Shown: positions 1-64,000 of the stretch, one piece after another | Layout: the number at the start of each line of letters is the position of its first letter | Numbering within the stretch: the stretch's first letter is position 1 | Assembly (NCBI GenBank): GCA_046593655.1 | Contig: JBKJNM010000089.1 | Location: forward strand, 3,375-67,374 | Direction: 5' to 3' | DNA length: 64,000 nt | Origin: Lacibacter sp. | GTDB lineage: Bacteria; Bacteroidota; Bacteroidia; Chitinophagales; Chitinophagaceae | Position numbers and translations under genes: made by a program | Notes under the pieces: generated by a model | The model's input: the letters and a program-made list of their open reading frames with translations, nothing else | What the model was told of the DNA's origin: nothing | Database searches by the model: none

Positions 1-1
1 C

Positions 2-367
<366 letters not shown>

Positions 368-372
368 TAATC

Positions 373-457
373 AAGCTTTAGGCTGCAAGCCTTAAGCCAG
401 AAAGGAAATAATATTATTATGCCAAAAGCGCAAGCCGGCGGCTAAAAGCTAAAAGCA
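373..457. repeat. Two degenerate period-7 arrays in the rpoB-rpoC spacer
   Basis: GC dinucleotides recur at 375/382/389/396 (aagcttt aggctgc aagcctt aagccag) and at 421/428/434/441/448/455 (gccaaaa ... gctaaaa gctaaaa gc). Confidence 0.65.
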
Positions 458-466
458 ATATTTGAT

Positions 467-3400
467 ATGTCATTCAGAAAAGAGAATCGTCAAAGACCAG
501 TTTTTTCAAAAATCACTATTGGACTTGCATCTCCGGATACCATTCTGGAGCGCAGCTTTGGTGAAGTGTTAAAACCTGAAACCATAAACTACCGCACTTA
601 CAAACCAGAGCGTGATGGTTTGTTCTGCGAACGGATTTTTGGGCCGGTAAAAGATTTTGAATGTGCCTGTGGTAAATATAAGCGTATCCGTTACAAGGGT
701 ATTGTGTGCGATCGTTGCGGGGTGGAAGTAACAGAAAAGAAAGTGCGTCGTGAAAGAATGGGTCACATCAAATTAGTTGTACCTGTTGTTCATATTTGGT
801 ACTTCAAATCATTGCCAAATAAAATTGGTTACCTCTTAGGTGTAAGTTCTAAGAAGTTAGAAACCATCGTTTACTACGAACGCTATGTGGTGATTCAACC
901 AGGTGTTAAAGAAACCATGAAGATGGGTGATCTTCTTACTGAAGAAGAATACCTGGATATGCTCGATACTTTACCAAAAGATAACCAGTATTTACCTGAT
1001 GAAGATCCCATGAAATTTATCGCCAAGATGGGTGCTGAAGCGGTGCATGATATGTTGCAGCGTATTGATCTTGATCAGTTGAGTTATGATTTGCGTAATG
1101 CAGCAGCTACTGAAACCTCACAGCAACGTAAAGCAGATGCCTTAAAGCGTTTGAGCGTTGTAGAAGCTTTCCGAGATGCGAATTTAAGAATTACTAACCG
1201 CCCTGAGTGGATGGTAATGCAATACATTCCTGTTATACCACCTGAGCTGCGTCCGTTAGTTCCCTTGGATGGCGGTCGTTTTGCATCTTCTGATCTCAAT
1301 GATTTATATCGTCGTGTAATCATCCGTAATAATCGTTTGAAGCGTTTGCTTGAAATTAAAGCTCCTGAAGTAATCCTTCGGAACGAGAAACGTATGTTAC
1401 AGGAAGCAATTGATAGCTTATTTGATAACTCAAGAAAATCGAATGCTGTTAAAGCAGAAGGTGGCCGTGCATTGAAATCTTTGAGCGATGTGTTGAAAGG
1501 TAAGCAAGGTCGTTTCCGTCAGAACCTTCTTGGTAAGCGTGTTGACTATTCTGGTCGTTCAGTTATCGTTGTAGGTCCTGAATTGAAATTGCATGAGTGT
1601 GGTTTGCCAAAAGATATGGCTGCAGAATTGTTCAAGCCCTTTATCATTCGCAAATTGATTGAAAGAGGTATTGTTAAAACAGTGAAGAGTGCAAGAAAAT
1701 TAGTTGATAAGAAAGAAGCCGTTGTTTGGGATATTCTTGAAAATATATTGAAAGGTCATCCGATCATGTTGAACCGTGCCCCAACATTGCACCGTTTATC
1801 CATCCAGGCTTTTCAACCTAAGTTGATTGAAGGTAAAGCCATTCAATTGCACCCGTTGGTATGTTCTGCATTCAACGCCGATTTTGATGGTGATCAGATG
1901 GCGGTGCATGTTCCTTTGAGTAATGCGGCTGTATTAGAAGCACAGTTGTTGATGCTTGCATCACACAACATCCTCAACCCGCAGAATGGTACTCCAATCA
2001 CACTTCCTTCTCAGGACATGGTGTTGGGATTGTATTATATTTCTAAAGGAAAGAAAACTACTGATACTGAAATTGTAAAAGGAGAAGGCAAAGCATTTTA
2101 TTCACCTGAAGAAGTGATCATTGCTTATAACGAAAAACAAATTGATCTGCACGCTTGGATCAGGGTTCGCCTGAATGTGCGTGAAAACGGACAGATCGTT
2201 AATAAACTTACTGAAACAACTGTAGGTCGTGTAATCTTTAACCAGTTTGTTCCAAAAGAAGTAGGTTTTGTAAATACATTGCTTACGAAGAAAAACCTGC
2301 GTGAAATCATTGGTGATATTATTGAAATCACCAACGTTCCAAAAACTGCAAAGTTCCTGGATGATATTAAAACACTTGGTTTCCGTACTGCCTTCCAGGG
2401 TGGTTTATCGTTCAATATTAACGATCTGCTTGTTCCTGAAATAAAAGAACAGTTGGTTGAAAATGCACAAGGCGAAGTAAATGAAGTATGGGATAGTTAT
2501 AATATGGGTCTCATCACCAACAATGAACGTTATAACCAGATCATTGATATCTGGAGCCGTGTTGATACACGTGTAACAGAAACATTAATCCGTGAAATGG
2601 CCAATGATAAACAAGGATTCAACTCTGTGTTTATGATGTTGGATAGTGGAGCCCGTGGTAGCAAACAACAGGTAAAGCAGCTTGCTGGTATCAGAGGTTT
2701 GATGGCGAAGCCAAGAAAATCAGGTTCTACCGGAAGTGAGATCATTGAAAATCCTGTATTGAGCAATTTTAAAGATGGCTTGAGTGTATTGGATTATTTC
2801 ATCTCAACACATGGTGCCCGTAAAGGTTTGGCCGATACTGCCTTGAAAACAGCTGATGCCGGTTACTTAACCCGTCGTTTGGTTGACGTGGCACAGGATG
2901 TGGTGATCAAAGATGAAGATTGCGGAACACTGCGTGGTATTGCAACCAGTGCATTAAAAGATAATGAAGATGTTATAGAACCATTGAGCGATCGTATTGA
3001 AGGACGTACATCATTGCATGATGTGTATGAACCGCATTCAGATTCATTAATTGTTGCAGGAGGTTCAGAAATTTCATCAGCTATTGCCAAGCAAATTGAA
3101 GAAAGTGGTATTGAAACAGTTGAAATACGGTCTGTTTTAACCTGCGAAAGCAAGCGTGGTGTGTGTGTAAAGTGTTATGGTAAAAACCTCGCTACAGGTG
3201 CAATTGCGCAGAAAGGTGATGCAGTTGGTATCATTGCTGCACAATCAATTGGTGAACCGGGTACACAGTTAACACTTCGTACGTTCCACGTAGGTGGTGT
3301 GGCTGGTTCTGCTTCGGTTGAATCATCCTTGCCTGCAAAATTTGATGGTACTATCCAGTTTGATGGTTTACGTACTGTAAATGCAGTAAACAATGAAGGC

Positions 3401-4753
3401 AGCAAAGTTCAATTGGTTATTGGTCGTACAGGTGAAGTAAGGATCATGGATGTGAAGAATGATCGCTTGCTGATTACCAATAACATTCCTTATGGTGCAA
3501 CACTTTCTGTAAAAGAAGGTCACCAGATTAAGAAGGGTGAAATCATCTGTACATGGGATCCGTTCAATAACGTAATTGTTGCAGAAATTGCGGGTACAAT
3601 CAAATTAGAAAATATCCTGGATGGCATTACTTACCGTGAACAGGCCGATGAACAAACAGGTCACCGTGAAAAAGTAGTGATTGAAACAAAAGATAAAACA
3701 AAGATCCCTGCCATTTTAGTTGAAGGTGGTAAAGAAGTAAAATCATACAATCTTCCCGTTGGTTCACATATTGTGATTGAAGAAGGTGAACAAGTTACTG
3801 CAGGTCAGGTATTGGTGAAAATTCCACGTGTACTCGGTAAGCTTCGTGATATCACAGGTGGTCTTCCACGTGTAACTGAACTGTTTGAAGCAAGAAATCC
3901 CGGAAATCCGGCTGTTGTTTCTGAAATTGATGGAGTGGTTACGTTTGGTTCTATCAAGCGTGGTAACAGGGAAATCATCGTTACAAGTAAGGATGATGTA
4001 ACCAAGAAATATCTTGTACCTCTTACACGCCAGATCCTTGCACAGGAAGGCGATTTCATCAAAGCTGGTATTCCTTTAAGTGATGGAGCAATTGCACCTG
4101 CTGATATCTTAACGATCAAAGGGCCTTTTGCTGTACAGGAATATGTGGTGAATGAAATTCAGGAAGTATATCGTTTACAAGGTGTGCGTATTAATGATAA
4201 ACACATTGAGGTAATTGTTCGTCAAATGATGAAGAAAGTAGAGATCATTGATGCTGGTGATACGAAATTCTTAGAAGAAGACCTGGTTGATCGTTTTGAA
4301 TTTAATGAAGAGAACGATCGCATCTTCGATAAAAAAGTAGTTACAGATCCGGGTGATAGCCACAAGGTACGTCCGGGCCAGATTGTAACTGTTCGTGAAT
4401 ATCGTGAAGAGAACAGCCAGTTACGCCGTGCAGATAAAAAGCTGATTGAAGTGAGAGATGCGCATTCATCAACAGCACAACCGGTGCTGCTTGGAATCAC
4501 TAAAGCTTCACTGGGCGTACAAAGCTGGATTTCTGCCGCATCATTCCAGGAAACAACCAAGGTATTAAGCACAGCAGCTATTGAAGGTAAAACCGATGAG
4601 CTGTTAGGCTTGAAAGAAAACGTTATCACTGGTCACCCGATTCCTGCAGGTACAGGCTTGCGTGAATTTGAAAACATGATCGTTGGTAGCAAAGAAGAAT
4701 ATGAGTTACTTCTTACAACCAAAGAAGCCATGAGCTTTGATGATGAAGAATAA
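467..4753 (+). CDS. rpoC: RNA polymerase beta-prime subunit
   Basis: 1428 aa; N-terminal Zn finger (CACGKYK...CDRCGVE), catalytic [20 protein letters not shown]. Confidence 0.99.
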
Positions 4754-4775
4754 TTTATAAGATGATATAAGATGA

Positions 4776-4808
4776 GAGTTCTCCGAATATCGGAGGACTC
4801 TTTTTTTG
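4776..4808 (+). terminator. Intrinsic terminator of rpoBC
   Basis: GAGTTCTCCG-AATAT-CGGAGGACTC stem-loop followed by T8. Confidence 0.9.
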
Positions 4809-4880
4809 CTGTTAACAGTATCCTAAAACTTTATTCAATTTTTATCACTCGTTCATATTCCTTTACTTTGCCACCTGATT

Positions 4881-5492
4881 ATGAAAAGTGTTCAACCGAT
4901 ATTATTGTTATTACTCACTGCTGCTGTTGCAGTGTTATTTGTGCTGCATTTCTCCGGGAAAAAAGTTGCTGTAGTAGCTTCAAAAACAGAAGCAAAAGAC
5001 AGTGTTTCCGTTCCGGCACAGCAATTACGTGTTGCTTATATTGATCTTGATTCTATTCAAAAATATTACGAATATTTTAAGCTCAGGAATGATGATATTG
5101 AAAGGGATAAACAGAGGATCGAAAATCAGATCCAGAGTGAATTAAATAAACTTGAAAAAGATCGTGTTGAGTTTTTAAAAAAAGGTCAGGCCATTACACA
5201 GGTTGATGCTGAAAAGTTTCAGCAGGAGTATCAAACAAGGTATCAGCAAATTGGTCAACGCCAGCAAACATTGCAGGGCCAGCACCTGGAAAACCAGGCC
5301 AAAGCAATTGATGACATTCAGAAAAGAATCAACGATTATCTCAAAGAATATAACAAGTCCGGTAAATACAATTTCATCTTCTCCACCGGCGAAGGCAATC
5401 TTACACTGTATTATAAAGATTCCGCTTTCAATATTACTACTGAAGTAATAAAGGGGCTCAATGATACCTACCGCCAAACCAGGAAGAAATAA
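4881..5492 (+). CDS. skp: OmpH/Skp family periplasmic chaperone
   Basis: N-terminal hydrophobic anchor, RVAYIDLDSI motif, long coiled coil, YNFIF...NITTEVIKGLN C-terminus. Confidence 0.85.
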   Translation: MKSVQPILLLLLTAAVAVLFVLHFSGKKVAVVASKTEAKDSVSVPAQQLRVAYIDLDSIQKYYEYFKLRNDDIERDKQRIENQIQSELNKLEKDRVEFLKKGQAITQVDAEKFQQEYQTRYQQIGQRQQTLQGQHLENQAKAIDDIQKRINDYLKEYNKSGKYNFIFSTGEGNLTLYYKDSAFNITTEVIKGLNDTYRQTRKK

Positions 5493-5546
5493 GGTTTCAG
5501 ATTAATCCTTATCTTCCGTTTCAATTTTTGAAACCAAATCATTGCT

Positions 5547-6956
5547 ATGTCTTCAGAAAAAGAATTTAAACCGTCGCTCAGTTTATTTGACGCAACTATG
5601 GTGGTTGCCGGTTCTATGATCGGCTCCGGGATATTTATTGTAAGCGCTGATATTACAAGGAATGTGGGTAGTGCAGGTTGGCTGATTGTTGTTTGGTTGC
5701 TCACAGGCTTTATGACTTTAACGGCTGCTGTAAGTTACGGTGAGTTAAGTGGCATGTATCCCAAAGCAGGTGGACAGTATGTGTATCTGAAAGAAGCTTA
5801 TAATCCATTGGTTGGATTTTTATATGGTTGGAGTTTCTTCACCGTTATTCAAACAGCAACCATTGCAGCCGTTGGGGTTGCCTTTTCAAAATTCATGGCC
5901 TATTTAATTCCCGGTGTAAGTGAAGATCTTGTTGCATTTGATTTGGGCTTCCTTAAAATTTCTCCTGCACAACTTGTTTCTATTGCATTGATCTTCCTGC
6001 TCACCTTTATTAATACAAGAGGTGTGAAAGAAGGAAAATATATTCAAACAACTTTTACGGTTACAAAACTGCTGAGTTTATTTGGCCTGATTATTTTTGG
6101 ATTGATTCTGATGAAAGGAGATGTATGGTCAGCTAACTGGAATGATGCATGGAATATTCAATCATTAAGTAAAGATGGAACTACCGCCAGTTATACAACC
6201 ATTGCAGCGTTAGGGGCAATTGCAGCTGCCATGGTAGGTTCTATCTTCAGCAGTGATGCATGGAACAATGTTACATTCATTGCAGGTGAAATAAAAAATC
6301 CAAAACGCAATATTGGCTTGAGTTTATTCCTGGGCACATTGATCGTTACGATCATTTATGTTTCTGCCAATGTGATGTACACAGCCGTTCTTCCGTTACA
6401 GGAAATTGCATCGGCAGAAAAAGACAGGGTGGCGGTTGCAGCATCAAACGTCATCTTTGGCAACGCAGGAACCATCATCATTGCATTGATGATCATGGTT
6501 TCAACCTTTGGTTGTAACAATGGATTGATCCTTGCGGGGGCAAGGGTATATTACACTATGGCAAAGGATGGATTGTTTTTTAAACAGGCTGGTGAACTGA
6601 ATAAGTTTGCAGTACCACAATGGAGTTTGTGGGTACAATGTATCATTGCCTGTTTATGGAGTGTGAGTGGAAAATATGGTCAGCTCTTAGATATGATTTC
6701 ATTTGTAGTGGTGTTGTTTTATATGCTCACTATTGCTGGTATTTTCATCCTTCGTAAAAAACGACCCGATATGGAACGGCCGTATAAAGCTTTTGGGTAC
6801 CCGTTATTGCCAATATTGTATATCATGATGGGGCTTGCATTTTGCATCCTCTTAATCGTTTTTAAACCTGAATTTACCTGGCCTGGATTAATTATTGTAC
6901 TGATCGGTATTCCTGTTTATTATCTTGCAGTAGCAACGAAAAAGAAACCAGCTTAA
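5547..6956 (+). CDS. APC family amino acid permease
   Basis: GSMIGSGIF (TM1), GELSGMYPKAGGQYVYLKEAY, GEIKNPKRN, RPYKAFGYP; about 12 hydrophobic segments. Confidence 0.93.
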   Translation: MSSEKEFKPSLSLFDATMVVAGSMIGSGIFIVSADITRNVGSAGWLIVVWLLTGFMTLTAAVSYGELSGMYPKAGGQYVYLKEAYNPLVGFLYGWSFFTVIQTATIAAVGVAFSKFMAYLIPGVSEDLVAFDLGFLKISPAQLVSIALIFLLTFINTRGVKEGKYIQTTFTVTKLLSLFGLIIFGLILMKGDVWSANWNDAWNIQSLSKDGTTASYTTIAALGAIAAAMVGSIFSSDAWNNVTFIAGEIKNPKRNIGLSLFLGTLIVTIIYVSANVMYTAVLPLQEIASAEKDRVAVAASNVIFGNAGTIIIALMIMVSTFGCNNGLILAGARVYYTMAKDGLFFKQAGELNKFAVPQWSLWVQCIIACLWSVSGKYGQLLDMISFVVVLFYMLTIAGIFILRKKRPDMERPYKAFGYPLLPILYIMMGLAFCILLIVFKPEFTWPGLIIVLIGIPVYYLAVATKKKPA

Positions 6957-6961
6957 AAAGT

Positions 6962-7957
6962 ATGAGTGCTGTAAACTTTGATCAGTTATTTGAACAACTA
7001 ACACAATTGAAGGTTGGAGTAATTGGTGATGTGATGCTTGATACCTATATGTGGGGTCATGTTGAACGGATTTCTCCTGAAGCTCCTGTTCCTGTCGTTT
7101 CATTAGATAAGAAAGAATATCGCATTGGCGGTGCAGCCAATGTAGCCTTGAACATTGCTTCACTTGGTGCTGCAGTATCTATGTTGAGTGTTGTTGGGAA
7201 TGATGATGAAGGAAAAATGTTGCGTCAACTGCTGGATGAAAAAAAGATCAAAACAGATTTTTTACTCAGCAGCCCTAAGCGCATCACAACCAATAAAACC
7301 CGGATCATCAGCCGTAACCAGCAAATGATGCGGTTAGATAATGAAATTACGCATGACCTTTGGTTTGAAGATGAAAACAGGTTGATCCTGGCATTGCAAA
7401 CTTTTATCGCACAGGAAAATCCGGATGTGTTCATTTTTGAAGATTATAATAAAGGCGTACTCACTGAATTGATTATTCAAAAAGCAATTGATCTGTGTAA
7501 GCATAATGGGATTATTACAACAGTTGATCCTAAACGAAAGAATTTCTTCAGCTTCAAAGGAGTTGATTTGTTCAAACCCAATTTAAAAGAAGTAAAAGAA
7601 GGTTTGAATTTATTGATTGATGATGTAAATGAAGAAGCATTGAAGTCGATTCATGAGAAACTCAGAGAACAACTGCAACATCATACTTCCTTTATTACAC
7701 TTTCAGAAAAAGGAGTGTTTTATAATAATGAAACAGAAGCTGGCATCATTCCCACACATATACGCAACATTGCTGATGTAAGTGGTGCAGGCGATACAGT
7801 GATTGCTGTTGCCTCGTTGGTTTATGCTGCAGCAAAGGATGTAAAGCTAATGGCTGAAATAGCAAACATTGCCGGTGGGTTGGTTTGTGAAGAAGTAGGC
7901 ACTGCTGCCATCAATAAAGAACAATTGTTACAGGAGTGCAAACGACTCCTGAATTAA
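6962..7957 (+). CDS. rfaE1: Heptose-7-phosphate kinase (stand-alone RfaE/HldE domain I, PfkB family)
   Basis: GDVMLDTYMWGHVERISPEAPVPVV, GGAANVA, DYNKGVL, DVSGAGDTV. Confidence 0.88.
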   Translation: MSAVNFDQLFEQLTQLKVGVIGDVMLDTYMWGHVERISPEAPVPVVSLDKKEYRIGGAANVALNIASLGAAVSMLSVVGNDDEGKMLRQLLDEKKIKTDFLLSSPKRITTNKTRIISRNQQMMRLDNEITHDLWFEDENRLILALQTFIAQENPDVFIFEDYNKGVLTELIIQKAIDLCKHNGIITTVDPKRKNFFSFKGVDLFKPNLKEVKEGLNLLIDDVNEEALKSIHEKLREQLQHHTSFITLSEKGVFYNNETEAGIIPTHIRNIADVSGAGDTVIAVASLVYAAAKDVKLMAEIANIAGGLVCEEVGTAAINKEQLLQECKRLLN

Positions 7958-7964
7958 AAAATAC

Positions 7965-8894
7965 ATGCAAACATTTTCAATAGCCATACACGGAGGTGCA
8001 GGAACGATCCTGAAAAAAGATCTTACTCCTGAGCTGGAAGCAGCTTACAGCAAGGGCTTAGGGGAGGCATTAACCTCAGGCTACAGTATTTTAGAAAGAG
8101 GAGGCACAGCCTTAGCAGCGATTACTGCTGCAACTGTTTCATTAGAAGATTGCAGCCTTTTTAATGCAGGCAAAGGCTCAGTATTTACAAAAACCGGAAC
8201 ACATGAAATGGATGCTGCCATCATGGACGGTAAAACTTTAGGTGCCGGTGCAGTGGCAGGAGTAGGTTCTGTTAAAAATCCCGTTGAACTTGCTTTAGCT
8301 ATCATGCAACAAAGTGAGCATGTACTATTAAGTGGTAAAGGTGCTTTGCAATTTGCAAAACAATATGGATTGAAAACAGAAGATGAAGCCTATTTCTTTT
8401 CGCAGTTCAGGTATGATCAATGGCAGCTGGTAAAAAATGAAGATACAGTTGCATTGGACCATAATATTCAAACAGAAAAAAAATTTGGAACAGTTGGAGC
8501 TGTCGCCTGTGATGCATTTGGAAATCTTGCAGCAGCAACAAGCACCGGAGGCATGACCAATAAAAATTACAATCGTATCGGCGATACGCCAATCATAGGA
8601 GCAGGTACCTATGCCAACAATCAAACCTGTGCTATTTCATGTACGGGGCATGGCGAACTCTTTATAAAAGCGGTTGCGGCTTATGATGTAAGTTGTTTAA
8701 TGGAATATAAAGGAATGACATTACAAGAGGCAATGGAAATGGTTACATTGGATAAGCTTGTAAAAATAAATGGTGAAGGTGGAATGGTTGGTGCAGATGC
8801 AAAAGGGAATACCGCACTTGTTTTCAATAGTGAAGGTATGTACCGTGCCATGCAAAACAGCAAAGGCGAAAAACAAATTGCCATCTACCGATAA
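7965..8894 (+). CDS. iaaA: Isoaspartyl peptidase / L-asparaginase (Ntn hydrolase)
   Basis: IAIHGGAG, FNAGKGSV, autoproteolytic GTVGAVA, ATSTGG, RIGDTPIIGAGTYA. Confidence 0.93.
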   Translation: MQTFSIAIHGGAGTILKKDLTPELEAAYSKGLGEALTSGYSILERGGTALAAITAATVSLEDCSLFNAGKGSVFTKTGTHEMDAAIMDGKTLGAGAVAGVGSVKNPVELALAIMQQSEHVLLSGKGALQFAKQYGLKTEDEAYFFSQFRYDQWQLVKNEDTVALDHNIQTEKKFGTVGAVACDAFGNLAAATSTGGMTNKNYNRIGDTPIIGAGTYANNQTCAISCTGHGELFIKAVAAYDVSCLMEYKGMTLQEAMEMVTLDKLVKINGEGGMVGADAKGNTALVFNSEGMYRAMQNSKGEKQIAIYR

Positions 8895-8906
8895 ATAACG
8901 CTCACT

Positions 8907-8914
8907 TATCTTTG
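8907..8914 (+). promoter_or_regulatory. Bacteroidota housekeeping -7 element (TAnnTTTG) of ispD
   Basis: TATCTTTG, 5 nt before the ATG at 8920. Confidence 0.7.
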
Positions 8915-8919
8915 TACGT

Positions 8920-9585
8920 ATGCAAACATATGCTGTAATTGTGGCCGGCGGCGCCGGCAAGCGAATGGGATCTGTACTTCCCAAGCAATTTTTACTACTG
9001 AAGAATAAACCTGTTCTGTATTATACGATCAATGCTTTTTTGAAAGCTGTTCCCGGTATTCAGGTAATCATTGTATTGCCTGAAGAACACCTGGAGTTGG
9101 GAAAAGAGATTGTTGATGGTTTTTTTTATGAACAGTCTATTCAATTAACCGTTGGTGGTGAAACCAGGTTTCATTCCGTGCAAAACGGATTAAAGCTGAT
9201 CAGTGAAGAATCAATCATTTTTGTTCATGATGGTGTGCGTTGTTTGGTGAGTGAAGAACTCATTCAACGTTGCTATGCCACTGCTCTCGAAACAGGGAGT
9301 GCTATTCCTGCTATTGAATGCAGGGATAGTGTAAGAATGATTATAGAAGCAGGTAATGATCCGGTTGACAGAACAAAACTCCGGTTTGTTCAAACGCCAC
9401 AAACCTTTCATAGTAAGATACTACTGCCTGCATTTGCCATTGATTATAAAGAACGGTTTACCGATGAAGCCAATGTTGTAGAAGCTTTTGGTTTAAAAGT
9501 TACATTGGTGCAGGGAGAACAAACTAATATTAAAATTACCAACCCAATGGATATGATTATTGCTGAAAATATGTTGGATAAATAA
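8920..9585 (+). CDS. ispD: 2-C-methyl-D-erythritol 4-phosphate cytidylyltransferase
   Basis: IVAGGAGKRMGSVLPKQFL, RFHSVQNGL, VHDGVR, QTPQTF, NIKITNPMD. Confidence 0.93.
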   Translation: MQTYAVIVAGGAGKRMGSVLPKQFLLLKNKPVLYYTINAFLKAVPGIQVIIVLPEEHLELGKEIVDGFFYEQSIQLTVGGETRFHSVQNGLKLISEESIIFVHDGVRCLVSEELIQRCYATALETGSAIPAIECRDSVRMIIEAGNDPVDRTKLRFVQTPQTFHSKILLPAFAIDYKERFTDEANVVEAFGLKVTLVQGEQTNIKITNPMDMIIAENMLDK

Positions 9586-9591
9586 TTTTCA

Positions 9592-10509
9592 TTACTCCTT
9601 CATCCATCTCAACAATTTCGGTAACCTGTTCATTCGAAGTGCCGGGTATCTTTCTTCATATGCTCCATAACTATTGTAAAAGAAAGCAAGATTCCTGATT
9701 TCGCTGCCCTCAAAGTCAAGCAGGGCATAAGTTTCAGCATGGTTAAAAATAAACCGGTCGATTAGATAATGCGAAGCTCCCAATGTTTTTCCATTTGGAT
9801 GATTGCCCACAAGAATATAATACCACCGATGATGTGAATAAAGGAATGCAGCAGAAGCAAGCAGTTGATTGCTGGCGGAATAAATGCCGATGGTTTCTGC
9901 CTTTTGTTTTTTTTCTGCCATGTCAAATACTTTTTTAAAGCGGTTGAGCTGTTCATCTGTTATGGAAGAAATCCGTTGCATGGTTTCCTTCGCAAGCAAT
10001 AGAATTTCATCGAGCCCGATTCCATCTTTTACAATCAATTTACCTGTTTCAGCTTTTTTAATATTACGTTTCAGATTCGAGCGGTAGTCATTACTGATAG
10101 CTTCATAATTATTGTGTAAGGAAAGCACATAATTTATACGGATGGTAAAGGGATATGCCTGCATGCTGAATAAGTTATCTTTATTCAGATAGATATCATA
10201 GTATTTAAACTTATCCGGAATCGTTTTTAAAAACGACTCTACTGTAACTGATTCAATTTTGTTTTTTGAGAAAATACCAAGACTCGCACAGAAATAAGGT
10301 TGAAATAAATAATGAATACCATATTTCTTATTCCATGTAAGCGGCATTACGGCTTCATAATCATTCAGCACCAATGCATCCCATTGATCAGCCATGGCAT
10401 CTAGGTACCATGAGTAACTATAGATCAATCCGTTTGATGAAAGCTCAATGCATTCATCCCATTTGTTTTTGTCAATCTCTGTTTGTTGTATGTATCGGAT
10501 TTGCTGCAT
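9592..10509 (-). CDS. Hypothetical GNAT/FemAB-like fold protein
   Basis: IDKNKWDECI...IYSYSWYLD N-terminus, RSNLKRNIKKA, LLASAAF, LLDFEGS..LAFFYNSYGA pattern of tandem-GNAT proteins; substrate unknown. Confidence 0.6.
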   Translation of the reverse strand: MQQIRYIQQTEIDKNKWDECIELSSNGLIYSYSWYLDAMADQWDALVLNDYEAVMPLTWNKKYGIHYLFQPYFCASLGIFSKNKIESVTVESFLKTIPDKFKYYDIYLNKDNLFSMQAYPFTIRINYVLSLHNNYEAISNDYRSNLKRNIKKAETGKLIVKDGIGLDEILLLAKETMQRISSITDEQLNRFKKVFDMAEKKQKAETIGIYSASNQLLASAAFLYSHHRWYYILVGNHPNGKTLGASHYLIDRFIFNHAETYALLDFEGSEIRNLAFFYNSYGAYEERYPALRMNRLPKLLRWMKE

Positions 10510-13343
10510 CAGAATGGTATGCGTCTGTCAAATTTCTTCAGGCTCAGGTTTTGAATATCGATACTAAATGCAATATTTTTCAGGAAACGTTTTTCAGTAA
10601 TGGTAGATTCAAAGTAATCTTTGTATACTTTGCTGTAGAGAATGGGGATGTAAACATGAATTGTATTTTTCAGGAAAGAGAACTGTAATCCTGCATCATA
10701 CAAAACCTTACTTCCACTGGCATTTGCTTTCCATGCATCAGCATAAGTACCAATATCAATAAATACTTTCAATGGAATTTTAAAAGGAAGAACATTGAGG
10801 ATATTGATCTGGTCAGGAATATCACTTACGAAATTCATTGCTACTAACCAATCATCTGTTTTGCCAATCTTATCTGCCAACAAATCGGTACGCACTTTAA
10901 AGCCACCATCTCTCATCATGATCTGCTGGCTGGCAAATCCTTCATACTCATTTCTACCTGCAAAATAATTACTATAAGTATAGTCTTCATATCCCTTTGG
11001 TCCGGTCATATTGAAATGATAAGCATCATTCATGAATTGTTTGCTGATTGTTTTATTTCCAAGATAGAAAAACTTGCCAGCAAAGAACCTGATATCAGCA
11101 CCTGACTTTTCATTGAAATTGAAATAATAATTTCCTGTAAATGCTAACCGAACAAAATCTTTAGCTTGTTCTACTTGCAGCTCTGCACGGTAAGGGTACA
11201 AAACCCTTGTATCCTGTGTTACAAAACGAAGCTGATTCAGATAACGGTTTGTTTGTATGGTTGTAATTTCTGTAAAACGGTTGCCGTTTGGAAAGGTATC
11301 AGTTCTGAAACGCAGCTTATCTTCATACAACAAAAAAGTTTTCCATTGAATAAACCGTTCTCTTGTACTTCGTGCGTTTTGTTCATTGAAAACAAACTTC
11401 AATGTTGGCGACAGTTTTCTGAAACCAGTTATATATTTTGTATCAGCAGAATCAAGGAAGTCGTCGGTACTGAACTTTAAGGCATTGAGTGCAAGGGTAA
11501 TCCGCTGAAATGTTTTCTGCGGATAAAAGGTATAACTCAACCTGGCAATACCATTCAGTTGTTTGCTGCTGGTGCCATACATCGGCGCAATAATATATTG
11601 AAAACGGGTGGATGGAAGGGTATGATTGTTAACAGCGGCGCCAATCATGAACCCATCATACTTGTTCAATCCTATAACAGGCGAAAGCATGATCACATTG
11701 GTTGTTGCACTGTTTTGTGCAACAAAGGGAACGATCTTTATTTTTTTCTTTGGCTCCGGTTGTAAAGGACCTTTCTTGTTAAGCAATGCAAATAGTTCAT
11801 CAAGAATTTTGCCGGTTGATTGTTCTAATGAAGTTTTCAGATCAACAGGGTAGGGGTGTTTCAATTTCCATTGCTGAAAATAAGTTTGCATGGCTGCATC
11901 AAATGCTGAAGTTCCAAGTTGCTGCTCCAGCAGTTGCATAAAATCGGCCCCTTTGGTATAAGCAATTAAATAATAATTAGTCTCCGTTAAACTATCACTG
12001 GGTGTATTCAGAGGTTGATCTTTTTTCCAGCGTTCAAAACTTTGCAGGAAAAGATGAGCATCAAAATTCAAATCAAATAGTTTTTTCTTTTTAACTGGTT
12101 GCTGATACCGGCTCACTTCTTTATCAAAACGGTTATCATAGTAAGAATTGATGCCTTCATCCATCCAGGGAAAACGTTGTTCATTATTGGCCAGCATGCC
12201 CTGGAACCAGTTGTGACCAACTTCATGTTCAATTACACTCTCCAGTTCTTTTTCTGTGTCCATTGGCGTAATGGCTGTAATGCATGGGTACTCCATCCCA
12301 CCTTCAAAACCCATCTTTGCTTCAACTGCTGCAACCGTATTGTAAGAATAGCTTCCAATGACATTACTTCTGAACCGCACAGCATCCTTGATCATTTGTA
12401 CACTGTTCTTCCACACTTTTTTTCCTTCAGCTGAGTATGCACTGTAAACATCAACAATATGATCAGTACTTAACAGCATTGTATCATGTTGCACAATGTA
12501 TTTCTTATCAGCAAACCATGCAAAATCATGCACATTGGTTTGTTTATATAAAAGTGTTTTTGTTTCTTCCTGTACCTTATTTATAACACGCTTTTTTGTT
12601 TGTGTTTTGTTTTTTTGGTTTTGGATTTTCTTTGGTTCATGATTTGGATTATAACTTGCAGCTCTTTCCTTTAACCAATTTTTTTCTTCTTCATTTTGTA
12701 AATCACCAGTGCTGAGTACAACATAACTTTTAGGCACCGTTACCTTTACTTCATAGTTGCCAAACTCATTGTAAAACTCTCCCTGTTCTAAATAGGGCAT
12801 CGGGTGCCACCCATTCTTGTCATATACCGCAGGTTTTGGATACCACTGTGTAATTTGATATGACTGACCAGTGTGGCCACCTCTTGAAAAATTCTTTGGC
12901 AACTGCACATGAAAGGGAGTTGTTATTTCAATTGTAGCGCCAGGGGCCAAAGGCTGTGGTAACAGCACTTTAATGATATCGATATGCTGTGGATGATCTT
13001 CTGTTTTAGCAAGCGTTGAGTTTACACGAAAATCCAAACGGTTGATATAACCACGATCTTCTTTATTGGAAAAGTAAAAATCAGTGCGCCCGTTTTCTAA
13101 TAGCTGGTCACTGAAGGCTGTCTTATCTGTTCGGTATGCATTGGGCCATAAGTGAAACCAGATAAAGGTTAATGAGTCAGGTGAATGATTCGTGTACTCT
13201 ATTTTTTCAAACCCATCCAGGCTGTGTTCTGTATCATTGAGTGTAACAACTATTTTATAATTCACCTGCTGCTGCCAGTAAGCCTGCTGTGCAACAGCTA
13301 CAGATGAAATACATAATATGAAGAGGATCGTAAAATATTTCAC
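10509..13343 (-). CDS. Secreted M1 family zinc aminopeptidase with about 400-aa C-terminal extension
   Basis: Signal peptide; GGMEYP, HEVGHNWF (HEXXH) and WMDEG; C-terminal region has alternating beta-strand pattern and ends in Phe. Confidence 0.88.
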   Translation of the reverse strand: MKYFTILFILCISSVAVAQQAYWQQQVNYKIVVTLNDTEHSLDGFEKIEYTNHSPDSLTFIWFHLWPNAYRTDKTAFSDQLLENGRTDFYFSNKEDRGYINRLDFRVNSTLAKTEDHPQHIDIIKVLLPQPLAPGATIEITTPFHVQLPKNFSRGGHTGQSYQITQWYPKPAVYDKNGWHPMPYLEQGEFYNEFGNYEVKVTVPKSYVVLSTGDLQNEEEKNWLKERAASYNPNHEPKKIQNQKNKTQTKKRVINKVQEETKTLLYKQTNVHDFAWFADKKYIVQHDTMLLSTDHIVDVYSAYSAEGKKVWKNSVQMIKDAVRFRSNVIGSYSYNTVAAVEAKMGFEGGMEYPCITAITPMDTEKELESVIEHEVGHNWFQGMLANNEQRFPWMDEGINSYYDNRFDKEVSRYQQPVKKKKLFDLNFDAHLFLQSFERWKKDQPLNTPSDSLTETNYYLIAYTKGADFMQLLEQQLGTSAFDAAMQTYFQQWKLKHPYPVDLKTSLEQSTGKILDELFALLNKKGPLQPEPKKKIKIVPFVAQNSATTNVIMLSPVIGLNKYDGFMIGAAVNNHTLPSTRFQYIIAPMYGTSSKQLNGIARLSYTFYPQKTFQRITLALNALKFSTDDFLDSADTKYITGFRKLSPTLKFVFNEQNARSTRERFIQWKTFLLYEDKLRFRTDTFPNGNRFTEITTIQTNRYLNQLRFVTQDTRVLYPYRAELQVEQAKDFVRLAFTGNYYFNFNEKSGADIRFFAGKFFYLGNKTISKQFMNDAYHFNMTGPKGYEDYTYSNYFAGRNEYEGFASQQIMMRDGGFKVRTDLLADKIGKTDDWLVAMNFVSDIPDQINILNVLPFKIPLKVFIDIGTYADAWKANASGSKVLYDAGLQFSFLKNTIHVYIPILYSKVYKDYFESTITEKRFLKNIAFSIDIQNLSLKKFDRRIPF

Positions 13344-13385
13344 TCAATTGGTTTTATCAAAAATAATATGTTATTTCGGTTACTC

Positions 13386-14957
13386 CTATAATTTCCCTTT
13401 ACGTTTTAATAAGTCGAAGAATTCAACTAATTGCTTGCCACTTGTTTCTTCCAATATGTTTTTAAAATCTTCCGGATATGGATGGCGGAATTTCCATTTG
13501 TTGTAATACGCTTGCATAGCTTCATCAAATTTTTCTCTGCCCAGGCTTTGTTCAAGTAAATAAGCCCATATAGCTGTTTTCAGATAAATCACCATGCCAT
13601 AAGTATCCTTGTTACTGAATTTTTCAGAGGCTGTTTCAATTGGTTCTTCCATTGGAATTTCATTCAGTGCATTATAAATGATACCAAGAAATTCTGCAGG
13701 TCCTTTTTGTTTCAAGTCAGCAGGTAAAGTAGTGCCGAACACAGAATTGCTTCTATACTTCTCTGCTTCATAACGGAACTGGTAATATGTATTCAGCCCT
13801 TCATCCATCCATGCATGATCTCTTTCATTGCTGCCGAGGATGCCATAAAACCAATTATGTCCTACTTCATGTGTAATAACGGCATCCAATGTTTCAGCAT
13901 TCGCATCCGGACTTGTTATCAATGTAACCATTGGATATTCCATACCTCCACTTGAAACATTGCCCGGTCCTTCTACTGCATTTACAACAGGATATGGATA
14001 CTCACCAATCCATTTGGAGTAGTTTCTAACTGCATCTTCAACAAAATCAACGCTCTTGCTCCATTGTGTGTTGTCTTTGCCGGAGAAAAAAGTAAACGCA
14101 TCAATGACTTTGCCTGATGTTAATTGTAATGTATCATACTGAATAATAAAATCATTATCAGCAAACCATGCAAAGTCATGTACATTTTCTGCTTTGTATT
14201 GCAATGTTTTTGTAGTTGCGGAAGGATTGGTTTGATAGGGAATAAAATTCTCTTTAAGTTTCTTATTCAATGCACCGCTTTCTTTATATTTTTTCAGTTC
14301 ATCTGCATTTTGTAAGCTTCCTGTTGCCGCAACAACATAATTTGATGGAACAGTAATGTTTACAGTAAACGTTCCAAACTCACTGTAATATTCGCCCATG
14401 TTCAAATAGGGCATCGGATGCCAGCCATTCTTATCATACACTGCCGGTTTCGGATACCATTGACAAACCGCAAATGCGTCATCTATAAAACCGCTTCTTG
14501 AAAAATAAGTTGGAAATTTCACATGAAAAGGAGTGCTGATGTTTATTTTGCCGCCCGGCAGTAAAGGTTTAGGAAGAAGCAATTTTACAATATCAATATT
14601 CTCCTTGTCTTCTTCCACCATGATGGCCACGTTATTAATTTTAAAAGCAAGACTGTCAATATATCCCTTTACTGATTTTTTAAATTTGCTCAACCCTTCT
14701 TTGTCGCCCTTTTTATATTGTTCAAACAAAGCAGTCTTTTCATTTTTATAAGCATTGGGCCAGAGATGAAACCAGATATAAGTTAAAGTATCAGGTGAAT
14801 GATTGATGTATTCCATTTCTTCAAATGCTTTGATAGATTTTTCATTGCTGTTCAGAGTTACATCAATCTTGTAATGTACTTCCTGCTGCCAGTAATTCTG
14901 CTGAGCTGATAAATTAAAACAGAGCATCAATGAGGATACGAGAATTGTTAATTTCAT
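13386..14957 (-). CDS. Secreted M1 family zinc aminopeptidase (catalytic module only)
   Basis: Likely start MKLTILV at 14957 (signal peptide ending SAQ); GGMEYP, HEVGHNWF, WMDEG. Confidence 0.9.
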   Translation of the reverse strand: MKLTILVSSLMLCFNLSAQQNYWQQEVHYKIDVTLNSNEKSIKAFEEMEYINHSPDTLTYIWFHLWPNAYKNEKTALFEQYKKGDKEGLSKFKKSVKGYIDSLAFKINNVAIMVEEDKENIDIVKLLLPKPLLPGGKINISTPFHVKFPTYFSRSGFIDDAFAVCQWYPKPAVYDKNGWHPMPYLNMGEYYSEFGTFTVNITVPSNYVVAATGSLQNADELKKYKESGALNKKLKENFIPYQTNPSATTKTLQYKAENVHDFAWFADNDFIIQYDTLQLTSGKVIDAFTFFSGKDNTQWSKSVDFVEDAVRNYSKWIGEYPYPVVNAVEGPGNVSSGGMEYPMVTLITSPDANAETLDAVITHEVGHNWFYGILGSNERDHAWMDEGLNTYYQFRYEAEKYRSNSVFGTTLPADLKQKGPAEFLGIIYNALNEIPMEEPIETASEKFSNKDTYGMVIYLKTAIWAYLLEQSLGREKFDEAMQAYYNKWKFRHPYPEDFKNILEETSGKQLVEFFDLLKRKGKL

Positions 14958-14973
14958 TCGATATAATTTATTA

Positions 14974-14981
14974 CAAATGTA
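14974..14981 (-). promoter_or_regulatory. -7 element upstream of the M1 peptidase pair
   Basis: TACATTTG on the minus strand, 16 nt before the ATG at 14957. Confidence 0.6.
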
Positions 14982-15001
14982 AGCCTGAGCAAATTGAGCG
15001 A

Positions 15002-16417
15002 TCATCTTCCTTTACCAAGAAAGATCAAACGGATGGTATGAATGATGATCTTAATATCAAGGGCCAAAGAAATATTTTCAATATAAACCAAATCGTACTT
15101 GCTGCGTTCAACCATTTCATCCACATTCTCTGCATAACCAAATTTTACCATTCCCCAGGAAGTAAGGCCTGGTTTTACTTTCAGCAAATAATGATAGTAA
15201 GGGGCTTTCTCAACTATCTGGTCAATATAATAACGCCGTTCAGGCCTTGGGCCAACTAAACTCATTTCTCCTTTTAAAATATTCCAGAACTGTGGAAGTT
15301 CATCCAGCCTCCATTTACGCATTGTTTTGCCCCATGAAGTAATACGCTGATCTGTTTCAGATGATAATAAAGGTCCGTTTGTTTCAGCATTGATGATCAT
15401 TGAACGAAACTTATGGATCATGAATTTTTTCCCTTTCATTCCAATTCTTTCCTGAGAATAGAAAACAGGACCTTTTGTTGAAAGCCTTGTCTTCATTGCA
15501 ACAATTATAAGCAGGGGAAAAAGAATGATTAAACAAAGTAGTGAAATCAGGATATCAATCAGGCGTTTTACATTCTGCTGCCATTCACTCATCATGCCGG
15601 TATGCAATTCTATCAATAATGCGCCTAATACATTGCTGGTTCTTACCGAGCCTGAAAGAATATCAATTGCATTTGGTAGTAATTTAATGCTCACATCATG
15701 TTCACTCAACAGGCTCAACGATTGTTCCATTGATTGCCTTTCTTTTTCTTCCGTAGCAATGATCACCTGCTCTATTTTCTTTTCCTGAATAACTTTGGAG
15801 AGATCTTTTAAAGACCCTAGTGGAGGAAGAAATTTGCTGAGGCCATTGGAAGATGCCCCATCGGGATATAAAAAACCGGCAAAGTGAAAGCCCAGTGTTT
15901 CACTGGAACCTTTAATGTCTTTATACAATTTAATGGCGTTACTGTTTGCTCCAATGATGAGTGTATTGATTTGTACTTTTCCATTTAAGAACTGACGTTT
16001 AATGATATTAAGGATCACCCATCGAAACAACCAGGTGAAACCAAACTGCAATCCGAACAGGAGCAAACTTTCTTTATAATAAAAAGTATAAGAAACAATT
16101 TTATCGTCGAGCAGGATGGCGAAGAAAATAATCAGGCACCCAAGCATACAACTGAAAAACGTAATGGTTAACTCCTGCAGCCTCGATTTGCTGTAAAGAT
16201 TTTTATAGCTGCCGAACAAATGATAAAGAATGAGCCAGCAAAACGGGATCAATAAAATACCGTAAAGAAAAGTAGCATCAAGTGGTTGTGAAAGAAGGCT
16301 GGCAGCTTCGCCCAGCAAAACTCTGCGCATCAGGTAAAATAAACCCCATGCAAGGATGGCTCCCAGCCAGTCAGCAAAAACATACCATCCAATTTGTATG
16401 CGGGAAGATGAAATCAT
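15002..16417 (-). CDS. Polyprenyl-phosphate glycosylphosphotransferase (WcaJ/WbaP-like priming sugar transferase)
   Basis: N-terminal TM helices, CoA-binding-like middle region, C-terminal KFRSM, RLDELPQFWNILKGEMSLVGPRPER, KPGLTSWG. Confidence 0.92.
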   Translation of the reverse strand: MISSSRIQIGWYVFADWLGAILAWGLFYLMRRVLLGEAASLLSQPLDATFLYGILLIPFCWLILYHLFGSYKNLYSKSRLQELTITFFSCMLGCLIIFFAILLDDKIVSYTFYYKESLLLFGLQFGFTWLFRWVILNIIKRQFLNGKVQINTLIIGANSNAIKLYKDIKGSSETLGFHFAGFLYPDGASSNGLSKFLPPLGSLKDLSKVIQEKKIEQVIIATEEKERQSMEQSLSLLSEHDVSIKLLPNAIDILSGSVRTSNVLGALLIELHTGMMSEWQQNVKRLIDILISLLCLIILFPLLIIVAMKTRLSTKGPVFYSQERIGMKGKKFMIHKFRSMIINAETNGPLLSSETDQRITSWGKTMRKWRLDELPQFWNILKGEMSLVGPRPERRYYIDQIVEKAPYYHYLLKVKPGLTSWGMVKFGYAENVDEMVERSKYDLVYIENISLALDIKIIIHTIRLIFLGKGR

Positions 16418-16421
16418 GTGG

Positions 16422-17393
16422 TTAAACTACAGTGGTTCGCTGAATTTTCTGAAGGATCTGGTGAGCAACATCCATGGCACGTAACCCATCAACTTCAGAT
16501 ACAGGTACAGGTTTGTTTTGAAGTATGGCATCTCTGAAATGTTCCAGTTCCATTTTAATGGCATTGCCTTCGGTAACGGGAGGGTTTGAAATAGCAATCG
16601 TTTTTTTTCCATCATTGGTTTCAATGTCAAACGTAAACGCTTCAGTATCGCCGGGTGCATTCATTTTAATGATTTCCGATTTTTTCTCTAAGAAATCAAT
16701 GCCAATATAAGCATCTCTCTGGAACAACCTGATCTTTCGCATCTTTTTCATACTAATGCGGCTGCTGGTAAGGTTGGCTACACAGCCATTGTCAAATTCA
16801 ATACGAACGTTGGCAATATCCGGCGTATCAGTCATTACAGCTACTCCGTTGGCGTACACATTTTTTACATCACTTTTTACAATGCTTAAAATTATATCAA
16901 TGTCATGGATCATGAGATCAAGTATCACACTTACTTCAGTACCACGGGGATTAAACTGTGATAAGCGATGTACTTCAATAAACATTGGATTTAATTGCAA
17001 GTCTCTCACTGCTAAAAAAGCAGGATTAAATCGTTCTACATGGCCCACCTGAAATTTGATGCCGGCTTCTTTTACCAGTTTCACCAATTCATTGGCTTCA
17101 TCCATTGTATGGCACATAGGTTTTTCAACAAATACATGTTTACCCATTCGTACAGCCATTTTACAAAGCTGAAAATGATGAGTAGTGGGTGCAACAATAT
17201 CAGCAGCATCACACAGGGCCATCAATTCTTCCGGGTTGATAAAGCGTTTCAATTGATATTTATCAGCAACCGTTTTTGCAGTTCTGTCGCTGGGATCGTA
17301 AAACCCAATGACTTCAACAGCTTGTATTTCTTTCCAATTGTTGAGATGAAACTTTCCAAGATGGCCCGTACCAAACACAGCTATTTTTAGCAT
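16422..17393 (-). CDS. Gfo/Idh/MocA oxidoreductase, GnnA-like
   Basis: GTGHLG Rossmann motif, KHVFVEKP, VGHVERFNPA, DLMIHDID. Confidence 0.88.
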   Translation of the reverse strand: MLKIAVFGTGHLGKFHLNNWKEIQAVEVIGFYDPSDRTAKTVADKYQLKRFINPEELMALCDAADIVAPTTHHFQLCKMAVRMGKHVFVEKPMCHTMDEANELVKLVKEAGIKFQVGHVERFNPAFLAVRDLQLNPMFIEVHRLSQFNPRGTEVSVILDLMIHDIDIILSIVKSDVKNVYANGVAVMTDTPDIANVRIEFDNGCVANLTSSRISMKKMRKIRLFQRDAYIGIDFLEKKSEIIKMNAPGDTEAFTFDIETNDGKKTIAISNPPVTEGNAIKMELEHFRDAILQNKPVPVSEVDGLRAMDVAHQILQKIQRTTVV

Positions 17394-17414
17394 TCAGTTT
17401 TGATTGAGTGGAGG

Positions 17415-17422
17415 CAAATATA
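17415..17422 (-). promoter_or_regulatory. -7 element of the oxidoreductase / sugar transferase unit
   Basis: TATATTTG on the minus strand, 21 nt before the ATG at 17393. Confidence 0.65.
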
Positions 17423-17505
17423 ACTAAGCTTTGCATGGGGCTGCGAATTGAAGCTGATTTGAATAAAATGAGTAAAAACATTTTTTACGAAATACTCAAA
17501 ACCCT

Positions 17506-17513
17506 TATCTTTG
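17506..17513 (+). promoter_or_regulatory. -7 element of tRNA-Asp
   Basis: TATCTTTG about 60 nt upstream of the tRNA. Confidence 0.65.
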
Positions 17514-17572
17514 CCGTCCCAAAAATGAGTGATAATCAGCTTCTTGATTTATTGCGAATGACTTGGGTAGTT

Positions 17573-17646
17573 GGATCGGTAGTTCAGTTGGTTAGAATGC
17601 CGCCCTGTCACGGCGGAGGTCGCGGGTTCGAGTCCCGTCCGGTCCG
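17573..17646 (+). tRNA. tRNA-Asp (anticodon GTC), CCA not encoded
   Basis: Acceptor GGATCGG/CCGGTCC, D arm AGTTCAGTTGGTTAGAA, anticodon arm CCGCC-CTGTCAC-GGCGG, T loop GGTTCGAGTCC, discriminator G. Confidence 0.98.
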
Positions 17647-17647
17647 C

Positions 17648-17676
17648 AAAAGCTCTGAAGAAATTCAGGGCTTTTT
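17648..17676. terminator. Bidirectional intrinsic terminator after tRNA-Asp
   Basis: AAAAGCTCTGAA-GAAA-TTCAGGGCTTTTT. Confidence 0.8.
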
Positions 17677-17708
17677 GCATTTATATGGGTTGATCCTATT
17701 TGCCAGCT

Positions 17709-19550
17709 TCAAAACTTCAACACAGTTAATTTGCCGTCCATTGTTGATACAACAAGTGTATGCTCATCAACAACATTCACTGTATTCACCATTGAGTTGT
17801 CAATTTTATGCTTCCAAATCAATTTTTTAGTTGAGGGATTTATGCAATAAACTACCCCATTCTTTGTTCCAAAGAAAAGCAAGCCCTGTTTTTCAATCAA
17901 CATGGAAGGAACATGTTCGTAACCGAAACCGGTATGAATTTTAAACGCCGCTGTTTGTTTTTCCCTGCTACTATTATATACAATCACTGTATCCTGCATA
18001 CTTTTCCCATAAATCCATTTCCCATCCTCTGATATGCCAATGGATTCACGAACGCCGCCATCATTATTCCGCCATAATGTTATTCCGGTATTTGCATCAA
18101 TGGCTGAAATATAACGATCCGGCGCTACTATATAAACGACTCCATCAGAGGCAACAGGAATACAGGAAGCAGGAGAATAATTAATGATTGCAGAACCATT
18201 GTTCCATTTCCAACTCAATTGACCTGTATTACTATTTAAGGCATACAAATTCCTATCCCATGCCCCGAAGATGAGTTTGCCGTTATACAGCAAAGGCTTA
18301 CTTACAACAGGGCCACTAAGCCCAGAAAATTTCCAGATGGTATTTCCAGTTTTAAGGTTGAGAGCAATAAATGAATGATCGCTGCCTCCAATAAAAACAG
18401 TATCGTCATGTATCAATGCTGAACCTAATACTGCAGCTCCTGTCTCTTTCTTCCATTTGAGTTTGCCATTCTTTATATTCAAACAATAAATACTTCCATC
18501 ACCCGATCCCACAATTACCTTTTGATCACCAACAGCAGGCGATGAAAAAACGGCGCCCTTTGTAGCGTAAATCCATTTTTGTTTCCCGTCTTTCAAACTA
18601 AAGCAGGAAATTTTTCCATTTTGGTTTCCAACTATTACATCATCACCCCTAACTGCAGGTGTGGAAATAATATTTGCTTCTGAAGAAAAAGTCCATACTT
18701 CTTTTACCTCTTTGTATTGTTCATTCATACTGTAATCAGGACGAGGAAATTTTTTCTGCTGATCAAATTTTCTTGTTTCAATTTTTAATCCGGTCCATTT
18801 TTTAAAAATTTCAACTCCCGGTTTCTTTTCAGCAAAAAGCATGGAATCATTCCTTACTTCAACAATGTTATATCCGCCAATGGTAGCTTTAGCCCTGAGG
18901 TTGGAGCGACCCATCACTGCAGGAATATCTTCAAAGTTCATAGCCCTGTTATTATGTCCATGACCGCAAAGAACTGCCCATGTATTGTATTGACGTAAGC
19001 GATCTGTTATTTCATACCAATTATCTAACCCATTATCAAGTGGGTAATGATTGAGAAAGATCACAGGTTGATCAGGCTTTAATGTTTTCAATTCTTTCTC
19101 CAGCCAGTTCACCGCTTCACGGGGCACATGTCCATCACTCATGCGAACATAGGGGCCCGAAGCACAGCCAAGAAAACGAATGCCATTGAATTCGAAACTG
19201 AATTTATCATAGCCAAATACAGTGCTGAACATAACCCCACCGCTTTCGCTCCAGCCGGTATCATGATTTCCGGGAAGGATGTAATAAGGAATTTTTAAAC
19301 TATCCAGAATCTGTTTTGCTAATTTTAATTCTTCATTAGTGCCGAGCTCTGTAATGTCGCCGGTGAGCACAACAAAAGCAACATCATTCATATCATTGAT
19401 ATCCCTAATGGTACGACGAAGATCTTCTTCAGCACCCCCGTTTGGTGAACCAATATGTGTATCAGATATAAAAGCAAAGCGAAAGGGTTTAATCTGCCCC
19501 TCAACAGCCGTGGCAAAAACAATCACGAAAAAGAACAGCAACTTCTTCAT
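17709..19550 (-). CDS. Secreted calcineurin-like metallophosphoesterase fused to a PQQ-type beta-propeller
   Basis: Likely start MKKLLFF at 19550; SDTHIG, GDITE, PGNHD, CGHGH; C-terminal repeats such as KQKWIY, KLKWKK, NTIWKF, QLSWKW. Confidence 0.85.
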   Translation of the reverse strand: MKKLLFFFVIVFATAVEGQIKPFRFAFISDTHIGSPNGGAEEDLRRTIRDINDMNDVAFVVLTGDITELGTNEELKLAKQILDSLKIPYYILPGNHDTGWSESGGVMFSTVFGYDKFSFEFNGIRFLGCASGPYVRMSDGHVPREAVNWLEKELKTLKPDQPVIFLNHYPLDNGLDNWYEITDRLRQYNTWAVLCGHGHNNRAMNFEDIPAVMGRSNLRAKATIGGYNIVEVRNDSMLFAEKKPGVEIFKKWTGLKIETRKFDQQKKFPRPDYSMNEQYKEVKEVWTFSSEANIISTPAVRGDDVIVGNQNGKISCFSLKDGKQKWIYATKGAVFSSPAVGDQKVIVGSGDGSIYCLNIKNGKLKWKKETGAAVLGSALIHDDTVFIGGSDHSFIALNLKTGNTIWKFSGLSGPVVSKPLLYNGKLIFGAWDRNLYALNSNTGQLSWKWNNGSAIINYSPASCIPVASDGVVYIVAPDRYISAIDANTGITLWRNNDGGVRESIGISEDGKWIYGKSMQDTVIVYNSSREKQTAAFKIHTGFGYEHVPSMLIEKQGLLFFGTKNGVVYCINPSTKKLIWKHKIDNSMVNTVNVVDEHTLVVSTMDGKLTVLKF

Positions 19551-19640
19551 AGGGCAATTTAGGTATTCCTTATTCTTTTTATGATAGAAATGCAATTGTT
19601 TGATTAGTGGATTCCCCCACTGATTACCGGAAGGGGGTTG

Positions 19641-19648
19641 TATATTTG
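19641..19648 (+). promoter_or_regulatory. -7 element of the DUF3467 gene
   Basis: TATATTTG 17 nt before the ATG at 19666. Confidence 0.65.
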
Positions 19649-19665
19649 CCCCTCAATTATTTTTT

Positions 19666-19983
19666 ATGGACGAACAGCAACAAGCAAACCCTAACCAGCT
19701 TAATATTGAAATTACAGAAGAAGTAGCTGAAGGTGAATATGCCAATCTCGCTATTATTACGCACAGCCATGCAGAATTTGTGATTGATTTTGTGAATGTA
19801 ATGCCCGGCACCCCCAAGAGCAAAGTAAAATCAAGGATCATTTTTACACCACAACACGCCAAGCGTTTTATGAAAGCGTTGACTGAAAATATTCAACGCT
19901 TTGAACAGGCGAATGGATCTATCCGTGACCTGGAAGAAATGCAGATACCTCTCAATTTTGGCGGACCAACGGCGCAGGCTTAA
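19666..19983 (+). CDS. DUF3467 family protein
   Basis: QLNIEITEEVAEGEYANLAIITHSHAEFVIDF...KVKSRIIFTPQHAKRFMKAL. Confidence 0.85.
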   Translation: MDEQQQANPNQLNIEITEEVAEGEYANLAIITHSHAEFVIDFVNVMPGTPKSKVKSRIIFTPQHAKRFMKALTENIQRFEQANGSIRDLEEMQIPLNFGGPTAQA

Positions 19984-19984
19984 A

Positions 19985-20019
19985 TAAGTTGTAAGTGTTA
20001 AGTTGTAGGTTATAAGTGA
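19985..20019. repeat. Period-7 array (5 units)
   Basis: taagttg taagtgt taagttg taggtta taagtga. Confidence 0.8.
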
Positions 20020-20049
20020 ACATAATTCTCACAAACCTTTTTACGGGGT

Positions 20050-21126
20050 ATGGAACAAGTATTTTCTTATCAACATTTATTTTCTTTTACAAAGGACGTG
20101 TTTCTTGCAATGGGATGCATTGAATCAGATGCTGAAACGGCTACAAAAGCATTGCTTGCTGCAGATATACGTGGAATCGATTCGCATGGAGTAGCAAGAC
20201 TGAGTGGCTATGTTCGTTTGTGGCAGGCAAAGCGGATCAATGCAACGCCTAACATCCGCATCATTCATGAAACCCCTTCTACTGCAGTGGTTGATGGGGG
20301 TAGTGGTTTGGGTTTAGTTGTTGCACCTTTTGCAATGAATGTTGCCATTGAAAAAGCAAAAGCTGTTGGAAGTGGTTGGGTGAGTGTACAAAACAGTAAT
20401 CATTTTGGCATTGCAGGATATCATGCCATGATGGCTTTAGAATTTGATATGATTGGAATGGCCATGACTAATGCCTCTGCATTGGTTGCTCCAACTTTTT
20501 CAAACGAACGCATGTTGGGCACCAACCCAATTGCAGTTGCTGTGCCTGCAGGAACTGAACCACCATTTGTAGCTGATATGGCAACAACAACCGCAGCCAA
20601 TGGTAAGCTGGAAATATTGCAACGAAAAAACCAGGAAGCTCCAACAGGCTGGATACAGGATGCAGATGGTAATTCCACAAAAGATGCACATGCACTAAAA
20701 AACAAAGGAGCTTTATTGCCACTGGGCAGTGACAAAGAACATGGCAGTCATAAAGGTTACGCATTGGGATCTATTGTTGATATTTTTTCAGCCGTGTTGA
20801 GCGGAGCCAATTATGGTCCGTGGGTACCACCATTTCCTGCCTATGTGCCCATGCCCGAAAACCAGCCGGGTAAAGGGTTGGGACATTTTTTAGGAGCCAT
20901 GCGTATTGATGCGTTCCGTAAACCAGAAGAGTTTAAAAAAGATATGGATCAATGGATCCGTCGTTTCAGGAATGCAAAACCCATTGAGGGCTATGAAAAA
21001 GTGTTGATACCCGGTGACCCCGAAAGAGAATTTGAAGCACAACGAATGAAAGATGGCATTCCCTTGCTGGATAGTGTTGTTGAAGATTTAACTGAAGTTG
21101 GACGAAAGTTCAATATCAATCTTTAA
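20050..21126 (+). CDS. Ldh_2 family dehydrogenase (malate/L-lactate/ureidoglycolate type)
   Basis: ADIRGIDSHG, NSNHFGIAGY, GTNPIAVA, DMATT, HKGYALG. Confidence 0.9.
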   Translation: MEQVFSYQHLFSFTKDVFLAMGCIESDAETATKALLAADIRGIDSHGVARLSGYVRLWQAKRINATPNIRIIHETPSTAVVDGGSGLGLVVAPFAMNVAIEKAKAVGSGWVSVQNSNHFGIAGYHAMMALEFDMIGMAMTNASALVAPTFSNERMLGTNPIAVAVPAGTEPPFVADMATTTAANGKLEILQRKNQEAPTGWIQDADGNSTKDAHALKNKGALLPLGSDKEHGSHKGYALGSIVDIFSAVLSGANYGPWVPPFPAYVPMPENQPGKGLGHFLGAMRIDAFRKPEEFKKDMDQWIRRFRNAKPIEGYEKVLIPGDPEREFEAQRMKDGIPLLDSVVEDLTEVGRKFNINL

Positions 21127-21288
21127 TTTCAACGTCCATTAACAATTGATTGCGGGGAAATGTTTACAGTTGCGTATCTGCACTGATAATGAGTTCTGTT
21201 GATTTTGTACTTGAATAAGCGGGTTATTACACAAATGGAAGATGGCTGGGGGTGATGAAGGATATTCATTTATAAAACTGTGCAACTT

Positions 21289-21296
21289 TATATTTG
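21289..21296 (+). promoter_or_regulatory. -7 element of lysC
   Basis: TATATTTG about 90 nt before the ATG at 21389. Confidence 0.55.
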
Positions 21297-21388
21297 CCAA
21301 ACGACTTCAGAACAGAAAGAATAAAAGGGGCGACAAAAAAATTGCAATTGATAATTAAGTTGATAACATTAAAATAAATCAGAAAGAG

Positions 21389-22711
21389 ATGAAAGTGATG
21401 AAGTTTGGTGGCACCTCTGTAGGCAAGCCTGAAAGAATGCATGATGTTGCAAAACTTGTTATACGTGACGAAGAACCAAAGATCGTTGTATTGAGTGCCT
21501 TGAGTGGCACAACCAATGCGTTGGTTGAAATTGGTCAATCACTTGCAACGGGCGATAAAACCGCTGCAAAAGAACAGATTGACAAACTGGACACACATTA
21601 CCAAAACTTCATCAGCAATCTCTTAACTACAAAAGAAGCACAGGAAAGAAGCAGGGCAATTATTGCCGAGCATTTTGAATTCCTGAATATCATATTAAAA
21701 ATCTCCTTCAATGAAGCATTGAATAAAGATATTCTTGCACAGGGTGAACTGATGAGTACAAAAATGTTCAGCTCTTATTTGGAAGAAAAGGGAATTGACC
21801 ATTTATTATTGCCGGCATTAGACTTCATGACCATTGATACATATGAAGAACCGCAGATAGGGAGTATTAAAGTAAAGTTGAGTCAACTGCTCAATCAGCA
21901 TAAGGATAAGAAGATTTTTATCACACAGGGATACATCAGCCGTAACGCAAGAGGAGAGGTTGATAATTTAAAACGTGGCGGTAGCGATTATAGTGCATCA
22001 TTAATTGCGGCTGCTATTAATGCAAGTGTGTGTGAAATATGGACAGATATTGATGGTATGCACAATAATGACCCACGCATTGTAAAGAAAACTGTTGCCA
22101 TTGAGCAGTTGAGTTTTGATGAAGCGGCGGAGCTGGCTTATTTCGGTGCAAAAATTCTGCACCCGGCTTCTATATGGCCTGCACAACTTTATAAAATTCC
22201 GGTAAAGTTACTCAACACCATGCAACCCGATGCAAAAGGTACATTGATCACCGAAGAAGCAGGAAGTGTGGGTGTAAAAGCAGTAGCAGCTAAAGATGGC
22301 ATTACAGCTATTAAAATTAAAAGCAGCCGCATGTTACTGGCGTATGGTTTTTTGCGAAAAGTATTTGAAGTGTTTGAAAAGTACCGTACATCCATTGATA
22401 TGATCACCACTTCTGAAGTAGCTGTTTCATTAACAATTGACAACAACAGTTCTTTAAACGAAATCATCCGTGAGTTGGAAGCATTTGGCACCGTTGAACT
22501 GGATAAAGACCAGGCCATCGTAAGTATTGTAGGTAATGAAATTGGACAAACTGAATATATTCTTCATAAATTATTTGAAAGCATTGCTGATATACCGGTA
22601 CGTATGGTAAGTTATGGAGGCAGCCCGCATAATGTTTCATTACTTGTGCCTGCTGCATATAAAACTCAAACCTTACAGGTGCTGAATAAAGGGATATTCG
22701 GACTTGATTAA
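21389..22711 (+). CDS. lysC: Monofunctional aspartate kinase
   Basis: KFGGTSVG, RGGSDYSA, EIWTDIDG, ELAYFGAKILHP, two ACT domains. Confidence 0.95.
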   Translation: MKVMKFGGTSVGKPERMHDVAKLVIRDEEPKIVVLSALSGTTNALVEIGQSLATGDKTAAKEQIDKLDTHYQNFISNLLTTKEAQERSRAIIAEHFEFLNIILKISFNEALNKDILAQGELMSTKMFSSYLEEKGIDHLLLPALDFMTIDTYEEPQIGSIKVKLSQLLNQHKDKKIFITQGYISRNARGEVDNLKRGGSDYSASLIAAAINASVCEIWTDIDGMHNNDPRIVKKTVAIEQLSFDEAAELAYFGAKILHPASIWPAQLYKIPVKLLNTMQPDAKGTLITEEAGSVGVKAVAAKDGITAIKIKSSRMLLAYGFLRKVFEVFEKYRTSIDMITTSEVAVSLTIDNNSSLNEIIRELEAFGTVELDKDQAIVSIVGNEIGQTEYILHKLFESIADIPVRMVSYGGSPHNVSLLVPAAYKTQTLQVLNKGIFGLD

Positions 22712-22776
22712 AGTTTGTTATCTATTCTATCATTAGTTGCTAAACAACTGCAGTTGTATCTTCAAACAAAAACGAA

Positions 22777-23628
22777 TTGAAAAAATTATTTTTTTTTTCG
22801 GCAATCCTGCTTACGTCACAACTCTCCGCTCAAAACCTGCAAGGTGTATGGGAAGGGAAGTTAAAGCTGAATGAGAAAGGCAGCAAATACCTCAACGTAA
22901 GGCTGGAACTGATGCAGGAAGATAGCAGCCTGTTTGGATTACTGTACACAAGAGGCCTTGAAAAAAACACCATCTTCGGTTGTGATTATTTTGTAACAGG
23001 ATTTAAGGCTGATAATAGATATCATTTTAAGTGGCAAAAAGTGCAACGCTCGGTAGCAATGACTGAAAAAGATTGCCAAACTTTTGCTCAACTTAAACTC
23101 AATTTCAAACAAAAAGATTCAGTCACAAAACTGGATGGATTTTGGATTTGGCAAAGTGGACAGGAAGATTTTGTCAGTTGGAATAAGGTAAGTGACAGCA
23201 TTTCAGATATGGCTACAGATGAAATTTCTGTTTATGTCAATAATTTGTATGAGTTGTTTGAAAAATCAGGAATGATGCTTCCTGTAAACGAAAGGCTGCC
23301 CAAAAAAGTTTTTGATATGGAGGTTGACAGCAGTGAAGTAATTGTTGAATTTTCAACCATTGATTCAAGTAAATATGATTCGATTGCAGTTTTTTTTAAC
23401 GGGAATAAGATTGCTGAATCGCAATCCCTTTTAAGAAAGACTCTTCGGGTGAGGCTGCAATCAATACCAACTGGTGTAAATGATATGATGGTGGTGAGTC
23501 AATCAACTGAACAGTTTAAGGTTAATGTTCAGGTAAAGGTTTTATATAAAGGAGAGTTAAGTTTTATTACGATTCATCCTGGTATTTCCATTAATTCACT
23601 TCTTTTGTTTACAAGAAATCAGGAATGA
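22777..23628 (+). CDS. Hypothetical secreted protein
   Basis: TTG start, signal peptide (LSAQ), 283 aa, no recognised catalytic motif. Confidence 0.75.
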   Translation: MKKLFFFSAILLTSQLSAQNLQGVWEGKLKLNEKGSKYLNVRLELMQEDSSLFGLLYTRGLEKNTIFGCDYFVTGFKADNRYHFKWQKVQRSVAMTEKDCQTFAQLKLNFKQKDSVTKLDGFWIWQSGQEDFVSWNKVSDSISDMATDEISVYVNNLYELFEKSGMMLPVNERLPKKVFDMEVDSSEVIVEFSTIDSSKYDSIAVFFNGNKIAESQSLLRKTLRVRLQSIPTGVNDMMVVSQSTEQFKVNVQVKVLYKGELSFITIHPGISINSLLLFTRNQE

Positions 23629-23675
23629 TGGCCGGAAACATTTCATTTATATTTGTTCTCTTAATTTAAGATTGC

Positions 23676-24905
23676 ATGCACCCAGCTTCGAAAGTTTCGT
23701 TTGACAATACAGCCAATGCCTTTGCATACAAAAATGATCAGCAGTTAAAGAAAGCGCAATTTCTTTTTTCTTCTATGGGATATAATTGGTTGGTGCAATT
23801 GGGTACACGTTTAACTCCCTGGGCCATTAAAGCCGGTTTACCTGTTAAAAAATTAATCAGGGATACTTTGTTTGAACAATTTGTTGGTGGCGAAACCTTG
23901 CAGGAAACTGCAAAGGTGGCGGATAAATTAGAAGAATTTCATGTGCAGGTAATTCTTGATTATGGTGTTGAAGGTGGTGATTATGGCGAAGATGAAAAAG
24001 ATCACGCTTGCGAAGAATTTATTAAGGTAGTTGAATATGCGGCAACACAAGCCAACATTCCTTTCATGAGTGTTAAGGTTACAGGCCTTGCCCGGTTTGC
24101 CTTATTAGAAAAAATGGATGAGTTGATGCATCGGGCTGAAGGAACATTGATCAAACGATATGAAAAAACAGTAAAGCAATTAAGCACAACAGAAAGAGCA
24201 GAGTGGCAATTGGTTTGTAACCGAATGGAAAAAGTGTGCTCAACTGCTGCAGTAAAAAAAGTGGCTGTATTAATTGATGCTGAAGAAACATGGATACAAG
24301 ATCCTGTTGATGCGTTAACCATGCTCATGATGGATGAGCACAATAAAACAACTGCTATTGTTTATAATACAGCCCAGCTTTATCGTCATGATCGTTATCA
24401 ATTTATTCATGATTGTTTTGAAGCGGCTGAACAACGAAATTTTATCCTGGGAATAAAAATTGTTCGAGGCGCTTATATGGAGAAAGAAAGAAAGCGGGCA
24501 CAGGAACTTAGTTATCCATCACCCATTCAACCCGATAAAGAAAGTTGCGACAGAGATTATAACAATGCCGTTGAATTTTGTTTACACCATGTTGATCGTA
24601 TTGCAACCATCATTGCAACGCATAATGAAAACAGTAATCTGCTTGGAGCTCAATTGTTGCACAGCAAAGGATTGCCGCATCATCATCCGCATGTGCATTT
24701 CAGCCAGTTATATGGCATGAGCGATCATATTACTTTTAATCTTGCAAAAGAAGGATACTCCGTTAGTAAATATTTGCCGTTCGGGCCTATTGAAGATGTT
24801 GTTCCTTACCTCATGCGCAGGGCACAGGAAAACAGCTCTATGAGCGGACAAACAGGAAGAGAACTGGCTTTGATTAAAAAAGAAATGAAACGAAGGGAGC
24901 TTTAA
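23676..24905 (+). CDS. Monofunctional proline dehydrogenase
   Basis: LIDAEETWIQ, KIVRGAYMEKE, ATHN, FSQLYGM, KYLPFGP..PYLMRRAQEN. Confidence 0.93.
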   Translation: MHPASKVSFDNTANAFAYKNDQQLKKAQFLFSSMGYNWLVQLGTRLTPWAIKAGLPVKKLIRDTLFEQFVGGETLQETAKVADKLEEFHVQVILDYGVEGGDYGEDEKDHACEEFIKVVEYAATQANIPFMSVKVTGLARFALLEKMDELMHRAEGTLIKRYEKTVKQLSTTERAEWQLVCNRMEKVCSTAAVKKVAVLIDAEETWIQDPVDALTMLMMDEHNKTTAIVYNTAQLYRHDRYQFIHDCFEAAEQRNFILGIKIVRGAYMEKERKRAQELSYPSPIQPDKESCDRDYNNAVEFCLHHVDRIATIIATHNENSNLLGAQLLHSKGLPHHHPHVHFSQLYGMSDHITFNLAKEGYSVSKYLPFGPIEDVVPYLMRRAQENSSMSGQTGRELALIKKEMKRREL

Positions 24906-24982
24906 TCCTTCATTCTTCCACATCTTGCTCACAGGAGCTATCTTACTCCTTGTTGCTTGCGGCTTTTAATTAACTTGCACCC

Positions 24983-25777
24983 ATGCAACAATACCATGCT
25001 TTACTGCAGCATATTTTAGATACAGGTGTTGAAAAAACCGATCGTACTGGAACGGGTACTAAAAGTGTATTTGGTTACCAGATGCGGTTCGATCTGGCCA
25101 AAGGATTCCCCATGGTTACAACAAAAAAAATTCATTTACGCAGCATCGTACATGAGTTACTTTGGTTTTTAAAAGGCGAAACCAATATTACCTATTTAAA
25201 AGAAAACGGAGTAGGTATCTGGAATGAATGGGCTGATGAAAACGGGGAGCTTGGTCCGGTGTATGGAAAGCAATGGCGTAGTTGGGAAGGAGCCAATGGA
25301 GTAGTGGTTGACCAGATAAAAGAGTTAATTGCGCAGATAAAAAAAAATCCAGACAGCAGAAGACTCATCATCAGTGCGTGGAATGTGGCTGAATTGCCAA
25401 AGATGGCATTGATGCCCTGTCATACTATTTTTCAATTCTATGTGGCAGATGGAAAATTAAGTTGCCAGTTATACCAACGCAGTGCTGATGTGTTTCTTGG
25501 CGTTCCATTTAATATTGCTTCCTACGCTTTACTTACGTTGATGATTGCACAGGTTTGTGACCTGGAACCGGGTGAGTTTATTCATACTTTTGGTGATGTT
25601 CATATTTACAACAATCATATGGAACAGGTGAAGCTACAGTTGAGCAGAGATTTCTTTCCCCTTCCATCCATGAAATTAAACACTGAAGTAAAAGATATTT
25701 TTGAATTTAAGTTTGAAGATTTTACCCTTGAAAATTATCAGAGTCACCCAGCAATCAAAGCGCCGGTAGCAGTTTGA
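24983..25777 (+). CDS. thyA: Thymidylate synthase
   Basis: [45 protein letters not shown]. Confidence 0.98.
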
Positions 25778-25807
25778 GTCAATATTCAACATTATTAAAT
25801 CAGAAAA

Positions 25808-26317
25808 TTGAGAATAAGTTTAATCGTTGCCGCTTCAACAAACAATGCCATTGGCAAGAGCAATCAATTGCTCTGGCATTTACCCATCGATTTGAAATTT
25901 TTCAAGAATACGACATGGGCCTTACCTGTGATCATGGGAAGAAAAACATTTGAATCGGTGGGCAGTAAGCCATTAACAGGAAGAACAAATATTGTTGTTT
26001 CACGAAAGACTGATTTAACATCGGAATTTGATCATGTTTGGTTCGCCGTTTCATTGGAGGATGCACTGGAACAATCAAAAAAACTGGAAACAAAAGAAAT
26101 CTGCATTGCCGGCGGTGCTCAAATTTATGAACAGGCAATGAGAATCGCCAATCGTATTTATATGACAAGAGTGCATGCACATTTTGAAGCAGATGCATTT
26201 TTCCCTGCTATCAATGATGCCATTTGGGAACTTACGCAGAACAAAGATTTTGAAGCAGATGAAAAACATGCTTACTCCTTTTCCATTCAGCAATGGAATA
26301 GAATAAGTGAAAAGTAA
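25808..26317 (+). CDS. folA: Dihydrofolate reductase
   Basis: IGKSNQLLWHLPIDLKFFK, VIMGRKTF, GRTNIVVS, GGAQIY; follows thyA. Confidence 0.96.
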   Translation: MRISLIVAASTNNAIGKSNQLLWHLPIDLKFFKNTTWALPVIMGRKTFESVGSKPLTGRTNIVVSRKTDLTSEFDHVWFAVSLEDALEQSKKLETKEICIAGGAQIYEQAMRIANRIYMTRVHAHFEADAFFPAINDAIWELTQNKDFEADEKHAYSFSIQQWNRISEK

Positions 26318-26389
26318 AAAGTTGAAAGTGGAAAGTTATGAGTCGATCACTTTCTCATTTCTGATTTTATATTTCTAATTTTTGATTCG
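26305..26389. repeat. Two period-7 arrays in inverted orientation
   Basis: aagtgaa aagtaaa aagttga aagtgga aagttat, then cactttc tcatttc tgatttt atatttc taatttt. Confidence 0.8.
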
Positions 26390-26393
26390 CAAC

Positions 26394-27191
26394 ATGTATT
26401 CTTCATTTCAGCTATCTATAAAATATCTCAACTATTACTTTACTGCATCTAATGGAAAGGGGCATGGTATTCATTCACCTTTTGTATTCAACCTGGTGGT
26501 TAAAATGCTGAATGATGAAACAAAATATGCTGTGTATAAAGAAATAGAAGCACAACGAATTCTGCTGCTGGGCAATAAAACCATTCTTGCAGTGGAAGAT
26601 TTTGGTGCAGGCTCAGCAAAAGGATTGAAAAAACATCGGGTAGTACAAGAGATTGCCGTTTGTTCTTTAAAAAAACCAAAGTATGCTCAACTGCTGTATC
26701 GCCTGGTTAATTATTTTCAACCAAAGCAAATAGTGGAACTGGGCACCTCATTAGGTATTACAACCGCTTACCTCGCTAAAGCCAAACAGGATGCACAGGT
26801 AATAACAATGGAAGGGTCGGCTGCTATTGCAACAATAGCTGAGTCTGTGTTTAAAAAATTACAATTGCAAAATATTCATTTGGTTACCGGCAATTTTGAT
26901 GAAACGCTACAGTCAACCATCAACCAACTCTCAACTGTTAACTTTGCATTTATTGATGGTAACCACAGGAAAGAACCCACACTAAACTATTTTCTCCAGT
27001 TGCTCGATCATGCTGATGATACAACAGTGATGGTTTTTGATGATATACATTGGAGTGAGGAAATGGAAGAAGCATGGGAAAAAATTAAACAGCATTCAGC
27101 CGTTACATTAACGATTGATTTGTTTTTTATCGGTTTAGTGTTTTTCAGGAAAGAGCAGAAAGAGAAAGAGCATTTTGTTATTCGTTTTTAA
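26394..27191 (+). CDS. Class I SAM-dependent methyltransferase
   Basis: IVELGTSLG, TMEGS, FAFIDGNH, VFDDIHWS; likely ATG at 26394. Confidence 0.85.
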   Translation: MYSSFQLSIKYLNYYFTASNGKGHGIHSPFVFNLVVKMLNDETKYAVYKEIEAQRILLLGNKTILAVEDFGAGSAKGLKKHRVVQEIAVCSLKKPKYAQLLYRLVNYFQPKQIVELGTSLGITTAYLAKAKQDAQVITMEGSAAIATIAESVFKKLQLQNIHLVTGNFDETLQSTINQLSTVNFAFIDGNHRKEPTLNYFLQLLDHADDTTVMVFDDIHWSEEMEEAWEKIKQHSAVTLTIDLFFIGLVFFRKEQKEKEHFVIRF

Positions 27192-27197
27192 TTTATT

Positions 27198-28577
27198 ATG
27201 AATCTGCCAAATGCACTTATTGATTCAATTAAAAAAGTCAAAGGCTTTAACAAAGAAGCGTTTGAACAGGTGCATGCAAGTGGTGAGCAGGTAGTGTCAA
27301 TTCGAACAAACCCATTAAAGTGGTCAATGAGCCAACAGCATGGCAGTATTCACCATTCACCACTCATCATTCACTCTTCTGTTCCCTGGTCATCAAACGG
27401 CTTTTATCTCACCGAACGCCCTTCCTTTACTCTTGATCCTTTATTGCATGCCGGAGTTTATTATGTGCAGGAAGCAAGCAGTATGTTTTTAGAACAAGCC
27501 ATTTTACAAACGGTTGATGTATCGCAGCCCTTACTTGTACTTGATCTTTGTGCAGCTCCCGGTGGTAAATCCACCTTGCTGCAATCGGTTATCAGCAAAG
27601 AAAGCTTACTTGTGAGCAATGAGGTTATTCAAACAAGAGTGCATATTTTAAAAGAAAATATGATCAAATGGGGTGGCAGTAATGTGGTAGTTACCAATAA
27701 CGATCCCAGGGAATTTTCAAAACTCAAAGGATTGTTTGATGTGCTGGTAATTGATGCACCCTGCAGTGGCAGTGGATTATTTCGTCGTGACCCACAGGCG
27801 ATCAATGAATGGAGCGAAGACAATGTGCATCTCTGCAATCAGCGGCAGCAAAGGATTATAGCGGATGTATGGGATTGTTTGAAAGAAGATGGGGTGCTCA
27901 TCTATTCAACCTGTTCGTATTCTTCTGAAGAGGATGAAGAGATTCTTGATTGGATGACCGAAAAGTGGAAAGTGGAAAGTGTACAGTTAAAAGTGGAAGA
28001 CAATTGGAATATTGATGAAGTGCAATCTATAACAGGAGCTTATGGATATCGTTTCTGGCCCTACAAAGTAAAAGGGGAAGGTTTTTTTATTGCTGCATTT
28101 AAAAAGAAAGAAGAAACAGATATAGTTAAGATGAAAGTAAAGGCAATGCAACTGCCATTAAAAAATGAAACAGCTATTGCAGCAAATTGGTTACAAAAAA
28201 TTGAAGGGTTGTCATTTATTCTGCAAGGGCAGAATATTGCAGTTGTTCCAACGCAATGGAATGAGCTTATTCAATTTCTGATGCAGGTACTAAAAGTGAG
28301 GTATACAGGCGTAGAGTTAGGAACAATCGCCAAAAATGATTTACTGCCAGAACATGCATTGGCCTTATCAACCTTAGGCAACAATTCCGTTTATACAGTT
28401 GAATTGGATATTAAACAGTCATTGAATTATTTGCGCAGGAATGAAATAATGATCAGCAATGAGCATAAAGGCTGGGCATTGGTTCAATATAATGGATATT
28501 ATCTTGGATGGATAAAGATGCTGGGTAATCGCATCAATAATTACTATCCTAAAGAATGGCGCATACTCATGCGCTGA
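27198..28577 (+). CDS. rsmF: RsmB/RsmF family RNA m5C methyltransferase
   Basis: YYVQEASSM, DLCAAPGGKS, DAPCSGSG, YSTCS, RFWP; RsmF-type C-terminus (RINNYYPKEWRI). Confidence 0.85.
   Translation: MNLPNALIDSIKKVKGFNKEAFEQVHASGEQVVSIRTNPLKWSMSQQHGSIHHSPLIIHSSVPWSSNGFYLTERPSFTLDPLLHAGVYYVQEASSMFLEQAILQTVDVSQPLLVLDLCAAPGGKSTLLQSVISKESLLVSNEVIQTRVHILKENMIKWGGSNVVVTNNDPREFSKLKGLFDVLVIDAPCSGSGLFRRDPQAINEWSEDNVHLCNQRQQRIIADVWDCLKEDGVLIYSTCSYSSEEDEEILDWMTEKWKVESVQLKVEDNWNIDEVQSITGAYGYRFWPYKVKGEGFFIAAFKKKEETDIVKMKVKAMQLPLKNETAIAANWLQKIEGLSFILQGQNIAVVPTQWNELIQFLMQVLKVRYTGVELGTIAKNDLLPEHALALSTLGNNSVYTVELDIKQSLNYLRRNEIMISNEHKGWALVQYNGYYLGWIKMLGNRINNYYPKEWRILMR
27348..27377. repeat. Period-7 array inside rsmF (N-terminal linker)
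   Basis: tcaccat tcaccac tcatcat tcactct; encodes IHHSPLIIHS. Confidence 0.8.
27962..27996. repeat. Period-7 array inside rsmF (second site)
   Basis: aaagtgg aaagtgg aaagtgt acagtta aaagtgg; encodes KWKVESVQLKV. Confidence 0.8.
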
Positions 28578-28580
28578 TGT

Positions 28581-30224
28581 TTATTTGAATTTTGTATTGA
28601 ACAGCAATTTCAAACCCGTCCAGATAATAATTATAACACTGCTGTAGAATAATACTTTAACTCCCCGGCTCTCCGGTTGATAGATCATTAGCAATGTTGC
28701 ACAAATCATCAACAATCCAATAATAAATACAAAGGCAAGCCGGTTAAAATTTTGGCGTAAAGCTTTATTGGTAAAACTATCTTCCCTGAAGTTAATTTCA
28801 TGTTTCAACACACCTTTTCGGAGATTGTTCATCACTTCTTTAATGTCAACAGGAAGGCGGTCGATGATATACAGATAATCTTCAGCTGAGTTTAAAACTT
28901 TATTAATTATAGCATCGAAGCTGAACTTCTCTTTTATTTTTTGTTTGGCAAAAGGTTCAATCATATGAATGAGTGAAATATCTGCATCCAGTGATTCTGC
29001 AAATTTCTGAATAGTTCCCAATGCTTTCAACAGCATATAAAGATTGGAAGGAACTCTCAATCCATGCCGTAGAATCACTTTAAATGTTTCGGCCATAAGG
29101 GCCGACAGATCAACTTTATCATACGAAATATAACTGTACTTATGAATTAGCTCACTGATTTCAAATTCAAGATCAGCCTGATCTTTATAAAAACCAATCT
29201 CCAGTAATACAAGTAAAGCCTTGGTGATACGATGCGTATCCTTTCTTGCAAAGCCCAGCATAAAATTGATGAGCGCCTGTATCTGCGCAGGTTTCAAGCT
29301 GGCTGTCATTCCGTGATCGAGCAATACCACTTGGTTGTTACCCCTGATCAGTAGATTGCCTGCATGCGGATCCGCATGAAAAAAACCATACTGCAAAATC
29401 ATTTTCAATATTATATGAGTTCCATTCTCTGCAATTTGACGTGTATCAAAACCTCTTGCCAGTAATTCTTCTTTTGCATCGGGCTCAATACCGTTAATGT
29501 ATTCCATCACCAGTAATTTCTGGGTACTGTATTGGTTGTACACTTTTGGTATATAACAATGTTCATCATGCTTAAACATTTCAGAAAAACGCAGCATGTT
29601 TCCTGCTTCATTGGTAAAGTCAAGTTCTTTCTGAATGATGACGCCAAAGTCTTCTATAAAACCAATAACATTAAAGCTGGCCAGTTCCGGATTTGATTTT
29701 ACCACCTGCTCCGCCAATACTTTCATCAGTACAAGGTCTAAGGAAATTTTTTGCTTAATATGCGGACGTTGCACTTTTACGGCTACCTCTTCACCATTAT
29801 GTAATTTACCACGATACACCTGGGCTATGGAAGCGGAGGCGATGGGCATTTGATCGAGGGATGAAAAAACGTCACGAATTGGATCCCCTAACTCTTCTTC
29901 AATGATAATAAAGGCAATTTCATTGTCGAAAGGTTTGGCTGACGTTTGCAATTTTTTTAATTCATTACGGAGTTGTTCTGAAACAAGGTCGGGCCGATCA
30001 GCAATAATTTGCCCAAACTTTACAAATGTGGGACCCAGATCTTCAATCATTAAACGAATACGTTCGGCTCTTGATGTTAATTTTCTTCCTTTGGGGTCAA
30101 TGGTGCGCCTGAAAATACGGATTCCATACAACCAGTTTTTAAATAGATGTCTTGAAATAATCAATAAAATGCTGAGAAGCCTTATACTGTTTCTAAATAT
30201 GCGATTGATCCTGAATATCCACAT
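28581..30224 (-). CDS. ABC1/AarF/UbiB family atypical kinase
   Basis: LGPTFVKFGQ, ASASIAQVY, VAVKVQRP, ELDFTNEA, FFHADPHAGN, LLDHG, C-terminal TM helices. Confidence 0.92.
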   Translation of the reverse strand: MWIFRINRIFRNSIRLLSILLIISRHLFKNWLYGIRIFRRTIDPKGRKLTSRAERIRLMIEDLGPTFVKFGQIIADRPDLVSEQLRNELKKLQTSAKPFDNEIAFIIIEEELGDPIRDVFSSLDQMPIASASIAQVYRGKLHNGEEVAVKVQRPHIKQKISLDLVLMKVLAEQVVKSNPELASFNVIGFIEDFGVIIQKELDFTNEAGNMLRFSEMFKHDEHCYIPKVYNQYSTQKLLVMEYINGIEPDAKEELLARGFDTRQIAENGTHIILKMILQYGFFHADPHAGNLLIRGNNQVVLLDHGMTASLKPAQIQALINFMLGFARKDTHRITKALLVLLEIGFYKDQADLEFEISELIHKYSYISYDKVDLSALMAETFKVILRHGLRVPSNLYMLLKALGTIQKFAESLDADISLIHMIEPFAKQKIKEKFSFDAIINKVLNSAEDYLYIIDRLPVDIKEVMNNLRKGVLKHEINFREDSFTNKALRQNFNRLAFVFIIGLLMICATLLMIYQPESRGVKVLFYSSVIIIIWTGLKLLFNTKFK

Positions 30225-30332
30225 AAAAATGTATTAACCTTTCGGTAAAAAATATGTTTGTCTTTGTTAAACACGCTTTAAGGTAAAAATAAATGCTTAA
30301 TTGCAGCAGGAAGGTAATCACAAAAAAAATAT

Positions 30333-30368
30333 AAATAGAAAGGAGCCATAAAAGGCTCCTTTCTATTT
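30333..30368. terminator. Intrinsic terminator after the YtxH gene
   Basis: Perfect 15-bp inverted repeat AAATAGAAAGGAGCC-ATAAAA-GGCTCCTTTCTATTT. Confidence 0.85.
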
Positions 30369-30382
30369 ACTCAGACATCAAT

Positions 30383-30673
30383 TTATATGGATATTTGTTC
30401 TTTTATTTTGTTACCTGCGAGCTTTGTTGCATCCAGTATCTCCAATATCCTTCTTCTTGAATCTTCTTTAAGACCTCCAATTTCATGTTGAAAAACTTCT
30501 TTCAGTGCTTCCAATTCTTCTGCACTTTTTGATTTAACCCTGTTTAACCGGGCTCTAAGGTCAGTCACAGAATCACTTATTTTTTTCCTCGTATCAAATC
30601 CTTTTTCAGGGGCCATCAACATCCCAATAGCCGCACCTGCCGCTATGCAGGAAAAAATGAATTTCAAGTTCAT
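30383..30673 (-). CDS. YtxH domain protein
   Basis: GAAIGMLMAPEKGFDTRKKI signature followed by a coiled coil. Confidence 0.85.
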   Translation of the reverse strand: MNLKFIFSCIAAGAAIGMLMAPEKGFDTRKKISDSVTDLRARLNRVKSKSAEELEALKEVFQHEIGGLKEDSRRRILEILDATKLAGNKIKEQISI

Positions 30674-30709
30674 AGAATTTTATTTTAGGTGAATAATGAT
30701 AATATAATT

Positions 30710-30724
30710 CCAAGAACCTTGCCA
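30710..30724 (-). promoter_or_regulatory. Putative sigma-54 (-24/-12) promoter of ytxH
   Basis: TGGCAA-GGTTC-TTGG on the minus strand, about 37 nt before the ATG. Confidence 0.5.
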
Positions 30725-30820
30725 GAATGAATAGAATATCTTTTTTTCAATCCACATATTGGAAGTTGAATGAAGGAAGTAACTATTAATAAAACCTGGT
30801 TAATTGAAGAAGACTGTCAA

Positions 30821-31456
30821 TTACTTTCTGCCAAAGTCAGCAGGGTTTTCTCCCCATGCTTTGGTTTCCCATTTGAGGATTTTGTTCTTGAATTTATTTT
30901 CATGCAGCCAGTTTTCGGCACGGTGAATCAAATCAAAAATATGGTTGGTTTTTGCTGATTGTTCAAGATTGGTTTTGCATTTTTTTGCTTTTACCCAACT
31001 AATGGCATTACGGCTGTCGCTGTATATAGGCATGGATTGCAAATCATGTTTTTTGCAATAAGCTAAAGCATGTACAATAGCCAGAAATTCACCAATATTG
31101 TTGGTGCCATTGGCCAAAGGGCCTGTATGAAAAATTCTTGTACTGGTTTTATACAAAATACCCTGGTACTCCATATCTTTCTGCACACTGTTCCAGGCCG
31201 CATCCACAACTATACTATCATGTATGGGATTGCCAACCGCACTGTAGTCTTTAGCAGAAGCTCCTTTGTCTTTTTTATAGATATGTTTGGCAAAATGTTG
31301 TTTGTATGCAAGCTCAGCTTCTATCATAGTGGGGAATGATTTGTATGCCGCACCGGCGAAGCCCTCTACCTGTTGTTTGCAATCATTCCAACTGGTAAAA
31401 ATACCCGGTTCTTTTCCTTTCCATACAACATAATATTTTGGTTGAGTCTTACTCAT
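30821..31456 (-). CDS. rnhA: Ribonuclease HI with N-terminal hybrid-binding (viroplasmin-like) domain
   Basis: KYYVVWKGKEPGIFTSWNDCKQQVEGF, VDAAW, TNNIGEFLAIVHAL, IYSDS, KWETKAWGENPADFGRK. Confidence 0.93.
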   Translation of the reverse strand: MSKTQPKYYVVWKGKEPGIFTSWNDCKQQVEGFAGAAYKSFPTMIEAELAYKQHFAKHIYKKDKGASAKDYSAVGNPIHDSIVVDAAWNSVQKDMEYQGILYKTSTRIFHTGPLANGTNNIGEFLAIVHALAYCKKHDLQSMPIYSDSRNAISWVKAKKCKTNLEQSAKTNHIFDLIHRAENWLHENKFKNKILKWETKAWGENPADFGRK

Positions 31457-31586
31457 GTGGCTGCAATGTTAACAAAATAAATTTAAGGATAGACTTGCAG
31501 CATTTGCTGGGAAGATTTGAAACAGGTGAGACCTTAAATGTTTTTTAACTCTAAATTCTGCATCTTTGCACAGTAAATTAAATTCC

Positions 31587-32579
31587 ATGAAAAGAACCTC
31601 TTTGTTTGTAGTTGTATTATTATTCAGCATCAGTGCATTTACACAAAGCACTCCCTTACTTGTACAATTAGATAATAACAACAATCCCTACTTAAGTCAT
31701 AGCATAGGACCCAAAGAAAATTTTTACAGTATCGGACGTATTTATAATATGAGTCCAAGGGTATTTGCTCCTTATAACGGCTTAGAATTAACATCACCTT
31801 TAAGTATTGGTCAACAATTAAAAATCCCTTTGACCGAAGTCAATTTCTGGCAAACGGGTACAAGAAAAGAAAATGAAACTGTTATTCCTGTTTATCATGT
31901 TGTAAAGCAGGGCGAATTGCTTACAAGAGTCAGCCAGTTGTTTAAAACAGATAATGCTTCCATTAAATCATGGAATAATTTGAACAATGATGCAGTGAGT
32001 GTGGGTAGTAAAGTGATCATTGGTTTTTTGAAAGTTGATAAAACATTGTCTTCATTGGCAGCACAGGGAATGAATGTACGCAGTGAACCTACGCTTGTAA
32101 AACAGGAACAAAAGGTTGAAGTAAAAAAAGAAGAACCCAAAAAACAGGAGCCAATAGTAGTTAAAAAAGAAGAGCCTGTAAAACAGGATCGTCCTAAACA
32201 GGAAGTGAAAAAGGAAGAGCCGAAAATGGAAGTATCAACAGCAAGTTATTCCGGTAATGGTTTTTTTAGAGATGAATTTAACAGGCAGACCAACAATGGC
32301 AAACGTGTAAGTGGCAACAGTGGTGCTGGTTCTGTTTTCAAGAGTACAAGTGGCTGGAGCGATGGCAAATATTATGTGCTGGTGGATCATGTTGAAAAAG
32401 GCACCATTGTCATGATTAAAAATCCTTCAAACGGGAAAGCAGTATTTGCTAAAGTGTTGGGCGGAGTTGAAGAAACAAGCCCCGGCAGTGGATTGATGTT
32501 CAGGCTAAGTAATGCAGCAGCCGCCCAATTAGGTATCAGTGCCGAAAAGTTTAATGCAGAGATTGTTTGGGGGAAATAA
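31587..32579 (+). CDS. Secreted LysM-domain protein with charged linker and RlpA/DPBB-like C-terminus
   Basis: Signal peptide from MKRTS; two LysM-like repeats (LSIGQQLKIP; YHVVKQGE...SVGSKVII); KKEEPK repeats; VMIKNPSNGKAVFAKVLG...RLSNAAAAQLG. Confidence 0.8.
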   Translation: MKRTSLFVVVLLFSISAFTQSTPLLVQLDNNNNPYLSHSIGPKENFYSIGRIYNMSPRVFAPYNGLELTSPLSIGQQLKIPLTEVNFWQTGTRKENETVIPVYHVVKQGELLTRVSQLFKTDNASIKSWNNLNNDAVSVGSKVIIGFLKVDKTLSSLAAQGMNVRSEPTLVKQEQKVEVKKEEPKKQEPIVVKKEEPVKQDRPKQEVKKEEPKMEVSTASYSGNGFFRDEFNRQTNNGKRVSGNSGAGSVFKSTSGWSDGKYYVLVDHVEKGTIVMIKNPSNGKAVFAKVLGGVEETSPGSGLMFRLSNAAAAQLGISAEKFNAEIVWGK

Positions 32580-32629
32580 GCTAAGAGATCGAAAGAGATA
32601 AAAGAGAAGAAAGAAAAATCTATAAAATA

Positions 32630-32672
32630 AAAAGAGAAAAGGCAACATTTATGAATGTTGCCTTTCTCTTTT
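32630..32672. terminator. Bidirectional terminator between the LysM gene and fmt
   Basis: AAAAGAGAAAAGGCAACATT-TATG-AATGTTGCCTTTCTCTTTT. Confidence 0.85.
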
Positions 32673-32695
32673 ATCTCTTTTTACTTATAGAACTC

Positions 32696-33706
32696 TTAGC
32701 TCCTGTATCCTCTCAAAAAATCATCAATCAGCATTTTCTTTTTTCCTTCGAGTTGTAATTCCAAAACATGGATGTAGCCATTGCTACAGGTGAATTTTAA
32801 AAATGTTTTGCTGTCGGTTAAAAACTCTCCAATAGTCTGGCCGCCTGAAGCGGCCTGACCCGCAACAACCTCTTTCTTCGACCGGTAGATCTTCATCATC
32901 TTTCCATTAAACGTTGTAAAAGCTCCGGGAAAAGGAGAGAGCCCACGTATAAGATTGTGCACTTCATCAACAGGTTTGTTGAAATCAATTTTACAGGTTT
33001 CAGTAAATATTTTGGGGGCATGTTTGAGAGGTGAATGGTGAGTGGTGAATGGTGAATGAGAGTTTGTGGTTGTAGGGTCGTTCATTGTCCATTCAGCATT
33101 GACAATTGACGACTGATCTTTTTCTTCAATCGTTCCATTAAGTAATCCGTCAATTGTTTGTAAGAGCAATTTCGCTCCAACTTCTTTCATCCGATCATGT
33201 ACTTCTCCTGCCGTTTCATCTTCACCAATTAAAAAAGATTCCTGCAGCAATATATCACCGGTATCAATTTCATGTTTGAGTTTAAAAGTAGTAACACCTG
33301 TTTCAGGTTCTCCATTTATAACCGCCCAGTTAATAGGTGCGGCACCACGGTATTGAGGTAATAAACTTCCATGTACATTAATGGTGCCCATGGGAGGCAT
33401 GTTCCAAACAACCTCGGGCAACATACGAAAAGCAACAACAATCTGCAGATCAGCTTGCAATGATTTCAGCTCTTCTAAGAATGCAGTGTTCTTTAATTTT
33501 TCCGGTTGAAGAATGTGTAAGCCATTTTCAACTGCATATTTTTTTACTGCGCTTTCATTCATCTTTAAACCACGACCGGAAGGTTTATCAGGTGCTGTAA
33601 TTACACCCGCAATTTGGTAACCTGCCTTCACCAATGCATCTAATGAAGCAACAGCAAATTCAGGAGTACCCATAAAAATAATGCTGATGGATGATTTTTC
33701 AGTCAT
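32696..33706 (-). CDS. fmt: Methionyl-tRNA formyltransferase (with two in-frame repeat-derived insertions)
   Basis: IIFMGTPEFA, VITAPDKPSGRG, INVHGSLLPQYRGAAPINWA, IRGLSPFPGA; likely start MTEK at 33706. Confidence 0.96.
   Translation of the reverse strand: MTEKSSISIIFMGTPEFAVASLDALVKAGYQIAGVITAPDKPSGRGLKMNESAVKKYAVENGLHILQPEKLKNTAFLEELKSLQADLQIVVAFRMLPEVVWNMPPMGTINVHGSLLPQYRGAAPINWAVINGEPETGVTTFKLKHEIDTGDILLQESFLIGEDETAGEVHDRMKEVGAKLLLQTIDGLLNGTIEEKDQSSIVNAEWTMNDPTTTNSHSPFTTHHSPLKHAPKIFTETCKIDFNKPVDEVHNLIRGLSPFPGAFTTFNGKMMKIYRSKKEVVAGQAASGGQTIGEFLTDSKTFLKFTCSNGYIHVLELQLEGKKKMLIDDFLRGYRS
33030..33117. repeat. Paired inverted period-7 arrays inside fmt
   Basis: ggtgaat ggtgagt ggtgaat ggtgaat ... 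cattgtc cattcag cattgac aattgac gactgat. Confidence 0.85.
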
Positions 33707-33710
33707 GCGG

Positions 33711-33718
33711 CAAATGTA
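33711..33718 (-). promoter_or_regulatory. -7 element of fmt
   Basis: TACATTTG then CCGC then ATG (4-nt gap). Confidence 0.7.
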
Positions 33719-33867
33719 AATATAGAAAGACAAAAAAGACCAATGAAAAAATGAGGGAAAGCTCCAGACTACCAGGGGTGAGCTGTAAGGAAATACATTG
33801 TTGTTTTTTTAAACCTAATTTTTTCTTTCTTGAAACGTACGCTAAAAGCAAATAGCTTTCTTTAAAT

Positions 33868-34692
33868 TTACTTTGACTCCTGCTCATCCTCCACCTCAAT
33901 GATCTTATCTACCTGGTTGATCTTGGTAAGATTATTGCGTTGCAGAATTTCTTTCGCCAGGTTCAGATAGTTGATAGCACCTTTACTGTCGGCATCATAT
34001 AAAATAACCGGCTTGCCAAAACTGGGAGCTTCACTTAAACGTGTATTGCGGTGAATGATGGAATCGAACACAATGCCTTCAAAATGCCGGCGTACTTCGC
34101 TTACTACCTGGTTGCATAAACGCAAACGGCCATCATACATGGTCATTAAAATTCCTTCAATGGCCAGTGATGTGTTCAGGCGGCTTTGAACAATCTTAAT
34201 GGTGTTGAGTAATTTGCCCAAACCTTCCAATGCAAAAAATTCAGTTTGTACAGGAACCAATACAGAGTCAGCGGCTGTTAACGCATTCACCGTAATGAGG
34301 CCCAGTGAAGGGGAGCAATCAATCACAATAAAATCGTAATCGTTCTTTAAAGATTCAAGTAAATGTTTTAAAACGCCTTCCCGGTTGGGTTGATTGATCA
34401 TTTCAATTTCCGCACCTACCAAATCAATATGTGAAGGAATGAGATCGAGATTAGGTATTTCTGTTTTTAATATAACATCTTTTGCATTGGCACCATTTAC
34501 AAAACAGTCATACAGGCTTTGTTGAATATGATGCAGATCAAATCCAACGCCAGTTGTGCTGTTGGCCTGCGGATCAGCATCTACCAATAATGTTTTGTAT
34601 TCAAGCACGGCAAAACTGGCAGCAAGATTAATTGCTGTTGTAGTTTTGCCAACTCCACCTTTCTGATTTGCTATTCCAATAATTCGACCCAT
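33868..34692 (-). CDS. parA: ParA/Soj family ATPase
   Basis: [47 protein letters not shown]. Confidence 0.95.
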
Positions 34693-34719
34693 ATTTTCAA
34701 ATTAATTAATCTTCCAACC

Positions 34720-35397
34720 TTACAGTTCAATCGTTTCACCAATGCCCGGCAATTTCAACTCTAATCCATTCCGTTCAAAATACTGTTGTGCTTTTTCTGG
34801 ATCTATAACAATATGAGGGAAGGTATTATAATGAACTCCAATAACTGTATGACAACTGATCATATGTGCTGCTCTTACTGCATCTTCCATTCCCATGGTG
34901 AAATTATCACCAATCGGCATGATGGAAAAAGCAATTGGCGAACCTTGTGGTATTAACTGCATATCCAATGTTAAACCCGTATCGCCACTGTAATAAAAAT
35001 TCTTTTGTCCCATTACTACAAAACCCATAGGGTTGCCACCATAACTGCCATCGGGTAAAGAAGAAGAGTGTTGTGCGGTAACACATTTCACCTTTCCAAA
35101 ATCAAAAGTCTTTCTGCCACCTGTATTCATTGGATGAATATTGTCCAAACCTTGTTTCATCAGCCATTGATAAATCTCCCAGTTACAGACAACCAATGCA
35201 CCGGTTCGGTTCGCAATACTTACACAATCTGCAACATGATCTTCATGGCCATGACTGATAAAAATATAATCTACCTCTATTGCATCAATGTCAACTGAAG
35301 CGGCCAACTCATTGGGTGAAATAAAAGGATCAAAGAGCAGCTTTTTCCCTTTTACCTCTACACAAAAACAGGAGTGGCCATAGTATGTAAATTTCAT
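34720..35397 (-). CDS. Metal-dependent hydrolase (metallo-beta-lactamase fold, UPF0173-like)
   Basis: YYGHSCF, LLFDPFI, SHGHEDH, YYSGDTG, PIGDNFTMG, GVHYNTF. Confidence 0.9.
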   Translation of the reverse strand: MKFTYYGHSCFCVEVKGKKLLFDPFISPNELAASVDIDAIEVDYIFISHGHEDHVADCVSIANRTGALVVCNWEIYQWLMKQGLDNIHPMNTGGRKTFDFGKVKCVTAQHSSSLPDGSYGGNPMGFVVMGQKNFYYSGDTGLTLDMQLIPQGSPIAFSIMPIGDNFTMGMEDAVRAAHMISCHTVIGVHYNTFPHIVIDPEKAQQYFERNGLELKLPGIGETIEL

Positions 35398-35594
35398 GAA
35401 TGCTTAAGTTTCAAAACGACTCAAAGACAGCAAAAACATTGATTTTCATCAGCGTAATGCCATACTGACAAAAATAAGGGTTCGGCATAATATTCGGGAA
35501 CAATAGTTATCCCCCGTATGTTATGGATATGTGTTGAAACCACTTATCAAAAATAACAGGTGGTTGCTTTTTTTATTCTTCAATTTTGACAATT

Positions 35595-36851
35595 ATGAGA
35601 AGGTTAGCTGGATCATGGATTTTTTTATTGATATTCATCCTGCTTGATATTTATGTTTTCCAGGCATTGAAACTTGTAGCAGGTGGATGGGCGCCTAAAA
35701 CAAGAATGATCGTTTACGGCGTTTACTGGAGCATTAGCATTCTTTCTGTTGCTTTAATGCTCAGTATTGTATTTACTAATTATGAAAACTGGCACAAACT
35801 GTTACGCACTTATGCATTTGCTGTGGTAATAGGATTATTCCTTGCCAAACTTCTTGCCAGTGCTTTTTTTCTTGTTGATGATGTAAGAAGAGTAATACAA
35901 TGGGCAGGCAGCTTTCTTTTCCCTGCATGGAATCCAAAAAATACCGGCGACGGAACAGGTATTACCCGATCAATGTTTCTCAGTTGGGCAGGTCTTGCAG
36001 TTGGCGGAGGCTTATTTACTACTTTATTGTACGGCTTTGGAAACAAATATAAATACAACCTGCAAAAACTGGCATTGAACTTTACCAATCTGCCAGCAGT
36101 ATTCAAAGGGTTTAAAATCATACACATCAGTGATATACATAGCGGAAGTTTTACTGATAAACAGGCAGTGATGAAAGGCATTGAAAAAATCAATCAGCAA
36201 AATGCGGATGTGATTTTATTTACGGGTGATTTGGTGAATAATGCTGCTGATGAAATGAAGGAGTATATGGATGTGTTCAGCAATTTAAAAGCTAAACATG
36301 GTGTGTACTCAACACTGGGTAATCATGATTATGGTTTTCCTACCGGTGCAACTAAAGATGAAGTGTTGCAAAAACAAATAGCCAATGCTGAAAAGGTTAA
36401 AGAAATACATGCTGCATTGGGTTGGAAATTATTAAGCAATGAACATGTATTGATTGAACGGGATGGCGAACATATTGCTGTATTAGGAGTTGATAATACC
36501 AGTGCCAAAGCCAACTTCCCTTCATTTGGGAAATTACAGCAAACACATGCGCCTACGAAAGATGTAGCATTTAAGATATTGATGAGTCATGACCCTTCGC
36601 ATTGGAATTTTGAAGTAACAAAGAGTTACAGTGATATTGATCTAACCCTCGCAGGGCATACACATGGTATGCAGTTTGGTGTGGAGTTACCCGGTTTTAA
36701 ATGGAGCCCGGTGAAGTATGTATATAAACAATGGGCCGGTTTGTATGAAGAGGCCAATCAGAAGCTTTATGTGAACCGTGGATTTGGTTTTATTGGTTAC
36801 CCCGGCCGTGTGGGTATTCTACCTGAAATCACGTTGATTGAACTTACTTAA
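35595..36851 (+). CDS. Membrane-anchored calcineurin-like metallophosphoesterase (YkuE-like)
   Basis: N-terminal TM helices; SDIHSG, GDLVN, LGNHDY, GHTHG, YVNRGFG. Confidence 0.9.
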   Translation: MRRLAGSWIFLLIFILLDIYVFQALKLVAGGWAPKTRMIVYGVYWSISILSVALMLSIVFTNYENWHKLLRTYAFAVVIGLFLAKLLASAFFLVDDVRRVIQWAGSFLFPAWNPKNTGDGTGITRSMFLSWAGLAVGGGLFTTLLYGFGNKYKYNLQKLALNFTNLPAVFKGFKIIHISDIHSGSFTDKQAVMKGIEKINQQNADVILFTGDLVNNAADEMKEYMDVFSNLKAKHGVYSTLGNHDYGFPTGATKDEVLQKQIANAEKVKEIHAALGWKLLSNEHVLIERDGEHIAVLGVDNTSAKANFPSFGKLQQTHAPTKDVAFKILMSHDPSHWNFEVTKSYSDIDLTLAGHTHGMQFGVELPGFKWSPVKYVYKQWAGLYEEANQKLYVNRGFGFIGYPGRVGILPEITLIELT

Positions 36852-36950
36852 CATTCCCTTACGAAGGAACTTGGGTGAGACGATAAATGTTGCACTCACA
36901 CCAAGCCGTGAGAGGTAGGTATTTCTTTTCTTACTATTAAACTAACTTGC

Positions 36951-36984
36951 AGTCGGGCGGTCTATTTGTTTTAGCCGCCCGACT
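36951..36984 (+). promoter_or_regulatory. GC-rich hairpin filling the predicted 5' UTR of the 36987 gene
   Basis: AGTCGGGCGG / CCGCCCGACT perfect 10-bp stem ending 2 nt before the ATG; preceded by TAACTTG. Confidence 0.6.
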
Positions 36985-36986
36985 TT

Positions 36987-37982
36987 ATGCCTAAACCACT
37001 TATTCAACTCTTACTGGCTTTGCTGCTTGTTGGTTCCGTGCATGCACAGGAAACAGTTATTGATTCAATCCCTCTTAATAAAGATTCTATTGAAAAAGAA
37101 TTAGATGATTTTTTGAAATTGTTTGATTCCATCCAACAACCTAAAAGTTATTTTTTAATTGGCGTTGGAATAGGGAACACGCAGTATAGTGTAAAAAATA
37201 TCTCTTTAAATGCACAGCAACCAACGAATAACCTCAGTATCATTCCAACACTTGGGTATTATCACAAGAGTGGCATTAGTCTTACCTACAACAACTACCT
37301 ATTAAAGGAAAAAGCATCCACTCAACTATTACAACACTCGCTTACATTTGCTTATGATAATGCAGGAAATAAGGCTGTTGACTACGGCATTTCATTTACA
37401 CGTTTTATGGCAAAGAAGGAGTTTGTAAATACATCCTCACCCTATGACAATGATCTGCTTGCGTATGTAAATAAGAAAGAAGGATTTTTTCAACCAGGTA
37501 TAATGCTTGGTTTCTCAGCAGGCAAATACAGGGAAACATCACTTTATCTAGATTCGCAGTATGTAATTTATCCGGGACCGGGCTATCGCTATTTTTATGT
37601 GAATGATACTTCTGCAATCAAAGTTCGTGACCTTACAATCATTCCTTACCTGCAATCAGAATTTGAATGGAAAGGAATTGGTAAAAAGGATTTGATTGTA
37701 TTTAAACCTTCTTTGATGTTTATTAGTGGGATCAATCAATTTACAATTGATTCTAAAGGAAGAAGGAGCGTTCTTCAATATCCAAGAATAGGAAGGAGTT
37801 ACTCTGAATCAGCATCTCAATCATCTGGCTTCAACCTGCAATCACTTGGATTTAGTTTTGATGCAACATGGTATATTGGAAAATTTTATATCAATCCGCA
37901 AGTTTATTTTGACTATTATTTGTTGAGCAGTGAAAATAAATTTAATACACTTTATACAGTACAGGCAGGGATCATGTTTTAA
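36987..37982 (+). CDS. Hypothetical outer-membrane beta-barrel protein
   Basis: Signal peptide (VHAQ), alternating aromatic beta-strands, C-terminal YTVQAGIMF. Confidence 0.7.
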   Translation: MPKPLIQLLLALLLVGSVHAQETVIDSIPLNKDSIEKELDDFLKLFDSIQQPKSYFLIGVGIGNTQYSVKNISLNAQQPTNNLSIIPTLGYYHKSGISLTYNNYLLKEKASTQLLQHSLTFAYDNAGNKAVDYGISFTRFMAKKEFVNTSSPYDNDLLAYVNKKEGFFQPGIMLGFSAGKYRETSLYLDSQYVIYPGPGYRYFYVNDTSAIKVRDLTIIPYLQSEFEWKGIGKKDLIVFKPSLMFISGINQFTIDSKGRRSVLQYPRIGRSYSESASQSSGFNLQSLGFSFDATWYIGKFYINPQVYFDYYLLSSENKFNTLYTVQAGIMF

Positions 37983-38078
37983 TTTTACAATTTTATTCAC
38001 TTCTTAACATATTTTTACCAGCGGCAAAATATCATTTGCACTTATTTAGCCGTCTATCAAACAACTAAAATCATATGT

Positions 38079-38666
38079 ATGAAAAGGTATAGTATTCTTC
38101 TTCTTGTTGCATTGGTTATTACTTCTGCATCATTTGCACAAAGTTTTAAGTTTGGACCCAAGCTGGGTGCAAATCTTGGGAAAATTGAAGGAAAGGGTTT
38201 CAGCGAAGCTTACACATTAGGTTATCATGTAGGTGGCTTTACGGAAATTGGTTTGGGTAAAAAGTTTGGTATCCAGGCCGAAGTATTGTTTAATCAAATT
38301 AATGGCGATACGGTTTCAGGATTCAAAGCAATTTATCAAAACATTGATCAGCAAAATTTTTCTGATCCGCAATTGAATTACTTAAGTATTCCTTTGTTGC
38401 TTACTTTTAAACCGGTAAAAGTATTAACCTTACAGTTGGGTCCTCAGTTCGGTATATTGATGGATAATAATAAAAATCTCATACAAAACGGAAAGGATGT
38501 ATTTAAGAAAGGTAACCTCTCCATGCTTGCAGGTGCACAATTGAATATACTGCGGGTAAGGGTATATGGGCGTTATGCAGTTGGCCTTAACAATATCAAT
38601 GATGTTGACGACCAGGAAAAATGGACAACAACCGGATTTCAGTTAGGAGTTGGGTTTGCGTTCTAA
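38079..38666 (+). CDS. Outer-membrane beta-barrel protein (PorT/porin-like)
   Basis: Signal peptide; FGPKLGANL, LNYLSIPLLL, GPQFGIL, GRYAVGL, FQLGVGFAF. Confidence 0.85.
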   Translation: MKRYSILLLVALVITSASFAQSFKFGPKLGANLGKIEGKGFSEAYTLGYHVGGFTEIGLGKKFGIQAEVLFNQINGDTVSGFKAIYQNIDQQNFSDPQLNYLSIPLLLTFKPVKVLTLQLGPQFGILMDNNKNLIQNGKDVFKKGNLSMLAGAQLNILRVRVYGRYAVGLNNINDVDDQEKWTTTGFQLGVGFAF

Positions 38667-38691
38667 CTAAAACATAGTTTCAATATATCAT

Positions 38692-38719
38692 AAGGCTTCC
38701 TCAACGGGACGCCTTTTTT
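38692..38719 (+). terminator. Intrinsic terminator
   Basis: AAGGCTTCC-TCAAC-GGGACGCCTT followed by a T run. Confidence 0.65.
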
Positions 38720-38819
38720 ATTGTCTGATTCTTTTTCAAACTTATATAATTAACAGATTAATAGATTTTAACCTGAGTATCAGTTTGTTAAGCTCATCTT
38801 TACAAATGCTCCTCAACTT

Positions 38820-38834
38820 TGGCACTGACTTTGA
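38820..38834 (+). promoter_or_regulatory. Putative sigma-54 (-24/-12) promoter
   Basis: TGGCAC-TGACT-TTGA with canonical 5-nt spacing, about 25 nt before the ATG. Confidence 0.6.
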
Positions 38835-38858
38835 AATATAATAACCAGTAAAAAATAA

Positions 38859-39332
38859 ATGTTTATGAAAAAGATTTTCTTATTGATAGTACTCGTGTCA
38901 GCAGCTTTATTTTCTAATCATGCAAAGGCTCAGATAAACGTTAACCTCGGACTTCAACCAGCTTGGGGTCCGGTCGGTTATAATCATGTGGATTATTATT
39001 ATTTACCTGATGTGGACGCCTATTATTATGTGCCAAACAAAAAGTTTATTTATTTAAACAATGGCAACTGGATTCATTCAAATGCATTACCTGTTCGTTA
39101 CAGTAATTATAATTTATACAGTGGATATAAAGTAGTGTTGAATGAACCAACCCCTTATTTACGTTATGCCAATCACAAAGCGGTTTATGCAAAATATAAG
39201 AATAACCACGGCAGGCAGGTAGCAATTAAAAACGCAAAAGGTCCTAAGGTAAATGTTGTTAAAAAAAGCAGCCCTGCAAAAGGCAATCCTGTTAAATCAC
39301 ATACAAAAGCAAAAGGGAAAAATAAAAATTAG
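38859..39332 (+). CDS. Hypothetical secreted Tyr-rich protein with basic low-complexity tail
   Basis: Signal peptide (AKAQ); QPAWGPVGY..VDYYYLPDVDAYY; Lys/Asn-rich C-terminus. Confidence 0.8.
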   Translation: MFMKKIFLLIVLVSAALFSNHAKAQINVNLGLQPAWGPVGYNHVDYYYLPDVDAYYYVPNKKFIYLNNGNWIHSNALPVRYSNYNLYSGYKVVLNEPTPYLRYANHKAVYAKYKNNHGRQVAIKNAKGPKVNVVKKSSPAKGNPVKSHTKAKGKNKN

Positions 39333-39357
39333 TAATTTGATCTATTGAAATAGCCTC

Positions 39358-39385
39358 CCCCGTTCAATTGAACGGGGTTTTTTTA
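39358..39385. terminator. Terminator between convergent genes
   Basis: CCCCGTTC-AATT-GAACGGGG followed by a T run. Confidence 0.8.
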
Positions 39386-39396
39386 TTTTTTGCTTT

Positions 39397-41277
39397 TTAT
39401 ACATTTACAATCAATACCGGAATATCCAGTTCATGTCTTACAGCTTCAATCGTTTCACCAAATACATAATCTTTTAAACCTTTATGACGGTGGGCACCCA
39501 TGATCAACAGATCGGCTTTACTTTCTTTTACAATGCGAACAATTTCTTTGATGCGGCTTTTATATCCAAGTGCTGTGGAAACTTGATAGCCTTGTTTCAA
39601 CATTGTTGCAGCATAGTATTTAAGACGTTCACGGTCAATCCGTGTTTCGTAGTCATCCGTATTATCGCCCAGCAATCGGGCAGGCGCTGTTTCAACAATA
39701 TGTAAGAAGATATAAGCTGCCTCCTTTCTTCCCTGGTTCAATGCATAGGCAATAAGCTTTTCATCATTCTCAGAAAAGTCAAGCGATACAGCAATTCTTT
39801 TTACTTCAGGTACAACAAGATTTGACAAAGAAGGAATTTCGCCATGCATTTTAATACTGTCTTTGCGGGTTTGTTTGCGGATCAGTGGCAATAATGTCAT
39901 GGTTAAAAACAACCACACAAATCCAAGAGCAATGATTGGTATAAAGATCTTCCAGAAGAGCATCCCTTCCTGGTTATAGACAACCATGATTTCCTGCGTC
40001 ACTAAACGCACATTTAAAAATACAAGAATAACAGCAATGAGCCAGGCTGCAATTTTTACCCAGAGCTTAATAGCAAACTCACCCATCGTTTTTTTATCAC
40101 TTACAAAATGAATGAGCGGTATAACGGCAAAGCCTAACTGTAAACTTAAAATCACCTGGCTGAAAACAAGTAAGTCATCAATTTTTTCTTCACCATAAAT
40201 AAGAATCACAATGATAGCAGGAACGATGGCAATTAAACGGGTCATTAAACGACGTAAAAGCGGATTGATACGAATGTGTAAATATCCTTCCATTACAATT
40301 TGCCCGGCTAATGTACCTGTGATGGTGCTGCTTTGCCCGGCAGCTATCAATGCAACTGCAAAGAGGATAGGAGCCAGTTGAGTGCCAAGTAGTGGCGCCA
40401 ATAACTGATGTGCATCTTCAATCCTTGCAACCTGTGTATTACCTGTTTTAAAGAAAACAGTTGCAGCCAAAACTAAAATGGCAGTGTTTACAAAGAAGGC
40501 TGCATTTAAAGCGATGGTACTGTCAATAAAATTAAACTTCAATGCCCGCCTGATGCTTTGTTTATCTTCCCCGATCTTTCTTGTTTGCACCAGCGCCGAG
40601 TGTAAATACAAATTATGCGGCATTACAGTAGCACCGATGATACCCACAGCAATATATAATGCCTGGTTGCTTAATGCTGTTGGTATCAACCCCAGTGCCA
40701 CCTCCGGTAAAGAAGGTTTGGCGATAATGATCTCAATTAAAAAAGAACTTCCAATAATAACCACCAGGGCAATGATGAAGGCTTCCAATTTCCTGATGCC
40801 ATAATTCTGCAGCCATAGTAATAGCAAGGTGTCAAAAACGGTAATGCTAACACCCCACATGAGGGGAAGCCCTGTTAACAGGTAAATACCTAAGGCCATA
40901 CCAATTACTTCAGCAAGATCGCATGCAGCAATGGCAATCTCTGCCAGTATGTATAAACAAAAATTAACGACTGGCGGATATACTTCACGGTTGGCCTGTG
41001 CCAGGTCCCTTCTGCGAACGATACCCAACCTTGCACTTAAACTTTGGAGCAGTAACGCCATGAGATTGCTCATCAACAAAACCCAAATGAGTTGATAGCC
41101 AAATTTTGCACCACCCTGTAAATCGGTTGCCCAATTGCCGGGGTCCATATAACCAACGCTTACAAGATATGCCGGTCCTGCATAGGCCAAAATTCTTCTC
41201 CAGCCCTTTTGTGGTTTGGTTGTGTCAACTGTGCCATGTACTTCACTAAGCGACGTATCAGTATGCTTTATTTTCAT
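39397..41277 (-). CDS. mntH: Nramp Mn2+/Fe2+ transporter with C-terminal universal stress protein (USP) domain
   Basis: VGYMDPGNW, MPHNLYLHS, QVILSLQL; C-terminal RIAVSLDFS...LLIMGAH...VFGETIEAVRHELDIPVLIV. Confidence 0.93.
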   Translation of the reverse strand: MKIKHTDTSLSEVHGTVDTTKPQKGWRRILAYAGPAYLVSVGYMDPGNWATDLQGGAKFGYQLIWVLLMSNLMALLLQSLSARLGIVRRRDLAQANREVYPPVVNFCLYILAEIAIAACDLAEVIGMALGIYLLTGLPLMWGVSITVFDTLLLLWLQNYGIRKLEAFIIALVVIIGSSFLIEIIIAKPSLPEVALGLIPTALSNQALYIAVGIIGATVMPHNLYLHSALVQTRKIGEDKQSIRRALKFNFIDSTIALNAAFFVNTAILVLAATVFFKTGNTQVARIEDAHQLLAPLLGTQLAPILFAVALIAAGQSSTITGTLAGQIVMEGYLHIRINPLLRRLMTRLIAIVPAIIVILIYGEEKIDDLLVFSQVILSLQLGFAVIPLIHFVSDKKTMGEFAIKLWVKIAAWLIAVILVFLNVRLVTQEIMVVYNQEGMLFWKIFIPIIALGFVWLFLTMTLLPLIRKQTRKDSIKMHGEIPSLSNLVVPEVKRIAVSLDFSENDEKLIAYALNQGRKEAAYIFLHIVETAPARLLGDNTDDYETRIDRERLKYYAATMLKQGYQVSTALGYKSRIKEIVRIVKESKADLLIMGAHRHKGLKDYVFGETIEAVRHELDIPVLIVNV

Positions 41278-41280
41278 AGG

Positions 41281-41940
41281 TTAGATAAGGTTTACAAAAA
41301 TGTTTTTGGCCAACTGTTCACTGAGGGTGATTAATGGTTGATTACGGATCTTTATTTCAAGCGAACTATCAAATAAAAAACGTTGTTTAATTTCCAGTTT
41401 TGTTCCGATTCCGATTTTTTTCTGCCGCAACATTTCAAGCAGTCCACTACTTTGATCTCCAACGCCGGTTACAATCGCCTGCTGTTGTTCTTTTAATTGA
41501 TGCAGGCTGATATGGTTGGCGGCTTCCATCCGGCCACTGCTGTCAGGAATCGGATCGCCATGCGGATCAGCTTTGGGGTAACCAAGAAAATGATCCAGCC
41601 TTTCAATCAGATCATTGCTGCTTACATGCTCCAGCTCTTCTGCAATGGCATGCACGGCATCCCATTCAAATTTTAATTTCTCTACTAAAAAAAATTCCCA
41701 TAACCTGTGACGACGAACGATGTTTAATGCTAATTTCTTCCCTTCTGCATTTAGTTTTACGCCATAGTAAGGTTCATAATGGAGGAGTTTTTTCTCTTTC
41801 AGTCGTTTGAGCATATCCGTTACAGAAGCTGGTTTGGTTTGCAACTCGGCCGACAGTTCATTGGTTGTAACATTACTGTCGGTTTGCTGTAAACGCCAAA
41901 TGGCTTTAATGTAGTTTTCTTCCGCAATAGAAAAATTCAT
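41281..41940 (-). CDS. mntR: DtxR/MntR family metal-dependent regulator with FeoA-like C-terminus
   Basis: EENYIKAI, ASVTDMLKRL, RRHRLWEFFL, AEELEH, DPHGDPIP. Confidence 0.93.
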   Translation of the reverse strand: MNFSIAEENYIKAIWRLQQTDSNVTTNELSAELQTKPASVTDMLKRLKEKKLLHYEPYYGVKLNAEGKKLALNIVRRHRLWEFFLVEKLKFEWDAVHAIAEELEHVSSNDLIERLDHFLGYPKADPHGDPIPDSSGRMEAANHISLHQLKEQQQAIVTGVGDQSSGLLEMLRQKKIGIGTKLEIKQRFLFDSSLEIKIRNQPLITLSEQLAKNIFVNLI

Positions 41941-41957
41941 ACCGTATGAAATTATAA

Positions 41958-41973
41958 TTTAGACAAATCTAAA
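41958..41973. promoter_or_regulatory. Putative MntR operator overlapping the -7 promoter element
   Basis: TTTAGA-CAAA-TCTAAA inverted repeat; minus strand 41971-41964 reads TAGATTTG (TAnnTTTG). Confidence 0.75.
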
Positions 41974-42061
41974 AAAAAAAATTAAACCAGGCTTAATTTT
42001 GGAGAGAATTTTGATTCACAGTCAAAAACTTTACTTTTAAGTACTTTTCACAATTGGTCAT

Positions 42062-43030
42062 ATGAATAAAAAATGGATGTGGTTGTTGTTGTTTGTTGTG
42101 TTTATTGCCTGCAAAAACAAAAAGAATAAGGCAATTACTGATGAAGATCTAACGGCTGCTGATTTTATTAGCCTTGCATCTCCACTTCCTTTCCCTATCC
42201 TCATCAATGATGCTATGCTTAATAAAAAGGAAAAGGATTCTTCTCTTATTAACCAGGCTGCCTTTCAAACATACATCCCCGATACAGTTTTTAAAAAACT
42301 ATATCCCAACACCAAACAATTAAAACTTTATCTCATAGGTAAAGCAACCGACGAAGAGAAAAGAAACTACATCGTTGTGAAATCCATTCTTGATAAAACA
42401 AGAAAAGTGCAATTGTTTTACTTTGATAAGGAATCAGCGTTTTTATCGGCCATTGACATCAGCAACTATATGCCCAAAGGCCTGGGACCAAAATATTGCA
42501 GAATCGATAATAAATTCAATATTTCCTTTATACAGGAATTAAAAACTCCTACGGGTGAATTATGGACCAATGAATCCATTTATTATATGGATGCAACGGG
42601 GCAGTTTATCATGGCCATGACGAACAGTACTGAAGATTTGAGCGATGTGATCATGGGTAATCCTATAGATACCTTTGCCCGCAAGAATAAATATTCAGCC
42701 GACTATACAAGCGATAAAAAAAACTTGGTGTCTATACGTGATGGGGTATCAGCAAAAGCCTTTCAATTCTTTATCCACTTCAGCAAGCAAAACGGCCAAT
42801 GTGCCGGCGAAGTAAAAGGGGAAGCTGAGTGGATTGCTCAAAACAAAGGCATTTTTCGTGATGCTGACAGCGATTGTGTAATTGAATTTAATTTCAATAA
42901 TTCTTCAGTCAATATCAAAGAACAGAACGGTTGTGGTTCTTACAGGGGCATTACCTGTTTCTTTGAAGGATCTTATCCTAAGAAGAGGGAGCCTGTTCAA
43001 CCTAAACAAAAATTAAAAAAGAAAAAATGA
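42062..43030 (+). CDS. Hypothetical lipoprotein
   Basis: Lipobox FIAC; C-terminal beta domain with four Cys. Confidence 0.8.
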   Translation: MNKKWMWLLLFVVFIACKNKKNKAITDEDLTAADFISLASPLPFPILINDAMLNKKEKDSSLINQAAFQTYIPDTVFKKLYPNTKQLKLYLIGKATDEEKRNYIVVKSILDKTRKVQLFYFDKESAFLSAIDISNYMPKGLGPKYCRIDNKFNISFIQELKTPTGELWTNESIYYMDATGQFIMAMTNSTEDLSDVIMGNPIDTFARKNKYSADYTSDKKNLVSIRDGVSAKAFQFFIHFSKQNGQCAGEVKGEAEWIAQNKGIFRDADSDCVIEFNFNNSSVNIKEQNGCGSYRGITCFFEGSYPKKREPVQPKQKLKKKK

Positions 43031-43419
43031 ATGATCGTACTTTAATCAGCTCAGGATCTCCATGGGAAGATGTGGTAGGTTATTCAAGGGCTGTAAAAGT
43101 GGGCAATCTTGTTGAAGTTGCCGGCACAACAGCCGTTGATGGAGATGAGTTGATAGGAGAGGGCAGTGTATATAAACAAACAAAATTCATTTTTCAAAAA
43201 ATAGGAAAAGCGCTTATACAGGCTGGTTCTGCGCTAGAGCATGTAGTACGTACAAGGATGTTTATCACTGATATTTCAAAATGGGAAGAGGCTGGTAAAG
43301 CACACGGTGAAGTGTTTCAAAAAATTAAACCGGCTTCAACAATGGTAGAAGTTTCGGGCTTAATTGATTCCCGTTTACTCATTGAAATAGAGGTAACCGC
43401 AATAATACCAAACGATTGA
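43027..43419 (+). CDS. RidA/YjgF family protein
   Basis: SSGSPWEDVVGYSRAVKVG, AGTTA, VVRTRMF, PASTMVEV..LIEIE; ATGA overlap with the upstream gene. Confidence 0.92.
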   Translation: MNDRTLISSGSPWEDVVGYSRAVKVGNLVEVAGTTAVDGDELIGEGSVYKQTKFIFQKIGKALIQAGSALEHVVRTRMFITDISKWEEAGKAHGEVFQKIKPASTMVEVSGLIDSRLLIEIEVTAIIPND

Positions 43420-43503
43420 TGTGAACAATCGAAGTGCCCCAAAAAGGCTCATTTAAAATTTTCCATTTATATTGCGAACCCTTTAGCAAACTAACTCAGT
43501 ATT

Positions 43504-45156
43504 ATGACGTTTAATAATTTTAAAGTTCCCTATCAGTCAGATAATGCCTATTCAAAAAAAGTTGCCTACTTCTCTATGGAGTTTGCAATCCATCAGCCAT
43601 TAAAAATTTATAGTGGCGGCCTCGGTTTTTTAGCAGGATCGCATATGCGCAGTGCTTATGAACTGAAACAAAATTTAATTGGTATTGGTATTTTGTGGAA
43701 GTATGGATATTACGACCAGGCCCGCAACCAGGATCAAACATTACAAGTGCAGTGGAATGAAAAAATTTATAATTTTTTAGAAGATACAGGCCTCAAATTC
43801 CAGATCAATATACACGAACATCCTGTTTGGGTAAAAGCGTGGTATCTCAATCCGGAAACATTCAAGAGCGCCCCGATGTTTTTACTGAGTACCGATTTGC
43901 CGGAGAACGATTATGTTTCTCAAACCATTTCCCATCGTTTGTATGATGCAAATGTTGCCACCAAAGTTGCCCAGTTTATTTTGTTGGGAGTAGGAGGTGC
44001 CAAACTCATTGATGAATTGGGGTTTAAACCAGATGTGTACCACCTCAATGAAGCACATGCAATTTCTTCTGCGTTTTATTTGTATAAGAAATTTGAAAAT
44101 ATTGATGAAGTAAAGAAACGACTTGTATTTACAACACATACACCTGAAGAAGCAGGTAATGAAAAACACGACATTCATTTATGTGAGAAAATGAGTTATT
44201 TCTGCGGTATTCCTTTGAGCGAAGTAAGGAAGCTCACCGGTATTCATGATGATCAGTTCAATCATTCATTAGCAGCATTAAGGTTTGCAAGAAATGCAAA
44301 TGGCGTAAGTGCATTGCATGGAGAAGTGAGTCGTAAAATGTGGAGCCATTACCAGGATATTGCTCCCATCACCAGCATTACCAATGCTCAGAACTGGAGA
44401 TACTGGGCCGATAAGCAATTGTATTTTTCAATGGATGAACACAATGATGAACGTTTTGATGACCGTAAAAAATATTTAAAGAAAAGGGCATTTGATTTGG
44501 TTGCTGATCAAACAGGAAAACTGTTTGATCCAAATATTCTAACTATTGTATGGGCCCGGCGTTTTGCCGGTTACAAAAGAGCGGAGTTAATTACAAGAGA
44601 CCTTGATCGTTTTAATGCTTTGCTCAGCAGTAAAAAATATCCCGTTCAAATCATTTGGGCTGGCAAGCCTTACCCTGTTGATTATCCGGCCATCAGTGAT
44701 TTTAATAACCTTGTACACCTCAGTAAAAATTATAAGAATATTGCTGTATGTACCGGTTATGAATTGTCATTGAGCAAACGCCTGAAGCAGGCATCGGATG
44801 TATGGTTGAACAACCCCCGTGTGCCACGTGAAGCAAGCGGCACCAGTGGTATGACAGCAGCCATGAATGGTGCCGTGAACGTTAGTACATTTGATGGTTG
44901 GATCTGCGAATTTGCGAACCATGGTAACAACAGTTTTATTGTTCCGCCTATTGATTACAGTGCAGTGCATGTTCAGGAGCAGGATCAGTATGATCTTGAC
45001 CAACTGTATGAAATATTGGAAAACCAGATTCTGCCCATGTACTACGATAATTACAATGTGTGGCGCCAAATTACCCAGAATGGTATGAGAGATGTACGTT
45101 TCCAGTTCGACAGTAACAGGATGGCAGATGAATATTACAAATTGATGTATAAATAA
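43504..45156 (+). CDS. glgP: Alpha-glucan phosphorylase
   Basis: YFSMEFAI, YSGGLGFLAG, HLNEAH, VWARRFAGYKRA, PLP-site EASGTSGMTAAMNG. Confidence 0.93.
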   Translation: MTFNNFKVPYQSDNAYSKKVAYFSMEFAIHQPLKIYSGGLGFLAGSHMRSAYELKQNLIGIGILWKYGYYDQARNQDQTLQVQWNEKIYNFLEDTGLKFQINIHEHPVWVKAWYLNPETFKSAPMFLLSTDLPENDYVSQTISHRLYDANVATKVAQFILLGVGGAKLIDELGFKPDVYHLNEAHAISSAFYLYKKFENIDEVKKRLVFTTHTPEEAGNEKHDIHLCEKMSYFCGIPLSEVRKLTGIHDDQFNHSLAALRFARNANGVSALHGEVSRKMWSHYQDIAPITSITNAQNWRYWADKQLYFSMDEHNDERFDDRKKYLKKRAFDLVADQTGKLFDPNILTIVWARRFAGYKRAELITRDLDRFNALLSSKKYPVQIIWAGKPYPVDYPAISDFNNLVHLSKNYKNIAVCTGYELSLSKRLKQASDVWLNNPRVPREASGTSGMTAAMNGAVNVSTFDGWICEFANHGNNSFIVPPIDYSAVHVQEQDQYDLDQLYEILENQILPMYYDNYNVWRQITQNGMRDVRFQFDSNRMADEYYKLMYK

Positions 45157-45180
45157 AAATATAAAGTAGTCAACTAACAC

Positions 45181-45209
45181 AAACCCCAACGGCAACGTAG
45201 GGGTTTTTT
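45181..45209 (+). terminator. Intrinsic terminator of glgP
   Basis: AAACCCCAACG-GCAA-CGTAGGGGTTTTTT. Confidence 0.8.
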
Positions 45210-45224
45210 AATTATTTTTAGTGT

Positions 45225-45659
45225 ATGACTCAATATACAAAAATATTTGAATTACGTTGGGCCGATGTAGATGCCAATTTACATGTGATGCATTCTAAAT
45301 ACTATGAAATTGGTGCTCATACACGTTTGAGTTTTTTAGGTGAGCAGGGATTTACACTTGATGTGATGAGGGAATTAAAGATTGGCCCGATCTTATTCAG
45401 AGAAGAATGTGTGTTTAAACGTGAAATCAATGCTGGAGAAATCATTGCTGTAAATATGTTGCTCACCAAATGCAGGCGTGATGGATCGAGATGGAGTACT
45501 AAACATGAGTTGAAAAAAGAAGATGGAACCATTGCAGCGCTCATTAACGCTGATCTTGCATGGTTAGACGTCATCAAACGAAAACTCACCATACCTCCAC
45601 TGGCGGCAGCGTTGATTGAGAAAATTCCTAAGGCAACTGATTTTGAATACAGCGATTAA
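45225..45659 (+). CDS. Acyl-CoA thioesterase (4HBT/YbgC-like hotdog fold)
   Basis: LRWADVDANLHV, GPILFREECVFKREI. Confidence 0.85.
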   Translation: MTQYTKIFELRWADVDANLHVMHSKYYEIGAHTRLSFLGEQGFTLDVMRELKIGPILFREECVFKREINAGEIIAVNMLLTKCRRDGSRWSTKHELKKEDGTIAALINADLAWLDVIKRKLTIPPLAAALIEKIPKATDFEYSD

Positions 45660-47555
45660 TTAATCTGTCAATTCACTCAATTCAAGCCAGCGCATTTCTT
45701 TTTCATCAAGCAGGGTTGTTATTTGAGCAATACGATTCGATAGTTTTTGTAATTCATCAAAGGGAAGGTTGCCATTATTGAGTTGATTGCTGATACTCAC
45801 CTTTTCAGCAGATAAGTTTTCAATTTCTTTCTGCAAATTTTCAAACTCTCTTTTTTCTTTAAAGTTGAATCGTTTTTTTGCCTCGATCGTTGCTGGCTGC
45901 TGTTCAATGGCAATAGTTTTCTTTTCAACCAACGGGTCACCCCTGATATCCATCATCTTTTCCTGTTCTTTTTGCCACAACCTGAGCTGTGCATAGTTGC
46001 CGGGAAAGTCTCTTACCACAGCATCGCCTTCAAACACAAACAAATGATCAACCAACCGATCCATAAAATAACGGTCGTGACTTATTATCAATAAACAGCC
46101 GGGAAATTCGCTCAAAAAATTTTCAAGTACTGCAAGTGTAGGTAGATCGAGATCATTTGTAGGTTCATCTAATATCAGGAAGTTAGGGTTGCGGAAAAGG
46201 ATAGATAATAAGTGTAATCTTCTCTTTTCTCCACCGCTTAATTTTGAGATATAAGTGTATTGTTTATCGGGATCAAATAAAAACAGTTGCAGGAATTGGG
46301 CAGCGCTTAATGAACCGCCCGATGCTAAGGGGAAATTTTCAGCGATGTCTTTTACAAATTCAATGACCCGTTTATCTTCTTTTACCTCTAATCCTTTTTG
46401 CGAATAGTTGCCGAAGATGATGGTATCACCAATATTGATTTTGCCACTATCCGGTTCTTGTATTCCCTGGATGATATCAATAAAGGTTGATTTACCTGCA
46501 CCATTCTTTCCTACCACACCAACACGTTCGCCTTTTTTAAACGTGTAATCAAATCCTGCAAGGATTTTTTTATTGCCGAAGCTTTTATAAATTTTTTTCA
46601 TCTCCACCACTTTGCCACCCAGCCTGTTCATCTTCATACTCAGTTGCACCTGCTGATCTTCAATTTGTTTTTTGGCTCTTGCTTCTACTTCATAAAAATT
46701 ATCCTGTCTGGATTTGCTTTTAGTTGTTCTTGCTTTTGGTTGTTTCCGCATCCACTCGAGTTCTTTACGGTACGTATTTTTTGCTTTGTCAATACTTGCA
46801 AGATCACTTTCAATACGGGCGGTTTTCTTTTCCAAATAGTTTTCATAATCGCCTTTGTATTCATAGAGATTATCTCCTTCCAGTTCCCATACTTCAGTAC
46901 AAACGGTATCAAGAAAATAGCGGTCGTGGGTTACAAGCAACAGTGTAATATTTTCTTTGCTCAAATAATGTTCCAGCCATTCCACCATTTCCACATCCAG
47001 ATGGTTGGTAGGTTCATCCATGATGAGGAGTACATGTTTATGATCAAAACCAATATCAATCAGTGTTCGTGCCAATGCCACCCGTTTACGCTGCCCGCCC
47101 GATAAGGTGCCTGCCAACTGCTGGAGTTCATGAACATTCAGTTTGCCCAATATCTGTTTTACTTTGCTGTCAAAGTCCCATGCATCCAGCTCATCCATTT
47201 TAATGATGGCGGCATTGAGTTTTTGCTCATCATAGTTTTCACTGATGGCTTCATATTCCTTAATGGCATTGATCACGGGATGATTGTGCTGAAAAATATT
47301 ATCAAGGATCGATTTGCTTTCATCAAACTGCGGTTCCTGTTCAAACAAAGCAATATCCACATCTTTGTTAATGCGGCATTTGCCTTCATCCGCCGTTTCT
47401 TTACCGGCCAAAATTTTTAATAAAGTTGATTTACCCGAACCATTCCTGGCAACGAGAGCAATCTTATCGCCTTCTTCAATGTGAAATGAAATACCTGAGA
47501 ACAAAGGTTGAATACCGTAACTTTTTGTTAAACCCTCAACAGAAACATAATGCAT
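45660..47555 (-). CDS. ABC-F family ATPase (Uup-like)
   Basis: Two NBDs (ARNGSGKST/LSGGQ; GKNGAGKST/LSGGE), DEPTNHLD and DEPTNDLD, C-terminal coiled coil; likely start MHYV at 47555. Confidence 0.94.
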   Translation of the reverse strand: MHYVSVEGLTKSYGIQPLFSGISFHIEEGDKIALVARNGSGKSTLLKILAGKETADEGKCRINKDVDIALFEQEPQFDESKSILDNIFQHNHPVINAIKEYEAISENYDEQKLNAAIIKMDELDAWDFDSKVKQILGKLNVHELQQLAGTLSGGQRKRVALARTLIDIGFDHKHVLLIMDEPTNHLDVEMVEWLEHYLSKENITLLLVTHDRYFLDTVCTEVWELEGDNLYEYKGDYENYLEKKTARIESDLASIDKAKNTYRKELEWMRKQPKARTTKSKSRQDNFYEVEARAKKQIEDQQVQLSMKMNRLGGKVVEMKKIYKSFGNKKILAGFDYTFKKGERVGVVGKNGAGKSTFIDIIQGIQEPDSGKINIGDTIIFGNYSQKGLEVKEDKRVIEFVKDIAENFPLASGGSLSAAQFLQLFLFDPDKQYTYISKLSGGEKRRLHLLSILFRNPNFLILDEPTNDLDLPTLAVLENFLSEFPGCLLIISHDRYFMDRLVDHLFVFEGDAVVRDFPGNYAQLRLWQKEQEKMMDIRGDPLVEKKTIAIEQQPATIEAKKRFNFKEKREFENLQKEIENLSAEKVSISNQLNNGNLPFDELQKLSNRIAQITTLLDEKEMRWLELSELTD

Positions 47556-47559
47556 GCTG

Positions 47560-47567
47560 CAAAGATA
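47560..47567 (-). promoter_or_regulatory. -7 element of the ABC-F gene
   Basis: TATCTTTG then CAGC then ATG (4-nt gap). Confidence 0.7.
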
Positions 47568-47655
47568 AGTGAGTCGTGCTGAAGGGCTGTGCAGCAAAAA
47601 CAAAAGTTGTTTCCAATAGAGAGGAAACAACTTTTGAAGAATGAAAAAGGGTACT

Positions 47656-48216
47656 TTATTTTTTAGGTAATAATACTGCATCAATTACATGCACTACGCC
47701 ATTACCTGCAGTAAGATCGGCTGCAGTTACGTTTGCACCATTAATGGTTACTTTGCCATCTTTAATTGCAACAGTTAATTCAGCACCGTTTACTGTTTTG
47801 AGTTTCTGACCATCTTTCAGATCAGCAGCTTTTAAGGAACCGGACACTACATGGTAAGTTAAAATTCCTGTAAGTGTAGCTTTGCTTTCCGGCTTTAATA
47901 AATTGTCAAGCGTTCCGGCCGGTAATTTATCAAATGCCGCATTGGTAGGAGCAAATACCGTGAATGGACCTGCACCGCTTAATGTTTCAACAAGACCCGC
48001 TGCTTTTAAAGCGGCAACCAATGTTGAATGATCGGCCGAGCCAACTGCAATGTCAACAACTGTTGCAGGTGTTACAGGCGCAGCAACTGTATCAGTGGTT
48101 ACTTCTGTTTTCATGGTATCGCTTGTTGTTTCAGTTGTTTGCTCACCGCTTCCGCAGGAGCTCATCAATACTGCAATAGCTGCAGATGTCATCAAAGAGA
48201 GAAATGTTTTGTTCAT
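47656..48216 (-). CDS. Fasciclin (FAS1) domain lipoprotein
   Basis: Lipobox MSSC; FTVFAPTNAAF, ILTYHVV, NGVVHVIDAVLLP; likely start MNKT at 48216. Confidence 0.92.
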   Translation of the reverse strand: MNKTFLSLMTSAAIAVLMSSCGSGEQTTETTSDTMKTEVTTDTVAAPVTPATVVDIAVGSADHSTLVAALKAAGLVETLSGAGPFTVFAPTNAAFDKLPAGTLDNLLKPESKATLTGILTYHVVSGSLKAADLKDGQKLKTVNGAELTVAIKDGKVTINGANVTAADLTAGNGVVHVIDAVLLPKK

Positions 48217-48334
48217 AAAAATGTTTGTTTCGAAATAGAACAAGCATGATATAGATTAGTTTAACCGCTCATCAAAAATAAATGCATAACTGTGCAAGGA
48301 TTCTAAGTAAAGGAGAATAGATCATTCAACAAAC

Positions 48335-48979
48335 CTAATGACTTGCAAAATAGATGAGCAAACAAATAAGGATTGTGAGGAGAAGTATCCATACATTTTT
48401 CAGCTTCATCCAAAACTCTTTTTGTTTTTTTTGTTGAAGTACCTGTTCAATTTTCTTTAATAAGGGAGGGTGCGTATCAGCTAATTTCCTGAGTTGAGTT
48501 ATTGCTACACGGGTTTGGTTGTAAGGAAGGGGGGTGATTGCTTTTAATAAGGTACTGATGATTGATTGATGAATATCTGTTTCCTTCAACGCCAGTAATT
48601 GAAGAATCACATCGTTATTAAGCAGTGATGATATTCTGGCAGCAATGGCATCATAATCCATACGGTAAACATCCATCACAGCAATGGCTTTGTTCAATTC
48701 CAAACTTTTAATGAGAATATTGGGAGCTGTAATCATGTCCTGGCCAATCGTTTGTCCTTGTGCTTTGCTGAGCCAACGCTCCTGCAGGTAAGCTTCTTTT
48801 TTCCGTGGGTTGATCAATGTTTCATATGCTTCTTTGATTTCATTAAACCTCATCATGGAATAAGGCTCCTGGTTATTCTTATCGGGGTGATAGATCATCA
48901 CCAGTTTGCGGTAAGCCTGTTTAATTTCTGGAACAGTGGCCGTTACCGGTACATTTAGTATTGTATAATAATCTTTCAA
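48335..48979 (-). CDS. J-domain (DnaJ-type) protein with C-terminal membrane anchor
   Basis: KDYYTILNV, IKQAYRKL, HPD motif, hydrophobic C-terminus; TTG start. Confidence 0.88.
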   Translation of the reverse strand: MKDYYTILNVPVTATVPEIKQAYRKLVMIYHPDKNNQEPYSMMRFNEIKEAYETLINPRKKEAYLQERWLSKAQGQTIGQDMITAPNILIKSLELNKAIAVMDVYRMDYDAIAARISSLLNNDVILQLLALKETDIHQSIISTLLKAITPLPYNQTRVAITQLRKLADTHPPLLKKIEQVLQQKKQKEFWMKLKNVWILLLTILICLLIYFASH

Positions 48980-48984
48980 GCACG

Positions 48985-48992
48985 CAAAACTA
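48985..48992 (-). promoter_or_regulatory. -7 element of the J-domain gene
   Basis: TAGTTTTG then CGTGC then TTG start (5-nt gap). Confidence 0.55.
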
Positions 48993-49046
48993 AGGGGGAG
49001 CGGTAAAATAAACGCAACCTGCTGAAAATTGTTATTTTTAAACCTA

Positions 49047-49598
49047 ATGAAAAAAGTTATTTGTTTACTCTTATGGATGTTGCCGTTTATAGTTTACGCT
49101 GAAGATTCAACAGCAGTTGGGGATAAGCCTTCGCAGAAACTGAAGGGCTATAAAAAATTATTTTACAGGGTCATTACTTTGCATCCCAAACTGAACTCCC
49201 AACTGGAAAAGGATTTGCTCAGGCATTACTTGATAGGGTCCGGATTAACTCACCAACTTTCAGATGGAGATTTTTTACGTTTAAAAAGTTTAGTTTATTT
49301 TAATCCCAATCATTGCAAAGCAATTTATTCGAATCAACAGCGGTATTGTATTCAGCAAGCAGATTTAATTGAGGATGCGTATTTTGGTTGGGCATTCGGC
49401 ACTATCAGTTGTATTTATCAAACAACATCCGGTTTGTTGATTTCTATTGCTGATGTATATGATTTCAACAAAAAGAAAAAAGGGAACCGCAATTTAAAAT
49501 ATGAGATGATCACAAGATTTTTCAACTTGATTGCGCCAAAATCTGCCCGGTCTTTTCTCGTAACATATAATGCGGATGGTTATATTTTGGTTCCTTAG
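49047..49598 (+). CDS. Secreted protein with colicin M-like catalytic motifs (family call tentative)
   Basis: Signal peptide MKKVICLLLWMLPFIVYA; motifs HYLIGSG, FGTIS, DVYDFN-x5-NR-x4-EMITR in the same order as in the colicin M C-terminal domain. ORF is clear; family call is from motif recall. Confidence 0.6.
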   Translation: MKKVICLLLWMLPFIVYAEDSTAVGDKPSQKLKGYKKLFYRVITLHPKLNSQLEKDLLRHYLIGSGLTHQLSDGDFLRLKSLVYFNPNHCKAIYSNQQRYCIQQADLIEDAYFGWAFGTISCIYQTTSGLLISIADVYDFNKKKKGNRNLKYEMITRFFNLIAPKSARSFLVTYNADGYILVP

Positions 49599-50650
49599 TT
49601 GATGATTGCTGAGCCAGGGATTTCAAAAATCAGGTCCTTTCCGTAACAACCTGCCGGTGTTTGGTAACCTGCTTTAAAATTTCCTGAGAGAATTTTTTGG
49701 GTAATGATCAAACAGCCAATGGCGGTTACTGTATAGCCATCAGCGCAAAGCATTTTCCTGATCACTTCTTTCCCTGCAGCGTTGCTTACTTTACCCCATA
49801 TATAGGTTTTTCCTTTTGCTCTTTTTTCATCCGTTGGGCCGGGAGGATTTTGGTTGATCTTTTTTTGAATAGTACCCCGAACAAATTTTGTACGCAATAA
49901 AAAATTAAATAAGAACTGCAACTTGAGCACACGATAAACAGATGGTTTGATGCCTGTGTAGGTTTCAATATTGGGAATGCCTGTTGTAACAAAAGCCGTT
50001 GAAATATCACCCCATGGAATACTCATCACAAATAATTTTTTTCCATCAGCTTCAATCCATTTTCCTTTATGACCCAGTGGTTTTTTTACAAATTGTCCAT
50101 TTTCACGTATCACCCCACCTTCGCCAATTTTGCTTGCCATAGTAGTTGCAGTACCATGACTGATTTGTCCACCAATAGAAACAAATGCCAATTCAAGATG
50201 TGTTGCATCGGGCAATTCATTTTTTAACTGCAGGGCAATACAATCAGTAGGCACCACATCAAAACCTGCACCTGGCAATAACATTACATTCGCCTGTTTT
50301 GCTTTATCATCATATTTTTTGATAAATTCAAAAACAGAAATATCGCCATTGATGTCAATGTAGTGCGTTCCTGTTTCAATACATGCTTCAATCATTTGTT
50401 TGGCTGTATAGCGAAAAGGACCTGCTGCATGAATAACAACTGCAACTGTTGCCAATGATGATTTTAATTGTGAAGCATCATCAAGAGAAATAATTTCATA
50501 AGGAAGATTTAATTCTGTTGCAAGGGCGCTAATCTCTTCTTTATTTCTTCCTGCAAGAACAGGAGAGATGCTATATTCTTTTGCATAGCGGGCAATGAGT
50601 TGGCCGGTATATCCATTTGCTCCATAAAGGAGCACTTTATTTTTTTGCAT
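49595..50650 (-). CDS. Saccharopine dehydrogenase-like NAD(P)-dependent oxidoreductase
   Basis: LYGANGYTG, LAGRN, HAAGPF, HYIDINGD, GFDVVPTD. Confidence 0.88.
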   Translation of the reverse strand: MQKNKVLLYGANGYTGQLIARYAKEYSISPVLAGRNKEEISALATELNLPYEIISLDDASQLKSSLATVAVVIHAAGPFRYTAKQMIEACIETGTHYIDINGDISVFEFIKKYDDKAKQANVMLLPGAGFDVVPTDCIALQLKNELPDATHLELAFVSIGGQISHGTATTMASKIGEGGVIRENGQFVKKPLGHKGKWIEADGKKLFVMSIPWGDISTAFVTTGIPNIETYTGIKPSVYRVLKLQFLFNFLLRTKFVRGTIQKKINQNPPGPTDEKRAKGKTYIWGKVSNAAGKEVIRKMLCADGYTVTAIGCLIITQKILSGNFKAGYQTPAGCYGKDLIFEIPGSAIIN

Positions 50651-50658
50651 GCAAACAA

Positions 50659-51162
50659 TTAAAATTCAATGAGCGAAATAATTTCTTCGAGATAGGTTTG
50701 ATCAGTTGTATCAAACAGATCTGCTGTTTCACTGTCAACGTCCAGTACAGCAAGCACTTTGTTGTTGCGGATAACAGGCACAACAATTTCAGACCGGCTT
50801 AAACTGCTGCAGGCAATATGACCTGGGAATAATTCAACATCAGGAACAATCAATGTTTGTGCTGTTGCCCACGAAGTGCCACAAACACCTCTGCCTTTGC
50901 GTATACGTGTACATGCAACCGGTCCCTGGAAAGGCCCCAGTACCAATTCTTCACCTTTCTCATTAAACGCTTTTGCAGAACTGGGCTTTACTAAATAAAA
51001 GCCCACCCATAACCAGCCGAACTGTTCTTTCAATGCAGCGCATATATTCGCAAGATTGGCTACAAGATCAGTCTCACCTTCGAGCAATCCTTTGATTTGG
51101 GGAAGAAGTTGTTTGTACTGTTCTTCTTTTGTTCCCTGTGCTATTAATAAATCTTCTGACAT
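50659..51162 (-). CDS. msrC: GAF-domain free methionine-R-sulfoxide reductase
   Basis: WVGFY, LGPFQGPVACTRI..GRGVCG, GHIACS..SRSEIVVP, LDVDS. Confidence 0.88.
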   Translation of the reverse strand: MSEDLLIAQGTKEEQYKQLLPQIKGLLEGETDLVANLANICAALKEQFGWLWVGFYLVKPSSAKAFNEKGEELVLGPFQGPVACTRIRKGRGVCGTSWATAQTLIVPDVELFPGHIACSSLSRSEIVVPVIRNNKVLAVLDVDSETADLFDTTDQTYLEEIISLIEF

Positions 51163-51228
51163 CTGAATTTATTTAATTAAAGTTAAAAGAAAAGAGCAGA
51201 TTTATAAGTGAGACTGTTTTCACTTCAT

Positions 51229-53049
51229 TTATTTGGTTAACAATAGTTGTATCGTTTTTGTAAACTCTTTCGTTCTTAAGGTTACATAATAAACACCTGC
51301 AGGAAGTTTCGATCCATCAAATGTAAGCAGTTGTTTGCCGGTAAAACGATTGCCATTTACAAGCTCCATCAACTCCCGTCCGTTGATATCATATACTTTC
51401 AACGATACATACATCGGTTTCAGCAATTCAAAACTGATCTGTGTATGGCTGCTGAACGGATTGGGATAATTCTTCAGGTTCAATACCCTTAACTCAGGCG
51501 AAAGAATGGAGGTGGTTACAACGGTTGCTAATGCAGTATTGGTAACTGTACTTTCATTATGAAAACGATCCAATGCCGTTACAACATAATAATAAGTTCC
51601 GGGGCTGAGGTTTGCATCTGTATATGTTGCACTCACATCATTTGGTGTAATGAATTGTATGGCGTTTACATCGGTAAGATCAATAACAGATGAATTGAAA
51701 CGGTAAACAACAAACTGTCTTGCTTTATCTAATTCATTTGCAGTGGATGGTGGTTTGGCCCAGCTTAATTCAACTGTATTGCCAATGACATTGGCAATAA
51801 GATTTGTTGCAGGTTGGGGCGGGGTATTATCTCTCCAGCTCATGGTTGGCAATAAAGCAGGTTTATAATACATCCATACACGCAGCGAATCACGAACGTT
51901 TAACGGATTGCTTATAAGATTACCTGTGCGAAAGAAGCAGCTTCCCAAAATATTTATGTGTTGACGATTCAACCGGATCTGGTTATTGATCTGGGAAGGG
52001 TTGTTCCAGTTTGCATCCGGATCATTAGCCACTTTATACACTGCATGACCCGTATAAATATGTCTTCCAAAAGCATTGTTATTCCACCATGGAGCTAATA
52101 CGCCATAGTTAGCCGCAGCAAAACCTATACTCCAGTAAATCTGTGGCATTAAATAATCAACCCAACTGTTCTGCATCCATTTGCGGCTGTCGGCAAACAA
52201 ATCGCTGTAGCTTTGTAAACCATTTGAAAGAGAACCAAGTGGGTCACTGCTTTGATTGCGCCAGATACCAAATGGTGAAATACCAAACTTCACCCAGGGC
52301 TTTACCGTTATGATGCTATCGTAAGTACGTTGGATCAGCAGGTTCACATTGTCTCTCCGCCAGTCGTTTTGATTGGTGAAACCACGGGGATAGAGTGCAA
52401 AAGTTGCATCATCATTGAATCGTGGCGGGGTGGGGCTACCACCCTGCGATGCATAGGGATAAAAGTAATCGTCAAAATGAATTCCATCCACATTATATCT
52501 TCTCAGTACATCCATTACCACACTGATTACATAATCCCTCACAGCAGGAATTCCCGGATCTAACAAGCGGTAAATTCCCTGTGCCAACAGCCACTCAGGT
52601 TTTGTTTTTGCAATATGGTTTGCTGCAAAGTTGTTGATATTATTAAAATTGTTAACGGCTCTGTAAGGATTGAACCATGCATGAAATTCAATTCCTCTTA
52701 TTCTGCATTCATCAATCATAAATTGCAAAGGATCATAATACGGAGATGGGGGAGTTCCCTGTGTACCTGTAAGACTTGCACCCCATGGCTCCAATGTGCT
52801 TGGATACATGGCATCGCATTCACTGCGTAACTGAACAAACACAGCATTGATACCGGTTTGTTTATGCGTATTTAATAAATTGATGAAAGCTGTTCGCTCC
52901 TGGTCGGGTGTTTGGGAGGCATTGGTTGGCCAGTCAAGATTGAGATAGGTTGCTATCCAGGCAGCACGGAGTTCACGCTTGGGTGGAGTTTGCGTAAGAG
53001 AGCTGAAGCCGGTACATAAAATAAAAAAAGTGAATAAACAACGAAGCAT
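51229..53049 (-). CDS. GHL10/DUF187 (YddW/DigH-like) glycoside hydrolase + FN3 + T9SS type A C-terminal domain
   Basis: ELRAAWIAT, EFHAWFNPYR, DGIHFDDYFYPY, DYLMPQIYW; CTD NYPNPF...VYDING...LPAGVYYV. Confidence 0.87.
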   Translation of the reverse strand: MLRCLFTFFILCTGFSSLTQTPPKRELRAAWIATYLNLDWPTNASQTPDQERTAFINLLNTHKQTGINAVFVQLRSECDAMYPSTLEPWGASLTGTQGTPPSPYYDPLQFMIDECRIRGIEFHAWFNPYRAVNNFNNINNFAANHIAKTKPEWLLAQGIYRLLDPGIPAVRDYVISVVMDVLRRYNVDGIHFDDYFYPYASQGGSPTPPRFNDDATFALYPRGFTNQNDWRRDNVNLLIQRTYDSIITVKPWVKFGISPFGIWRNQSSDPLGSLSNGLQSYSDLFADSRKWMQNSWVDYLMPQIYWSIGFAAANYGVLAPWWNNNAFGRHIYTGHAVYKVANDPDANWNNPSQINNQIRLNRQHINILGSCFFRTGNLISNPLNVRDSLRVWMYYKPALLPTMSWRDNTPPQPATNLIANVIGNTVELSWAKPPSTANELDKARQFVVYRFNSSVIDLTDVNAIQFITPNDVSATYTDANLSPGTYYYVVTALDRFHNESTVTNTALATVVTTSILSPELRVLNLKNYPNPFSSHTQISFELLKPMYVSLKVYDINGRELMELVNGNRFTGKQLLTFDGSKLPAGVYYVTLRTKEFTKTIQLLLTK

Positions 53050-53115
53050 AAACAGGTTTTAGAACTCAAATTAAGAAGATTCCATTGCTTATAATTATCA
53101 ATGGTAAAAAAACAG

Positions 53116-53964
53116 TTACAAGTGCTTCTTAAAAAAATCCATTGTGCGTTGCCATGCAAGCATTGCAGCAGCTTCATTATAACGGTTGCCTGCAGTATCG
53201 TTATGAAATGCATGGTTTACTCCTTCATACATGTGCAGTTCATAATTGATCTTATTTTCTTTTAATGCTTTTTCATAAGCTGCAATTCCTGCATTAATGC
53301 GTTCATCTAATGAAGCATAGTGCAATTGTAAGGATGCTTTTATTTTTGGTACATCCGCTGCGGCTGCCTGCCGGCCATAAAACGCCACCGCTGCTTTTAA
53401 TTCAGGAACATTTACTGCCAATGTATTGCTCATGCCACCGCCCCAGCAAAAACCAACACTGCCGAATTTTCCATTGCTGTCTTTTCTTGTTTTGAGATAG
53501 GAAAATATGTTGATGAAGTTTTTAACCGTTTCCTCCGCATTGAGTTTGGTAAACAATGTTCTTGCTTCATCTTCATTAGCAGGGGTGCCGCCTAAAGGAG
53601 CTAATGCATTTGGGGCGATCGCCAAAAATCCGGCATTGGCTGCACGGCGGGTTACATCTTCAATATGTGCATTCAATCCGCGGTTTTCATGAATCACTAC
53701 AACCGTACCATACTTCGCTTCTTTTTCAGGACGGGCCACATATGCTTTCATTTCTCCGGTAATAGCCGGATAAGTAATATACTCAGTAAACAAATCTTCA
53801 CTTGAAACAGTAGCCGCTTTTGCATAATTACTTTCCAGCATAGGGAGTATAGCCAATGCCGCTGCCGTGCTTCCTGTAAGAATGGCTAAACGTTTTAAAA
53901 AGTCTTGTCTTGAAAGTGGTTTGTGGGTGTACTCGTCGTAGAGGTTAATGATTTTTTGATCCAT
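53116..53964 (-). CDS. Dienelactone hydrolase family protein (YghX-like, Tat-like leader)
   Basis: SRQDFLKRL leader, IHENRGL, GFCWGG nucleophile elbow, HAFHND. Confidence 0.92.
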   Translation of the reverse strand: MDQKIINLYDEYTHKPLSRQDFLKRLAILTGSTAAALAILPMLESNYAKAATVSSEDLFTEYITYPAITGEMKAYVARPEKEAKYGTVVVIHENRGLNAHIEDVTRRAANAGFLAIAPNALAPLGGTPANEDEARTLFTKLNAEETVKNFINIFSYLKTRKDSNGKFGSVGFCWGGGMSNTLAVNVPELKAAVAFYGRQAAAADVPKIKASLQLHYASLDERINAGIAAYEKALKENKINYELHMYEGVNHAFHNDTAGNRYNEAAAMLAWQRTMDFFKKHL

Positions 53965-54169
53965 CTCATGTAATTTTTAGATGTATAAGTTACAATCATT
54001 TAACAGTGCTTGTTGTGCCGTTCATAAAAACAGGTGGCTGATATGCTGGAAGAAAGTCGCAATTGACCATTTGAAATGTCGGAATGGCACAGGATGAAAA
54101 TGAAGTTGCAGAAGTAGTTTTACATTCTAAGATCAAATAAGTAATTTTCAACATCAATCATCAATCAAT

Positions 54170-54547
54170 ATGAAACCAAAAACAATCAACACACTGTACT
54201 GGGTATTCACCATTTTATTTGCTGCACTAATGATTTTTTCATCCGTTGGCGGTATTGGTCCTAATGAACAAACAATTGAGTTGTTCAATAAATTCTTAGG
54301 TTATCCCATTTATTTTATTCAATTCATCAGTTGGGCAAAAATTCTTGGTGTGATTGTACTTTTTATACCCGGCTATCCAACAATCAAAGAGTGGGCCTAC
54401 GCCGGTTTGTTTTTCGATTTAACAGCAGCCGTTTACTCGGGTATTGCTGCAGCCGGAAAATTTGATCCCATGATACTCACCATGTTAATGTGGATTGTAC
54501 CCGGTGTACTTTCTTATTATTTCTGGAAGAAGAAAATGGCGCTATAA
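54170..54547 (+). CDS. DoxX-like membrane protein
   Basis: Four TM segments; LGYPIYF, AKILG, KEWAYAGLFF. Confidence 0.85.
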   Translation: MKPKTINTLYWVFTILFAALMIFSSVGGIGPNEQTIELFNKFLGYPIYFIQFISWAKILGVIVLFIPGYPTIKEWAYAGLFFDLTAAVYSGIAAAGKFDPMILTMLMWIVPGVLSYYFWKKKMAL

Positions 54548-54561
54548 AATAACTGATTATA

Positions 54562-54590
54562 AAAAGCTCCTTGTAAAACAGGAGTTTTTT
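54562..54590 (+). terminator. Intrinsic terminator
   Basis: AAAAGCTCC-TTGTAAAACA-GGAGTTTTTT. Confidence 0.7.
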
Positions 54591-54661
54591 ATTGGCGGTA
54601 TTTCATTTTCGGGACTAAAAAAGTAAGTACATTCATTTCTCTTAAACTAAAATCTATTAGT

Positions 54662-55984
54662 ATGCGTATTCTTACTTTCTGTTTAATCTTTCTCTTCTCT
54701 CTTTCATTAAACGCTCAGAAAAAAGCATTGGTGGGTGGTACATTGATTGATGGCTTTGGCGGAGAACCCCTCAAAAATTCAGTGATCATTATTGAAGGAG
54801 ATAAGATCATCCGGGTGGGGCAGGTGGGTACTGTTGAAATTCCGAAAGATGCAGAAGTGATCTCAACAGAAGGAATGAGCGTGTTGCCCGGTCTTTGGGA
54901 TATGCATGTACACCTGATGATCAACGGACATTCTGATTATGCCTATTGGGATAAAAAATATCCAGCATTATTCCGTTCGGTGATTATGCCCGCTGGCGCT
55001 AAACAATTATTGATGGCAGGTGTTACCAGCGCAAGAGATCTGGGTGCTCCCTTAGAAGATATTGTTGCAGTAAGAGATATGATCAACCAGGGAAAATTAC
55101 CAGGACCAACTTTATATGTAAGCGGACCATTTTTACAACATGCACCTTACCCCGGCACAGAACAATTTCGCTGGGGTATTAATGGAGTTGCTGATGCAAG
55201 AGCAAAAGTGCAACGATTAGCAAAGGGTGGTGTTGATTGTATTAAGTTGATTGACCAGGATCAGATGACACAAGAAGAGATCAATGCCATTGTTGATGAA
55301 GCACATAAATGGAAATTAAAAGTGGTGGCGCATGCACATCGTCCGGAAGAAATCAGGAGGGCATTGATTGCCGGTGCTGATTGTTTTGAACATACAGGCC
55401 TGGCAACTGCTCCGGAATATCCGGAAGATGTGATGATGATGATCAAAGAACGCACAGCCAACTCCAACACAAGATTATTCTGGTGCCCCACTGTTGAAGG
55501 ATTGTTTAATAATGATTACAACATCCGCAATACAGAGCATCTGGATGACCCATCCTGGCAGGTAGGGTTGCCGGATAGTATTATAAATGATATCCGTCAT
55601 TCGTTGATGTACCCATCACAGCTTTCTTATTTCCAGGTTACCCCTTACCGTAAGCCTACATTGAAACGGAAGTTTGCACAGTTGAAAGAGAGTGGTGTCA
55701 TTATGTTGATTGGAACAGACTCAGGGATACCTATGAAATTTCACAGCCAGAGTACATGGAATGAATTAGACATCTGGGTAAGAGAAATGGGTGTTGATCC
55801 GATGCTGGCTATCCGTTCTGCAACCTACTGGCCGGCGGTGTTCCAGGGAGTGGAGAATAAAGTAGGAACCATCAGTGAAGGAAAAGTAGCAGATATTATT
55901 GCCGTGAAAGGTGATGTGTTGCGTTACATTAATTTATTGCAAAAAGTTGATATGGTGATCAAGGGCGGCAAGAGGGTGAAATAA
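54662..55984 (+). CDS. Secreted amidohydrolase family protein
   Basis: Signal peptide; LPGLWDMHVH, IKL, VAHAH, FEH, GTDSG, GKVADIIAV. Confidence 0.9.
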   Translation: MRILTFCLIFLFSLSLNAQKKALVGGTLIDGFGGEPLKNSVIIIEGDKIIRVGQVGTVEIPKDAEVISTEGMSVLPGLWDMHVHLMINGHSDYAYWDKKYPALFRSVIMPAGAKQLLMAGVTSARDLGAPLEDIVAVRDMINQGKLPGPTLYVSGPFLQHAPYPGTEQFRWGINGVADARAKVQRLAKGGVDCIKLIDQDQMTQEEINAIVDEAHKWKLKVVAHAHRPEEIRRALIAGADCFEHTGLATAPEYPEDVMMMIKERTANSNTRLFWCPTVEGLFNNDYNIRNTEHLDDPSWQVGLPDSIINDIRHSLMYPSQLSYFQVTPYRKPTLKRKFAQLKESGVIMLIGTDSGIPMKFHSQSTWNELDIWVREMGVDPMLAIRSATYWPAVFQGVENKVGTISEGKVADIIAVKGDVLRYINLLQKVDMVIKGGKRVK

Positions 55985-55999
55985 AAATATTTTTTATAG

Positions 56000-58003
56000 C
56001 TAACGTATTAATAACAAAGTCCCTTTGCGTGCACTGTTCTTACCAGTTCTTTTATCTGTAAAAGATAATACCCATGTGTACATTCCTGCAGGTTGTGCAT
56101 TGCCGTTAGTTGTTCCATCCCATTTACTGTTGGTACCTGATGTTTGAAATACAGCCTGTCCATAACGATTGTACACCATCAACTGTAATTGAAGAGCTGA
56201 ATTAGTTTTCAGCGGTTCAAAAAAATCATTCAATCCATCTTTGTTGGGTGTAAATGCAGTTGGCACTGAAATGCTGCAGGATGATTCTGCTATCAAAGCA
56301 TGCGTTTTTGTAATTGTACAGCTTCCATCCTTTGCTGTAAGTGTAACCTGGTACTGTTTGTCAATATCACTGATTGGATAAAATTGAGCAGGTGGGTTTT
56401 GTATGCTGCTGGTAGTTCCGTTTCCGAAATTCCATAGCCAGCTTCCGGTGTTCGTGCTGTTGTTAATGAATACAACAGGGTCATTAGGGCAAACTTTGTT
56501 AGGAGCAGCAAAATCAATTTTTAATTTTTGTTTCAGTACAAAACTTTGTTTCGACGTATCGCTGCATACGCCGTTGCTCACAATCAATTCTGCCCAATGA
56601 GGCCCACCGGTTGCAATGGTTGCAGATAGTTGTTGCCGGTTGCTGATGCTGCTGTCAATGGTCCAGAACCAACGGTTAATTTCATTTCCTCCGGGGTGAA
56701 TAAAGTTTATCGTGTCGGTAATACATCCTTCCAATATAGAAACCCGAAATGCGGCGTTCACAGTATCTTTTATGTTGAAATTGAAGCTTGTGTTTGCAGG
56801 TGTTGAACCATTACATGCATCAATGAAGGTATTTCCATCGCTGCCATTTTTAATTGTTAGTGTATAGTTACCGGCAACTGTCAGTGGCTGTTGTAAAACT
56901 AATTCTATGTTATCAGTCATCGTATTGCTGCAATTAACCGTTGCAGCAGTAATGATTGCACTGCCGGGTCCTGTAATTAGAAAATCACTTCCATTCGCAG
57001 CTATTGAATTACAAATAATATTTTTGGATGTTTTAATTTTTAGTTTGGATGTTTGACAACCGGAGGGAACAATCGTATCTATCACTGCAAATGCAAAAAC
57101 ACTGAAAGGAATTTGGGTGTTGCCTGATACAACATTATCACATTTATCCACTAACGTGTTGCCATCAGTTCCATTTTTTACTGACAAAATATAAGAACCA
57201 TCGGGCAACGGATTTGCAAATGTGATGATAATTGAATCTGTTTCTAAACTACTATTACATTGACTGCCCGTGGCTTTGATAATGTTGCCAAGGGCCGGAG
57301 TTAAACTAAAATCTGAACCATCAGCAGCAATGCTGTTACACCTGATTTTTTTATTGAAACTGAGCGTTACCTGTTTGTTATCGCAGGAAGAAGCATTGCT
57401 ATAAATTTGCTGGTTGGCATCACTTGTAATATCAGCAGTTCCTCCATTAATTGAAAGACTAAAGCCGGTTGATCTGTCATCTATATTTCCAACCATTAAA
57501 AGATATTCATGGCCCGTTTGTAATTGAGGCATGGAACTGAAGGTTGGTTTTACACCATCCTGTGGAAGCGAACGGCACTGAATAAAATTAGCACCGTCAG
57601 ATGCAGCACCTGTACTTCCTGTAGTCCCTGACCAATTGCCTGTAACTACTAAAGTTTTATCAGTAAAAATTTCATTGGGATTACGACCGGTTATATCAAA
57701 CAACATCCAATCATAATTGTCATTTAAATTAACGGGTATAATAGTGAACGCAAAACTTCCTGCAGTGCGGCAAGTGATTTTATAATATACAGGATTGTTA
57801 TCGCCATAATTGGTGTTTTGATTCGTGCACCCGGGTACAAATAAACTGTTGTTCCTGCATGCAGGGAGTGTAGATTGAAAAAAACTGCCGTTGGAACAAA
57901 TGGCAAACGCTGTTGCCGGTGTTTGTCCGGGGAATGTGCATACCTGTGCCGGCAGTTTGGTAACTGCCAATAACAACAGGCAGATAAATACTTGTTTGCA
58001 CAT
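56000..58003 (-). CDS. T9SS type B (gliding-motility-associated CTD) surface protein with duplicated Ig-like module and PKD domain
   Basis: CTD VPTAFTPNKDGLNDFF...VYNRYG...WDGT...KGTLLLIR; PKD F.NNS...WLWNFGNG; two CNSIAA.GSDF / NG.DGNT repeats. Confidence 0.87.
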   Translation of the reverse strand: MCKQVFICLLLLAVTKLPAQVCTFPGQTPATAFAICSNGSFFQSTLPACRNNSLFVPGCTNQNTNYGDNNPVYYKITCRTAGSFAFTIIPVNLNDNYDWMLFDITGRNPNEIFTDKTLVVTGNWSGTTGSTGAASDGANFIQCRSLPQDGVKPTFSSMPQLQTGHEYLLMVGNIDDRSTGFSLSINGGTADITSDANQQIYSNASSCDNKQVTLSFNKKIRCNSIAADGSDFSLTPALGNIIKATGSQCNSSLETDSIIITFANPLPDGSYILSVKNGTDGNTLVDKCDNVVSGNTQIPFSVFAFAVIDTIVPSGCQTSKLKIKTSKNIICNSIAANGSDFLITGPGSAIITAATVNCSNTMTDNIELVLQQPLTVAGNYTLTIKNGSDGNTFIDACNGSTPANTSFNFNIKDTVNAAFRVSILEGCITDTINFIHPGGNEINRWFWTIDSSISNRQQLSATIATGGPHWAELIVSNGVCSDTSKQSFVLKQKLKIDFAAPNKVCPNDPVVFINNSTNTGSWLWNFGNGTTSSIQNPPAQFYPISDIDKQYQVTLTAKDGSCTITKTHALIAESSCSISVPTAFTPNKDGLNDFFEPLKTNSALQLQLMVYNRYGQAVFQTSGTNSKWDGTTNGNAQPAGMYTWVLSFTDKRTGKNSARKGTLLLIR

Positions 58004-58102
58004 CGTTGCCTCAAATGTAATTAATTTGTTTGGGTGATGGAGACGTCCATTTTCAAGCCAACTTTACTGAATAAAGTTTATTGACTGATGCACCGCATCA
58101 TC

Positions 58103-58134
58103 AAAAAAGTCCCGCATCAAATGCAGGATTTTTT
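58103..58134. terminator. Terminator downstream of gcvP
   Basis: AAAAAAGTCCCGCAT-CAA-ATGCAGGATTTTTT. Confidence 0.75.
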
Positions 58135-58159
58135 GCTTTTTATTTTGTATCAATTGTTG

Positions 58160-61042
58160 TTATACTTCTTCTTCTGCATAGCTGCTTACAGGTTCACAAG
58201 TACAAATTAAATTCCTGTCGCCATATGTATTGTTGATTCTTGAAACACTGGGCCAGAATTTATTTTGTGTAACATAAAATAAAGGAAACGCAGCCTGCTG
58301 TCTTGTGTAAGCATGATTCCACTCATCAGCAGTAACAACAAATTGTGTATGTGGGGCTTGCTTTAAGGGGTTGTCAGTTTTATCAGCTTTACCTTCTTCA
58401 ATATCCCTGATCTCCTGGCGAATACTCAGCATTGCATCACAAAAACGATCGAGTTCTGCTTTGTCTTCACTTTCTGTTGGTTCAATCATAATGGTACCGG
58501 CAACAGGAAAGCTCATAGTTGGTGCGTGAAAGCCATAATCAATTAAACGTTTGGCTACATCTTCTGCTTCAATACCTGCAGTGTTTTTAAACGGACGAAG
58601 ATCAACAATAAATTCGTGTGCACAGGTGCCATGCTCATCCGTATATAAAATTTCAAAATCTTTTTCCAATCTTACTTTCATATAATTGGCATTCAGGATT
58701 GCAAACTCTGTTGCTTTCTTTACACCAACTGTACCTAACAAACGGATATAGGCATAGCTAATGAGTAAGATAGAAGCAGAACCATAAGGAGCAGCGGAGA
58801 CGGCACCCTGAGGCTCTGACGACTGACGATTTACGACTGACGTGTGACCAGGTAAATGCGCCGCAAGATGCTTCTTCACACAAATAGGCCCCATGCCAGG
58901 GCCGCCGCCACCGTGTGGAATAGCAAATGTTTTATGCAGATTCAAATGACAAACATCGGCACCAATTAATCCGGGTGATGTTAAACCAACCTGTGCATTC
59001 ATGTTAGCGCCATCCATATAAACCTGTCCGCCATGCTGATGAACGATCTCACAAATTTCTTTTACAGTTTCTTCAAAAATGCCAAATGTACTTGGGTAAG
59101 TGATCATGGTTCCTGCAAGGTTGGCGCTATGTTGTTCAGCTTTTGCTTTAAAGTCGGCTACATCAATATATCCATTCTCCAATGCTTTCACTACTACTAC
59201 TTTCATTCCCGCCATTACTGCACTTGCAGGATTGGTTCCATGTGCTGAAACAGGAATGAGCATAATTTTACGATGTGCATCACTGTTCGCTAAATGATAA
59301 TTACGAATGGCAAGCAATCCTGCATACTCTCCTTGTGCACCGCTGTTGGGTTGCAGACTGCAGGCATCAAAACCGGTTATCTCAACAAGGTATGCCGACA
59401 GTTCATCAATGATCTGCTGATAACCTTCTGTTTGATTGGCAGGAGTGAAGGGATGAATCTTACTCCAATGTGCCCAGCTTAGTGGCATCATTTCAGTAGC
59501 AGCATTCAGTTTCATAGTACAACTGCCAAGTGATATCATGGATGTATTCAATGAAAGATCTTTGTTTTCCAGTTGCTTGATGTAACGCATCATCTGGCTT
59601 TCACTGTTATGAGTATTGAAGTTGGGGTGTGTTAAGAATTTACTCGTACGTGCAAGTACAACAGGAATATGTTGCAGAATAGTTTCTTCATCAATGGTGA
59701 AATGTACAGGGTCTGTATCATTTACAAAACAGTTGATAAGATCATACAAATCTTCGATGTTCGTTGTTTCATCAATGGAAATACCAATCGTTTGCTCATT
59801 GATATAACGCAGATTAATTTCCTGCCGTTCTGCTTTTGCTTTGATGGCCGTAATATCTTTTACTTTCACCGCAATCGTATCAAAGAAGAAATCACTCAAC
59901 AGTTCAAATCCTTTTTCTTTAATGGCCTCAGCAACCGTTTGTGTAAGCAATGAAACTCTGCTGGCAATAGCAGTTAAACCATGCGGACCATGATATACGG
60001 CATACATTGCCGCCATGTTAGCGAGCAGTGCTTGTGCAGTGCAAATATTTGAAGTTGCTTTTTCACGTTTAATGTGTTGCTCTCTGGTTTGCAGGGCCAT
60101 GCGAAGAGCACGGTTGTTTTGAGCATCAATACTCACACCAATAATACGTCCGGGAATGGAGCGTTTAAATTCATCTTTGGTAGTAAAGAACGCAGCATGT
60201 GGCCCGCCATAACCCAGTGGAACACCAAAACGTTGCGCCGATCCAAATGCTACATCAGCACCCAATTCTCCGGGAGGAGTGATTAAAGTTAATGCAAGCA
60301 GGTCGGTTGCCATGGCAACAAAACCACCTTCAATTTGAATTTTTTGAATAAACTTACGGTAATCTTCAACCGAACCAATATTGTTGGGGTATTGGAGTAA
60401 TGCTCCGAAATAGCTGCTGTCAATTGCTGCTGTTTTATAATCACCAAAAACAATATCAATTCCAAGTGGAGTTGCACGGGTAATGAGTACATCTTTTGTT
60501 TGAGGGAAAACTTCATCATCCACAAAAAACCTGGGGGCATTAATCAGCTCTGTTTTGTTTACATGATGAAACAACATGTTCATTGCTTCAGCAGCAGCAG
60601 TAGCTTCATCCAATAAAGAGGCATTTGCAATTGGTAATCCGGTTAAGTCCGACACCATGGTTTGGAAGTTGAGTAAACTTTCCAGGCGGCCCTGTGAAAT
60701 TTCGGCCTGGTAGGGAGTGTACTGAGTGTACCAACCCGGGTTTTCAAACACATTTCTCAGAATCACACTAGGTGTGATGGTATCATAATATCCCTGACCC
60801 AGGTAGCTTTTATATAACTTATTTGTGAACGAAACTTCTTTCAGATGTTTTAGGAGGTCGGCCTCGCTTAATGCATCAGGTAAATTGAGCAGGTGTTGCT
60901 GACGGATGGAAGCCGGAACTGTTTTGCTGATGAGTTCTTCCATATTCCTAACCCCAATTGTTTTCAAAAGCTGCTGTTCTGCGCCAATGGTGCCGATATG
61001 ACGCTTGGTAAATTCATTTTGCTGTGCTTCAAAAAGATTCAT
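58160..61042 (-). CDS. gcvP: Glycine dehydrogenase (glycine cleavage P protein)
   Basis: YTPYQAEISQGRLESLLNFQT, KATSNICTAQALLA, LGSCTMKLN, PLP-site HLNLHKTF, PTESEDKAELDRF. Confidence 0.98.
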   Translation of the reverse strand: MNLFEAQQNEFTKRHIGTIGAEQQLLKTIGVRNMEELISKTVPASIRQQHLLNLPDALSEADLLKHLKEVSFTNKLYKSYLGQGYYDTITPSVILRNVFENPGWYTQYTPYQAEISQGRLESLLNFQTMVSDLTGLPIANASLLDEATAAAEAMNMLFHHVNKTELINAPRFFVDDEVFPQTKDVLITRATPLGIDIVFGDYKTAAIDSSYFGALLQYPNNIGSVEDYRKFIQKIQIEGGFVAMATDLLALTLITPPGELGADVAFGSAQRFGVPLGYGGPHAAFFTTKDEFKRSIPGRIIGVSIDAQNNRALRMALQTREQHIKREKATSNICTAQALLANMAAMYAVYHGPHGLTAIASRVSLLTQTVAEAIKEKGFELLSDFFFDTIAVKVKDITAIKAKAERQEINLRYINEQTIGISIDETTNIEDLYDLINCFVNDTDPVHFTIDEETILQHIPVVLARTSKFLTHPNFNTHNSESQMMRYIKQLENKDLSLNTSMISLGSCTMKLNAATEMMPLSWAHWSKIHPFTPANQTEGYQQIIDELSAYLVEITGFDACSLQPNSGAQGEYAGLLAIRNYHLANSDAHRKIMLIPVSAHGTNPASAVMAGMKVVVVKALENGYIDVADFKAKAEQHSANLAGTMITYPSTFGIFEETVKEICEIVHQHGGQVYMDGANMNAQVGLTSPGLIGADVCHLNLHKTFAIPHGGGGPGMGPICVKKHLAAHLPGHTSVVNRQSSEPQGAVSAAPYGSASILLISYAYIRLLGTVGVKKATEFAILNANYMKVRLEKDFEILYTDEHGTCAHEFIVDLRPFKNTAGIEAEDVAKRLIDYGFHAPTMSFPVAGTIMIEPTESEDKAELDRFCDAMLSIRQEIRDIEEGKADKTDNPLKQAPHTQFVVTADEWNHAYTRQQAAFPLFYVTQNKFWPSVSRINNTYGDRNLICTCEPVSSYAEEEV
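58814..58841. repeat. Period-7 array inside gcvP
   Basis: ctctgac gactgac gatttac gactgac; encodes SVVNRQSSE in a variable loop. Confidence 0.65.
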
Positions 61043-61143
61043 GTGATGTTGTACGTTTATTCAGATGTTTTAATTGAAAAGAAACTGCCAGGCAGCTGTC
61101 TTTAATCTTGTTTTTTCATGCTTTCTCAAAAATTAAAGACGTG

Positions 61144-61151
61144 CAAAGTTA
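61144..61151 (-). promoter_or_regulatory. -7 element of gcvP
   Basis: TAACTTTG on the minus strand, about 100 nt before the ATG. Confidence 0.7.
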
Positions 61152-61341
61152 CGGGCAGAACCAATTCAAATAAACAGCTGTTAGCGTGTGGGGAAAGTCT
61201 GTGAAACCGGTAGCGCAAGGAAGCGAAAGCTGCCAGCTAAACGCTTGCCACGATTTTTGTAAACCTTAAACAAAATCGACCAGTATCGGGGTTTCATTTC
61301 ATTTGCTTTAAGCTTGTGCCGGATAGCTGGCAGCTTATAAT

Positions 61342-61349
61342 TACTTTTG
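61342..61349 (+). promoter_or_regulatory. -7 element of the YkgJ-like gene
   Basis: TACTTTTG then CACT then ATG (4-nt gap). Confidence 0.7.
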
Positions 61350-61353
61350 CACT

Positions 61354-61839
61354 ATGGCCGAGGAATTATTACATAATTGGGAAAAAAAATCTGCAGAACA
61401 TCAGAAGCAGTATAGCCAATTTTTAAAAAGGGCTGATAAAAATAATGTATTAAAACAGTTGCCCGATCTGCATGAGGAAGCATTTGAAAAAGTGGATTGT
61501 TTAAAATGTGCCAATTGCTGCAAAAATTATTCACCCCGGTTTAAAACTCCTGATATCAAACGGATCAGCAGGCATCTCCGCATGAAAGAGGGTTCATTCA
61601 TTGAAACTTATTTGAGGGTTGATGAGGAAGGTGATTATGTTGTGAGGTCAAAACCATGCCCTTTCCTGGGAGCTGATAATTACTGCGGAATTTATGATGT
61701 TCGCCCATCTGATTGTGAAAGGTTCCCTTATACTGATGAAGATGTTATTTTGAAACGACCTGAGCTTACAATGAAGAATTCAACTTTTTGCCCCATTACT
61801 TATTTTGTTCTGGAAAAATTAATGGAACAGAAGCCATAA
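61354..61839 (+). CDS. YkgJ family cysteine-cluster protein
   Basis: CLKCANCC, PCPFLGADNYCGIYDVRPSDCERFPY. Confidence 0.9.
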   Translation: MAEELLHNWEKKSAEHQKQYSQFLKRADKNNVLKQLPDLHEEAFEKVDCLKCANCCKNYSPRFKTPDIKRISRHLRMKEGSFIETYLRVDEEGDYVVRSKPCPFLGADNYCGIYDVRPSDCERFPYTDEDVILKRPELTMKNSTFCPITYFVLEKLMEQKP

Positions 61840-61840
61840 A

Positions 61841-61872
61841 AAAGCCCCGACATTTTATCGTCGGGGCATTTG
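61841..61872. terminator. Bidirectional terminator
   Basis: GCCCCGAC-ATTTTATC-GTCGGGGC flanked by A and T runs. Confidence 0.85.
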
Positions 61873-61888
61873 ATTAAGATAGATGAAA

Positions 61889-62602
61889 TTATCTTTCATT
61901 GGTTCCTGTAGAAGGAATATTAAACAAAGAAGCAACTTGTAAATAATTCATGCTTTTTATTTGTTGAATAGTATAACCGGCAGCAGGACCACTGATAAAA
62001 CGACCACCAGCTACAGCACCTGGAATCATTACATGGCGCCAGCGATATGTAGTATTTGCAAACCCAGAAACCGGTGAACCCACAGCACCAACATAATAGA
62101 TCAGTTTACCTGCTCTTGGTATAAAGCTGGCAATATACTGAGGTGAGCATCCTGTACATATCCATGGAAGCGGATAAGCGCCAAGTGCAGTAGGACTTGC
62201 CGGATCAGAAATCAGGTATGCTACAATTACACCATTATCAACTATTGCCTGGGTTAATGCCGGTGAAGATCTGATAGCTCTTGACACAAGACCAAGATCA
62301 GTCGTTGTTGTGTCGGCCCATGTTGGTAAGGTGTACCAAGCTGAAAAGATAACGTTAGCAGAACCAGCAGGGCCTGTTGCACCTATTGGACCAATTGCAC
62401 CTGTTGCACCAGTAGGACCTGCCGGACCAGTAGGACCTGCCGGGCCAGTAACACCTGCCGGGCCAGTAGCACCTGTTGCTCCTGACGCACCTTGTAAACC
62501 TGTAGGACCTTGCGGGCCAACAGGTCCTGTACTACCCTTACATGCATCTAAAAAGATAATAGCTGCAAGAGCAATTGCGGAATTAACAATGATTCTTCTC
62601 AT
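61889..62602 (-). CDS. Collagen-like lipoprotein
   Basis: Lipobox LDAC followed by 20 uninterrupted Gly-X-Y triplets and an about 155-aa globular C-terminus. Confidence 0.85.
62357..62536 (-). repeat. Gly-X-Y coding repeat (20 triplets)
   Basis: GSTGPVGPQ...GATGPAGSA. Confidence 0.9.
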
Positions 62603-62625
62603 AATAAAATGTTTATTTTTTTTAA

Positions 62626-62674
62626 TTACGTAATAAAATTAACATTGGTTTGACAATTTACGTAATAAAATTAA
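62626..62674. promoter_or_regulatory. 17-bp direct repeat with palindromic core upstream of the collagen-like gene
   Basis: TTACGTAATAAAATTAA at 62626-62642 and 62658-62674. Confidence 0.6.
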
Positions 62675-63200
62675 AATCGGTTTCTAATATATGGAGCGAT
62701 TTTAAAAATTGTGAAATATGCCATTAAATTACTGCATTCACTATCGCAAGCTAATACACTTGCTGGGCCTCTAACTTAACGACCACTGGCGATGCCTCAA
62801 GAGACAATAAAGTATCGGAACCCAAAGCTGATTATTAAAGAAATAAAATAATTTACCTACTTGTAAAATAAAATTTAATTGAAATGTATTGCCTGGAAAG
62901 CCGGTAACTGCACAGATATAGTCCAGGGTCTAGGTTGCAGTTCTGCAATAGTAGCTGCTTTAATATAACCTAAAAACCACACCCTGATCAATCAGTTATT
63001 GGGTTATCCCGGGTGTTACTTGGCACAAAAAACATACACATCAGTTAAATATTTACTTTTTTATAATCAAAGCAATCCCGCTTTTCATGTATTTTATTTT
63101 TTGAGGGATGCAGTTGAATTAAAGTGATCGGGGTTTAAAAAAAAGTTTCACAGAAGGGAATTAATTTCTATTTTCATCAGCTAAATATAAAACTACAAGT

Positions 63201-63911
63201 ATGAAAAAAGGTTTGTTTGCTTTTATTCTCTTATTTGCAACTGCTGCTTATGGACAATTTACAAAGGGTACAAGAACAGTTGGGATTAATGTAGCTTCTG
63301 TCGGCTTTTCAAATTTGAGCTCTACTTATGAACCTACAGGTGGCGGCAGTACAGGAAGTTCGGGATTTGATAACTTCAATATCTCAATTACACCTTCAAT
63401 GGGCTGGTTCCTCAGCGAAAATATTTTAGTTGGTGGAAATCTGAGTATCAATTTCAATTCTGTTAAATATACAGAAGGAAATTACTTAACAAGCAAGTCC
63501 AACACATTTACAGCCGGTATTGGTGGTTTTGGGAGATATTATTTCGGCAAATCAGGTTTTATGCCATTTGCGCAGGCTTCACTTGGTGCTGCTTTTGGAT
63601 CAGGAACCGAAAACTTAGTTGCTACCTATTCCAATTATTCAACCAAAGGTGATGGAAAGAAAAACGGTATCTTTAATGTCAACAGCGGCATTGCGCTTGG
63701 GTTAACTAAAATGATAGGCAAAAATACAGGACTGGATATAAGTTTAGGTTATTCATTTTTGCTGAATTCTTATAAATATACGTTTGAAGAAAACAGGCAA
63801 TATACAAATACTTCCGAGCTGATCAAAACCAATTATAAGTATAGCGGCACCAACCATGGGGGTTCTGTATCTGTTGGTTTTTTAATATTCCTTGACCCCA
63901 AAAAGAAATAG
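63201..63911 (+). CDS. Outer-membrane beta-barrel protein
   Basis: Signal peptide (AYGQ); FTKGT..VG, ITPSMGWFL, GFGRYYF, GSVSVGFLIFL. Confidence 0.85.
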   Translation: MKKGLFAFILLFATAAYGQFTKGTRTVGINVASVGFSNLSSTYEPTGGGSTGSSGFDNFNISITPSMGWFLSENILVGGNLSINFNSVKYTEGNYLTSKSNTFTAGIGGFGRYYFGKSGFMPFAQASLGAAFGSGTENLVATYSNYSTKGDGKKNGIFNVNSGIALGLTKMIGKNTGLDISLGYSFLLNSYKYTFEENRQYTNTSELIKTNYKYSGTNHGGSVSVGFLIFLDPKKK

Positions 63912-63927
63912 TAAATCAATCATAAAC

Positions 63928-64000
63928 ATGAAAATTCTTTTTAAAACCTGCTTTGCGTTTTTTTTAGTAGTCTTTATCAGCTCCTGTAACAAAGGATTTT
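63928..64000 (+). CDS. Lipoprotein, N-terminus only (runs off window)
   Basis: MKILFKTCFAFFLVVFISSCNKGF; lipobox ISSC. Confidence 0.7.
   Translation, partial: MKILFKTCFAFFLVVFISSCNKGF

Follow-up and report, generated by a model that had tools for sequence, protein, structure and literature searches.

Tandem arrays of degenerate 7-nt units exceeded chance in the window, the whole analysed stretch of 64,000 nucleotides of DNA from Lacibacter sp., a soil bacterium of the Chitinophagaceae. They are probably gene-less or decayed arms of heptamer hairpin cassettes resembling the intervening sequences (IVS) of rRNA, together with solitary arrays of the STRR type. The complete hairpin form encloses a small TIGR02436/PF05635 gene, and the heptamer repeats are frequently organized as two inverted arms. 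In relatives, the repeats form hairpin arms around this four-helix-bundle gene, so that the window arrays look like gene-less or decayed copies. The same process was found across the sampled Chitinophagaceae and extended to other phyla in the IVP samples. In the window, a single intergenic arm pair lay in the folA-methyltransferase spacer, another pair was in frame in the Fmt linker, and the RsmF loop had a putative 3' arm without its partner; RsmF site 2, GcvP, the methyltransferase and the region after the DUF3467 gene contributed solitary or fixed-length arrays, and two sites were empty (Table 1).

Period-7 enrichment in the window

An earlier reading of the sequence alone had proposed a window-wide family of period-7 arrays, and the lag-7 periodicity was borne out against shuffles, other lags and a foreign genome. 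Local lag-7 arrays were counted under four window/threshold settings, and 11-18 were obtained in the window versus 0.8-4.2 in dinucleotide shuffles (shuffle maximum 3-7). Lags 4, 5, 8, 10, 11 and 13 stayed at the shuffle level, lag 14 was raised together with lag 7, and a slight rise at multiples of 3 was seen, as expected from coding sequence. A 50-kb E. coli control gave 2 lag-7 arrays versus 10 in the first 50 kb of the window. Head-to-tail 7-nt copies were reported by TRF (period 7 or 14, 2.9-5.3 copies) at 26318, 26351, 27348, 27962, 33030 and 58816.

Individual sites were evaluated by the number of equally good segments expected in a 64-kb second-order Markov sequence. By this test, 7-9 of the 12 period-7 sites listed by the sequence-only reading were significant and five were at chance level. 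The signal was strong (0.0-0.2 expected) at 19985-20019, 26305-26345, 26909-26943, 27348-27377, 27962-27996, 33030-33064 and 33076-33117, and moderate at 26346-26389 and 58814-58841. The expected numbers were 50 for 373-400 (a 10-bp palindrome and no array), 560 for 21130-21150, 50 for 25779-25806, 310 for 45887-45918 and 6 for 54154-54167, all of them chance-level signals; the whole span 421-457 (8.4 expected) was not significant. The array at 26909..26943 was missing from that list.

Table 1. Period-7 arrays and empty sites in the window; lag-7 matches are followed by the number of equally good segments expected by chance
Feature	Position	Strand	Periodicity	Units, peptide and context
Weak array GCTAAAA x2.3	441..468	+	TRF 100% match, 2.3 copies	Exact copies 441-456; just 5' of rpoC start (467)
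Solitary intergenic array	19984..20019	+	Lag-7 20/28, 0.0; TRF period 14	TAAGTTG TAAGTGT TAAGTTG TAGGTTA TAAGTGA; starts right after stop of DUF3467 gene (19666-19983; Pfam DUF3467)
thyA-folA spacer, essentially empty site	25778..25807	+		30 nt
Purine-rich 5' arm, folA-methyltransferase spacer	26301..26345	+	Lag-7 24/34, 0.0; TRF	AAGTGAA AAGTAAA AAGTTGA AAGTGGA AAGTTAT; overlaps folA stop (26315-26317)
Pyrimidine-rich 3' arm, folA-methyltransferase spacer	26346..26389	+	Lag-7 21/37, 1.75 (moderate)	TCACTTT CTCATTT CTGATTT TATATTT CTAATTT TTGATTC; extends into methyltransferase gene start
In-frame TCAACCA-type array	26909..26943	+	Lag-7 20/28, 0.0	QSTINQLSTVN; methyltransferase gene 26382-27191
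In-frame ATTCACC x4	27342..27379	+	Lag-7 17/23, 0.05	IHHSPLIIHS; RsmF N-terminal loop
In-frame AAAGTGG x5	27952..27998	+	Lag-7 21/28, 0.0	EKWKVESVQLKVE; RsmF site 2
rsmF downstream spacer, empty site	28578..28580	.		3 nt; convergent rsmF / downstream gene
3' arm of fmt insert	33023..33064	-	Lag-7 21/28, 0.0	Sense strand ATTCACC ATTCACC ACTCACC ATTCACC; HSPFTTHHSPL
5' arm of fmt insert, on fmt sense strand	33076..33117	-	Lag-7 22/35, 0.2	Sense strand TCAGTCG TCAATTG TCAATGC TGAATGG ACAATGA; Fmt interdomain linker
In-frame GTCAGTC/GTAAATC array	58814..58848	-	Lag-7 15/21, 0.85 (moderate); TRF	SVVNRQSS; GcvP loop

The likenesses between sites that had been pointed out were all reproduced: rsmF 27348-27374 matched the reverse complement of fmt 33031-33057 at 26/27 nt, TGACGACTGA was exact at both 33107 (fmt) and 58817 (gcvP), and AAAGTGG-type units occurred both 3' of folA and in rsmF. 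These matches amounted to shared repeat units and no more, and no conserved element consensus was found among the copies. The head-to-head layout held at two sites (26301-26389 and 33023-33117), where the arms were weakly complementary (best 10/14 and 12/14, respectively) and neither pair folded better than shuffles (z = -0.85, with a short central stem only, and z = -1.0, respectively). For these window arms, the link to the cassette rests on orthologous sites in relatives and on the shared geometry.

Arrays in orthologous loci of relatives

In 80 loci of relatives (1.28 Mb), 259 lag-7 arrays were counted versus about 14 in simulated sequence, the counts being partly pseudo-replicated because these loci represent one syntenic region. 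Other lags were near background except lag 14, with mild rises at 8, 16 and multiples of 3. An inverted partner within 110 nt, at a match of at least 13/14, was present for 33 of 262 arrays versus 1-2 in controls. Intergenic and boundary positions, about 10% of the DNA, contained 46% of the arrays, and many arrays adjoined stops or starts; these positional statistics are pseudo-replicated as well. Each array had a conserved core of 4-5 nt with 2-3 variable positions, and the units drifted gradually along the arrays.

The comparison of filled and empty orthologous sites, which had been suggested as a check, yielded filled, empty and different-unit states. The repeat units at one orthologous site differed between lineages, as arms differed in unit and length between both sites and lineages. 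The AYTCAYC unit (6 matches versus 0.29 expected) recurred in an intergenic spacer as well as in rsmF and fmt. The same spacers also took other small repeats. Very small elements, a 21-nt palindrome and a 55-nt repeat, were nested in arrays.

Three intergenic sites illustrate these states. The thyA-folA spacer was -4 to 30 nt long when empty, 62-84 nt with arm pairs and 510-609 nt with gene and arms. At the folA-methyltransferase site, where the arm pair of the window occupies 65 nt, relatives had an empty spacer (5 loci), arm pairs or a TIGR02436 gene between arms: locus L063 had the gene within AAATGTA/TTTTACA arms and L043 had those arms without it. Right arms orthologous to 26346..26389 were present in L001-L012, L043 and L070. 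The rsmF downstream spacer measured 3 nt in the window, L001, L002 and L004 and 2 nt in L011, and contained 75-165 nt of heptamer-array modules, AYTCAYC included, in L003, L006, L007 and L009.

The four-helix-bundle gene and its heptamer arms

The TIGR02436/PF05635 family was first found in 23S rRNA intervening sequences and includes the DGR protein Avd. Four-helix-bundle "IVP" genes are very common in genomes but, to our knowledge, lack an assigned role except in DGRs. The sequence-only reading mentioned 7-mer arrays around four-helix-bundle or GxxExxY genes and advised a search for one small array-flanked ORF family. The former association was recovered, with TIGR02436/PF05635 genes bracketed by inverted arrays in relatives and in a metagenome sample, and the array-flanked ORFs matched TIGR02436 (45.8-95.5 bits, cutoff 24) and PF05635; among the sequences examined, no array-flanked ORF with a GxxExxY motif was seen. 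As had been stated, the window itself contained no homologue (tblastn, two subfamilies), so its copies can only be gene-less relatives of the cassette.

In relatives, the gene lay between arms in both spacers flanking folA, its presence being sporadic at the same site; the window had a gene-less arm pair in the folA-methyltransferase spacer and an empty thyA-folA spacer. Among 17 thyA-gene-folA cassettes, arm complementarity was kept at 83-100% despite unit change from AATGAAG to AAATAAG to AAATGTA. The proposed decay to a scar was seen in relatives, where L009 retained 32 gene codons and one arm and L031 a gene with an internal stop.

In the independent metagenome sample, arrays were located upstream of 38/74 genes, downstream of 38/74 and on both sides of 24/74, and lags 5, 6, 8, 9 and 10 gave 0-1 arrays. 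The flanks were inverted, at a match of at least 13/14, for 55/74 TIGR02436 genes versus 2/54 displaced controls, and arrays at both ends were found for 0/99 neighbouring ORFs. The arms had an autocorrelation of 0.695 at lag 7 and 0.693 at lag 14, all other lags giving 0.25-0.33. (GGTGAAT)n was found at very many metagenome loci. In the loci of the metagenome sample, 45/156 arrays were separated from the gene by over 200 nt, still a density of about 29 per 100 kb, and thus arrays also occur independently of cassettes. On cyanobacterial plasmids, 6-7 of 8 gene copies were flanked by heptamer arrays, those of one cassette (L166) being direct and not inverted. The association of gene and arms held in three independent sequence sets.

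In-frame arrays inside genes

It had been supposed that the arrays are tolerated in protein loops and create new peptide sequence; they were indeed in frame and in permissive loops or linkers, the Fmt linker insert adding 24 aa compared with the E. coli protein. The fmt linker ranged from 69 to 162 nt across 49 orthologues. Relatives differed in whether their in-frame hairpins folded: at the fmt insert position, L039 (z = -5.4) and L036 (z = -5.3) folded, and at the rsmF loop site L012 had a 23-nt stem.

The rsmF loop was 54-141 nt long in 22 orthologues, and relatives about 90-95% identical to the window had a 21-nt in-frame insertion after 27353. From comparison with relatives, in which the 5' arm (GGTGAAT/GGTCAAT) is kept, the RsmF loop array appears to be the leftover 3' arm of a hairpin insert. 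GGTCAAT replaces GGTGAAT, presumably because the latter would read TGA in one frame. RsmF site 2 measured 75 nt in 22/22 orthologues, many of them showing AAGGTTG-type periodicity at 7 nt and L014 another unit (CTGTCAA) at the same length; no length polymorphism was found among the 22, and the site is fixed-length coding sequence derived from an array. The unit family of the GcvP array was common to fmt 5' arms of the window and relatives.

Between contigs of runs X1 and X2, which come from the same population, there were 0 indels, contigs being a form of data that hides rare variants. Phase-variable switching is disfavoured by the setting of the coding arrays, which occupy housekeeping genes and preserve the reading frame.

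Origin of the arrays and competing explanations

A direct match to a gene-bearing cassette was obtained at the folA-methyltransferase site only; fmt and rsmF cannot hold a gene-bearing state, and the cassette link there is thus by analogy. In the mechanism that we propose, replication slippage would lengthen or shorten arrays by 7-nt steps, and arm complementarity may be kept by hairpin-templated repair or by selection for the stem. By analogy with the rRNA IVS, cut out by RNase III, an RNA stem could let the cassette reside in an operon. Arms would decay once the stem no longer matters, and within genes the survivors would be stop-free copies, a multiple of 3 nt long, in permissive loops.

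Alternatively, the arrays may be pure simple-sequence repeats, made wherever tolerated by a 7-nt slippage bias of the kind put forward for prokaryotic heptanucleotide LSSRs and cyanobacterial STRR, and paired by template switching at quasi-palindromes without any element, the TIGR02436 genes merely landing or persisting in such hairpins. We rate this account as somewhat unlikely. The gradual drift of units agrees with it, as do the many arrays distant from any four-helix-bundle gene, the own period-7 unit of nearly all fmt linker and rsmF loop orthologues (even the short 'empty' ones of L067, L054 and L022) and the fmt 5' arm, which appears to extend from a conserved local seed CAGTCGTCAAT. 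Polymerase slippage has already been proposed for heptanucleotide repeats (Mrazek 2007, as represented in PMC4679880 and PMC4692102). By-eye inspection of the rsmF-downstream, thyA-folA and folA-methyltransferase junctions, which showed no target-site duplication or conserved termini, also favours slippage. However, slippage leaves unexplained the mirror-image arms of 55/74 TIGR02436 genes versus 0/99 neighbouring ORFs, the consistent purine-rich 5' arm (26/45 versus 1/45) and the recurrence of unit families (AYTCAYC, (GGTGAAT)n) at unlinked sites. The same junctions bear on the small non-autonomous mobile element postulated by the sequence-only reading: neither a target-site duplication nor a transposase was found, and slippage in situ is a viable alternative; as no transposase is implicated, such an element is not demonstrated. 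Its classical form, a MITE with terminal inverted repeats and a transposase elsewhere in the genome, is very improbable. Inverted arms, varying presence at orthologous sites, dispersed unit families and spacers that take other small repeats would all suit it, but the arm length is variable, a consensus beyond the repeat unit is absent and no associated transposase was present in the loci examined.

Host-selected cis-acting elements, i.e. terminators, RNase III or mRNA-stability sites, translational leaders or protein-binding sites 7 nt apart, are distinctly unlikely. The crowding of arrays at intergenic and boundary positions (46% in about 10% of the DNA), often next to stops or starts, is in line with this explanation, although those statistics are pseudo-replicated. 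It would also suit the arm complementarity kept across lineages and the make-up of each array, in which 2-3 variable positions accompany a conserved 4-5-nt core as they do in iterated binding sites; for TAACTGA repeats, binding of S1, Csp or CsrA has been proposed (PMC4679880). Against it, orthologous sites are often empty at no apparent cost, units at a given site are not conserved, the window arrays do not fold and in-frame copies decay. The decayed-cassette reading is preferred. A further proposal, which we hold to be unlikely, is that TIGR02436 proteins are the trans-acting partner of the heptamer hairpins, binding the 7-nt-spaced cores and perhaps building, copying or maintaining the arms. 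If so, gene and arms would be a previously unrecognised selfish hairpin cassette that colonises rRNA (as IVS), operons (thyA-folA, cas operons) and, gene-less, protein-coding loops, with a range of Bacteroidota and Cyanobacteriota, and the STRR heptamers would gain an origin.

Relation to known repeats and significance

Cyanobacterial STRR brought heptanucleotide repeats to notice in about 1990, and prokaryote-wide surveys did so in 2007, as a statistical oddity without explanation. The STRR heptamers of heterocystous cyanobacteria were reportedly described by Mazel in 1990, and the suggested likeness to them is apt: 7-nt units in tandem that belong to several families in one genome, lie mostly between genes and are strongly over-represented are features also of the heptanucleotide LSSRs of prokaryotes generally (Mrazek 2007, in the parts given by PMC4679880 and PMC4692102). 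STRR-like arrays also flank the cyanobacterial four-helix-bundle genes examined here, and in the searchable literature no tie of STRR to a gene family was found. Unlike STRR and LSSR, the present arrays are short (4-6 units), degenerate, often inverted pairs, in frame in housekeeping genes and from Chitinophagaceae. TAACTGA heptamer direct repeats of Beggiatoaceae, Cyanobacteria and five Bacteroidetes (MacGregor 2015, PMC4679880) similarly occur beside start codons and occasionally in ORFs, with other heptamers mixed in, in Bacteroidetes among others, and with relatives lacking them at the same site; they differ in having one unit, essentially direct repeats (one 'indirect' set), a proposed translational role and no four-helix-bundle link.

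Ralph and McClelland are said to have reported in 1993 the IVS of Leptospira and other 23S rRNA that carry an IVP ORF (PF05635). The IVS and the cassettes of relatives alike have a PF05635/TIGR02436 ORF or none within long-stem inverted repeats, occur sporadically among strains and are tolerated in an essential transcript, whereas the inserts described here occupy mRNA operons, intergenic spacers or protein-coding loops and not rRNA; we know of no description of rRNA IVS arms as heptamer-periodic. The Rickettsia palindromic elements (RPE), attributed to Ogata in 2000, are likewise reportedly in-frame palindromic inserts that add peptide segments at permissive surface positions of housekeeping proteins. 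The Fmt linker and RsmF loop have in-frame inserts at permissive sites, variable among orthologues, but RPE are consensus families of about 100-150 bp and the inserts here share heptamer units and geometry only. Small dispersed repeats of Nostoc are said to have been described by Elhai in 2008. With these, and with REP/REPIN-RAYT and BIME mosaics (PMC3116915), the arrays share short dispersed hairpin repeats, mosaic clusters at hot-spot spacers and nested small elements, but a RAYT-like transposase and a fixed palindrome sequence are lacking here. The Avd protein of DGRs, in PF05635 (PMC10053308), is a small homologue that likewise forms a four-helix bundle; beside the genes examined here, neither a reverse transcriptase nor template/variable repeats were present.

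The data from three independent sequence sets tie heptanucleotide repeats and IVP genes together, and heptamer hairpin plus four-helix-bundle gene make a little-described element, whose arms, when gene-less, can become in-frame parts of essential enzymes and give lineage-specific peptide segments. Should the link be causal, it would define a new class of small genetic element, offer a testable hypothesis for TIGR02436 function, explain one way in which conserved proteins acquire hypervariable linkers and point to a reason why assemblies break in metagenomes of Bacteroidota and cyanobacteria; should it not be, the window would be one more, ordinary genome with STRR-like repeats.

The window sequence was matched in DNA metagenome runs only. 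The closest solved structure to the relatives' proteins was 2rld, deposited with five chains.

Period-7 signal in the window

The window, with a G+C content of about 39%, carries the genes listed in the table below. Its RsmF shares 81% identity with a Chitinophagaceae MAG protein and 69-74% with RsmF from Lacibacter species, which places the source in the Chitinophagaceae, close to Lacibacter. Near-identical copies of the window sequence were found in soil metagenome runs X1-X4. Local segments of high self-identity were counted for each offset k (lag k). At lag 7, 11-18 segments were obtained versus 0.8-4.2 in dinucleotide shuffles, and the first 50 kb gave 10 versus 2 in a 50-kb E. coli control. 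Lags 4, 5, 8, 10, 11 and 13 were at background, lag 14 rose alongside lag 7, and multiples of 3 were mildly raised. The significance of each site was expressed as the number of equal segments expected per 64 kb of second-order Markov sequence.

The sequence-only reading had described a window-wide family of period-7 arrays (degenerate tandem repeats of a 7-nt unit) and had proposed the comparison with shuffled sequence. The core of that family stood up to the shuffles, the Markov test and the E. coli control, whereas five of its sites are at chance level, with 6 to 560 segments expected per 64 kb; one strong site (26909-26943) had been missed. The chance-level site 373-400, between rpoB and rpoC, is a 10-bp imperfect palindrome (GCTTTAGGCT / AGCCTTAAGC), a plain hairpin with no period-7 array. 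As pointed out earlier, rsmF 27348-27374 and fmt 33031-33057 match at 26/27, and TGACGACTGA is shared by fmt and gcvP; both observations are correct and represent identity between arrays built of one unit. The strongest tandem repeat of the window, made of the 9- and 18-nt repeats that encode a collagen-like protein, is unrelated to the heptamers.

Positions of genes and repeats in the window, with the segments expected per 64 kb of second-order Markov sequence
Feature	Position	Strand	Expected segments
rpoB 3' end, rpoC, ABC-F protein, others			
thyA	24983-25777		
folA	25808-26317		
Class I methyltransferase	26382-27191		
rsmF	27198-28577		
fmt	32696-33733	minus	
gcvP	58160-61042	minus	
Collagen-like Gly-X-Y protein (Pfam Collagen)	61889-62602	minus	
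9/18-nt repeats	62373-62475		
Lag-7 site	19985-20019		0.0-0.2
Lag-7 site	26305-26345		0.0-0.2
Lag-7 site	26909-26943		0.0-0.2
Lag-7 site	27348-27377		0.0-0.2
Lag-7 site	27962-27996		0.0-0.2
Lag-7 site	33030-33064		0.0-0.2
Lag-7 site	33076-33117		0.0-0.2
Lag-7 site	26346-26389		moderate
Lag-7 site	58814-58841		moderate
Listed site	373-400		chance level
Listed site	21130-21150		chance level
Listed site	25779-25806		chance level
Listed site	45887-45918		chance level
Listed site	54154-54167		chance level

Arrays and spacers in relatives

The sample of relatives consisted of 80 loci, rsmF with 10 kb on either side (1.28 Mb). These contained 259 lag-7 arrays versus about 14 in simulated sequence and 200 arrays at lag 14; counts did not exceed background at lags 4, 5, 10, 11, 13 and 17, and were up a few-fold at lags 8 and 16 and at multiples of 3. 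The arrays were 30-100 nt long, with highly diverse units that drifted along a single array. Non-coding DNA, about 10% of the sequence, contained or was overlapped by about 46% of the arrays, and 146 lay wholly within ORFs. An inverted partner at most 110 nt away, with at least 13/14 matches, was found for 33/262 arrays versus 1-2 in two controls. Array positions with respect to start and stop codons were analysed statistically and the result set aside, since the 80 loci represent one syntenic region.

The alignment of orthologous loci, as suggested earlier, revealed filled, empty and different-unit sites at the rsmF loop, the fmt linker and three spacers. Between thyA and folA, 36 relatives showed three states: an empty spacer of -4 to 30 nt, one of 62-84 nt with head-to-head arrays and no gene, and one of 510-609 nt with a gene within inverted heptamer arms; the window, with 30 nt, belongs to the empty class. 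The folA-methyltransferase spacer was empty in five loci and carried the 3' arm alone in several; about ten relatives, like the window, had an arm pair there that encloses no gene. A gene inside AAATGTA/TTTTACA arms occupied this spacer in L063, and the same arms were present without the gene in L043. In four relatives and the window, rsmF and the convergent downstream gene are 2-3 nt apart; in L003, L006, L007 and L009 this spacer is 75-165 nt long and consists of array modules.

Closer relatives, at about 90-95% identity, were represented by metagenome runs X5-X7. Their folA-methyltransferase arrays had about 20 nt of scattered deletions, their fmt insert was unchanged in length, and their contigs ended at arrays. 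In X5 and X7 a 21-nt palindromic in-frame insertion (CACCTGCCTGCCAGTAGGGAG) was found within the rsmF ATTCACC array, at window position 27353. A near-identical palindrome, CCTGCCTGCCGGTAGGCAGG, lies amid A-rich heptamer-like repeats in the thyA-folA spacer of L038 (position 2221), and the two palindromes suggest that very small elements nest in arrays. Repeat number within a population was compared on contigs alone, among which no indel was seen.

Four-helix-bundle genes between the arms

The relatives' loci were screened for ORFs with arrays at both ends. The smallest such ORFs encode four-helix-bundle proteins that match TIGR02436 (45.8-95.5 bits, cutoff 24) and PF05635 ("23S rRNA IVP"), with 2rld as the nearest solved structure. 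Among 17 thyA-gene-folA cassettes (the gene enclosed by inverted arms) the unit shifted (AATGAAG, AAATAAG, AAATGTA), with the arms still 83-100% complementary. Gene decay was also found: L009 retains the last 32 codons and the 3' arm only (7131-7226), and the gene of L031 (2128-2463) has an internal stop.

Metagenomes were scanned with an alignment of the relatives' four-helix-bundle proteins, which gave 80 loci, 74 of them with enough flank. A strict lag-7 array was present within 150 nt of the gene upstream in 38/74, downstream in 38/74 and on both sides in 24/74 loci; lags 5, 6, 8, 9 and 10 gave 0-1 loci each. Flanks were inverted-complementary at 13/14 or better in 55/74 loci versus 2/54 displaced controls, with ungapped stems of median 26 nt and at most 69 nt, and autocorrelation within arms was high at lags 7 (0.695) and 14 (0.693), other lags giving 0.25-0.33. 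The 5' arm was purine-rich and C-poor (above 60% purine in 26/45, below 40% in 1/45), a genuine polarity because a palindrome reads identically on both strands. Among neighbouring ORFs of the metagenome loci, 0/99 had arrays at both ends. Arrays also occur by themselves, as 45/156 in these loci were separated from the gene by over 200 nt. For the (GGTGAAT)n array (window 33006-33073), contig word depth in X2 (the population of X1) and X5 was 1,600-3,200 versus about 10-30 around it, with about 76 contigs of differing flanks and assemblies breaking there; the depth jump and the many flanks indicate that this unit family is very abundant in both communities.

A tblastn search of 72,556 plasmids returned 18 hits, all cyanobacterial (18/18), and 6-7 of the 8 genes inspected were flanked by heptamer arrays, mostly inverted. 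In L164, L166 and L167 the genes lie within CRISPR-cas operons, e.g. cas6/cas4 and cas10/cmr3. The long flanking arrays of Pseudanabaena L166, (AAAGCTA)x14 and (AAAGCCA)x10, are direct, not inverted, and share their unit with the window's GCTAAAA repeat at 441-456.

The earlier suspicion that 7-mer arrays flank one small ORF family, given as IVP-like or GxxExxY genes, was thus borne out for the four-helix-bundle genes, in relatives and metagenome loci, and not for GxxExxY: a search of the loci for 70-200-aa ORFs that combine the motif with flanking arrays on either side found none.

In-frame arrays in rsmF, fmt and gcvP

Arrays both intergenic and in frame in housekeeping genes had been claimed, and those of rsmF, fmt and gcvP are indeed coding. 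The RsmF loop, bounded by the conserved motifs NPLK and VPW, varied from 54 to 141 nt across 22 orthologues, most of which contained heptamer arrays, often a 5' arm of (GGTGAAT/GGTCAAT)n and a 3' arm of (ATTCACC/ACTCATC)n; the window has the 3' arm only, and in relatives further away the units at this place are of quite another kind (ATCGTAC, AAAAATT, TATCCAT, CAATGCT). RsmF site 2 (27952-27998) was 75 nt in every orthologue, yet 7-periodic in many, where AAGGTTG units are translated in each frame in turn to yield KVEGLRL; in L014 another unit fills the same length. The product of the gcvP array is SVVNRQSS, in a loop that is probably as long as that of E. coli GcvP.

The Fmt interdomain linker varied from 69 to 162 nt across 49 orthologues. 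Short linkers read PQ..(2-6 aa)..LKHAPKI, and long ones consist of two arms, frequently complementary and changing together between lineages (GTCGTGA/TCACGAC in L039, GGTGAAT/ATTCACC in L012, CCACAGT/ACAGTGG in L008). In the window, the insert makes Fmt 24 residues longer than the E. coli protein, precisely within the linker. Long hairpins were predicted for several inserts, those of L039 (z = -5.4), L036 (z = -5.3) and L012, L009 and L006 (z = -2.2 to -2.6), and not for others or for the window's. Since some in-frame fmt inserts fold and others do not, hairpins inside genes look like birth followed by decay, not maintained structure. A hairpin function of the window's own copies was dropped, the RNA folds of six sites having z = -1.0 to +0.4.

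An in-frame array has to lack stop codons in each of the three frames. The third frame of (GGTGAAT)n contains TGA, which, judging from the rsmF and fmt arrays, would explain why coding 5' arms alternate with GGTCAAT and are thereby imperfectly complementary to ATTCACC. The idea that fmt and rsmF arms of one genome evolve in concert was considered and dropped: about 4/6 genomes share the dominant unit variant (by eye), which is not significant given four transition variants.

Origin of the arrays

The evidence best supports the reading that the window holds arms of an IVS-like (rRNA intervening sequence) heptamer hairpin cassette, lacking the gene and mostly decayed, together with solitary arrays resembling the STRR heptamers of cyanobacteria, both being products of one fast-turnover process. 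Enrichment, polymorphism, arms that change unit yet stay complementary, gene-arm association and gene decay were all observed. Arrays would grow by 7-nt slippage, arms might be kept paired by hairpin-templated repair or by selection, RNase III-type processing could render operon insertion harmless, and inside genes selection would let copies persist only if they keep the frame, contain no stop and lie in a permissive loop. The main rival is slippage alone, with the four-helix-bundle genes as lodgers; it accounts for local seeds and for the ubiquitous period 7 in the rsmF and fmt loops, but leaves unexplained the near-exclusive bracketing of the TIGR02436 family, the recurrence of unit families at unlinked sites and the polarity of the arms. 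Telomerase-like addition at breaks predicts purine-rich 5' arms, but the many units coexisting in one genome exclude a single template.

The closest analogues are IVP ORFs, which occur inside stem-bounded rRNA intervening sequences, and Rickettsia palindromic elements, which are in-frame inserts. A database family comment may mention the flanking repeats. A full-text literature search found no report linking heptamer arrays to TIGR02436 genes and none on heptamer arrays, in-frame copies included, in Chitinophagaceae. Among the long simple-sequence repeats of prokaryotes, heptanucleotides are the most frequent class, with polymerase slippage proposed for them (Mrazek 2007, as cited in PMC4679880 and PMC4692102), and TAACTGA repeats were described in five Bacteroidetes and are absent from their relatives (PMC4679880).

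Other repeats at these loci

Two further repeats were noticed. An insert of ~100 nt, MITE-like, bounded by CCCCTAAAGGGG / CCCCTTTAGGGG hairpins and unrelated to the heptamers, occupies the thyA-folA spacer of some relatives (L001 at 262-373, L005, L008, L011, L034, L060 and L080), and heptamer cassettes occupy that of others; its ends were found 14 times in the relatives' loci and 0 times in the window. A dispersed repeat of ~55 nt, CATCTCGACTTCGCTCGATG-N13-CCTTCGACTTCGCTCAGG, has no copy in the window. Some relatives carry it in the RsmF loop, where it keeps the frame (peptide STSL..PSTSLRA; L004 10124-10175, L006 10172-10225, L007 4938-4990), and others in intergenic DNA (L009 11420-11470, L042 6244/6365); the rsmF-loop copies of L006 and L007 and the spacer copy of L009 adjoin heptamer arrays.
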